Below are positions 1 through 24,000 of a DNA stretch of 24,000 nt, piece after piece. The notes under the pieces are model-generated. The model made no database searches. It saw only the letters and a list, made by a program, of their open reading frames with translations, and was not told the origin of the DNA. Source of the stretch: Candidatus Heimdallarchaeota archaeon (lineage in GTDB: Archaea; Asgardarchaeota; Heimdallarchaeia; Heimdallarchaeales; Kariarchaeaceae); NCBI GenBank assembly GCA_029882335.1, contig JAOUKW010000003.1:6383-30382 (forward strand), in the 5' to 3' direction. Within the stretch, counting starts at the first letter, position 1; the number at the start of each line of letters is the position of its first letter. The position numbers and the translations under genes are program-made.

Positions 1-10
1 AACAGTACTT

Positions 11-835
11 ATGTTATATGTAATTCTACCACTCCTATTCTTTTCCTATTTGTCCTTTCTCCCCATATACATTACTATCATAATTCTAGTATCATGTATA
101 ATAATATGGTATTTATTTGATCAATACCATCCTTATGAAATAAAACAATTAATGAAAGAGATGAAAATATCTTCGATTCATAATAAGTTAATAAAATTTG
201 AGTATTCAGAAGGAAATTTAAATTCAGTAGTATTAACTCTAAATAATGCCAATTCAATCCCCAAATCCATTCAATTACTGAAAACAGTAAAAGAACTGAC
301 TATCAATTCAGAATCTCTGGATACAATCCCAGAACAAGTGGGGTTAATTAACAAGCTAGAATTTTTATGTATAAATGGTGTAAATATAACAAATATTCAC
401 AGTAATATAGGGAAGTTAGAGAATCTAAAAAAGATATTTATAGAAAATACGCAGATAAAAAATCTACCTGAAACCATTTTTCAAAATAATACTCTTGAGG
501 AGATTCATCTTGCGAACAACTTAATTGAAACAATACCTCAAGAACTGAGTGATATGCAAAGCCTGACCTTGTTAGATTTGCATGGTAATAATATAACTAC
601 ACTTCCTGATACAATAGGTGAATTACAAAAAATCACCATGCTTGATTTCAGTAATAATAAACTAGAAGATCTACCAAGATCCTTGACTAAATTAAAAACA
701 CTCAAATTTTTTGAAATTACTCATAACCCGTTAAACCAATTATCTTCTGAACTCAAAATATGGTTGAGGAAAATGGAAAATTCATTGGTTACTGACCTAT
801 CCTTCTTCAAGAATTTTGATATCTCCGACGGTTAA
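11..835 (+). CDS. Membrane-anchored leucine-rich repeat (LRR) protein
   Basis: ATG-initiated 274-aa ORF. The frame stays open to the window edge, so an upstream start cannot be excluded. The N-terminal ~35 aa are strongly hydrophobic (LPLLFFSYLSFLPIYITIIILVSCIIIWYLF). Residues ~85-250 form about seven 22-24-aa repeats fitting LxxLxLxxNxLxxLPxxIgxL, e.g. LTLLDLHGNNITTLPDTIGEL and ITMLDFSNNKLEDLPRSLTKL. Confidence 0.8.
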   Translation: MLYVILPLLFFSYLSFLPIYITIIILVSCIIIWYLFDQYHPYEIKQLMKEMKISSIHNKLIKFEYSEGNLNSVVLTLNNANSIPKSIQLLKTVKELTINSESLDTIPEQVGLINKLEFLCINGVNITNIHSNIGKLENLKKIFIENTQIKNLPETIFQNNTLEEIHLANNLIETIPQELSDMQSLTLLDLHGNNITTLPDTIGELQKITMLDFSNNKLEDLPRSLTKLKTLKFFEITHNPLNQLSSELKIWLRKMENSLVTDLSFFKNFDISDG

Positions 836-1011
836 TTTATAAAACACTAAACTCAATGAATATTGGATTGATTCACCTCACCTGAACAAATAATGTAGTA
901 GATGAATTTGATTACAAATTATTTCTTCAAATAATAACCTTTAAAATTTATATTTGAAGGTAGTTGATTTTAAGTAACTTGATATCTAATAATAATCAGT
1001 GAGATTAAAAA

Positions 1012-2652
1012 ATGACAACCAAATATGAAATTGATAAAATCCTTAGTAAATTTAATGAAACTACTCCCGGATGCGCCGTTGGTGTTTTTCAGAAAGGTGA
1101 AGTAATTCACGCTAAAGGATATGGTAGGGCAAATCTTGAGTATAATCAACCAATAAATACCAATTCTGTATTTAGGATTGCTTCTTTATCCAAACACTTT
1201 ACTGCGTTTTGTGTTTATATTCTTATCAAAGAGAAAAAAGTAAGCCTTGAAGACGATATAAGAAATTATTTTTCTGAAATGCCTAAATATGATGAAATAG
1301 TAAAAATAAAGGATATTATTAACCATCGAAGTGGCATTCGTGACTATCTTAGTCTGTATTTCTCTGCTGGTAGGACTCCAAGAGAATTTGATACTCAATC
1401 ATTTGATGATTTACTTAATCTGATTACAAGACAAAAAGGATTGAATTATTCACCTGGAAGTGAATTTCTTTACTCGAACTCAAATTACCTATTACTTGCC
1501 GAACTTATTAAAAGAGTTTCAGGATTAACACTTCGCGAATTTGCTGAAGCAAGATTATTTAAACCTCTGGGGATGTCAAGTACTCATTTTCATGATAATT
1601 ATTTAGAAATTGTTCCAAATAGGGCTACTGGGTATAGAAAGACAAAAGATGAAACATTCGAAATTTGTGAGACAACTTCAGATATCATTGGAGATGGTGG
1701 GATATTTACATGTATTGATGATTTGTTCAAATGGTCGCAGATATTTCAATCTAATCTGTTATTTTCTTCAGAAGAGTTGCCACAACTGCTTTATCCAGAT
1801 TGGGAAAGAATAAATGAACAAGGCGATATCTATGGTTATGGGTTGAATCTGAGTACATATAAAAACAACAAGGTCATTCGCCATGCAGGAGGATTTGTTG
1901 GGTTTCAAACAAATTTCTTATTTTTCCCCGAGAAAGATCTTAGTATTTATATTTTGGGAAATTATGGAAATACAAATATAGTTGAGCTTGCTTATCCAAT
2001 AGCTGATTTATTTTTGAGCCAAGACGATTTGAATCATGATCTTGGGTCAGATAAAACCGAAGATAAAATTGAGCAAGACATAAATCTAGATCATGACTGG
2101 ATTGCATCATATTTTGGTTATTATCATCGAATTACAGAATTATATCAGTTTTTAATAAACGAGGAAGAAAGTAAGAAATATCAACTTATAGTAAATGGAG
2201 GGTGGTTTTCTTTTGATCTTATTCCAATTGGGTCAAATAAATTTAAATCAACAACTGGGATTTATCCCATTGAATTAGAACTAAGAGAGATAGAAAATAA
2301 GAAAATACTTCAGGTTAAAATACTAGGATCCGGTTCAATCATCAAATATTCATCAATAGATCCTTTTATACCTGAAAAAGATACATCAAGCTCGTTTTTA
2401 AAAAATTTCACCGGAAAATATTACAGTGAAGAATTGGACGCATCTTGTTACATTAATGTTGAGGATGATAAATTAATACTTCATAGAATGAGAGATGAAA
2501 ATAGGTTATTATTTCTTACCGCGGATACTACATTAACAGTAAAAGATGGTTGTGAGCTTCAGTTCAAACAAGAAAATGGAAAAATAATTGGATTTACGTT
2601 TTCTACATTTCGTATGAGAGGGATTCAGTACAAAAAAGAAGGTTTCAGTTAA
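1012..2652 (+). CDS. Serine hydrolase of the beta-lactamase/PBP fold (MEROPS S12-like, D-aminopeptidase/esterase type)
   Basis: 546-aa ATG ORF. The catalytic motifs occur in the expected order: SxxK (ASLSKHF), YxN (YSNSNY), and HxG in the KTG position (RHAGGFVG). A ~200-aa C-terminal extension follows the catalytic fold. No signal peptide is visible. Confidence 0.85.
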   Translation: MTTKYEIDKILSKFNETTPGCAVGVFQKGEVIHAKGYGRANLEYNQPINTNSVFRIASLSKHFTAFCVYILIKEKKVSLEDDIRNYFSEMPKYDEIVKIKDIINHRSGIRDYLSLYFSAGRTPREFDTQSFDDLLNLITRQKGLNYSPGSEFLYSNSNYLLLAELIKRVSGLTLREFAEARLFKPLGMSSTHFHDNYLEIVPNRATGYRKTKDETFEICETTSDIIGDGGIFTCIDDLFKWSQIFQSNLLFSSEELPQLLYPDWERINEQGDIYGYGLNLSTYKNNKVIRHAGGFVGFQTNFLFFPEKDLSIYILGNYGNTNIVELAYPIADLFLSQDDLNHDLGSDKTEDKIEQDINLDHDWIASYFGYYHRITELYQFLINEEESKKYQLIVNGGWFSFDLIPIGSNKFKSTTGIYPIELELREIENKKILQVKILGSGSIIKYSSIDPFIPEKDTSSSFLKNFTGKYYSEELDASCYINVEDDKLILHRMRDENRLLFLTADTTLTVKDGCELQFKQENGKIIGFTFSTFRMRGIQYKKEGFS

Positions 2653-3017
2653 ATGGTAATTGAACTAGATTAATCCTTTTAAATGAATTCACATCTAAAT
2701 AATATAACATTTTCAGAATTCAAAAATTATTAAAGACCCAATAATACTTACATTGAGATCAAGCCAATTGCATATATCTTAGTTCGTTAATTCTATAAAA
2801 AGTTAAATCACTTAATCAAGCAACAAATGATTGAGGAAGATATCCCTCTTAAAGGATTAACAATTCGAAATTTTGAAAATGTAACAACAATAAGATGAAG
2901 AACTTATAAATTGGGGAAATGTTTTATTATATGAAAGAGTCAGCATGAGAAGATAGAGATTATTTCAGAAAAAAAATTTGAAAATCTCTATTATTATTCA
3001 TACTTTGTGAAGTTGTG

Positions 3018-3022
3018 AAAAA
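3018..3022 (-). terminator. Oligo-T tract downstream of tRNA-Asp (archaeal-type terminator candidate)
   Basis: On the minus strand a T5 run lies ~20 nt after the tRNA 3' end. A second T8 run (plus-strand A8, 2969..2976) sits in the loop of an imperfect hairpin: tagagatt 2954..2961 pairs with aatctcta 2983..2990, plus an inner ttca/tgaa pairing. T-runs are common in this AT-rich DNA, so the call is weak. Confidence 0.3.
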
Positions 3023-3041
3023 TGCAAGAAGGGTGCTCTAA

Positions 3042-3148
3042 CGCCCCGACTGGGGATCGAACCCAGGTCCAAGGAGATCTGAGATATCTGAATTATAAAA
3101 ATTCAGTATTTTGACAGTCCTCGATGATAACCACTACACTATCGGGGC
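3042..3148 (-). tRNA. tRNA-Asp (anticodon GUC) with ~35-nt intron at the canonical 37/38 position
   Basis: The reverse complement folds as a cloverleaf. Acceptor GCCCCGA/TCGGGGC; D arm GTGT-AGTGGTTA-TCAT; anticodon stem GAGGA/TCCTT; loop CTGTCA with GTC; T arm CTGGG-TTCGATC-CCCAG; discriminator G; no encoded CCA. The gene is 107 nt because of an insert after position 37. The insert contains the hairpin CTGAATT/AATTCAG and a CAG that can pair with CTG(32-34), giving a relaxed bulge-helix-bulge. Confidence 0.9.
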
Positions 3149-3300
3149 TTATATTTTAATGTGACATCTAATATGTTTTTTATTTTATGATATAGTACAA
3201 TCAAGTGATTAAAATTTATAAAAAATTCGATCATTTGAGATTTAATAAATTAAATTACACTATTGATATGAATTGTATGGTTTTCATATTTTTCTGAGAT

Positions 3301-3342
3301 ACACTTCTTTGAACTGAATAGAAGTGTTGTTTTTTATTTTTT
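3301..3342 (+). terminator. Orphan hairpin followed by a T-rich run (terminator-like, no obvious upstream + strand gene)
   Basis: A perfect 8-bp stem, acacttct (3301..3308) with agaagtgt (3320..3327), encloses an 11-nt loop. It is followed by tgtttttt a tttttt through 3342 on the + strand. The nearest + strand CDS ends at 2652. Confidence 0.3.
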
Positions 3343-3475
3343 CATTTAAATTATTTATCTTGAATTATTTATTATCAAGTTCATTCAATTTATTCCTTTG
3401 GTTTTTTATTCGATTAATTGATTTAAGTTATTATTTTGAATTATTTTATATTATTCATTAACAACTTCATTTATT

Positions 3476-5371
3476 TTATTTATTTGAATTTTTTTTAACG
3501 ATAGGTAGCAAAACAATGATTGAAAGCAATGTAGCAAGGCTAGTAAATCCATATGTTTCAACTGCACTAGAACTTAATATTTGAGAGGGCGATGATGGTG
3601 TTTCTGGGTCATCTACTTCGACAGAAACAAGATCCCATTGTTGGAGATTTTGACTTAATAGTTGAAAATCTAATCCAACAATTGAGCTATTATATAACCA
3701 ATGATGTTGACGAGATGCAATTGGAATTACTGGTTTCCATTCAGCCAAAAAGGATTGAATTTGCTGCAATAAATTAATTCTAGTTGCAGTATCAATTGCA
3801 ACCTGATAATCAGCGACTAAACCCGTAATTTCTTGGTTTGCAAAGTTATACCAGTTATCACAAGTACCAGTGTCACAGAGACCATTGGTGTCAAATAAGT
3901 ATTGTGGATTATAGTCTAATGGCCATCCATATGCTATAAAGAATATATCATATCCACCATCATCCCATAATGGAACTAAAGATGCATCTTGCCATCCAAA
4001 TGTTCTAGGAATAATTTCATCCCATCCTTGGCTAACTATTTCAGTAACACCAATACCGATCTTTGGTAGGTCTTCCTCAAAAATATTATGCCAATAATTT
4101 CTCATGGCACAATCTATATATCGTAATAAAGTCACATTAAAAAAGAAAGTGTTGTATGTGTCAGAGGTTTGATTATAAATAAGTGTTGAATAATCGAAAC
4201 CAGCGGAATTCATTAATGATCTGGCTATTTCAATATTGAATGGATCAGGTGATATTGTGTTGTCCAATCCTGTTGTAGTGGGAGGTATTGGTGTTGATAA
4301 TGGTATTGCCAAATTATCAAATATTTCTGAAATGATATAACTTCGGTTCAAAACATGTGACATGGCATTTCTAACTGATTTAGCACCCATAATTCTATCC
4401 TCTGTAGTGGCTGTAGTTCCTAATGGAAGTCCTTCTCCAGTTCCATACATGGGGTGAATATTATTAAGTGCCATCTCAATTGTCTCTGACGTATTTGAGG
4501 TTTTAGAAGTAAATTTTGTAGTATCATATGAATTATCAAGTGGTATCAAATATTTATGGTCAATTAAATCAATATTGCCAGATGTAGTTTCAGTTAATAT
4601 TTGACCATTGAGAATTTGCTTAAAGATTATTTTATCAAAATAAACAGAATCAGAAGAAAAGTAGTTGTTATTTTTAATTAGAGTGACAATTTTATTTTGT
4701 AAATCGATTGTGTCTACTTTATATGGTCCACCGCCAGTTATATCTGCACCTGATGGATCATTCCAACTACAGTCATCAGCCATATATACATCATTTGCTT
4801 TACAAATATCCCATTTAGAGCTAAAATAAATTTGATTGAGAATTGGTATAGATAATGCTCGAATATTAAATGCATGTATTTGATTAAATTCAATTCTGAC
4901 TGTTAAATCATCAACTTTAACAACTGAGTTTATAGAGAAATCATCGATTAATAATTTTAAACTTGTTATATTAAAAATTGGGTCTAGTAGTATTTCATAG
5001 GTAAAAATAACATCATCTGCAGTAAAAGGAGTTCCATCTTCAAATAACATTCCTTGTTTTATAGTTACAGTGTAGTTCTTTCCATCCGGAGTTATACTAA
5101 GTGTATCCGCAAACCATTCTGTTAATTCTCCGTTATTGGATGAATCTGGTCTAAATAACGATGCACTTACAGCATTCATTATGCGAAAATCAGCCCGGGT
5201 GTTGTCTCTTATGTCTGTTAAATAGGAAAATTCATAAAAATACGATGGAGATGTATATACAAATTCCCTATCATCCTCTTGCAACGATATTGAAGTATCT
5301 GATATGACAAAATTAGATACAAAGATTAATATTATTACATATAAGCTAAAAGTAATTTTAATAGATTTCAT
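3476..5371 (-). CDS. Extracellular solute-binding protein, family 5 (peptide/nickel/opine type), with C-terminal membrane anchor
   Basis: 631-aa ATG ORF with an N-terminal signal peptide (MKSIKITFSLYVIILIFVSNFVIS). It has the family-5 SBP signature region (WFADTLSITPDGKNYTVTIKQGMLFEDGTPFTADDVIFTY). The C-terminus is a Ser/Pro linker, then YGFTS, a hydrophobic helix and KKNSNK. It is paralogous to 11974..13905 and to the pseudogene at 10613..11848. Confidence 0.85.
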   Translation of the reverse strand: MKSIKITFSLYVIILIFVSNFVISDTSISLQEDDREFVYTSPSYFYEFSYLTDIRDNTRADFRIMNAVSASLFRPDSSNNGELTEWFADTLSITPDGKNYTVTIKQGMLFEDGTPFTADDVIFTYEILLDPIFNITSLKLLIDDFSINSVVKVDDLTVRIEFNQIHAFNIRALSIPILNQIYFSSKWDICKANDVYMADDCSWNDPSGADITGGGPYKVDTIDLQNKIVTLIKNNNYFSSDSVYFDKIIFKQILNGQILTETTSGNIDLIDHKYLIPLDNSYDTTKFTSKTSNTSETIEMALNNIHPMYGTGEGLPLGTTATTEDRIMGAKSVRNAMSHVLNRSYIISEIFDNLAIPLSTPIPPTTTGLDNTISPDPFNIEIARSLMNSAGFDYSTLIYNQTSDTYNTFFFNVTLLRYIDCAMRNYWHNIFEEDLPKIGIGVTEIVSQGWDEIIPRTFGWQDASLVPLWDDGGYDIFFIAYGWPLDYNPQYLFDTNGLCDTGTCDNWYNFANQEITGLVADYQVAIDTATRINLLQQIQSFLAEWKPVIPIASRQHHWLYNSSIVGLDFQLLSQNLQQWDLVSVEVDDPETPSSPSQILSSSAVETYGFTSLATLLSIIVLLPIVKKNSNK

Positions 5372-5603
5372 AGTAAATCACGATTGTAAATATAGAAAGT
5401 GATAATCTATTTAAAGATACCTTATCAAAGGTGGTATTTCATAAAAAGTATATTGGTAGTTGATAATATACAATGGGTATTGTGTGGTTGGAATAAAATC
5501 AATAAACCATTTCGATATTAGAACTTTATTCTATCCCTAGAATGCATTTATATGAAACAAGGAATATCGTTAGTTTTTTATAAATAATTTCTAACATCAA
5601 TTT

Positions 5604-6008
5604 ATGACTAAGGTATCTGAACGAATTGAATTATTAATGAATAAAAAATTAGTAGCCAGTTTTGTTTCTATTACAGAAGATGGATTTCCTCACATTGTGC
5701 CTTTATGGTTGGTAACTGATGGGGAAAAATTGTATTTCAGCGCTTATGATCATTCGAAAAAAATAAGAAATCTGATTGCTAATCAAAAATCCGCTTTATC
5801 TGTAGTAGATCCCTCAGGTGGTCCATATTTTTCAGTTTATGGTACCTCAAAAATATTAGATAAAAATAATTTTGATAGGTATGAAGTGGTAATTACAAAA
5901 ATTGTGAAAAAATATTTACCAGTTGAAAAATTTGAAGATGGTATGAATGAAAGGATGAACCATCCTAATAGAATATTAGTAGAATTTACTCCAATTAAAT
6001 ATTACTAA
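5604..6008 (+). CDS. Pyridoxamine 5'-phosphate oxidase-like (split-barrel FMN/F420-binding) family protein
   Basis: 134-aa ATG ORF. The pattern is typical of the small PNPOx-like family: LVASFVSITEDGFPHIVPLWLVTDGEKLYFSAYDHSKKIRNLIANQKSALSVVD, then a C-terminal (R)ILVEFTP strand. Confidence 0.7.
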   Translation: MTKVSERIELLMNKKLVASFVSITEDGFPHIVPLWLVTDGEKLYFSAYDHSKKIRNLIANQKSALSVVDPSGGPYFSVYGTSKILDKNNFDRYEVVITKIVKKYLPVEKFEDGMNERMNHPNRILVEFTPIKYY

Positions 6009-6114
6009 AATTGAATTAAAGATAGTTAATGAAATTTACTACCCGTTTTAGTAGTTGCATTTGATAGACCAGAAATTAAAGATTACCCTTACATTTCTTT
6101 ACAATAAAATCCCA

Positions 6115-7206
6115 TTAGTTGTATTTCTTCATTCTCTTCAGTTTCTTGTACTTCAGTTGATTGATAATTAGTAATGCTAATGGTATTATAGTAGAAATAG
6201 CTGAGAATTCAAAACCAACATTTGACGAGGTTGTTGTTGTATTTGATGTTTGTTGAGGAGTTATCGGGGTTTCTGATGGTATATCTAAAATAAATGCAGA
6301 GACAGTAATATTGAATATACCATAATGTAAATACGAATATACCTCAATATAATAAAATCCAGAAACATTGTATAAACGAATCCAATCCATTTCTCTTTCT
6401 GTATAGTACGATTCAGCAATTAATTCTCTTTCTTCGTTATATATATTAAAATCAAAATCTAAAGTTTCATTCGTCATTATGGTTACTTGATAATTGTCAA
6501 ACTCTGTTAAATTAATTTGGAAGAACTTGGGATATTTTATTCTAGTCAATTCTTCGTTGACGGTCTGGTTTAATTGTATATCTATTGCAGTTGAAAAATC
6601 AGACCCTGGAGGAGCTGAAATAACAAGTAGCTCATAATTTGGATCATCAATAATCCAAGGTATAATTTTGATATAGACAAAATCAGTTAGATTATCTAAT
6701 ATATAATATTCAAATTCAATTTCAGCATATGCATATCCGATCTCCTCTTGATTTGAATTATAGATAACCATGTCAAAATCACTGTTAGTATTGTAATGTA
6801 AAGTGAATAAATATATAGTCGATGTTTGATTTAAAGTGAGATTATAATATCGACTTCCATCATCTGATGGGCCGGGTAGTACGTCATTTACTGTTTGATT
6901 TAATTCTATTGATATTGCGGTATTAATAGAATCTCCATGAGAGCTATTCGGTGTGATTTTTAGATTATCCATTTTACTCGGCTCAATTTTAAATTGTTGA
7001 AATCGATATTGAAAATCACTATTAGTTGAAATTGCTGTATTTGATACTGGTAGAAATAGGAAAATACAGATGGAAATTAAGACTGTGGTTTTATTGTCCA
7101 CATTTAAGGTGAATATTACATATTTAAAAGGATATTTAATGGATTGTGTAGCAAAATTTCTCAATATTTTTATTTTAAATACAATTCTGTATATGGTATA
7201 ATTCAT
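6115..7206 (-). CDS. Secreted, C-terminally anchored protein with two tandem pre-peptidase C-terminal (PPC)-like beta-sandwich domains
   Basis: 363-aa ORF with two internal repeats fitting the PPC pattern. Repeat 1: TAISIELNQTVNDVL..YYNLTL..DFDMVIYNSNQEEIGYAY..VYIKIIPW..YELLV. Repeat 2: TAIDIQLNQTVNEEL..FFQINL..DFDFNIYNEERELIAESY..YYIEVYSY..FNITV. The tail is a Thr/Ser linker, VGFEFS, a TM helix and KYKKLKRMKKYN. Start is uncertain. ATG 7206 gives a 36-aa pre-signal extension. GTG at 7101 would give a clean signal peptide (MDNKTTVLISICIFLFLPVS) with TTTTAAATA ~28 nt upstream. Confidence 0.7.
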   Translation of the reverse strand: MNYTIYRIVFKIKILRNFATQSIKYPFKYVIFTLNVDNKTTVLISICIFLFLPVSNTAISTNSDFQYRFQQFKIEPSKMDNLKITPNSSHGDSINTAISIELNQTVNDVLPGPSDDGSRYYNLTLNQTSTIYLFTLHYNTNSDFDMVIYNSNQEEIGYAYAEIEFEYYILDNLTDFVYIKIIPWIIDDPNYELLVISAPPGSDFSTAIDIQLNQTVNEELTRIKYPKFFQINLTEFDNYQVTIMTNETLDFDFNIYNEERELIAESYYTEREMDWIRLYNVSGFYYIEVYSYLHYGIFNITVSAFILDIPSETPITPQQTSNTTTTSSNVGFEFSAISTIIPLALLIINQLKYKKLKRMKKYN

Positions 7207-7262
7207 ATATTTTTAACTGTTTAAACTTATATTAATATATTAAATATAGAGTTCTACCCCTA

Positions 7263-8264
7263 ATGCTTTTGTTTTTCCTTTTAGTTAGTCCTAATACTAC
7301 TTTTGGAAAGACTAGGAGAGATAGTATAATTCTTTTTATTGATGAATTATATCGATCTGATGGTGGATATGCTGATAAGACTGTGTCTAGTTCTTCAACT
7401 GATGCTTCTACATTTGTTTTGATGACTGCTGCATTACTTGGTTATGAGATAAATAATACACTTGATCTTCAACATTATTTTCAGAGTTCACAGAATTATG
7501 ATGGTGGTTTTGGAAATAATCCAAATAATATTAGTAATTGGCAAAGTACTATTCATTCTATTTTTGGTTTAAATATATTGGGTATTAATGCTTCACAATT
7601 GAGTAATTGGAGAATTAATAATTTTATAAATGACACTGCTATCAATACACTATTTAATACATCTTTAAATCCAATAACTCCTGTTGATTTAAATAAAGAG
7701 ATTATAGATCTTTGGCATGATTACATTTATACCTATTCTGTTATAGGTTATATTCCAATAATTCCAATTGAATTCTTATTGTCAAATTTACTACAAATGC
7801 AATATCCAAATGGTACATATCCAAATTTACCAATTGCAATTTCTACAATAAACCTTCTTAATCTACTTGGAGAACCGGTGAGAGATGTGGAATTAGCTTC
7901 AGAGTATATCAGATCATTTGCAGATTCAAGTGGTGCGTTTTCTTATTCGAGAGAAGGTGGAGCGTCAATTAAGGCAACAATGGAGTCCGTTAGGGCATTA
8001 CAAGTTATGGGTAGATTAGATGATTTGGAGTATAAGCGAGATATAGTTCAGTTTTTGCTGAATCAACAAGAAGCTAGTCAAGGAATTCATGAAGTAGGTA
8101 AGGAAGTTGATATCTATGCAACATATCAAGCAGTCTATACAATTTTCGTGTTAGGTTATATTACTGAACTAAATGCACCAGATGTATTGGAATCAGATCG
8201 TTTTGTAACTTTTCCATTTATATCTATGATACTAATCCCACTGGTATGGAGGAAAAGAAGATGA
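7263..8264 (+). CDS. Surface-anchored alpha/alpha-toroid protein with prenyltransferase/terpene-cyclase-type repeats
   Basis: 333-aa ATG ORF; an in-frame TAA at 7233 excludes a longer form. Five repeats match the prenyltransferase beta-subunit type: DGGYADK..TAALLGY; NYDGGFGNNPN..IFGLNILG; QYPNGTYPN..LLNLLG; DSSGAFSYS..VRALQVMG; QQEASQGIHE..YTIFVLG. It has a short N-terminal signal and a C-terminal FVTFPFISMILIPLVWRKRR anchor. Confidence 0.7.
   Translation: MLLFFLLVSPNTTFGKTRRDSIILFIDELYRSDGGYADKTVSSSSTDASTFVLMTAALLGYEINNTLDLQHYFQSSQNYDGGFGNNPNNISNWQSTIHSIFGLNILGINASQLSNWRINNFINDTAINTLFNTSLNPITPVDLNKEIIDLWHDYIYTYSVIGYIPIIPIEFLLSNLLQMQYPNGTYPNLPIAISTINLLNLLGEPVRDVELASEYIRSFADSSGAFSYSREGGASIKATMESVRALQVMGRLDDLEYKRDIVQFLLNQQEASQGIHEVGKEVDIYATYQAVYTIFVLGYITELNAPDVLESDRFVTFPFISMILIPLVWRKRR
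8248..8252 (+). promoter_or_regulatory. Shine-Dalgarno motif (GGAGG) for the ABC ATPase gene
   Basis: GGAGG lies 8 nt upstream of ATG 8261. That ATG overlaps the upstream stop (ATGA, 8261..8264), which is classic translational coupling. Confidence 0.6.
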
Positions 8265-9205
8265 ATTCAGTTGTACAGATGAAATTTGTTTCTAAGTTTA
8301 TACAAAACCGAGCTATTATTCAACGATTAAATTTAGAGGTTCCCGGGGGTACATTATTTGGGTTACTTGGACCCAACGGTGCTGGTAAAACCACTGCAAT
8401 TAATCTGATGACTGGGAATCTTAGACCCACCAGCGGAATGATTTCGATATTTGGAATGGATCCTTGGAAAAATAGAGTTGATTTATACAAAAAAGTTGGT
8501 TTTCTCCCACAAAATTCTTCTTTTTATCCTGATAAACAAGTAATACAATCATTGACATATATGGCTCGATTAAAGGGAATTGCACGTCGAGACGCAAAAA
8601 TAGAAGCAAGGGAAACTCTTGCGATGGTTGGATTAACTCGTTTTGAACAGCAAAAAATCGGAAAATTATCCGGTGGGGAAAGACAGAGATTAGGTTTTGC
8701 AAATGCAATTATTGGTGATCCTGAATTACTTATTCTTGATGAACCTACTGCATCGCTTGATCCTGAAGGTAGGATTTACATAATGAATCTCATATCTAAG
8801 TTGAGTAGAGATGAGAAAAAAACAGTGGTGATTTCCTCTCATATCCTTCCAGAAATCCAACGGATGACAAACTATATTGCCATTCTAAATCAAGGTGAAA
8901 TGCTTATTAGTGGATCAATGAAACAATTAACCAGAAATATTTATGATGATATGTATGAAATAGAAACATCTCATCCTGTTGAATTGCTTCAGCATATAAA
9001 AGATCTTAATTTTAATGCGTATATGGACGAGACTACTATAATGGTAAATACAAATGGGAATTTACTTGCTTTATGGAGTGAAGTACCAAAAATTTGTACT
9101 TCAAATAACTATCAGCTTCGTTCTTTTAAACCAGCGAAAGATGCATTGGAAAATTTATTTATTGATCTTGTATCTAGAAAAAGAACACAGGAGGTTAATA
9201 AATGA
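8261..9205 (+). CDS. ABC transporter ATP-binding protein (ABC-2/DrrA-CcmA-like exporter type)
   Basis: Walker A GPNGAGKTT, Q-loop, signature LSGGERQRL, Walker B LLILDEPT, D-loop SLD and H-loop SSHIL are all present. A ~90-aa C-terminal accessory domain follows. I place the start at ATG 8261 (SD plus ATGA overlap) rather than at the ORF-track ATG 8246. Confidence 0.9.
   Translation: MNSVVQMKFVSKFIQNRAIIQRLNLEVPGGTLFGLLGPNGAGKTTAINLMTGNLRPTSGMISIFGMDPWKNRVDLYKKVGFLPQNSSFYPDKQVIQSLTYMARLKGIARRDAKIEARETLAMVGLTRFEQQKIGKLSGGERQRLGFANAIIGDPELLILDEPTASLDPEGRIYIMNLISKLSRDEKKTVVISSHILPEIQRMTNYIAILNQGEMLISGSMKQLTRNIYDDMYEIETSHPVELLQHIKDLNFNAYMDETTIMVNTNGNLLALWSEVPKICTSNNYQLRSFKPAKDALENLFIDLVSRKRTQEVNK
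9190..9195 (+). promoter_or_regulatory. Shine-Dalgarno motif (GGAGGT) for the ABC-2 permease gene
   Basis: GGAGGT lies 6 nt upstream of ATG 9202. That ATG overlaps the ATPase stop (ATGA, 9202..9205). Confidence 0.6.
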
Positions 9206-10062
9206 GTTTATCTGAAAAAATTACTGGATTTTACCAAAATTATTTAGAAGGTAGAATTAGATTTACTGCATTTATAATTGCCAAAGAATTAGTGATTTCC
9301 AGTATTAAGGAAAAAAAATTTCTTTTTGCATTATTATATTTTACCATCATTCCTATGTTGATTTTGTTATTGACTTCTAATCCAGATGTGATTCAAACAG
9401 GATCTGGTATTGCATTATATTATGCTCAACACAATACTGTGGACTTCATTAAAAATTACTTTTTCTCTCTTATTATGGGTCAGATTTTAATAGTTATCCT
9501 AACAGCAGACCAAATTTCAGGTGAATTTGAACAAACAACTTTTGTTTTACTACGAACTAAACCAGTATACGATTCTGAAATAGTTTATGGTAAATTTTTT
9601 GGTATTATGAGCTTTTTGATGATCTTAGATGTATTCACAATTTGTGGTGTATTTTTATCAAATATGTCAACATATGAAGCGGAGACTGAGGCATACATTG
9701 GTACTATTGATGAATTAGTCGTTGCATTGTTTATAATCGCTTTACTTCAAAGTTTAATTGTTTCCATGACTCTTCTCATATCTTCTTTCTTTTCGAGAAG
9801 TCTATATGCAATATTATCAAGTATGATTTCTCTATTTATTATAAATATATTCACCATTGATTATGATCCTTCATCTGAGAAATTGAATTTATTTTCATTT
9901 CCATGGTTAATAGATGCTATTTTTCCCCAATTTTTCTATCATATGGATGTATTACCATTTTCGATTCCTTCATTATTAGAATTTATCATTGGAATTCTTT
10001 TCGTTACTAATTTATTGCTAGGTGCAGCCATTTTGCGAATAAGACTTCGAGAAGTTTACTAA
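9202..10062 (+). CDS. ABC-2 family transporter permease
   Basis: 286-aa polytopic membrane protein with about six hydrophobic segments and a loop between TM1 and TM2. It is translationally coupled to the preceding ABC ATPase. There is no sequence signature beyond topology and context. Confidence 0.75.
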   Translation: MSLSEKITGFYQNYLEGRIRFTAFIIAKELVISSIKEKKFLFALLYFTIIPMLILLLTSNPDVIQTGSGIALYYAQHNTVDFIKNYFFSLIMGQILIVILTADQISGEFEQTTFVLLRTKPVYDSEIVYGKFFGIMSFLMILDVFTICGVFLSNMSTYEAETEAYIGTIDELVVALFIIALLQSLIVSMTLLISSFFSRSLYAILSSMISLFIINIFTIDYDPSSEKLNLFSFPWLIDAIFPQFFYHMDVLPFSIPSLLEFIIGILFVTNLLLGAAILRIRLREVY

Positions 10063-10211
10063 GTTTGTCTTATTGCATTTATCTATGATAATGTTCCAAG
10101 GTATTTCTTCCTTATATATTTAATAAACAATATTTCCACCTTATTGGTTCAATAAATTGAGGAATGTCTGTAAATTTGTTAATTTTGTAATTTGTATGAT
10201 TATAATTTGCA

Positions 10212-10346
10212 CTACGTGATGCAAAGCATGTGAAGTACTTCCATGTAGAAATCATTTTCTAACTCGATTTCTTCATCATAATCGATATTTGATTGATCTA
10301 ATTTGTATAGATCGCCAGTTTCAATAGTTTCAATTGTTGTTGTCAT
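10212..10346 (-). CDS. Possible small acidic protein (44 aa), unverified
   Basis: The ATG at 10346 opens MTTTIETIETGDLYKLDQSNIDYDEEIELENDFYMEVLHMLCIT inside an otherwise empty 550-bp gap. A TTTATTAAATA element lies ~35-45 nt upstream. I recognise no homology, and the ORF could be a chance one. Confidence 0.2.
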   Translation of the reverse strand: MTTTIETIETGDLYKLDQSNIDYDEEIELENDFYMEVLHMLCIT

Positions 10347-10612
10347 AGTAACCAACCTACATATGATAGTGGTATTGTATTTAATAAACCTATGCAAAAG
10401 GGATGAATGCTCGTATTTAAATTGTAATATACTGCAATCTTTGCATTCAATGATATTTTAGTAATTCCCAAGTTCTTTAGTGATTTTACATCATGTTGTT
10501 TTTTAATTCAATTCAAATTTCATTTAAATCATGATTTTCTTTAATTGAAATACTCAAGAATATTAGATTTGTTTTTTATATTTGTTTGCTTTGTTTTGTT
10601 AAAGGTTATAAA

Positions 10613-11848
10613 ATGAGATATTTTTTGTTATTCTCCGTTTTTATGGTGATAACAATATTAATCACTGCAAATGAGAACTTATATAATTCAAATCAATCAG
10701 AACAAATTTTATATCAGACCACAACTCTTACATATGCGTTACCTTATGATTTTGCTGAATTTGGTTATTTTACTGCATACTCTATGCAACACAACAATGG
10801 CTGTCTGCAATAGGTGTGTCTTTATTTAGATATGATGCAAGTAATGACAGATTAATGACTCCTTGGTTTGCAGAAAGCTATGAAATTAGTACAGATGGTA
10901 AGAATTATACTGTTACTATCAAACCTAGAATGAAATTCCAAGATGGGAGTCCATTTACTGTAGATGATGTTGTATTTTCCTACAAAGTTTACTATCATGA
11001 CTTTTTTGATGATGCAGACGGCATCATGAACAACGAATCAGTTCATAAAATTGATGCAAGATCATTGATGATGTCTGTAGGCTTTGATTATAATGATTTA
11101 ATCTACAATTTAGATACCGATACCTATAATTCATACTTCTTCAATGTAACATTGTTAAGTCCTAGTTCTAGTCCTATCAGACATATATGGTCCGTCTATT
11201 TAGATCAATCATTACCAAAGATAGGTATTGGTGTAACAGAACATGTTAATACCGGATGGGGTGAAATTGTTCCCCGAACTTTTGGATGGTCTTCAAATAC
11301 ATTAGTGCCATTATGGGATGACGGTGGTTATGATATTTTCTTTATTGGATATAGATGGTCATTTGACTATGATCCACAGTACTTATATGATACCTATGGG
11401 CTTTGTGACACCGGTTCATGTGATAACTGGTATAACTTTGTAAACACTATAATTACTGATCTCGTAGATTTATATGTACGAGAGTTAGATAATAATGCAA
11501 GAATTACATTAGCTCACCAAATTCAAGATTTCTTGAAAGTATGGAGACCTGTTATTCCTAGCATTTACCCACAACCCACGGGGCTATAATAAAAATTTAA
11601 CAGGTATTGATGGAATTTTACTCTCCAGCTCAAACCAACAATGGGATCATTTAGGATTTATTCCCTATACTCCTTCAATAAGTGACTCTCCTACTTCTAG
11701 TAATGATATACTAAATAATATTACACCTACTCCAAAAAATCATAATTCTGATAGTTCAAATGAAGGATTTTTGGATGGATTTTCATTTCTTATTGTAATG
11801 TCAACTTTGTTCATATGGACTGTGAGATACTACAAAAGAAGGAAATAA
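10613..11848 (+). pseudogene. Decayed family-5 solute-binding protein gene (paralogue of 11974..13905)
   Basis: Alignment by eye to the intact neighbour shows three lesions. (1) A 1-nt deletion near 10782 (tcatatgcaac becomes tctatgcaac) causes a frameshift and a TAG at 10811. (2) An in-frame loss of 681 nt (227 codons) has its junction at 11053/11054, equals intact 12436..13116, and is flanked by 'atg' microhomology. (3) Two 1-nt losses near 11573..11580 lead to TAA TAA at 11587. The reading frame then resumes in another frame (NLTGIDGILLSSSNQQWD...) through a linker, DGFSF, a TM helix and YYKRRK, with the stop at 11846..11848. ORF-track entries 10586..10813 and 10816..11589 are its fragments. 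Confidence 0.85.
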
Positions 11849-11973
11849 ATTATCTGGAAATCATAATTTAACAATTTTTTATAATTGTATATGAATGAAA
11901 TAAATTGAAAGGGTTGTCCAAAACTAATCTTTTATTAACAATTATTTATATAATTGTTATCTATGTTCTCTGT

Positions 11974-13905
11974 ATGAGGTACAATCTCAATCTCCGTAAA
12001 TTATTATTTGGTATAATGATTATGACTTTATTAATCATGTCCAATAATAATGTCATAAGTATAGATCAATCCAGTATTGGATTAACTCAAAATCCTACAA
12101 CAACGCTTACACATGCGTTACCGTATGATTTTACTGAATTTGGTTATTTTACAGCATACTCATATGCAACACAACAATGGCTGTCTGCAGTACGTGCGTC
12201 TTTATTTAGATATGATGCAAGTAATGACAGATTAATGACTCCTTGGTTTGCAGAAGGCTATGAAATTAGTTCTGATGGTAAGAATTATACAGTTACTATC
12301 AAAGCAGGAATGAAATTCCAAGATGGAAGTCCATTTACTGCAGATGATGTTGTCTTTGCGTATGGCGTTTATTACCATGACATTTTTGGTGGTGCAGACG
12401 GCATCATGAACAACGAATCAGTTCATAAAATTGATGATTTAACCGTTAAGTTTGATATGATGCAAGCATATGCATTTGGTGTTAGTTACTTAAGTAAACC
12501 GATACTTAATGAAGCATATTTTGGACCTAAATGGGCTGCATGTGTTGCAAATGGTGCAACCGTAGAGGCTGATTGTTTATGGGATGATCCAAGTGGTGTT
12601 GATGCACATGGAGGAGGACCATATATGGTTCAATCAATTGATATCACAACTGATGTTGTGACCCTAGTTAAAAATCCCCACTACTTTGATGCTTCTAATG
12701 TTTATTTTGATGAACTTGTTTTTAAAAAGAATTCTAACCCAATTGACGCAATAAATGCTCTTGCAGCTGGTGATATTGACATCATAGATTCTCAATTTGT
12801 ACCTCCATTAGAGGCATTTAATGAATTTGATAATGTTGCATCTTTGAGAGTAACAGATCCTGCTACCCAAGAAATTTCTTTAAATCATCTACATCCGATG
12901 TATGGTACCGGTGAAGATTTACCACTTGGTTCAACCATAACATCTGCAGTAGAAGGAGCAAAAGCAGTTAGAGAGGCTATGTCCAGCGTTCTTAACAGAG
13001 AATCTCTTATAGAAGAAATTTTTGAAGGAAGGGCATTACCCGCAGCTACAGTTGTGCCGGCTACAGCTACTGGTTGGAATCCAAACTTAGCATTTGATCC
13101 ATATGATGTTGCACATGCAAGATCACTGATGGAATCTGTGGGATTCAATTACGGCAATTTAAACTATAATTCCATCAATGATGAATATACATCTTTCTTC
13201 TTCAATGTAACATTGTTGAGTGCTAATACTAGTCCTAGTAGAAATTTATGGCCTGTCTTTTTTGAACAATCCTTACCAAAGATAGGTATTGGTGTAACCG
13301 ATCATGTTAGTACCGGATGGGCAGAAATAAATCTCAGAACATTTGGGTGGTCTTCAAATACATTAGTACCATTATATGATGATGGTGGTTATGATGTATT
13401 TTTTGTAGGATATGGATTTCCATTAGACTATGATCCACAATACATATTTGATACTAATGGTCTATGTGACTCTAGTGGACCTGGAGCATGTAAAAACTGG
13501 TATAACTTTGTAAACCAAGAAATTACTGATCTAGTAGATTTATATGTAAGAGAATTAGATGGTAATACAAGAATTACCTTAATTGGTCAAATTCAAGATT
13601 TCTTGAAAGCATGGAGACCTGTTATTCCTAGCATTTACCCACAATCCCACTGGGGACATAATGTTAATTTAACCGGTATAGATGGAATTTTACTCTCTAC
13701 ATCAAACCAACAATGGGATCAAGTGAAGGTTCAAGACTTAATTCCTCCTCCTTCTAACAATTCCTCAACACCAGTAAATCAGACATCTGATAATTCGGTT
13801 GATAATGGAGATTTAGATGGATTTTCATCAATTCTGGTATTATCAAGCATGTTTGTAATGACCGTGTTATACCGAAAAAAATGGACAAATAAGTTGAAGA
13901 TTTAA
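11974..13905 (+). CDS. Extracellular solute-binding protein, family 5, with C-terminal membrane anchor
   Basis: The ORF-track start at 11905 is TTG. ATG 11974 gives a signal peptide (MRYNLNLRKLLFGIMIMTLLIMS) that parallels the pseudogene's MRYFLLFSVF. The family-5 signature is WFAEGYEISSDGKNYTVTIKAGMKFQDGSPFTADDVVFAY. The tail is a Pro/Ser/Asn linker, LDGFSS, a TM helix and RKKWTNKLKI. Confidence 0.85.
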   Translation: MRYNLNLRKLLFGIMIMTLLIMSNNNVISIDQSSIGLTQNPTTTLTHALPYDFTEFGYFTAYSYATQQWLSAVRASLFRYDASNDRLMTPWFAEGYEISSDGKNYTVTIKAGMKFQDGSPFTADDVVFAYGVYYHDIFGGADGIMNNESVHKIDDLTVKFDMMQAYAFGVSYLSKPILNEAYFGPKWAACVANGATVEADCLWDDPSGVDAHGGGPYMVQSIDITTDVVTLVKNPHYFDASNVYFDELVFKKNSNPIDAINALAAGDIDIIDSQFVPPLEAFNEFDNVASLRVTDPATQEISLNHLHPMYGTGEDLPLGSTITSAVEGAKAVREAMSSVLNRESLIEEIFEGRALPAATVVPATATGWNPNLAFDPYDVAHARSLMESVGFNYGNLNYNSINDEYTSFFFNVTLLSANTSPSRNLWPVFFEQSLPKIGIGVTDHVSTGWAEINLRTFGWSSNTLVPLYDDGGYDVFFVGYGFPLDYDPQYIFDTNGLCDSSGPGACKNWYNFVNQEITDLVDLYVRELDGNTRITLIGQIQDFLKAWRPVIPSIYPQSHWGHNVNLTGIDGILLSTSNQQWDQVKVQDLIPPPSNNSSTPVNQTSDNSVDNGDLDGFSSILVLSSMFVMTVLYRKKWTNKLKI

Positions 13906-14054
13906 GTTATAATAAATTTAAGAAAATTTAATATAAATGTGATTAATCCTATAAATTCAATGTCTAATTTGATTTAAGCATATAATCATTTACAATTAAT
14001 TACTTTTATCTCTCAATATTGTTGATTTTAATATTTGTTTGAGTTATTTTAATT

Positions 14055-14062
14055 AAAAAAAA
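14055..14062 (-). terminator. Oligo-T (T8) tract downstream of tRNA-Ile
   Basis: The plus-strand A8 run is a T8 run on the minus strand, beginning ~17 nt after the tRNA 3' end. Archaeal RNA polymerase terminates at oligo-T tracts. Confidence 0.4.
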
Positions 14063-14078
14063 GATGTAGGTAAAATAA

Positions 14079-14175
14079 TGGGCCACGTCAGATTCGAACT
14101 AACGACCTCCCGGTTTCTAAGCTCAATATTTTGAGATATCAGCCGAGCGCTCTAACCAAGCTGAGCTAGTAGCCC
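14079..14175 (-). tRNA. tRNA-Ile (anticodon GAU) with ~22-nt intron at the canonical 37/38 position
   Basis: In the reverse complement: acceptor GGGCTAC/GTGGCCC; D arm GCTC-AGCTTGGTTA-GAGC; anticodon stem CTCGG/CCGGG; loop CTGATA with GAT; variable AGGTC; T arm GTTAG-TTCGAAT-CTGAC; discriminator A; no encoded CCA. The insert TCTCAAAATATTGAGCTTAGAA allows a near-canonical bulge-helix-bulge. The central helix is CTGA/TTAG, flanked by 3-nt bulges that contain both junctions, and the inner helix is CTCAA/TTGAG. Confidence 0.9.
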
Positions 14176-14512
14176 TTGTTGTTTCTATTTTGTACGTATT
14201 TCAGATTTCGTAAAATCCAAAAGCTACATATTTTATATCTTCAATAAAATATTCAGATTTATATTCATATACATTGAATGAAAACTGAAATAATTTATTG
14301 TTCAGGTAAATTACAATCACTGTAATTAACTTGAATATAGTCTAAATCTCTATACAACTTTTACAGTTTTTTATCTTACTATAGTAACTAGTAATTGATT
14401 AGGAAATTTTGTTTTTTCCATGCAATTTTTGAGGTAATTTGCTTACAATATATGGTTGAAATAAATCACACCTCAGATCTTACGGTACAAACACGTATTA
14501 TCTTGTTTTATC

Positions 14513-15760
14513 TTAATCTGTTGTTTTTGTTGGTTTTGATTTTTTAGTTGTAGATCCGTTGGTAATGTCTGCTAATGATATATCTGCTTCTTTTAATGCA
14601 TTAATTCCAGAAATTAGATCCGAATAGAAACTATTTGAGGATAAAAATAACTTAGAGTTCTTTTCAATTCCTTTTGAGATTTGTTCTGCAACCTTTACCT
14701 GTGTATCTGCATTGATTTCTGCAATCTTTACACCAATACCTTCTTTGTTGAAAGATTTAATTGCTTCTGCAAGAGCTTTTGTACCCTCTGCTTCTGCAAG
14801 TAATTTTAGCTTAATAGCTTCTGCTTCCGCTTGAGCTCTAATTCGAATTGCTTCAGCCTCTGATCTAGCTTTAATTAGTTGTGCTTCAGATTCTCCTTTG
14901 GCAATTTCCATTTGTCTTTCAGATTCAGCTAGCGTATCAATTTTTAATTTTTCTGATTCAATTTCTGCAGTACGTCTGATTTCAGCATTCTTTATATCCA
15001 TTTTTCTTAGTGTTAACTCTTTATTTTCAACTGCAATGAATTTTTCCTGTTCTAATCTTGCTGCTTCTGATTTTTGAAGTGCTTGTTGTTTTTGTACTTC
15101 TGCTTCAGAAATCTTTTGTGCTTCAATAATTTCAGCTTGTGTACTTTGTTCAGCTTCAGCAATTCTTGCTAATTTGGTTAATTCTGCCGATTTCACCCTT
15201 TCCATATCCGAAATTACTGTGCTACCCGGAACATCAACAATATCTCTGATGTCAAATATTAATACTTTAACACCTAATCTAGATAATGATTCTGCTGTAG
15301 ATTTATAGATTGCTGTTTCAATCTCATCTCTTTCTCTCATGATAGTTGTTAATTCTAATCTCATTGCCTCAGATCTTGCCGCTGCTTGTATGGTATCGTC
15401 AACTATTGGTTTGATTTCATTTGCAGTAGCTTTTCCTAGGGTTTGGACGGCAGTTTTTGCATCAGAAACTTGGACTTTACAAGATATTTCAACGGCAAAT
15501 GGTAAGTTAGAAGAATCTAGTAGTTTGATTCTTTGAACAGCAATTTCTATTACGCTTGTTGAAATTATATTTTTCTTATGTATAAGTGGAAAATATCTAT
15601 ATGATTGCCCACCATTAAACATTTTTATTTTACCTCTACCGGATATAACGTGTACTTCATCTGGTTTTACAACGTTATATGTTGTATATAGTATATATCC
15701 AATTGCAACAATAATTCCTGTAAACAGAAATCCAATTGTTGTTACATCTAATTGTGCCAT
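14513..15760 (-). CDS. Flotillin-like SPFH/band-7 domain membrane scaffold protein
   Basis: 415-aa ATG ORF. It has an N-terminal TM hairpin (TTIGFLFTGIIVAIGYILYTTY) and an SPFH core (VHVISGRGKIKMF...FAVEISCKVQV...). A long Glu/Ala-rich coiled coil follows, with flotillin-type EA repeats (RSEAEAIRIRAQAEAEAIKLKLLAEAEGTKALAEA). Confidence 0.9.
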   Translation of the reverse strand: MAQLDVTTIGFLFTGIIVAIGYILYTTYNVVKPDEVHVISGRGKIKMFNGGQSYRYFPLIHKKNIISTSVIEIAVQRIKLLDSSNLPFAVEISCKVQVSDAKTAVQTLGKATANEIKPIVDDTIQAAARSEAMRLELTTIMRERDEIETAIYKSTAESLSRLGVKVLIFDIRDIVDVPGSTVISDMERVKSAELTKLARIAEAEQSTQAEIIEAQKISEAEVQKQQALQKSEAARLEQEKFIAVENKELTLRKMDIKNAEIRRTAEIESEKLKIDTLAESERQMEIAKGESEAQLIKARSEAEAIRIRAQAEAEAIKLKLLAEAEGTKALAEAIKSFNKEGIGVKIAEINADTQVKVAEQISKGIEKNSKLFLSSNSFYSDLISGINALKEADISLADITNGSTTKKSKPTKTTD

Positions 15761-15765
15761 TTATT

Positions 15766-15770
15766 TCACC
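15766..15770 (-). promoter_or_regulatory. Shine-Dalgarno motif (GGTGA) coupling the NfeD-RING and flotillin genes
   Basis: The minus strand reads TAA-GGTGA-AATAA-ATG. The upstream stop (15771..15773) is followed immediately by GGTGA, and the flotillin ATG lies 5 nt later. GGTGA matches the GGAGGTGATC-type anti-16S motif. Confidence 0.6.
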
Positions 15771-16472
15771 TTATGATATATTTACAATATTATTTGCGTC
15801 AAATTGTAGTATTGCTTTACAATTTGGACAAACATTCCTAATTTCTAGCCAAGCTTTCAAATGTTCGATATGAGCATTGTAATTACATTGTGGACAAGAA
15901 CTTGAATTTTCAAGGATGCCAATATCTGCAAAACAGATCATACAAAACTTATCTTTTGATTTTTTTCTAATAAATTTAATAATTTTTGAGTAAGATTTCT
16001 TCTCTGAAGGTTTGTTGATTTTAAAATTTGAATTGAATTCATAGACTTGTGCATATACTCCATTGAAGTGCGAAATTACCACCTTTGTCCACTTTGGAAT
16101 TGTGTTTATTTCGTTATCAATGCCTTCTGCAACAAAATATTCTCTTCCATTATCTGTTTCAAGTATTATTTGTCCCTTCTTACCTGGATTTATTGGAATA
16201 TCTACAATCGCAATTTTTCCTATGGATTGATCATAAATATCCTTGGGATCGTTGATTTGTAGAAAAATTATACCTAGCAATCCAGATACAATTAATCCAA
16301 TAATAAATGCGTTGATACTTTCTGTGTTATTATATCCTAGAATACCCCAAACAAATAGAAAGATAGGCCAATCTATCGGTAAATTAGAAAGTGGTAAGGT
16401 GAAGTTGTATTTTTCTTTTGCTATTGCTACTATAATCGCAACAACAATTAAAAACAAATAAAAGATGCTCAT
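15771..16472 (-). CDS. NfeD-family membrane protein (3 TM + OB-fold) fused to a C-terminal RING/PHD-type zinc finger
   Basis: 233-aa ATG ORF with three N-terminal hydrophobic helices. An NfeD C-terminal-domain-like beta segment follows (GKIAIVDIPINPGKKGQIILETDNGREYFVAEG...WTKVVISHFNGVYAQVYE), then a Lys-rich linker. The finger is C177-x2-C-x12-C-x2-C-x4-H-x2-H-x10-C-x2-C218 (nt 15819..15944) and includes HLKAWLEIRNVCPNCK. The gene sits directly upstream of an SPFH gene, which is the conserved NfeD position. Confidence 0.8.
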   Translation of the reverse strand: MSIFYLFLIVVAIIVAIAKEKYNFTLPLSNLPIDWPIFLFVWGILGYNNTESINAFIIGLIVSGLLGIIFLQINDPKDIYDQSIGKIAIVDIPINPGKKGQIILETDNGREYFVAEGIDNEINTIPKWTKVVISHFNGVYAQVYEFNSNFKINKPSEKKSYSKIIKFIRKKSKDKFCMICFADIGILENSSSCPQCNYNAHIEHLKAWLEIRNVCPNCKAILQFDANNIVNIS

Positions 16473-16680
16473 CAGAATCAGAAACCTATAACTTATTGAA
16501 AGGTTGCTAAAGATTAGGTAATATTATAGAGTCGAATTAAGTATATAAAATAATTGTAATTTAAGTGTATAATTCAAATATTTGATATATCCTATAAATA
16601 TATAATATCCAACTTTAACAAATGGTTAATACAGTAATATTTTCTCGATTGATACGTTTTTTAAATGTATTTTCTAATAT

Positions 16681-17436
16681 CTAAATTGTTTTATTCTCTT
16701 TATAATTTGTTGAATTAAGAGGCATAAATGCAATAAAAATTGCAGCAGGATTATCCATTGATTGATCTTCATCAGGTTGATTCTGTGTAAAATATGGATT
16801 CAGTACATCTAAGTAAAATTTGGATAGTTTGGATTTAACCTCTTTATGATTCCGCAGATTGAAAATGTTTTGTAAGAAAAATGTGTTTTCAATATATGAT
16901 TGTCCGATGTAAGCTGATTTGTTTTCTTCGATGTAGTCTGAAATAATCTCTGTTATCATTTTAATAAATCCTAAAGATGAATAATTTGCAAATGATAGAT
17001 AAGATGATATCAAGTCATATTTGTTTTTGATAATTAGATATTCAACAAATTTGGTATCAAAGCTGGGATCGCTGATTCGGTTATTCACACTATAGTAAGC
17101 ATTTCTTGGTTCTTCGTGATTTCTTTCCTTCTTGATAAGACCTGCATCTGAAAGTGCTTTTAATGAACGAAAGAGTGATTTTTCACCTTTTAAATTTAAT
17201 TTATCCTTTAAATTGCTTGTTTTCATTTTACCATTAATATTAAGGTGGATCATAATTTTATTACAAGAATCCCATCTGAAAACTTGAATTAATTTATTCA
17301 TATATTCAATTCGTTGTTCAAAGTCTTCTATTTCTTCTTTAGTAAAATTAAGTAAAACCATTATATGTCTAATACTATTGAATATTTCTAGATATAAAAA
17401 TTTAAGTATCATATTATGGTACTTTGTATATATCAT
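16681..17436 (-). CDS. Winged helix-turn-helix (ArsR/MarR-like) DNA-binding protein with an uncharacterised C-terminal domain
   Basis: The wHTH-like segment is WDSCNKIMIHLNINGKMKTSNLKDKLNLKGEKSLFRSLKALSDAGLIKKERNHEEPRNAYYSVN, followed by ~130 aa I cannot identify. Start is uncertain. ATG 17436 lies only 25 bp from the divergent gene. The internal ATG 17361 (MVLLNFTKEE...) has TTTTTATATC ending ~29 nt upstream and may be the real start. Confidence 0.6.
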   Translation of the reverse strand: MIYTKYHNMILKFLYLEIFNSIRHIMVLLNFTKEEIEDFEQRIEYMNKLIQVFRWDSCNKIMIHLNINGKMKTSNLKDKLNLKGEKSLFRSLKALSDAGLIKKERNHEEPRNAYYSVNNRISDPSFDTKFVEYLIIKNKYDLISSYLSFANYSSLGFIKMITEIISDYIEENKSAYIGQSYIENTFFLQNIFNLRNHKEVKSKLSKFYLDVLNPYFTQNQPDEDQSMDNPAAIFIAFMPLNSTNYKENKTI

Positions 17437-17461
17437 TTTATAATATCATGAGTTGAAAATT

Positions 17462-19150
17462 ATGAATAATATTGATAATAAAATAATTAATCAAATTTCC
17501 ACTTACCTTCAACGGGTTGTTCCTTTTGGCTTTAATGGCGTTTTTTTACTGGCAAAAAATGATCAAATTCTATTTCACCAAGGATTTGGATATCGAAATA
17601 TTGCTAAACAATTACCTATGTCCCTGAAAACCTCCTTAGGGATTGGGAGTATAAGTAAGCAATTTACCTCTGCTTTGATTATGAAATTGAGTGAAAAAGG
17701 ATTGCTACAAACTGGGGATCGTTTGGTAAATTATTTTAGAAATTTTTCAGAAGACAAGCAGAATATTACTATTCATCAATTACTTACACATACAAGTGGT
17801 TTACCATCTGATATTGATGGAGTGGATGATTTTACTCCGATATTAACAGATGATTTTTTGAAAAAAGTAAATTCTCTTGAATTGAGAAGTTCACCTGGTA
17901 CTGTTTTTCGATATAGTAATATCGGATATTCAATCCTAGCGATATTAATTTCTAAATTAGTGGGTAAATCATTCCAAAAATATTTACTGGATGATATATT
18001 AGCTCCATTAGATATTCACCAGGTAGGATGGTTTGGAGATCCCAAATGGACGATTGAAAATTCGTCTAGTTATTATAATGAGGGAAAATGTACTGGTTCT
18101 CCATATGAATGGGATGGATCATGGCAGCAAGATTACTGGGGTATATTAGGTAATGGAGGTTTGATTTTAATGGCCGAAGATTTGTATAAATGGATGTTAC
18201 ATCTGTTTTCCAATAAATTTCTTAATTCAAATTCTATGAATACTATGCTGACACCTGAATTGAATGATTATGGATATGGCTGGGATGTGACAGAAGATGA
18301 GCTAGGAAAAGTCATCATGCATGATGGGGGAAGTACGTTGGGGATTAATGCTTTGGCTAAATATTATCCAAAAGAAGATATTTACTATATTCTATTGGGA
18401 AACACTCGATTTGATAGAAGGGGTGTGGTCTTTCATTTAGATCCTGTAATAAAGTCTATATTTATGAATAAATATGTTCAATTACCACCGAAAGTTGAGT
18501 ATCATTCTTGTTTTGATTATTCAATTGCACAACAAAATTACAGATTTAATATTGATTCAGATAATTTTGGTCAGATAATAACCAATAATGAGAATGCGAT
18601 AGTTATTTCATTAAATGGACAACAAATTATTAATAACTTATTTTTTAGCTCTCCCGATAGTATTTTACAAATCGATCAAATTAAACATTATAATGAACGA
18701 GTAATTAATTTTGGAAAGTATTGTTTGAATCAAGATTGGCAAGCTGCTTTTCTGTTAATGAAAAATCCTTTGAATTATGAACATAGGGTTGATATTTTGG
18801 AACATTTACTTCAGTCATTTACTAGTCAAAATGGAGAGATAGTAAACTTATCAACAACGACAATTCCCTCTAAGGACTATTTTGCCACCACTTATTTGGG
18901 ATTAATTAGTACGAAAAAAACTCAATTTATTGCTTTTGTTTGGGAAAAACCGGGGATTTTACTTGGATTTAGACCTGGTCTGACTGATTGGATAACTTCA
19001 TTTATTTGTTACAACACTGTTGACAATAAAATTATCGGGTATAATATTGCAACTCAATTTCAATTCGAAGCTTTGATTAGTGATAATATATTATTAATGA
19101 ACTCATTAAAAATACCTCTAGAAATTGAAGATAACAATAAATTTTCTTAA
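17462..19150 (+). CDS. Serine hydrolase of the beta-lactamase/PBP fold (S12-like), paralogous in architecture to 1012..2652
   Basis: The ORF-track start at 17453 is TTG; ATG 17462 is preferred. Motifs are SxxK (GSISKQF), YxN (YSNIGY) and HxG (MHDGGSTLG). A ~230-aa C-terminal extension follows, and no signal peptide is seen. Confidence 0.85.
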   Translation: MNNIDNKIINQISTYLQRVVPFGFNGVFLLAKNDQILFHQGFGYRNIAKQLPMSLKTSLGIGSISKQFTSALIMKLSEKGLLQTGDRLVNYFRNFSEDKQNITIHQLLTHTSGLPSDIDGVDDFTPILTDDFLKKVNSLELRSSPGTVFRYSNIGYSILAILISKLVGKSFQKYLLDDILAPLDIHQVGWFGDPKWTIENSSSYYNEGKCTGSPYEWDGSWQQDYWGILGNGGLILMAEDLYKWMLHLFSNKFLNSNSMNTMLTPELNDYGYGWDVTEDELGKVIMHDGGSTLGINALAKYYPKEDIYYILLGNTRFDRRGVVFHLDPVIKSIFMNKYVQLPPKVEYHSCFDYSIAQQNYRFNIDSDNFGQIITNNENAIVISLNGQQIINNLFFSSPDSILQIDQIKHYNERVINFGKYCLNQDWQAAFLLMKNPLNYEHRVDILEHLLQSFTSQNGEIVNLSTTTIPSKDYFATTYLGLISTKKTQFIAFVWEKPGILLGFRPGLTDWITSFICYNTVDNKIIGYNIATQFQFEALISDNILLMNSLKIPLEIEDNNKFS

Positions 19151-19330
19151 TACATTAGAAAAATAAATAGATATTATTCTACAACTAATATCATGAAAAA
19201 GTCTTATACTTTGTTAGATCTAAGAAGGAGATAAACTAAATATAAATTGGTTATGTTATTACATTATTTAATATTAATTAAAATTATATTTTTTTATATG
19301 CAAAATTATGTTTGAGGAAAGTCTATATTG

Positions 19331-21238
19331 TTATTTTGACATTTTGGTTTTCTTTCTTAGAAACCAAGTGATTACTGGTATCAAAAGAAGAGTAGTTGCA
19401 TTGAACTCAACAATTCTCGGTTCTGATATACCTGATGTGGAGGAGTTAGTTATATCCCTTGATGTCAAACTTCCAAACTCAGAAACATAATTATATGGAT
19501 TATTTATTACATTATGTGCATGTTGAATTATAGTATAACTTTCTAAATATAATTTTTGAGCATGAAGTGACATGGCATTCAAGTATAATTCATCTAAATA
19601 TGGTAAAAGATCCGGAAATGTTGATCCCCAATGAGTATATGCCTCTGTATATGCATTATATAGTGTAAAAATTATTTTATCTAAATTTCTTCTCCAGAAG
19701 GCTTGCGAAATTAAAACAGAAAAATTCGCTGTACCTGGATAATAACCCATTACATCGGAAATAAAATCGGATACAAATGAATTTCCAAATGTATGTGGCA
19801 GTCCGATGGAATGTCCAATTTCATGTATTAGTACTTTGCTTAATCCTGCTTTATGGGTGGTTCCATCTGGCATGAATGCCCGATCTAATTCCCATAACAT
19901 AGTTACAATTCCATTTCCTCCAAGCCCGGTATAAAGGCCTCCTGTCCAAGGTATCCAACTGTCTCCTGCGTAACTCGCATTATCAAGAAGGAGTATCAAT
20001 CCTTTAATTGGTAGAGTTGCATCTGTTCTTTCAAAATAATTACCGCGTAAAATACTATTACTGAATATCTCACCCCAGAGTTGATCTCCATTATAAAATC
20101 TCCAATTTTCAAAAGGTGGATCGATCCCTTGGTATGCACTATAATCTATTTCTGCATTTTCTATCAAATCTTTAAGAAACGTATCATTATTTATATCATA
20201 ATAATTAACTACAAATTCAATATTTGTTGAATTTGCTATGTAACCTAATTTATCAATTGATAATTGTTCATTAATTATCCATCGTAATTCTTCTTCACTT
20301 TTTTGTGTGCTATTATATACAACAATGGTTTGTGAATTGACATTTTCTCTTAGATTAATCCCTTCTCCAAATAAACCCATGCCGTATATATTTTCCAGCC
20401 AATCAGTAATCCATTTAGATGTTGTATCAGTAACAATTGGTCTCGCATTTGATGGTGTTTCATTGTTAATGAGCTCTGTTAAGGTATTGTCATAAGATGG
20501 GTGATAAATTGTATTATCATTCCAAATACTTCTCCAATTTAACACCCATTGAAATGATGTTGGATCTAAAATTGCAACATCCGTTTGTTCACTGAATGCA
20601 GCATAAGGGAATTTTACATCATAGTTCAATGGGTAGTCCCATTCTAATCTCCAGTAAAATCTTGAAGACATGGAATCTGGATCTATTTCTGTTGCATTTA
20701 ACCAGTGTTTATTGGTACCAATATCCAACCTAGATAAATTGAATACAAACATATGATATAAATTATTATCATTTAAATTCGTTGATGGTTTGTTTGCAGA
20801 TAAATATTGTTCTAATAATCTAGCATCTATTGCTTTTCCATTTTGCTGTTCAAAAATATCCTTTCTCACAAAGTTTACTTTTTGTTCATTAATTGCTGTT
20901 TCATTAAGTTTAGAAGTCCAGTCATCGGTTGTAATGGTATCAATATATGCATTTAATTGGTCCGTATAAGACTGATCTGGTACTTGTAAATCCAAGATTA
21001 CATCATAATTCAAATCTCCATAGTAATTATAAAAGTATGTAAATTGTAATTGTGATCTAATTGAGTTTAAATCTAAAAGACTAGTATCAAAATTTATGAA
21101 ATTAATTGAAATATTCATCTCTATATCAACTTCTGGTAAAACTGGTGTTACAAGGACTGAATTCGTATTAATTGGTGCGAATGCAAAAATAATAAGAATA
21201 AGGAGAGTTTTACTTATATTTATATTCATCTGAATCAT
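19331..21238 (-). CDS. Secreted, C-terminally anchored metzincin-type zinc metalloprotease (HExxHxxGxxH + Met-turn; M43/M10-like motif)
   Basis: The ORF-track start at 21241 is TTG and the adjacent ATG is at 21238. The signal peptide is KTLLILIIFAFAPINTNS. The zinc motif LIHEIGHSIGLPHTFGN (nt 19792..19824) is followed by a SDVMGYY Met-turn candidate. About 450 aa precede the motif. The C-terminus is a TM helix followed by RKKTKMSK. The protein contains no cysteine. Confidence 0.85.
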   Translation of the reverse strand: MIQMNINISKTLLILIIFAFAPINTNSVLVTPVLPEVDIEMNISINFINFDTSLLDLNSIRSQLQFTYFYNYYGDLNYDVILDLQVPDQSYTDQLNAYIDTITTDDWTSKLNETAINEQKVNFVRKDIFEQQNGKAIDARLLEQYLSANKPSTNLNDNNLYHMFVFNLSRLDIGTNKHWLNATEIDPDSMSSRFYWRLEWDYPLNYDVKFPYAAFSEQTDVAILDPTSFQWVLNWRSIWNDNTIYHPSYDNTLTELINNETPSNARPIVTDTTSKWITDWLENIYGMGLFGEGINLRENVNSQTIVVYNSTQKSEEELRWIINEQLSIDKLGYIANSTNIEFVVNYYDINNDTFLKDLIENAEIDYSAYQGIDPPFENWRFYNGDQLWGEIFSNSILRGNYFERTDATLPIKGLILLLDNASYAGDSWIPWTGGLYTGLGGNGIVTMLWELDRAFMPDGTTHKAGLSKVLIHEIGHSIGLPHTFGNSFVSDFISDVMGYYPGTANFSVLISQAFWRRNLDKIIFTLYNAYTEAYTHWGSTFPDLLPYLDELYLNAMSLHAQKLYLESYTIIQHAHNVINNPYNYVSEFGSLTSRDITNSSTSGISEPRIVEFNATTLLLIPVITWFLRKKTKMSK

Positions 21239-21382
21239 CAATAACCTTTAATTATAAATATCAATTCATTTAACTTCAATAAATTTATTTTAATATCGTT
21301 TATTTTTTTTTTATTTTGCTGAGTAATTTAAAATCTAAATTGTAAAATCAGGATAAAAATTTATAGAATACTCATGAATTTA

Positions 21383-23275
21383 TTAAAATTTTCTTTTTTT
21401 AATTAATTTAATTGTTATTATAGGAATTAATACTAATAAACTGAAACCGAAATTGTGAGTTAGTTCCTCTTCTTTTGAATTTGGAATTATAAAATCATTA
21501 GAGAATTCGGATGAGTACTCAGAAACAGAAGTATATTGCTCCGGAAAGTTTAATACATGTAGTAGATGTTCTATCATTGGTATTAATTCTAAATATTTTT
21601 TCTGTGCGTGTATTTCCATTGCAAGTTTGTAATTTTCAAAAACGTAACTAACTATATTGGGGTAATAATTGGTATAATCCAAATATGTTTCTTGATATCT
21701 TGTTAATAGTTCTTGTATCTTATTATCCACATTTCTTCTCCAAAAACTTTGAGAAATTAAAGTTGAGAAATTTGCTGTACCTGGATAATAGCCCATTACA
21801 TCGGAAATAAAATCTGATACAAATGAATTAGTAAATGTATGTGGCAACCCGATGGAATGTCCTATTTCATGGATAAGTACTTTACTTAATCCTGCTTTAT
21901 GGGTTACGCCATTTGGCATGAATGCACGATCCAATTCCCATAACATGGTAACAATGCCACCACCACCTAAACCTGTAAATAACCCTCCCGTCCATGGAGT
22001 TAGTGAGGGAGAATCAGATGCATAACTTGCATTATCCAAGATCAGTATTATTCCCTTAACTGGAATGTCTGCTGTACTGTCAATGAAATAATTATTATTC
22101 AATTCAGAATTTACAACGACTGCATTAAATAAATCAATCCCATCATAATAGGTCCAATTTTCAAATGGTGGTGTTCCATAAACCGATTGATAATCTATTT
22201 CTGCATTTCTCAGGATGTTTTGAAGAACATGATCTGATTTTACATCATAATAATTGACTATGATATCAACATCAGTTGAGTTTGCTATAAATCCCAATTC
22301 ATCAGAAACTAATTGTTCATTAATAATCCATTCAATTTCACTTCTGCTCTTTTGACTGCTGTTATATCCAACAATAAACTGAGCATTTGTAGATCCTCCT
22401 AGTTTTGGTTCGTCACCCATCAATGACATTCCATAAATGCGATTTAACCAATCTCCAACCCATTTAGAAGTAGTATCTGTTACCGTATTTCTGGCTTGTT
22501 CTATTGTTTGAGAAGTTATTAGTTCTGTCAGAGTTTTATCGTAGGATTGGTGATATACCGTATCGGTATTCCAGTATCTTCTCCAATTCAATACCCATTG
22601 AAATGAAGTTGGGTCTATGATTGCTATATCTGATTGTTCACTAAATGCAGCATAAGGGAATTTAACATCATAATTCATTGGGTAATCCCATTCTAATCTC
22701 CAGTAAAATCTCGAGGACATGGAATCTGGATCAATCTCAGTTACATTTAACCAATGTTTATTTGCTCCAACATCCAATCTAGAAAGATTAAATACAAAGA
22801 TGTGATATAAATTATTGTCATTGAGAGTTGTTGTAGGTTTATTATTTGAAAGATATTGTTCTAATAGTCTAGCATCAACTGCTTTTCCATATTGTTGTTC
22901 GAAAATATCCTTTCTAGTAAACTCTGCTCTTTGTTCTAATATTGCTGTTTCATTTAGTCTAGAAGTCCAGTCCTCAGAGGTAATGGTATCAATATAATTA
23001 TTTAATGATTCAGTATAATCCTGATCTGGTGTGTTTAATTCAAAAATAATATTATATTCTGTTGATCCATAATTCCTGTATAATTGTGTGTTTTCAAAAT
23101 TTGATTGGAGCGCAGTCAAATCTAACAGATTTAGGTCAAAATTAATGAAATTAATTGCTATATTCATTTCTGCCAATAGTGGTAATGTTTCAGTTGGTTC
23201 CTGTGAATTGATTTTTGGTGTTGATGTGGTGATCAAAAAAATGATTACAAGCAATCGCAAATTTTTTTTATCCAT
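21383..23275 (-). CDS. Secreted, C-terminally anchored metzincin-type zinc metalloprotease, tandem paralogue of 19331..21238
   Basis: 630-aa ATG ORF with a signal peptide (LRLLVIIFLITTSTPKINS). It has the identical LIHEIGHSIGLPHTF motif (nt 21839..21871) and SDVMGYY. It is colinear with the downstream paralogue over the full length. The tail is NFGFS, a TM helix and KKRKF. The protein contains no cysteine. Confidence 0.85.
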   Translation of the reverse strand: MDKKNLRLLVIIFLITTSTPKINSQEPTETLPLLAEMNIAINFINFDLNLLDLTALQSNFENTQLYRNYGSTEYNIIFELNTPDQDYTESLNNYIDTITSEDWTSRLNETAILEQRAEFTRKDIFEQQYGKAVDARLLEQYLSNNKPTTTLNDNNLYHIFVFNLSRLDVGANKHWLNVTEIDPDSMSSRFYWRLEWDYPMNYDVKFPYAAFSEQSDIAIIDPTSFQWVLNWRRYWNTDTVYHQSYDKTLTELITSQTIEQARNTVTDTTSKWVGDWLNRIYGMSLMGDEPKLGGSTNAQFIVGYNSSQKSRSEIEWIINEQLVSDELGFIANSTDVDIIVNYYDVKSDHVLQNILRNAEIDYQSVYGTPPFENWTYYDGIDLFNAVVVNSELNNNYFIDSTADIPVKGIILILDNASYASDSPSLTPWTGGLFTGLGGGGIVTMLWELDRAFMPNGVTHKAGLSKVLIHEIGHSIGLPHTFTNSFVSDFISDVMGYYPGTANFSTLISQSFWRRNVDNKIQELLTRYQETYLDYTNYYPNIVSYVFENYKLAMEIHAQKKYLELIPMIEHLLHVLNFPEQYTSVSEYSSEFSNDFIIPNSKEEELTHNFGFSLLVLIPIITIKLIKKRKF

Positions 23276-23409
23276 GATATATTTGAATACGTTTATCTAA
23301 TAAATTAATCATAAAGTAAAAGTACAAATAGTCTAAATCAAATCGAATTTGGGGAAATTTAATTGATTTAATATTTTTGAAGCAATTTTTTCAACTACTA
23401 TTTTTACTA

Positions 23410-23727
23410 TTACTCTACAGAATTTATAAGAATTTTAAGAAGTATAATTTCATCCTCATCCAATGCTTTGTCTTCTAATGCTACATGATAAGTATCCGAT
23501 AGTAATTGGTTCTCTAATTCAAGTAATTTTAGTTCTTCCTGTTTAGTTATGATGTTATCTTCAATGGCTTCATGAACGAGTTTCTCATATGATATGATAT
23601 TTTGTTTTGCAATGTCAATTATTTTTCTTTCTTCATTAGTTATAATTCCATCTTCAGAGGCCTTTTGTATTAGTGAATTTAGTGCCTCATTTATTCTTGC
23701 AAGTTTATTTATAACTTCTTTAACCAT
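23410..23727 (-). CDS. Small helical protein with three ED-x-I/L-x-x-EE repeats (TerB-like pattern), function unknown
   Basis: 105-aa ATG ORF with three motif copies: EDGIITNEERKIIDIA, EDNIITKQEELKLLEL and EDKALDEDEIILLKIL. The D-G-x-I-x-x-x-E-x-x-x-L periodicity resembles TerB/DjlA-N-type helical domains. Assignment is by pattern only. Confidence 0.5.
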   Translation of the reverse strand: MVKEVINKLARINEALNSLIQKASEDGIITNEERKIIDIAKQNIISYEKLVHEAIEDNIITKQEELKLLELENQLLSDTYHVALEDKALDEDEIILLKILINSVE

Positions 23728-23905
23728 GAATAAAATATTAGACCATACCTAATAAATTTATTTACTTATAATTCAATATTTAGTGTTATCTTTTTGTATT
23801 AATATCTTTATCATTTCCAAAAGTATAATATTGAATTTATAAAAATTATATATAGTGGATTATAAGGATATTATTTCTCGTCTCTATGAGGAAGTGATTA
23901 TTCTG

Positions 23906-24000
23906 ATGAATGATAAACTAGTAATGAGTACTATTTATTATCTAGTTCAAATACTGTCAGCATTGGTTATTTTTCAAAATTTAAAGAAGAGTAATTTTAA
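23906..24000 (+). CDS. Possible 5' end of a membrane protein gene running off the window
   Basis: ATG 23906 is preceded by GAGGAAGTGA (23888..23897) with an 8-nt spacer. The frame stays open to the window end: MNDKLVMSTIYYLVQILSALVIFQNLKKSNF. Only 31 codons are visible. Confidence 0.25.
   Translation, partial: MNDKLVMSTIYYLVQILSALVIFQNLKKSNF

Follow-up and report, generated by a model that had tools for sequence, protein, structure and literature searches.

A C-terminal tail shared by exported proteins of a Heimdallarchaeial genome and its possible kinship with Heimdall-CTERM

Tail-bearing genes of the locus

The window (the whole stretch of 24,000 nucleotides analysed) contains six intact genes and one pseudogene whose products all end with the same architecture: a linker, a (G)F motif, a transmembrane (TM) helix and a Lys/Arg cluster. 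SBP1, encoded on the reverse strand (gene 3476-5371), belongs to the SBP_bac_5 family (PF00496, 162 bits) and carries the tail SSSAVETYGFTSLATLLSIIVLLPIVKKNSNK (3479-3574). It is followed on the same strand by a repeat protein (ORF 6115-7206, 363 aa) with the tail TTTTSSNVGFEFSAISTIIPLALLIINQLKYKKLKRMKKYN (6118-6240). An alternative gene call of 328 aa begins with MDNKTTVLISICIFLFLPVSNTAIS, and the true start is probably at 7101. This protein matched nothing in Pfam, NCBIfam or PDB; the label 'PPC' given to it in the preliminary description is tentative. On the forward strand, the gene at 7263-8264 encodes a prenyltransferase-like alpha/alpha toroid (PF00432, 52 bits) that has a short and weak signal-like segment, MLLFFLLVSPNTTFG, and the tail ESDRFVTFPFISMILIPLVWRKRR (8190-8261). 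The SBP pseudogene (10613-11848, forward strand) consists of a signal-peptide fragment, a stop codon, a truncated body (10816-11589) that has lost about 260 aa internally, and a frameshift, downstream of which lies the tail frame. Read from 11501, this frame gives ...SSNEGFLDGFSFLIVMSTLFIWTVRYYKRRK*, with the tail NEGFLDGFSFLIVMSTLFIWTVRYYKRRK at 11759-11845 and the stop at 11846-11848, so that the tail reported earlier in the restored frame is real. SBP2 (gene 11905-13905, forward strand, SBP_bac_5) ends with NGDLDGFSSILVLSSMFVMTVLYRKKWTNKLKI (13804-13902), and brings the copies of this family in the window to three, pseudogene counted. Two metzincins are encoded on the reverse strand: A (gene 19331-21241) with the tail PRIVEFNATTLLLIPVITWFLRKKTKMSK (19334-19420), and B (gene 21383-23275) with the tail LTHNFGFSLLVLIPIITIKLIKKRKF (21386-21463); HExxHxxGxxH and the Met-turn are invariant in their family alignment. 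Genes for ubiquitin, E1, E2 and Yip1 adjoin on the same contig; the ubiquitin/E1/E2 cluster and the names of homologues point to a Heimdallarchaeial Asgard archaeon.

A NosD/beta-helix protein of 1048 aa, encoded immediately upstream of the window, supplies an eighth tail, ...NQSFLSYSINWIVVSFIGFSIIIRSKNRKQFIKT. Across the approximately 44 kb read from this genome, the architecture is thus present on all eight exported non-polytopic proteins, pseudogene counted, and on no other protein; within the window, no cytoplasmic or polytopic protein bears it. The preliminary description had listed the seven tails of the window, and the ORF translations contain all of them at the places given, the C-termini of the six intact ORFs being exactly as quoted. 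Its view that every signal-peptide protein of the window ends alike is borne out by these ORFs and by the pseudogene frame, and profile searches and alignment agree with its count of four unrelated families (three SBP_bac_5 copies, the repeat protein, the alpha/alpha toroid and the two metzincins).

All tail-bearing proteins begin with a hydrophobic, signal-like segment, and in all eight the tail occupies the extreme C-terminus of the exported protein, with a TM helix followed by 3 to 7 Lys/Arg residues. The distance from the Phe to the basic cluster is 11 to 19 residues. A Ser/Thr/Pro/Asn-rich linker had been noted before most tails; the content in these residues is indeed 40 to 64%, the exception being the toroid tail, which has no S/T-rich linker. 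Five of the eight helices contain a Pro (LLPIV, IIPLA, LIPLV, LIPVI, LIPII), and [LI][LI]P[LIV]-like strings are seen again in the tails of orthologues.

Occurrence and conservation of the GF motif

GF proper is found in five of the seven window tails (YGF, VGF, FGF and twice DGF), the two others having EF and (R/P)F; the NosD tail has SF. None of the eight has a Pro ahead of GF. In a sample of the organism's proteins the GF dipeptide has an overall frequency of 0.32%. We compared the outer helix boundary of ten automatically detected C-terminal tails, a set that includes two false tails and misses that of metzincin B, with the same position in 61 other hydrophobic segments: GF was present in 4/10 tails versus 2/61 segments (Fisher p = 0.0028), and F alone in 8/10 versus 25/61 (p = 0.025).

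Conservation of the motif was followed in two families. In the case of the SBPs, G[GS]F is seen again in Heimdall orthologues at about 40% identity, whose linkers are otherwise unconserved. In the case of the metzincins, helix and basic cluster persist among orthologues and the motif varies (EF, GF, IW, DF, PF, LF); the orthologues of Dehalococcoidia (bacterial) and Bathyarchaeia have plain TM tails. In five metzincin orthologues a dockerin stands in place of the tail, which indicates that the tail acts as an exchangeable surface-attachment module. When profiles were built leaving one family out, the held-out tails scored 0.8 to 4.7 bits, about the same as unrelated segments; there is no transferable profile common to tails of different families.

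Comparison with known sorting signals

NCBIfam already contains a pair of models, Heimdall-CTERM (NF045529, curated cut-off 24 bits) and heimdallarchaeosortase (NF045528, cut-off 130 bits); we found the pair only as database models, with no description in the literature searched. Probing of the Heimdall-CTERM model gave as its signature P-G-F, with (P)-G-F at model positions 3-5, a TM helix and an Arg-rich end, and Heimdall-CTERM is therefore PGF-like. In per-tail scans it was the sole sorting-signal model matched by tails of the window: SBP2 scored 17.7 to 18.7 bits, SBP1 15.8 to 16.8 and the pseudogene 12.8, with G-F falling on positions 4-5. None of the eight tails reached the curated cut-off, and five (repeat protein, toroid, metzincins A and B, NosD) gave no match. 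A Hodarchaeota tail (SGFEVF...), used as positive control, scored 29.1 bits. A second control, the PGF tail P0094, reached 24.7 bits with Heimdall-CTERM and 20.0 with PGF_CTERM, which shows that these models overlap.

In-silico substitutions show which residues carry the match. Changing F to A abolished it in both tails tested (SBP1 and SBP2); changing G to A abolished it in SBP1 and lowered SBP2 by 3.2 bits, to 15.5. In SBP1, creating PGF (Y to P) added 4 bits and replacing KK by RRK added 4.8, and the tail with both changes reached 25.5 bits, over the cut-off. The repeat-protein tail matched no CTERM model even with V to P and K to R, nor did the metzincin B tail with K to R; Heimdall-CTERM also failed to match the SBP orthologues in which the motif reads G[GS]F[LIV]P[LIV]D. 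Replacement of the helix Pro by Leu added 1.5 bits, meaning that this Pro is not favoured by the model and is not explained by the Heimdall-CTERM family. The tails thus resemble Heimdall-CTERM in belonging to the same archaeal class (the closest homologues carry the names Ca. Kariarchaeaceae or Ca. Heimdallarchaeota, the model's own lineage), in their position at the extreme C-terminus of signal-peptide proteins, and in having G-F at the outer helix boundary; they differ from it by the missing Pro, by Lys in place of Arg, and in five cases by the helix Pro.

The preliminary description had proposed a 'GF-CTERM'-like signal with a dedicated archaeosortase, which is supported in part. A curated pair of this kind, unknown to that description, does exist in the same lineage, with G-F on its signature positions; the proposal fits less well with the absence of any tail at the cut-off, the five tails that go undetected, the lack of transfer between profiles and the weak conservation of the metzincin motif.

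In the PGF-CTERM/ArtA system (TIGR04126/TIGR04125) of Haloferax volcanii and other Euryarchaeota, a Thr/Ser-rich linker likewise precedes the motif, the helix and the basic cluster, on surface proteins that include ABC-transporter binding proteins (TIGR04281 is a family of PGF-CTERM-anchored SBPs). Distant relatives of the repeat domain in other archaea have PGF-type tails in the same position. Proteins cleaved by ArtA become lipid-anchored, and enzymes of its type are described from part of the Euryarchaeota only (PMC6098224). Going by the title of Abdul Halim 2016 (cited in PMC6098224), Haloferax strictly requires the PGF motif, whereas the motif is loose in the present tails; PGF occurs in none of those of the window, and none matched TIGR04126 at E <= 10. 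Loki-CTERM (NF033507), another tripartite C-terminal signal of Asgard archaea, gives weak cross-matches to some Heimdall and Hodarchaeota tails. In a set of 30 tails (five window tails and metzincin tails) one matched it weakly (E = 0.0052), and there were generic weak matches to LPXTG_anchor (two members) and VPxxxP (one). In per-tail scans, none of the organism's eight tails matched Loki-CTERM, and none of its tails matched the PEF-CTERM, PEP-CTERM, VPXXXP-CTERM or LPXTG models.

Membrane anchoring and possible processing

The tails are best read as C-terminal membrane anchors of Sec-exported Heimdallarchaeial surface proteins, the GF-bearing ones being most likely cut by a heimdallarchaeosortase; we regard this reading as a whole as about an even bet. 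After export, the protein would be kept in the membrane by its short hydrophobic helix together with a stop-transfer cluster of Lys/Arg, with its catalytic or binding domain outside on a stalk rich in S/T/N/P that is probably glycosylated. At the helix's outer end, (G)F would correspond to a diverged, AT-drifted P-G-F of Heimdall-CTERM, in which Pro was lost and Lys took the place of Arg. Judged from sequence, then, the tails appear to be a weak relative of this curated signal, and so a kind of surface anchor that is already known, and those with GF are probably diverged heimdallarchaeosortase substrates. The latter, above all the three SBP-family tails, would be cut near GF and, as with Haloferax ArtA, linked to a membrane lipid afterwards, while the EF, PF and SF tails may simply remain transmembrane anchors. 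We infer that this genome may encode a heimdallarchaeosortase; a search of the window, its flanks and related loci brought up no gene of the exosortase or archaeosortase family, but these sequences amount to about 0.6 Mb, of which about 44 kb are from this genome, a sample far too small to count as absence.

Three other scenarios are considered. The tails may all be unprocessed type-I TM anchors that involve no sortase-type enzyme, a serious possibility, named in the preliminary description as the simpler alternative, to which we give somewhat less than an even chance. The signal peptide, single C-terminal helix and cytoplasmic basic cluster of such anchors, in which the helix would also have to stay in the mature protein, agree with the architecture of the window proteins, and F or GF would then be an ancestral relic or an interface preference, since the interface prefers aromatic and helix-breaking residues, hence F with a frequent preceding G. 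Some archaea without archaeosortases, for example Sulfolobus, are known to anchor Opp-type binding proteins by a C-terminal TM segment that follows an S/T linker: the Opp/Dpp-class proteins of Sulfolobus and Thermococcales combine a signal peptide, a body of SBP family 5, a linker rich in S/T, one helix and basic residues, with no sortase known to be involved. We know of no conserved GF-type motif described in them, in contrast to the enrichment of GF in the present tails. This scenario accounts for the failure of all tails to pass the Heimdall-CTERM model and of five to resemble it, for profiles that do not transfer between families, for the poorly conserved motif of the metzincins and the plain TM tails of their Dehalococcoidia and Bathyarchaeia relatives, for the weak enrichment of F alone, and for the lack of an archaeosortase in the DNA examined. 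However, GF is about tenfold more frequent than at other helix boundaries although the AT-rich genome disfavours Gly codons, the SBP orthologues keep G[GS]F while their linkers diverged, and G and F coincide exactly with the signature positions of a signal that is curated, together with its cognate enzyme, for the same archaeal class.

A bolder scenario, which we hold to be unlikely, is that a relaxed signal ('xF + short Pro-containing helix + Lys cluster') marks nearly the whole secretome of this AT-rich lineage and is read by a co-evolved, looser heimdallarchaeosortase, so that cleavage and lipid re-anchoring would be the default surface display in the closest archaeal relatives of eukaryotes; if true, this would parallel GPI anchoring in function. 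Finally, processing by a non-exosortase enzyme (a rhomboid, a CPBP-type intramembrane protease or a GPI-transamidase-like enzyme), with the helix Pro as recognition element, would make sense of the Pro in five of eight tails, of the similar strings in orthologues and of a residue that Heimdall-CTERM leaves unexplained, but we consider it very improbable: the Pro stands at variable distances from F and from the basic cluster, no gene for any of these enzymes was found in the neighbourhood, a terminal Lys/Arg cluster is atypical of GPI signals, and nothing speaks positively for any candidate enzyme. A GPI-type attachment signal itself, which is a C-terminal hydrophobic stretch with a small-residue omega site and without a following basic cluster, does not fit, all tails having 3 to 7 Lys/Arg after the helix.

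In one Heimdallarchaeial genome, the hydrolases and binding proteins of an entire cluster thus share a single tail architecture; in the literature searched, we found no publication on the attachment of proteins to the Asgard surface. That the curated model misses all tails of this genome is probably due to compositional drift (Lys in place of Arg, Pro lost). The signal will be under-called in AT-rich Heimdall genomes, and a lineage-tuned model is therefore needed. If cleavage and lipid anchoring were demonstrated for the heimdallarchaeosortase substrates proposed here, archaeosortase biology would reach beyond Euryarchaeota into the lineage that is sister to eukaryotes.

Proteins carrying the tail

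Translation of six intact genes and one pseudogene confirmed the C-termini quoted in the preliminary description, and the products of all of them combine a hydrophobic signal-like N-terminal segment with the same C-terminal architecture: linker, (G)F motif, transmembrane (TM) helix and Lys/Arg cluster. An eighth tail, ...NQSFLSYSINWIVVSFIGFSIIIRSKNRKQFIKT, ends a 1048-aa NosD/beta-helix protein encoded just upstream of the window (flanking locus L037). Within the approximately 44 kb readable of this genome, the tail is found on eight of eight exported non-polytopic proteins and on no other protein.

As had been claimed, the tail-bearing families are mutually unrelated. The SBP_bac_5 family contributes three copies, of which SBP1 (3476-5371) and SBP2 (11905-13905) are intact. 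The third (10613-11848, + strand) is made up of a signal-peptide fragment, a stop, an SBP body from which about 260 internal residues are deleted, a frameshift and the tail, ...SSNEGFLDGFSFLIVMSTLFIWTVRYYKRRK*, which is read in the frame from 11501 and ends at the stop codon 11846-11848; the tail reading frame is nonetheless intact in this decaying paralogue. The toroid protein (7263-8264) is a prenyltransferase-like alpha/alpha toroid, and the two metzincins, A (19331-21241) and B (21383-23275), have an invariant HExxHxxGxxH and a Met-turn. The remaining bearer is a two-repeat protein of 363 aa (6115-7206). The call in another assembly is shorter, at 328 aa, and its start shows a canonical signal peptide, MDNKTTVLISICIFLFLPVSNTAIS. 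This protein has no match in Pfam, NCBIfam or the PDB, so that the label 'PPC' given to it earlier was abandoned; its relatives are all distant repeat-domain proteins (46 representatives).

The window lies on a 90-kb contig of ENA assembly ERZ27296342, and its G+C content is about 30%. The nearest metzincin and SBP homologues carry the names Ca. Kariarchaeaceae or Ca. Heimdallarchaeota, which, with the neighbouring eukaryote-like genes described below, identifies the organism as an Asgard archaeon of the Heimdallarchaeia; the best match in the genome collection is 46% identical, and no species-level representative was found there. The toroid gene and the ABC ATPase gene after it (8246-9205) overlap at the start of the latter, an ABC-2 permease gene (9202-10062) comes next, and these three genes (7263-10062, + strand) probably form one operon. 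Neither intact SBP gene has a permease or ATPase gene adjacent; the SBP orthologues P0037 and P0043 (loci L044 and L045) lie in full operons encoding the SBP, an unknown protein of about 510 to 520 aa, OppB, OppC, OppD and OppF. Elsewhere in the window, 11-835 (+ strand) encodes just the C-terminal end of a leucine-rich-repeat protein of 1326 aa with about 11 predicted transmembrane helices (3266-7246 of flanking locus L036), and at 14513-16472 (- strand) an SPFH/flotillin-like gene adjoins, in an NfeD-like arrangement, that of a membrane protein whose C-terminal domain is RING/zinc-ribbon-like. On the same contig, 2 to 10 kb past the window end (L001, 597-7818), a ubiquitin-like protein, a ThiF-type E1, a UQ_con E2, Yip1 and eRF1 form a set of eukaryote-like genes, as is typical of Asgard archaea.

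Comparison with the Heimdall-CTERM signal

Of the sorting-signal models in NCBIfam, the window tails match only one, Heimdall-CTERM (NF045529), which has 26 positions and a cut-off of 24 bits. All the scores lie below this cut-off: 17.7 to 18.7 bits for SBP2, 15.8 to 16.8 for SBP1 and 12.8 for the pseudogene. The other five of the eight tails gave no match. The signature was probed by scoring mutated SBP tails. Replacing F by A abolished the match of both the SBP1 and the SBP2 tail, and replacing G by A abolished that of SBP1 and lowered that of SBP2 from 18.7 to 15.5 bits. On the SBP1 tail, the change of Y to P, which makes PGF, added 4 bits, KK to RRK added 4.8 bits, and the helix Pro to Leu 1.5 bits; Y to P and KK to RRK together gave 25.5 bits, which exceeds the cut-off. 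From these scores, the Heimdall-CTERM signature reads as P-G-F, then a helix, then an end rich in Arg. The SBP tails lie two or three substitutions away from membership, and their loss of Pro and use of Lys for Arg may follow the direction expected from AT pressure.

As a positive control, the Hodarchaeota tail ...TSGTSGFEVFIAFLGAIGLVLVYQRHKRK (locus L025) scored 29.1 bits. The PGF tail ...VPGFTGVLALFALTVFTIWRLKRR of P0094, a relative of the repeat protein, scored 24.7 bits on Heimdall-CTERM and 20.0 bits on PGF_CTERM; the two models overlap. The negative controls, orthologue tails from Dehalococcoidia and Bathyarchaeia, had no model match. An HMM built from the tails themselves, a check proposed in the preliminary description, yielded no transferable signal: with leave-one-family-out profiles of the eight tails on a 34-protein sample, held-out tails scored 0.8 to 4.7 bits, about the level of unrelated segments. 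What the tail families share is an architecture and a two-residue motif, without a strongly conserved domain.

GF is enriched at the helix boundary. G and F make up 5.5% and 4.9% of residues in the genome sample, and the GF dipeptide 0.32%; GF is present at the outer end of the helix in five of the eight tails. In an automatic count, which took in two false tails and left out that of metzincin B, GF stood at the boundary in 4 of 10 C-terminal tails versus 2 of 61 other hydrophobic segments (Fisher p = 0.0028), and F alone in 8 of 10 versus 25 of 61 (p = 0.025). The spacing from F to the basic cluster is 11 to 19 residues. Linkers consist of S, T, P or N for 40 to 64% of their length, with zero to three N-x-S/T sequons, the toroid protein being without such a linker. 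Five of the eight tails have a Pro within the helix (LLPIV, IIPLA, LIPLV, LIPVI and LIPII; 3479-3574, 6118-6240, 8190-8261, 19334-19420 and 21386-21463). Similar strings occur in orthologue tails, at variable distance from F and from the basic cluster, and a helix Pro is not favoured by the Heimdall-CTERM model.

Tails of relatives and the search for an enzyme

Metzincin orthologues (30 to 60% identity) keep the helix and the basic cluster, and their boundary residues vary (EF, GF, IW, DF, PF, LF and, once, PGF). Family members in Bathyarchaeia and Dehalococcoidia carry plain TM tails. In five orthologues (P0025, P0028, P0030, P0031 and P0033), dockerin repeats replace the TM tail, with a precomputed PF00404 (dockerin) assignment in one of them. 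The tail therefore acts like a module for surface attachment that can be exchanged, and the dockerin repeats suggest that cohesin-dockerin attachment is an alternative in related lineages. A second TM-tailed metzincin, 44% identical, is encoded on another contig of the same metagenome (k141_1624535, L041; about 30% G+C), adjoining an FtsX-type ABC system and a transglutaminase-core protein. At a Bathyarchaeia locus (L010), about 1 kb separates the metzincin gene from a ZIP zinc transporter gene (8149-8889), of which a near-identical copy (94%) occurs in L026, likewise from Bathyarchaeia.

Among complete SBP orthologue tails read by eye, G-F or G-x-F is kept in about 9 of 19. The motif frequently takes the longer form G[GS]F[LIV]P[LIV][DS], which has no Heimdall-CTERM match, and the linkers are otherwise unalignable. 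Tails of repeat-protein relatives are of the PGF type in P0071, P0094 and P0101 and of the [ST]PF type in P0060 and P0068; in others a cytoplasmic zinc ribbon comes after the helix. This type-I arrangement, with CxxC...CxxC after the helix (P0063, P0064, P0066, P0069, P0077, P0078, P0088 and P0093), ends this ectodomain in a different way and is found in many relatives.

NCBIfam also contains a 'heimdallarchaeosortase' (NF045528; equivalog, 199 positions, cut-off 130), whose accession adjoins that of Heimdall-CTERM. The earlier proposal, in which an archaeosortase of this lineage is dedicated to a GF-type signal, is partly supported: such a pair is already curated (NF045529/NF045528), but no tail passes the model. 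Literature searches returned no paper on Heimdall-CTERM, Loki-CTERM or heimdallarchaeosortase, and nothing tying an archaeosortase or exosortase to Asgard genomes. Six exosortase-like consensus sequences, modelled by hand on the Cys and Arg motifs of the family and used solely as probes, scored 73 to 102 bits on TIGR04178 and also brought up NF045528. Across the window and loci L001-L043, 1550 ORFs in total, the profile built from them found no enzyme, the best match having E = 0.69. When 23 multi-TM ORFs drawn from 35 related loci were scanned against Pfam, no such enzyme was among the 25 families listed (of 26 matched). Scanned against NCBIfam, 10 unassigned multi-TM ORFs of Heimdall and Hodarchaeota loci likewise included none; the Pfam lists of L001 and L036-L045 contained no exosortase or archaeosortase family. 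A weak archaeosortase C match of the toroid protein (E = 0.085) was dismissed as noise. Since only approximately 44 kb of the sequence searched belongs to this genome, and archaeosortase and substrate genes need not be linked, these results are not evidence that the enzyme is absent.

Anchoring and processing of the tails

Because of their architecture, the tails very likely anchor the exported proteins in the membrane. We see about an even chance for a mixed reading, in which the tails are anchors and the GF subset probably also serves as substrate of a heimdallarchaeosortase. Processing of the sortase type is favoured by the enrichment of GF at the helix boundary, by its alignment to the signature positions of a signal that is curated, together with its enzyme, for the same archaeal class, by its retention in SBP orthologues, and by PGF tails at the equivalent place in relatives from other archaea.

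Alternatively, the tails may be plain membrane anchors throughout, a serious possibility that we place somewhat below even: plain TM-anchored Opp-type binding proteins occur in archaea without archaeosortases, none of the tails passes Heimdall-CTERM, and five are without resemblance to it. The motif is also loose here, versus the strict need of Haloferax ArtA for PGF that Abdul Halim 2016, cited in PMC6098224, states in its title. Processing by another route is improbable. Elements of this kind, tripartite anchors at the C-terminus, are already known, the Heimdall-CTERM/heimdallarchaeosortase pair being the specific case; the present tails add new examples, below the model's threshold, from an AT-rich lineage.

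Surface anchoring in Asgard archaea is experimentally untouched, and the outcome for this lineage is practical and modest: the curated Heimdall-CTERM model under-calls the signal here.

Follow-up and report, generated by a model that had tools for sequence, protein, structure and literature searches.

A predicted NfeD-RING fusion protein encoded beside a flotillin gene in a Heimdallarchaeial archaeon

The gene pair and its products

Two neighbouring genes of a Heimdallarchaeial archaeon were analysed on the reverse strand of a 24,000-nucleotide stretch of DNA (the window). The upstream gene encodes a protein of 233 amino acids, here called NfeD-RING, and the downstream gene a flotillin-type SPFH protein of 415 amino acids (Table 1). 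Both open reading frames are present in the ORF list exactly as the preliminary description of this DNA had placed them. At the junction, which reads TAA-GGTGA-AATAA-ATG with a spacer of 10 nt, the GGTGA motif directly follows the stop codon and precedes the flotillin ATG, again as had been described. The A+T content of the region is 70%.

Table 1. Features of the NfeD-RING and flotillin genes, with positions numbered along the window.
Feature	Residues	Position (nt)	Strand	Basis
Flotillin-type SPFH gene	415 aa	14513..15760	(-)	Band_7 and solved relatives
Shine-Dalgarno-like GGTGA in the intergenic spacer		15766..15770	(-)	Junction sequence
NfeD-RING fusion gene, stop included	233 aa	15771..16472	(-)	ORF list and translation, homologues, AlphaFold
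C-terminal tail; K219 at the 'linchpin' position, two short strands	219-233	15774..15818	(-)	Model and alignment
RING finger core, eight ligands (C4H2C2)	177-218	15819..15944	(-)	Pattern and profiles
Lys-rich flexible linker	148-176	15945..16031	(-)	Composition and low pLDDT
NfeD-type OB beta-barrel	85-147	16032..16220	(-)	Modelled strands and Foldseek
Membrane region, three helices	1-75	16248..16472	(-)	Hydrophobic stretches and model

The architecture of NfeD-RING was examined with an AlphaFold model built from an 18-sequence alignment (mean pLDDT 83; a model from the single sequence reached only 46.7). Three hydrophobic stretches in the sequence (residues 1-22, 31-45 and 51-75) coincide with modelled helices at 2-22, 35-47 and 52-73, and residues 147-176 contain 10 lysines and one arginine among 30 positions, so that the three transmembrane helices and the Lys-rich linker of the preliminary description are borne out. 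The strands of the OB barrel are modelled between residues 87 and 145 with pLDDT of about 90. Within the linker, residues 157-173 have pLDDT below 50, and beyond the RING finger two strands are modelled at 221-225 and 228-231. Linker and RING together extend the protein by approximately 85 residues past the OB barrel.

Fold comparison with Foldseek gave as the top match of the whole model YbbJ from the QmcA-YbbJ complex (8z5g_AA, E 8e-5), in an alignment of 160 columns that takes in the membrane region and the OB domain together. The OB domain superimposed on the C-terminal domain of PH1510 (3wwv) with a TMt of 0.87 and an rmsd of 1.4 Å, and further matches were obtained with YuaF (2k14, 6.5e-4), 3cp0 (TMt 0.82) and 2exd. 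The model, supported by these matches, places an NfeD-type OB barrel of five strands behind the membrane helices. At the level of sequence the similarity of the family to Pfam NfeD is marginal: PF01957 finds 7 of 18 family members at E≤0.1 (best 5.5e-5), the family profile aligns to PH1510-C with an E-value of 0.35, and the 233-residue protein alone gives no PF01957 match at E≤1. Since this last match is absent, the NfeD assignment is based on the fold match and on the relatives; the NfeD-type OB domain proposed earlier is therefore upheld by fold and not by Pfam on the protein itself.

The 415-residue product shows the organisation of a flotillin-type SPFH protein, with a membrane anchor at the N-terminus, a Band_7 domain and an extended coiled coil rich in Ala and Glu. 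Pfam returned Band_7 (9.7e-22) and Flot (0.0017), and the best relatives of solved structure were flotillin-1 (1.3e-13), flotillin-2 (7e-12) and QmcA, in agreement with the SPFH/flotillin identity first given to it. It is not an orthologue of FloT, because its score against the NCBIfam FloT equivalog (52 bits) lies far under the cut-off of 700.

An exhaustive HMMER search recovered about 20 full-length NfeD-RING homologues of 229-272 amino acids, with identities of 24-33%. Every homologue that carries a source name is annotated 'hypothetical protein', and the named sources are Heimdallarchaeia. At 6 of the 13 loci with readable flanks, namely the window and L005-L009, a flotillin orthologue lies directly downstream of the NfeD-RING gene, and these loci display the operon arrangement with an SPFH gene that is expected of NfeD. 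The flotillins of L005-L009 are 52-58% identical to that of the window, and the intergenic spacers of the six pairs are 10, 135, 17, -1, 10 and 11 nt (-1 to 17 in five of the six). At the remaining seven loci no SPFH gene is adjacent; a fusion beside an SPFH gene, the arrangement first described for the window, holds for part of the family. The family contains clades with and without flotillin linkage. A protein of approximately 740 amino acids also recurs near NfeD-RING/flotillin pairs.

None of the papers searched combines NfeD, a RING finger and archaea. Together with the uniform annotation of the homologues, this agrees with the earlier impression that the architecture is undescribed. NfeD-RING is a new domain architecture built of known modules.

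The RING finger and its relatives in ubiquitin operons

A pattern search located the eight-ligand string C177-x2-C-x12-C-x2-C-x4-H-x2-H-x10-C-x2-C218 where it had been reported (Table 1). It takes in all six cysteines and two of the three histidines of the protein, and the spacing is compatible with a cross-brace. A generic RING/PHD regular expression had a single match when the window was translated in six frames and none in 200 shuffles; likewise, the back-translated tail H-x2-H-x3-W-[LIV]-x5-C-P-N-C matched the window DNA once, with no match in 100 shuffles. Across 18 family sequences C177, C180, C196, H201, H204, W208, C215, P216 and C218 are invariant. Seven of the eight ligands are therefore fixed, the exception being C193, which is shifted by two positions in three of the 18. 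Three relatives show P-C-C in place of C-P-x-C.

When the finger is aligned to RING-H2 domains, C196 corresponds to ligand 3 and Y198 occupies the His-4 position, and C193 is accordingly read as a substitute upstream ligand.

Profile searches placed the finger among RING domains. The Pfam family zf-RING_2 matched the 233-residue protein over profile positions 3-44 of 44 at 21.7 bits, under the Pfam cut-off of 27.3, and matched all 18 family members (best 7.9e-8). The best PDB sequence matches of the protein were RNF24 and EL5. With the family profile, the matches RNF165 (1.3e-9), Arkadia, EL5, RNF4, RLIM, RNF38, gp78 and Hrd1 ranged from 1e-9 to 1e-4, and the top of the PDB list consisted only of active RING-H2 E3 ligases. 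For the tail of the zinc-free model Foldseek returned TRIM37, Rad18, RNF38, RNF126 and RNF165 with probabilities of 0.97-1.00, the superposition on RNF165 giving a TM of 0.78 and an rmsd of 1.9 Å over 50 columns. As modelled, the tail is a RING-fold domain; it does not take the form of a simple ribbon or of independent knuckles, the outcome that the preliminary description had named as fatal to its proposal.

Furthermore, the residues predicted to form an E2-binding surface are conserved. The hydrophobic position after C1 (179) holds I, V or F throughout the 18 members, the helix tryptophan (W208) and the proline after C7 (P216) are kept in every one, and the basic linchpin after C8 (219) is K or R in 16. 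In the RING of C. subterraneum, whose activity has been shown by experiment, the E2 contacts named are the conserved tryptophan and hydrophobic residues of the loops (PMC5654768).

The same RING variant is found as the first gene in Asgard RING-ubiquitin-E2-E1 operons. At nine metagenome loci a RING protein of 77-87 amino acids with identical ligand spacing is directly followed by ubiquitin and E2 genes, and Pfam analysis of two operons (L124 and L056) identified RING (Prok-RING_1 at 44 bits, with a cut-off of 29.1) together with ubiquitin, UQ_con and the E1 family ThiF. An HMM of the small operon RING proteins scored 46.2 bits on NfeD-RING, compared with 29.5, 26.5 and 15.1 bits on RNF24, EL5 and RNF38, respectively. 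The alignment between NfeD-RING and the small RING proteins is free of gaps through the RING domain, with 38-43% identity over a 42-residue core. The earlier proposal had been made dependent on a RING or PHD profile match or on ubiquitin-like conjugation genes; zf-RING_2 matches throughout the family, and this type of RING sits in ubiquitin-E2-E1 operons. The variant is also a portable C-terminal cassette, present on at least 15 different N-terminal architectures.

A search with an alignment of seven operon E2s revealed that Heimdallarchaeial MAGs encode operon-type E2s, the Asgard names attached to such proteins including Heimdallarchaeota, Heimdallarchaeaceae and Hodarchaeales. Genes for ubiquitin, E1, E2 and JAB are absent from the window and from the surroundings of all 13 NfeD-RING loci whose flanks could be read. 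At one Heimdallarchaeaceae E2 locus neither a small RING gene nor a ubiquitin gene lies beside the E2; a 766-residue neighbour of this E2 was considered as a homologue of the approximately 740-residue protein found near NfeD-RING/flotillin pairs, and the two are not homologous.

Proposed function and competing readings

Taken as a whole, the data are best explained if this Heimdallarchaeial (Asgard) archaeon encodes the two proteins in an SPFH-NfeD operon whose NfeD partner carries a C-terminal RING of the srfp/Prok-RING_1 type, a reading that we regard as probable. With a similar degree of confidence, sequence, model and analogy point to NfeD-RING acting as a flotillin-docked RING E3 analogous to erlin-RNF170. 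YbbJ docks on the SPFH protein QmcA and, by likeness to it, the membrane helices and OB domain of NfeD-RING would dock on the SPFH ring of the flotillin. The predicted position of the linker and RING is cytoplasmic; this would suit both the basic linker and a zinc-thiolate domain, which needs reducing surroundings. Many RING domains would then be present per flotillin assembly and could recruit ubiquitin-charged E2. Either the scaffold or membrane proteins held within or at the microdomain may be the targets, and the ubiquitin-tagged proteins would proceed to proteasomal removal or to ESCRT-type sorting. The holdase-like flotillin-NfeD platform of bacteria would in this way be coupled to ubiquitylation. 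Several observations weigh against this reading, among them the ubiquitin-free surroundings of the NfeD-RING genes, the sub-threshold zf-RING_2 score of the single protein, the missing His-4 ligand, the P-C-C variants, the seven loci with no SPFH neighbour and the Heimdallarchaeaceae E2 gene that stands outside a small-RING operon.

A less likely reading, to which we nevertheless give some weight, takes the finger as a non-catalytic zinc module with no connection to ubiquitin, that is, a peptide-binding, oligomerisation or adaptor domain which would help flotillin-NfeD to hold clients or to recruit a protease, in the manner of the B-box, AN1 and LIM fingers that in prokaryotes work together with membrane peptidases. 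The finding that no ubiquitin-system gene lies near any NfeD-RING locus is consistent with such a module, as are the loss of the His-4 ligand and some weak double-zinc-ribbon matches (DZR at 9e-4, and Zn_ribbon_6 in 9 of 18 members). In PMC4506424, which cites Burroughs et al. 2011, the prokaryotic B-box, a binuclear RING-like treble clef, is linked to membrane-protein folding, stability and proteolysis, and other prokaryotic binuclear treble-clef fingers are stated to work with membrane peptidases without ubiquitin. However, the residues by which active RINGs contact E2 are kept in addition to the ligands, the nearest RING relatives are the small RINGs of ubiquitin-E2-E1 operons, the top sequence relatives in the PDB are all catalytic E3s, and the ribbon matches are weaker than those of zf-RING_2, which cover all 18 members. 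A plain zinc ribbon was rejected for the tail, with Pfam, fold and PDB-profile matches all favouring RING. Alternatively, an E3 might act on its own scaffold, so that ubiquitylation of the flotillin or of the NfeD protein controls the assembly and turnover of the microdomain and clients are not tagged; we consider this improbable. RING E3s commonly auto-ubiquitylate, the 10 lysines of the 30-residue linker adjoining the RING are an obvious acceptor, and NfeD-RING evolves fast while its flotillin is conserved (24-33% against 52-58% identity), but a basic juxtamembrane linker is equally predicted by the positive-inside rule, and at the sequence level this reading is indistinguishable from the tagging of clients.

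It appears very improbable that the tail, in place of a RING cross-brace, forms a reader of the PHD type or a pair of zinc knuckles or ribbons independent of each other. The string C-x2-C-x12-C-x2-C-x4-H does fit the first five ligands of a PHD finger, and the single-sequence model is uninformative on this point. Against it, ligand 6 is a histidine, the second loop of 10 residues is shorter than in PHDs (at least 12), and a tryptophan stands at the RING-H2 position. PF00628 is absent from the Pfam matches listed for the 233-residue protein at E≤1, as is NfeD, and from the 25 Pfam families most often matched by the family; the PDB search with the family profile gave no PHD either, only RING E3s, and the fold matches are RING and U-box domains. 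Of the 'RING/PHD-type' finger first described, the RING half is thus supported, with its sub-threshold Pfam score on the single protein, and the PHD half is not.

If NfeD-RING is a flotillin-docked E3, a broader and more tentative picture can be drawn, in which Heimdallarchaeia might have a platform devoted to the ubiquitylation of membrane proteins. It would consist of a flotillin cage with a RING on each NfeD, handing captured proteins to the proteasome or to ubiquitin-ESCRT. Such a platform could be a prokaryotic forerunner or an independent invention of erlin-RNF170-type control, and in it an NfeD would for the first time be connected with a ubiquitin system of eukaryotic type. Ubiquitin, E1, E2, small RING proteins and ESCRT all occur in Asgard archaea. 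The targets and sites of their ubiquitylation are largely unknown, and the locus names one concrete place for it, the flotillin microdomain. It also offers a defined protein pair (233 and 415 aa) with residues to mutate (C177, I179, W208 and K219), and the family, having flotillin-linked and unlinked clades, is a natural comparison set. With the RING cassette on many architectures, archaea already show the modular principle by which eukaryotic E3 families are built. Overall, the results suggest that membrane microdomains and ubiquitin tagging were linked early, in a way not described before; if true, SPFH-NfeD scaffolds and ubiquitylation, which have been studied separately, are joined in the lineage closest to eukaryotes.

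Comparison with known systems

Known NfeD proteins end at the OB domain or bear an N-terminal ClpP-like protease, and to our knowledge none has been described with a zinc finger; NfeD-RING differs from them in the linker and RING that follow the OB domain. The preliminary description had the RING replacing the usual NfeD effector. This has to be revised, since the RING is an addition to the C-terminus of a short-form NfeD and does not stand in place of the N-terminal protease of the long forms. Like NfeD-RING, the short-form NfeDs (YbbJ with QmcA, YuaF with FloT, and the PH1510 C-domain with PH1511) combine N-terminal membrane helices with a C-terminal OB domain, and their genes lie just upstream of an SPFH gene in the same orientation, following the NfeD-SPFH operon rule (PMC2636767). 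In S. aureus, flotillin-NfeD captures unfolded proteins as a holdase-like platform, and no eukaryotic NfeD homologue has been described (PMC11222466).

The mammalian SPFH proteins erlin1/2 work with the RING ligase RNF170 (PMC12624060); in the ER, an SPFH cage and a RING E3 anchored in the membrane together mark membrane proteins for degradation (PMC12624060; PMC13449098). An SPFH cage with a membrane RING E3 is also what is proposed for NfeD-RING and its flotillin. RNF170, however, is not an NfeD protein, and its partnership with the erlins is not operon-encoded; the resemblance is one of functional analogy, and homology is not implied.

Among solved structures the best relatives of the tail are eukaryotic RING-H2 E3s (RNF165/Arkadia, EL5, RNF24, RNF38, gp78 and Hrd1), which share with it the hydrophobic residue after C1, the helix tryptophan, the C-P-x-C and the basic residue after C8. 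They differ in two ligands: ligand 4 is a histidine following ligand 3 in RING-H2 and, in NfeD-RING, a cysteine three residues before the usual position of ligand 3, while ligand 6 is cysteine in the former and histidine in the latter (C3H2C3 versus C4H2C2). Ligand spacing and helix tryptophan are common to NfeD-RING and the small RING finger protein srfp (Prok-RING_1) of Caldiarchaeum subterraneum and Asgard archaea, of which the C. subterraneum protein has been shown experimentally to be an E3 (PMC5654768). Whereas srfp is free-standing, with about 80 residues, and is encoded beside ubiquitin, E2 and E1 genes, the RING of NfeD-RING forms the C-terminal part of a membrane protein whose gene belongs to a flotillin operon and has no ubiquitin genes nearby.

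Fold of the NfeD portion and identity of the finger

The 233-aa NfeD-RING protein contains three hydrophobic stretches (residues 1–22, 31–45 and 51–75) and a 30-residue linker with 10 Lys and one Arg. HMMER, run exhaustively against 1.8 billion representatives, recovered about 20 full-length relatives (229–272 aa, 24–33% identity). PF01957 (NfeD) was matched by seven of the 18 aligned family members (best 5.5e-5), but was not detected at E<=1 in the window protein alone. The AlphaFold model, built with the family alignment (pLDDT 83), predicts helices at 2–22, 35–47 and 52–73, a beta-barrel at 87–145 and a disordered segment at 157–173, followed by a compact C-terminal domain. The best Foldseek matches of this model in the PDB were NfeD proteins throughout, including YbbJ of the E. 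coli QmcA-YbbJ SPFH-NfeD complex (E 8e-5), with 160 aligned columns, therefore covering both the helices and the barrel. The C-domain of P. horikoshii PH1510 (TM 0.87, rmsd 1.4 Å) was also matched, with B. subtilis YuaF and 3cp0 among the top matches. The N-terminal two thirds are thus supported as a short-form NfeD by predicted fold and relatives, the basis on which the NfeD identity proposed in the preliminary description holds, and not by the protein's own Pfam score.

The ligand string C177-x2-C-x12-C-x2-C-x4-H-x2-H-x10-C-x2-C218 (nt 15819–15944) holds all six Cys and two of the three His of the protein. A generic RING/PHD regular expression found one site in the window when translated in all six frames and none in 200 shuffles; likewise, the back-translated tail motif matched once, with none in 100 shuffles. 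On the window protein, zf-RING_2 aligned over profile positions 3–44 of 44 at 21.7 bits, below the 27.3-bit cut-off; it matched 18 of 18 family members (best 7.9e-8), and Prok-RING_1 matched eight. With the window protein alone as query, the best solved relatives by sequence were RNF24 and EL5. The best forty PDB sequence matches of the family profile were catalytic RING-H2 ligases, led by RNF165/ARK2C (1.3e-9) and followed by Arkadia, EL5, RNF4, RLIM, RNF38, gp78, listerin, ZNRF3 and Hrd1. Furthermore, Foldseek matched the modelled tail to TRIM37, Rad18, RNF38, RNF126 and RNF165 with probabilities of 0.97–1.00 (RNF165: TM 0.78, rmsd 1.9 Å across 50 columns).

The tail of NfeD-RING is best read as a RING. 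No PHD match appeared among the Pfam hits listed (E<=1 for the window protein, the 25 most-matched families for its relatives) or in the single-protein and family-profile PDB searches, so that of the RING/PHD-type finger first described the RING part is supported and the PHD part is not; together with the RING profile and fold matches, this speaks against a PHD finger or paired ribbons. Because the AlphaFold model contains no metal, we infer cross-brace zinc coordination from the fold match. In comparison with RING-H2, C196 aligns with ligand 3, whereas Tyr198 occupies the His-4 place and the fourth ligand is supplied by C193, three residues upstream of C196. Ligand 5 is H201, and Cys-6 is exchanged for H204. 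Three relatives have P-C-C instead of C-P-x-C in the C193 region.

Conservation within the family reaches beyond the zinc ligands. C177, C180, C196, H201, H204, W208, C215, P216 and C218 are invariant in 18 sequences. The hydrophobic residue that follows the first Cys, at position 179, is always I, V or F, and the residue next to the last Cys, at position 219, is R or K in 16 of the 18. Position 179, W208, P216 and position 219 correspond to the sites known in RING E3s to contact the E2 or, as the 'linchpin', to activate E2~ubiquitin. The study that reconstituted an archaeal cascade identifies the invariant Trp and loop hydrophobics as the E2 interface (PMC5654768).

Kinship with the RING of Asgard ubiquitin operons

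The motif H-x2-H-x3-W-[LIV]-x5-C-P-N-C, back-translated and first tried on the window and the loci, picked out 109 stretches of the metagenome collection. In the fetched loci the motif lay in 117 ORFs, nearly always 0–18 residues from the C-terminus, with the full eight-ligand pattern in 114. Searching all ORFs of these loci by phmmer with human ubiquitin, UBE2D2 and UBE2N revealed nine in which genes for a ubiquitin homologue and an E2 come immediately after that of a 77–87-aa RING protein. Pfam gave the order RING, ubiquitin, UQ_con, ThiF in L124 and L056, whose RING scores 44 bits with Prok-RING_1 (cut-off 29.1) and 33.5 bits with zf-RING_2 (cut-off 27.3).

The RING domains of these small proteins align gap-free with residues 170–233 of the window protein, with identical ligand spacing, and their HMM scores it at 46.2 bits, against 29.5 for RNF24, 26.5 for EL5 and 15.1 for RNF38. 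Judged by sequence, the finger of NfeD-RING is the same RING variant as the E3 of the Asgard ubiquitin operons. The Caldiarchaeum subterraneum orthologue of the small RING protein has been shown experimentally to be an E3 (PMC5654768). Sequences related to the operon E2s are assigned by name to Jord-, Frey-, Prometh-, Hel-, Odin-, Njord-, Thor- and Heimdallarchaeota, Heimdallarchaeaceae and Hodarchaeales, and these names indicate that the RING-ubiquitin-E2-E1 operons are Asgard and that Heimdallarchaeia encode such E2s. Ubiquitin-system genes were absent beside every NfeD-RING gene with readable flanks (13 loci) and from the 24-kb window.

In a Heimdallarchaeaceae genome (L127), an operon-type E2 stands alone, with no small RING or ubiquitin genes beside it, so the ubiquitin operon is not intact across all Heimdallarchaeia; this E2 adjoins queuosine-biosynthesis-like genes (radical SAM, GCHY-1, PTPS, QueC). 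The variant C-x2-C...C-x2-C-x4-H-x2-H-x3-W-x6-C-P-N-C of the 117 scan ORFs (L018–L126) follows at least 15 unrelated N-terminal groups, among them TPR and zinc-ribbon proteins and many without a Pfam match, and looks like a portable C-terminal E3 cassette. Tandem paralogues of ~300–430 aa also occur, two or three consecutive genes each ending in the cassette.

The flotillin pair and its neighbourhoods

The two ORFs are co-oriented and lie 10 nt apart (junction TAA GGTGA AATAA ATG), the GGTGA of the spacer resembling a Shine-Dalgarno motif; the ORF list and translation reproduce both ORFs, the ligand string and this junction as first described. The 415-aa protein matched Band_7 (9.7e-22) and, weakly, Flot; among solved structures, human flotillin-1 and flotillin-2 are its best relatives, then QmcA. 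A flotillin lies directly downstream on the same strand in six of 13 NfeD-RING loci with readable flanks (the window and L005–L009; spacers 10, 135, 17, −1, 10 and 11 nt), and the five further flotillins are 52–58% identical to that of the window; the gene arrangement first described recurs in these orthologous pairs. A neighbour-joining tree gave three groups: one flotillin-linked, with the window protein on a separate branch; one without an adjacent SPFH gene (L003, L004, L010, L011); and one with a DUF7121 coiled-coil gene next (L001, L002). One clade conserves the flotillin link.

The ~300-aa DUF7121 protein, which stands in place of an SPFH protein after NfeD-RING in the P-C-C ligand clade, shows weak EXOC6/Sec15 N-terminal similarity (7e-5). 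Beside the NfeD-RING/flotillin pair, two uncharacterised proteins without a Pfam family recur (~260 and ~740 aa), the former also directly upstream of the flotillin-less gene of L010; no homologues were found in the window. Every flotillin-linked NfeD-RING gene apart from the window's has a Ras/Arf-like small GTPase (Ras 1.5e-40) no more than 4 kb away, in L009 beginning 2 nt past the flotillin stop on the opposite strand; this proximity may reflect simple synteny or a functional grouping.

The window (30% G+C) is paralogue-rich. A winged-helix protein (HxlR 4.7e-5, weak TFIIE-alpha 3.5e-4), encoded 208 nt upstream of NfeD-RING on the same strand, might regulate the pair. Some 340 nt past the stop codon of the flotillin gene, Rfam matched a tRNA (49.7 bits, model positions 1–71 of 71) across 97 nt, the additional ~26 nt suggesting an intron-containing archaeal tRNA; ARAGORN found no tRNA in the window. 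The 257-aa SBP_bac_5 ORF matches only the first 48 profile positions and is possibly a fragment.

Coordinates of the NfeD-RING pair, its neighbours and related loci
Feature	Locus	Position	Strand
NfeD-RING gene, 233 aa	window	15771-16472	-
Flotillin gene, 415 aa	window	14513-15760	-
Winged-helix protein, 251 aa	window	16681-17436	-
tRNA match	window	14079-14175	-
Two beta-lactamase-family proteins, ~550 aa	window	1012-2652, 17453-19150
Two full SBP_bac_5 solute-binding proteins and 257-aa ORF	window	3476-5371, 10816-11589, 11905-13905
Two tandem ~630-aa proteins, weak metallopeptidase (M10/M12) motifs	window	19331-21241, 21383-23275
DUF7121 protein	L001	4954-5853
DUF7121 protein	L002	5000-5941
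Recurring ~260-/~740-aa proteins	L005	8349-10562
Recurring ~260-/~740-aa proteins	L006	7150-7947, 8184-10427
Recurring ~260-/~740-aa proteins	L007	4027-4809
Recurring ~260-/~740-aa proteins	L008	12185-12964, 15180-17408
Recurring ~260-/~740-aa proteins	L009	1743-3968, 4008-4811
Recurring ~260-/~740-aa proteins	L010	4209-4910
Ras/Arf-like GTPase	L005	7599-8156
Ras/Arf-like GTPase	L006	4070-4618
Ras/Arf-like GTPase	L007	1306-1860
Ras/Arf-like GTPase	L008	6372-6938
Ras/Arf-like GTPase	L009	7002-7550
Tandem RING-cassette array	L062	3-2375
Tandem RING-cassette array	L126	3313-6513
Tandem RING-cassette arrays	L089, L092, L098, L099, L105, L107, L122
Solitary operon-type E2	L127	5001-5468

Proposed role and comparison with known systems

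Beyond the established domain order, fold assignments, conserved E2 surface, flotillin operon and relationship of the finger to the operon-encoded E3, a mechanism may be proposed by analogy. The helices and OB of NfeD-RING would dock onto the SPFH ring of the flotillin in the manner of YbbJ on QmcA, an assembly that Tan et al. in 2024 reportedly described as 1:1, with 26 heterodimers. The basic linker and zinc-thiolate domain would face the cytoplasm, and, given such docking and a cytoplasmic tail, each flotillin assembly would carry many RING domains on flexible ~30-residue tethers. These could engage ubiquitin-charged E2 and modify proteins located within or at the microdomain, or else the scaffold. 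In bacteria, flotillin-NfeD captures and stabilises unfolded proteins (PMC11222466), and in mammals erlin1/2 acts with RNF170, a membrane RING ligase, in ER-associated degradation (PMC12624060); the fusion would join these two logics.

We consider it reasonably probable that the protein is a flotillin-docked E3 of this kind. [quoted passage not shown]

Only one database entry is identical to the protein, a truncated 'hypothetical protein' of a Candidatus Heimdallarchaeota MAG, and all homologues bearing a source name are likewise annotated 'hypothetical protein'. No description joining NfeD, a RING finger and archaea was found in the literature searched, the Asgard surveys checked do not mention NfeD-RING, and the titles and abstracts of the 12 top-ranked among 45 papers containing both 'NfeD' and 'RING' gave no sign of a fusion. 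To the extent of these sources, the architecture is, as first suggested, not a described family. From a handful of named MAG proteins (Heimdallarchaeota, Kariarchaeaceae), it is apparently confined to Heimdallarchaeia. SPFH-NfeD operons are already well described (PMC2636767), archaeal RING E3s are also known (PMC5654768), and NfeD-RING is a new domain architecture made from these two known modules. The RING-like module announced in the preliminary description is present, but 'replaced' was imprecise for its relation to the usual NfeD effector: whereas long-form NfeDs carry an N-terminal protease, here the RING extends a short-form NfeD beyond its OB and does not take the place of the protease.

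Follow-up and report, generated by a model that had tools for sequence, protein, structure and literature searches.

Two adjacent genes of a Candidatus Heimdallarchaeota archaeon (Asgard, Heimdall group), here called ORFs A and B, encode members of a previously undescribed protein family which, as predicted from sequence and structural models, are zinc proteases of the cell surface. It is highly probable on these grounds that both are active metzincins of a new family. The modelled ectodomain of B most resembles PIGS/Gpi17, which is catalytically dead and the least understood of the subunits of eukaryotic GPI transamidase. This enzyme joins GPI lipid anchors to proteins, and the role of PIGS in it has been called 'less clear' (Xu et al. 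2022, PMC9098846). As an overall explanation we favor, with reasonable but not high confidence, that A and B would be active surface-tethered endopeptidases sharing ancestry with PIGS. All positions refer to the window, the whole stretch of 24,000 nucleotides that was analysed.

A tandem pair of paralogues and its family

Both ORFs of the tandem, colinear paralogue pair described in the initial annotation were found on the minus strand (Table 1), separated by an AT-rich spacer of 141 bp. BLASTP aligned A with B over the full length at 61% identity (E = 0), and the codon-level alignment gave 67% nucleotide and 62% amino acid identity. Judged by sequence, A and B are old tandem paralogues, the duplication being considered old because dS is approximately 1.2. 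Besides the TTG start listed in Table 1, ORF A could begin at ATG 21238 (635 aa, the source-contig call) or at ATG 21229 (632 aa, P0002), and either ATG is more likely than the TTG.

Along the paralogue alignment, dN/dS (omega) ranged from 0.06 to 0.75 and never exceeded 1 in any window of the alignment, leaving the suggested functional divergence of the two copies without support. Nucleotide identity, thought to be maximal over the catalytic block, indeed reached 87% there (residues 449-508), with an omega of 0.08-0.10 denoting purifying selection, but a second, equal peak occurred at N-lobe residues 150-240 (84-86% identity, omega 0.06-0.07). Neither A nor B contains a single Cys, exactly as reported earlier; the absence is, however, lineage-specific rather than a notable trait, since other family members carry 0-13 Cys. 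Similarly, the N-x-S/T sequons described as frequent were not enriched over composition and carry no special meaning (13 in A versus 8.8±2.6 expected; 8 in B versus 8.0 expected), although N108-E-T, N163-L-S, N415-A-S, and N502-F-S are kept family-wide.

The family comprises about 280 clusters at 50% identity, with the same full-length architecture in 278, a recurrence that goes far above chance, and ranges over Heimdall-, Hod-, and Thorarchaeota, Bathyarchaeia, where it is abundant, and a few bacterial MAGs; members were found in some Dehalococcoidia MAGs. The nearest named homologues of A and B are from Heimdallarchaeota and Kariarchaeaceae. Among 107 full-length members, HExxHxxGxxH is intact in 96, Met494 is kept in 103, and Tyr496 in 97. 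Full-length members without the zinc site exist in Thorarchaeota, indicating that inactivation occurred within Asgard archaea.

Table 1. Positions of ORFs A and B and of their predicted features in the window
Feature	Position	Strand	Description	Basis
ORF B	21383-23275	-	630 aa, predicted metzincin-family surface protein (P0001)	ORF list, AF2, Foldseek
B putative signal peptide	23204-23275	-	residues 1-24, MDKKNLRLLVIIFLITTSTPKINS; cleavage site putative	composition, AF2
B N-terminal α/β lobe	22400-23194	-	residues 28-292	stand-alone AF2, Foldseek, hhalign
B conserved block	22556-22828	-	residues 150-240	paralogue identity, omega, invariant residues
B predicted metzincin catalytic lobe	21656-22399	-	residues 293-540	DSSP order in AF2 model; Foldseek
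B zinc-binding motif	21839-21871	-	H469-E-I-G-H473-S-I-G476-L-P-H479	sequence, conservation
B Met-turn	21788-21796	-	M494-G-Y496	sequence, conservation
B three-helix C-terminal region	21548-21763	-	residues 505-576	AF2, paralogue alignment, hhalign
B hydrophobic segment and basic tail	21386-21454	-	NFGFSLLVLIPIITIKLIKKRKF	uncharged run, then KKRK
ORF A	19331-21241	-	paralogue of B, 636 aa if TTG start	
A zinc-binding motif	19793-19825	-	HEIGHSIGLPH	sequence
A Met-turn	19742-19750	-	M-G-Y	sequence
A hydrophobic segment and basic tail	19334-19402	-	NATTLLLIPVITWFLRKKTKMSK	uncharged run, basic residues

Domain architecture

In the AF2 model of B (pLDDT 85.8, pTM 0.85), DSSP gave the catalytic lobe the order β1, αA, β2, insert, β3-β5, active-site helix, Met-turn, and αC, and the strand/helix order of residues 296-537 fits the metzincin fold, in which a twisted sheet of five strands is combined with the active-site helix and a helix at the C-terminal end. 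Thus, the HExxHxxGxxH motif, the Met-turn, and the predicted fold of the metzincin-type zinc peptidase proposed earlier were all found. M494, within D-V-M-G-Y-Y, lies 15 residues downstream of the third motif His, and Y496, two residues past the Met, occupies what we take to be the position of the 'tyrosine switch' of astacin, serralysin, and pappalysin. Foldseek matched the catalytic lobe to 4on1, 3p24, 2e3x, 2y6c, 2xs4, and 2rjp; the metzincin matches (fragilysin/MP-II, adamalysins, MMP-7, and karilysin) spanned approximately 245 columns, with a best true-metzincin E of 4.9e-4, a probability of up to 1.0 (4on1), and, for MMP-7 and karilysin, a target-normalised TM of 0.51-0.54. H469, H473, and H479 are predicted as zinc ligands and E470 as the general base, while M494 and Y496 would lie under the metal; cleavage would follow standard metzincin chemistry, the motif Glu activating a zinc-bound water.

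The metzincin-fold lobe begins near residue 293, and the N-terminal region of about 450 aa formerly regarded as unassignable and as a novel ancillary or pro-domain is in fact a lobe of about 265 aa together with the first, N-terminal half of the catalytic lobe. This N lobe, for which Pfam and NCBIfam searches gave no sequence-family assignment, has no zinc site and was modelled alone at a pLDDT of 82.9 (AF2). Using hhalign, it was aligned with the catalytic lobe over 185 columns (P 8.8e-4; score reached in 2/150 column permutations), and it may be an ancient, degenerate duplicate of that lobe. Outside the active site, conservation is highest in its residues 150-240, with many invariant Trp, Glu, and Asp residues in the pattern NLSRLD..HW.N.TE.DPDS..R..WRLEWD..N.DVKFPYAAF..IDPT.FQW..W; this Trp- and acid-rich block would act as an exosite or a latency element.

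At the N termini of A and B, a basic n-region precedes 13 uncharged residues in a row, a layout resembling that of signal peptides, and AF2 modelled the signal region of B as a low-pLDDT helix (residues 3-17). The C termini carry KKRKF or RKKTKMSK behind an uncharged stretch of 14 residues, and that of B could serve either to anchor the protein in the membrane or as a sorting signal. These terminal features support the earlier proposal of a signal peptide, a C-terminal anchor-like segment, and an extracytoplasmic location. The C-terminal 90 or so residues, previously called diverged, are so in sequence (42-46% amino acid identity between A and B), but AF2 gave a confident helical bundle. The architecture would accordingly read, from the N terminus, as signal peptide, N lobe, catalytic lobe, three-helix bundle, low-complexity stalk, and hydrophobic segment plus basic tail.

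Resemblance to PIGS

With the whole B ectodomain as query, the top Foldseek matches were the PIGS chains 7wld_S (E 2.9e-9) and 7w72_S (E 7.3e-9), both at probability 1.0 over approximately 650 columns and ahead of the best true metzincin by five orders of magnitude in E. The N-terminal region had been left unassigned; with the N lobe alone as query, PIGS again ranked first (8imy_S, E 9.6e-3, probability 0.51; next, 0.07 or worse). In PIGS itself, residues 222-398 adopt a metzincin-like fold in which the active site is absent, and archaemetzincin was the structure compared to this region (Xu et al. 2022, PMC9098846). At the profile level, a weak similarity to PIGS was seen only in the C-terminal helices, which hhalign aligned colinearly with PIGS residues 401-517 (P 2.5e-4, probability 43%); the score was reached in 1/150 column permutations, the reversed control scored 8.0 versus 21.5, and the signal, which was the best of nine region pairs, has an empirical p of only about 0.01. 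An hmmsearch independently pointed to the same region in a fungal PIGS. At full length, hhalign against vertebrate and fungal PIG-S profiles gave probabilities of 0.3-6.7%, PF10510 (PIG-S) matched none of 32 family members at E 0.01 or better, and hmmsearch between the family and PIG-S found nothing significant in either direction.

These data could also mean that A and B form a new metzincin family whose likeness to PIGS is one of fold, with no common ancestry beyond the metzincin clan. The lack of significant sequence or profile similarity agrees with this, as do the low global TM of PIGS (0.34-0.38, rmsd 17 A, only part of the structure superposing at once), the modest N-lobe match, and the finding that 'motif' matches are obtainable with either lobe, and thus arise easily. 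Speaking against it are the rank of PIGS so far ahead of real metzincins (approximately 650 versus 245 columns), its first place for an N lobe that is without the metzincin active-site helix, the weak colinear profile signal in helices outside the metzincin core, and the shared topology of both termini, and we regard this reading as unlikely.

On the models, specific homology of A and B to PIGS is thus the somewhat more probable reading. The ectodomain would share ancestry with PIGS/Gpi17, which would have kept the build and the termini topology and lost the zinc site. Chances seem even that the prokaryotic family, in which the zinc site is intact in members from Heimdall- and Hodarchaeota and lost in members from Thorarchaeota, is the ancestral stock of eukaryotic PIGS/Gpi17. 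PIGS would then be its inactivated descendant, the archaeal forebear having been a surface metzincin of two lobes; the presence of the family in Bathyarchaeia and Dehalococcoidia shows that it is not Asgard-specific, which weakens a simple vertical Asgard-to-eukaryote story. If the descent holds, the active archaeal enzymes would give direct access to the question of PIGS binding partners, a possible one being the signal region at the C terminus of substrates.

Function and comparison with known systems

The window also holds two SBP_bac_5 genes and a fragment, two beta-lactamase-fold hydrolases, and an ABC transporter; Yip1, E1/ubiquitin/E2, and eRF1 genes lie upstream on the contig. The enzyme would be exposed on the outside of the cell, where it would cut extracellular or surface proteins, and its likely use here would be protein scavenging because the genes lie among oligopeptide-binding proteins and S12-like hydrolases. 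The gene neighbourhood was not conserved in the three other genomes compared, so the scavenging role is drawn from this window only, and a nutritional role of A and B may be true or false with equal probability.

It is very improbable that A and B are mainly non-proteolytic scaffolds or receptors that would hold a partner enzyme processing the C-terminal sorting signals of archaeal surface proteins. PIGS does serve GPI transamidase as a scaffold, gripping PIGK, the catalytic subunit (Xu et al. 2022, PMC9098846), five other secreted proteins of the window carry sorting-signal-like ends (an aromatic/Gly-Phe motif, then 15-20 hydrophobic residues, and finally a basic tail), the thorarchaeal members remain full length despite zinc-site loss, and a 2026 study assigned GPI synthesis and 'the transamidase complex' Asgard ancestry, in aggregate. 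Nevertheless, zinc ligands, general base, Met-turn, and Tyr are kept in about 90% of members, and the catalytic residues of A and B are under strong purifying selection, which together argue for catalysis. Moreover, no gene for a candidate partner, whether legumain-like, M28-like, or of another kind, adjoins the family gene in the four genomes examined, no PIGK, GPAA1, PIGT, or PIGU candidates occurred in the neighbourhoods examined, and this organism gave no sign of GPI-like anchoring.

As for peptidase families, no Pfam or NCBIfam model reached its threshold, and sub-cut-off matches were confined to the zinc motif of approximately 25 residues: PF13688 (reprolysin-like) scored 20.7-22.1 bits versus a 27-bit cut-off, PF00413 (M10) 19.9-20.6 versus 24 bits (motif region only), PF13582 (reprolysin-like) 17.9-19.4 versus 22.4 bits, NF033823 (archaemetzincin M54) 14 versus 145 bits, and PF05572 (M43) 13.0-13.8 versus 23 bits (residues 455-487 only). 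In the Pfam and NCBIfam checks, no characterised peptidase family claimed A or B, and the PDB sequence search found no significant match. The earlier description of the motif as closest to M43 and M10 holds for its 13-residue wording, but both PF05572 and PF00413 stayed under cut-off. That A and B are divergent members of pappalysin/ulilysin M43 or matrixin M10 is barely credible: HEIGHSIGLPHTF resembles HEIGHSLGLYHVF of PAPP-A in the PDB profile-search alignment, and M10, reprolysin-like, and M43 models are among the best sub-threshold Pfam matches, but every match is below its curated cut-off and limited to the motif surroundings, the PDB profile-search E-values were 0.38 or worse, A and B have neither a cysteine switch nor disulfides because they are without Cys, and fragilysin/MP-II and adamalysins precede MMPs in Foldseek, with PAPP-A2 at rank 42.

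The likeness to pappalysin/ulilysin M43 lies in an extended zinc motif that reads almost the same (HEIGHS-GL-H-F) and presumably in the Tyr two residues beyond the Met-turn Met; only the motif aligns, and the structural match to PAPP-A2 is poor. The best true-metzincin matches of the catalytic lobe are fragilysin (BFT, 3P24), the B. fragilis metalloproteinase II zymogen (4ON1), and adamalysin/ADAM-type (M12B) enzymes (E 4.9e-4 to 3e-2, approximately 245-260 columns). Fragilysin/MP-II zymogens likewise have a large N-terminal α/β domain ahead of the catalytic domain, but the N lobe of A and B is conserved like the active site, an unusual degree of conservation if it were a disposable prodomain; fragilysin, for its part, has neither the helical bundle nor the anchor at its C terminus, and sequence-family membership in M12B is wanting (Reprolysin_5, 22 bits versus a 27-bit cut-off). 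Archaemetzincin M54 (AmzA; NF033823, PF07998) is also an archaeal metzincin, but a small cytosolic one with chains of 160-163 residues and a Cys4 zinc finger; the proteins A and B, of about 630 aa, are predicted to be secreted and are Cys-free.

PIGS/Gpi17 (PF10510; 7WLD, 7W72, and 8IMY, chain S) differs from A and B in having no significant sequence similarity to them, in lacking the zinc ligands, general base, and Met-turn that they retain, in an N-terminal segment that is a retained transmembrane helix whereas theirs resembles a cleavable signal peptide, and in working within a five-subunit ER complex, partner genes of which were not seen in the neighbourhoods examined. It is nonetheless the best structural match for both the ectodomain and the N lobe alone, and it contains a metzincin-like lobe with a helical region behind it, as the model of B would have. 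PIGS, A, and B all start with a hydrophobic segment, which leads into a large extracytoplasmic domain of approximately 500-600 aa, and close with a second hydrophobic segment and a basic tail of few residues.

Tandem ORFs A and B and the genes around them

ORFs A and B, two minus-strand paralogues encoding predicted surface metzincins, are colinear and separated by an AT-rich spacer of 141 bp in a window of ~30% G+C. The gene call of the source contig starts ORF A at the ATG at 21238 (635 aa), and another protein-database call starts it at 21229 (P0002, 632 aa). Both products start with a basic n-region and then 13 consecutive uncharged residues, carry the zinc motif HEIGHSIGLPH with V-M-G-Y-Y 15 residues downstream, and close with 14 consecutive uncharged residues and a Lys/Arg cluster. 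With 61% protein identity over the full length (BLASTP), the tandem pair with a signal-peptide-like start, zinc motif, Met-turn and anchor-like tail described in the initial annotation proved to be real.

A codon-level comparison of A and B determined two conservation peaks (residue numbers are those of B): residues 150–240, with 84–86% nucleotide identity and an omega of 0.06–0.07, and residues 449–508, with 87% nucleotide identity and an omega of 0.10. The nucleotide identity peak previously noted over the catalytic block was thus found again, but it is not the sole peak, as that at 150–240 is equally high. The first ~60 and last ~120 residues were the most divergent, in agreement with the diverged termini noted earlier. 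The overall dN of 0.32 and dS of ~1.2, the latter near saturation, indicate an old duplication, and omega exceeded 1 in no window, so the diversifying segments that a dN/dS analysis had been proposed to locate did not appear.

Neither protein contains a single Cys, as had been reported; this is however a feature of the lineage and not a special trait, because other family members have 0–13 Cys. The supposed abundance of N-x-S/T sequons was not a significant enrichment over composition (13 versus 8.8±2.6 expected in A and 8 versus 8.0 in B), although four sequons are kept family-wide.

The source is a 90-kb metagenomic contig. Genes for Yip1, eRF1 and an E1/ubiquitin/E2 set lie in its upstream part, consistent with an Asgard genome, and the leucine-rich repeat protein in the window would fit the same origin. 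The membrane protein directly upstream of the flotillin-like gene has a terminal RING-like C-x2-C…C-x2-C…H…C-x2-C finger, scoring 21.7 bits against zf-RING_2, below the cut-off of 27.3; the E1, ubiquitin and E2 genes lie on the same contig, ~10 kb past the high-coordinate end of the window. The 363-aa secreted protein carries an internal duplication, …AISIELNQTVNDVLPG… and …AIDIQLNQTVNEELT…, and the α-α toroid product is taken as an extracytoplasmic terpenoid-cyclase-fold protein because of its apparent signal peptide and C-terminal anchor. The truncated SBP_bac_5 copy is near-identical to its longer neighbour over the N-terminal ~90 aa and C-terminal ~160 aa, with the middle absent, and is probably a pseudogene or recombination remnant.

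Coordinates of the features discussed, with strand and description
Feature	Position	Strand	Description
LRR protein	11–835	plus	leucine-rich repeats, N-terminal membrane segment
Secreted protein	3476–5371	minus	tripartite C-terminal tail
Secreted 363-aa protein	6115–7206	minus	no Pfam match; tripartite C-terminal tail
α-α toroid protein	7263–8264	plus	prenyltransferase/squalene-cyclase-type repeats, no Cys; tripartite C-terminal tail
Truncated SBP_bac_5 copy	10816–11589	plus	257 aa, GTG start; truncated, internally deleted copy of the adjacent SBP_bac_5 gene 11905–13905
Secreted protein	11905–13905	plus	tripartite C-terminal tail
SPFH/Band-7 (flotillin-like) gene	14513–15760	minus	
Membrane protein	15771–16472	minus	directly upstream of the SPFH/Band-7 gene
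ORF A	19331–21241	minus	636 codons; tripartite C-terminal tail
ORF B	21383–23275	minus	630 codons; tripartite C-terminal tail

A family with two lobes and a predicted metzincin fold

The AlphaFold2 model of B, made from a 32-sequence alignment, had a pLDDT of 85.8 and a pTM of 0.85 and was poorly defined only at the signal-peptide region and the stalk (584–616). In this model, residues 296–537 run in the order of strand, long helix, strand, insert, three to four strands, active-site helix (464–474), Met-turn and long helix, which fits a metzincin catalytic domain. Foldseek matched ~245 columns to the zymogens of B. fragilis metalloproteinase II and fragilysin, snake-venom adamalysins, MMP-7, karilysin and ADAMTS4, with a best E of 4.9e-4 and a TM-score, normalised to target, of 0.5 for the small MMP domains. 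The metzincin fold proposed from the motif is thus present in the predicted structure. As the catalytic lobe starts near residue 293, the unassigned N-terminal region comprises ~265 residues instead of the ~450 initially assumed, and it was modeled as an α/β lobe.

When the N lobe (residues 28–292) was aligned by hhalign with the family's own catalytic lobe (293–540), 185 colinear columns were matched at P 8.8e-4. The score was 28.8, versus 12.9 for the reversed control, and was reached by 2 of 150 column permutations; the permutation nulls run for this and the PIGS comparison included one or two odd outliers (scores ~130), which were counted against the observation. In divergent members, an N-lobe 'GWGG…FxDPSA' element is aligned to the catalytic-lobe strand 'TGLGGGG'. 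We therefore consider, with moderate confidence, that the two lobes probably represent an ancient internal duplication, whose first copy either lost its zinc site or was always without one. In four relatives (P0137, P0154, P0161 and P0171), N-terminal profile positions (~11–175) align near the protein C terminus, an indication that part of the N lobe may be arranged differently in some proteins, for instance permuted or present as an additional copy.

Pfam and NCBIfam returned only sub-threshold matches, all covering ~25 residues around the zinc motif, to Reprolysin_5, Peptidase_M10, M66, M43, M54 and archaemetzincin. M43 and M10, which the initial annotation had considered closest, thus matched at the motif level with no family assignment, and tests for membership in M43, M10, M12B and M54 were negative. 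The best E in sequence and profile searches of the PDB (phmmer/hmmsearch) was no better than 0.06. A word-indexed search found 35 relatives, all named 'hypothetical protein' and, where the source was named, from Heimdallarchaeota and Kariarchaeaceae, and profile searching, which was exhaustive, recovered 278 clusters (50% identity) at E ≤ 1e-3, 98 of which had E ≤ 1e-30. Among the matches listed, most were 600–750 residues long and many aligned end to end, the remainder being fragments or proteins matched partially, in several stretches. Across species-representative genomes, relatives of full length occurred in Heimdall- and Hodarchaeota, many Bathyarchaeia, a few Dehalococcoidia MAGs and one Krumholzibacteriaceae MAG. 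HExxHxxGxxH was intact in 96 of 107 full-length members, Met494 in 103 and Tyr496 in 97. Judged by motif, Met-turn and predicted fold, A, B and their relatives are best regarded as an undescribed, two-lobed family of the metzincin clan, with an unusual, probably duplicated-lobe architecture. The family is fairly common among archaea of sediments, both Bathyarchaeia and Asgard lineages, and could contribute to extracellular protein degradation.

Full-length members without any zinc ligand include a clade annotated Thorarchaeota. In five such relatives of ~720–745 aa (P0066, P0086, P0092, P0096 and P0123, Thorarchaeota where the source is named), the Glu and each of the three His in the zinc motif are replaced, e.g., ILREVLSILGLNAS, whereas the remaining scaffold is retained, as is a C-terminal transmembrane segment of proper length (~20 residues). 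By sequence, they appear to be natural pseudo-metzincins within Asgard archaea.

Predicted activity and surface attachment

A and B retain the full set of metzincin catalytic residues, which are under purifying selection, and their fold is confidently predicted. The two proteins, predicted to be exported and to end in an anchor-like segment, are therefore probably active endopeptidases at the cell surface. The N-lobe block 150–240 is as constrained as the active site, which argues against a throw-away propeptide and in favour of an exosite that binds substrate or of an intrinsic latency element. Neighbouring genes in the window encode two SBP_bac_5 oligopeptide-binding proteins (with a third, truncated copy), an ABC transporter and two beta-lactamase-fold (S12-like) hydrolases. 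They suggest a role in protein scavenging, which we propose with only moderate confidence because no gene neighbourhood of the family was conserved across three other genomes.

The 14-residue C-terminal hydrophobic run of A and B is short for a membrane helix and may be a cleaved sorting signal instead of an anchor. Six secreted proteins in 24 kb share a tripartite tail, in which a Ser/Thr-rich stretch and an aromatic or Gly-Phe motif (YGFTS, VGFEFS, FVTFPF, DGFSS, NFGFS) are followed by a 14–20-residue hydrophobic run and a Lys/Arg cluster. Such a tail looks more like an archaeosortase sorting signal of the PGF-CTERM type than like an ordinary transmembrane anchor; none of the known CTERM models in NCBIfam matched A or B. 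Elsewhere in the family, a dockerin domain replaces the C-terminal anchor (P0033 and P0043, Bathyarchaeota) or fibronectin-III repeats precede it (P0024), which may represent alternative modes of surface attachment.

Possible relationship to the GPI transamidase subunit PIGS

GPI anchoring requires PIGS (Gpi17), a non-catalytic subunit of the eukaryotic GPI transamidase that is found mutated in human neurodevelopmental disease. When the full model was compared with the PDB, the top matches were not metzincins but PIGS, chain S of the human complex (7WLD and 7W72; E 2.9e-9 and 7.3e-9, probability 1.0, ~650 columns aligned), five orders of magnitude better in E-value than the best real metzincin. 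Global TM-scores were only 0.34–0.38; such values are expected when about half of a protein with three lobes can be superposed at a time, and they also mean that the match does not hold as a rigid body. Modelled on its own, the N lobe (pLDDT 82.9) again had PIGS as its first-ranked match (8IMY chain S), at a marginal E of 9.6e-3 and probability of 0.51, followed by generic α/β folds at E ≥ 0.07.

Sequence comparison did not place the family within PIG-S. PF10510 matched none of 32 family members, hmmsearch of the family versus PIG-S found nothing significant in either direction, and the Thorarchaeal pseudo-enzyme clade reached E 0.11. Full-length hhalign of 107 archaeal versus 70 vertebrate and fungal PIG-S sequences was not significant (probability 6.7%), and its global mode gave a meaningless result. 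The only colinear profile signal, the best of nine region pairs, joined the archaeal C-terminal helices (501–580) with PIGS 401–517 (P 2.5e-4, probability 43%); its score was 21.5, versus 8.0 for the reversed control, and was reached by 1 of 150 permutations. The best hmmsearch match of the archaeal profile, in a fungal PIGS, fell on the same region, in a search that was non-significant overall. Two candidate motifs were rejected. The 'WELDR' string, the sole match of the archaeal and vertebrate PIG-S profiles (E 0.19, probability 0.3%), was judged a coincidence, because it pairs an archaeal β-strand before the active-site helix with a PIGS helix after the metzincin-like region; the eye-picked IDPDS..YWRLE (archaeal) and NPDP..YWDIE (PIGS) had no hhalign support, and since the other lobe matches equally well, both pairings were dropped. 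Nevertheless, human and yeast PIGS themselves align in three short stretches only, and thus the missing archaeal–eukaryotic signal is not strong evidence against homology. On balance, we lean modestly toward a specific common ancestry of the family with PIGS; that it is the active archaeal counterpart of PIGS, the more interesting reading, is plausible but unproven.

No paper joining Asgard with 'GPI transamidase', or PIGS/Gpi17 with an archaeal protein, was found in the searchable literature. A 2026 Nature study claims an Asgard origin for 'the transamidase complex' in aggregate only; no statement at the level of the PIGS subunit was found there, the text supplements naming no transamidase subunit, and part of the evolutionary claim may therefore already be implicit in that study. 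If archaea do possess a catalytically intact, full-length structural counterpart, it would provide an evolutionary origin for the PIGS subunit, suggest its descent from a peptide-binding protease, so that PIGS may still bind substrate peptides, and serve experimentally as a tractable model, whether soluble or archaeal.

PIGS residues 222–398 fold like the metzincin AmzA, without the His3 site and the Met, and PIGS grips the catalytic PIGK subunit in grooves of a 'shamrock-like' lumenal domain, its role being 'less clear' (Xu et al. 2022, PMC9098846). PIGS and the archaeal proteins alike have an extracytoplasmic domain of ~500–600 residues between an N-terminal and a C-terminal hydrophobic segment, the latter followed by a short basic tail; the defining difference is that A and B are not pseudo-enzymes.
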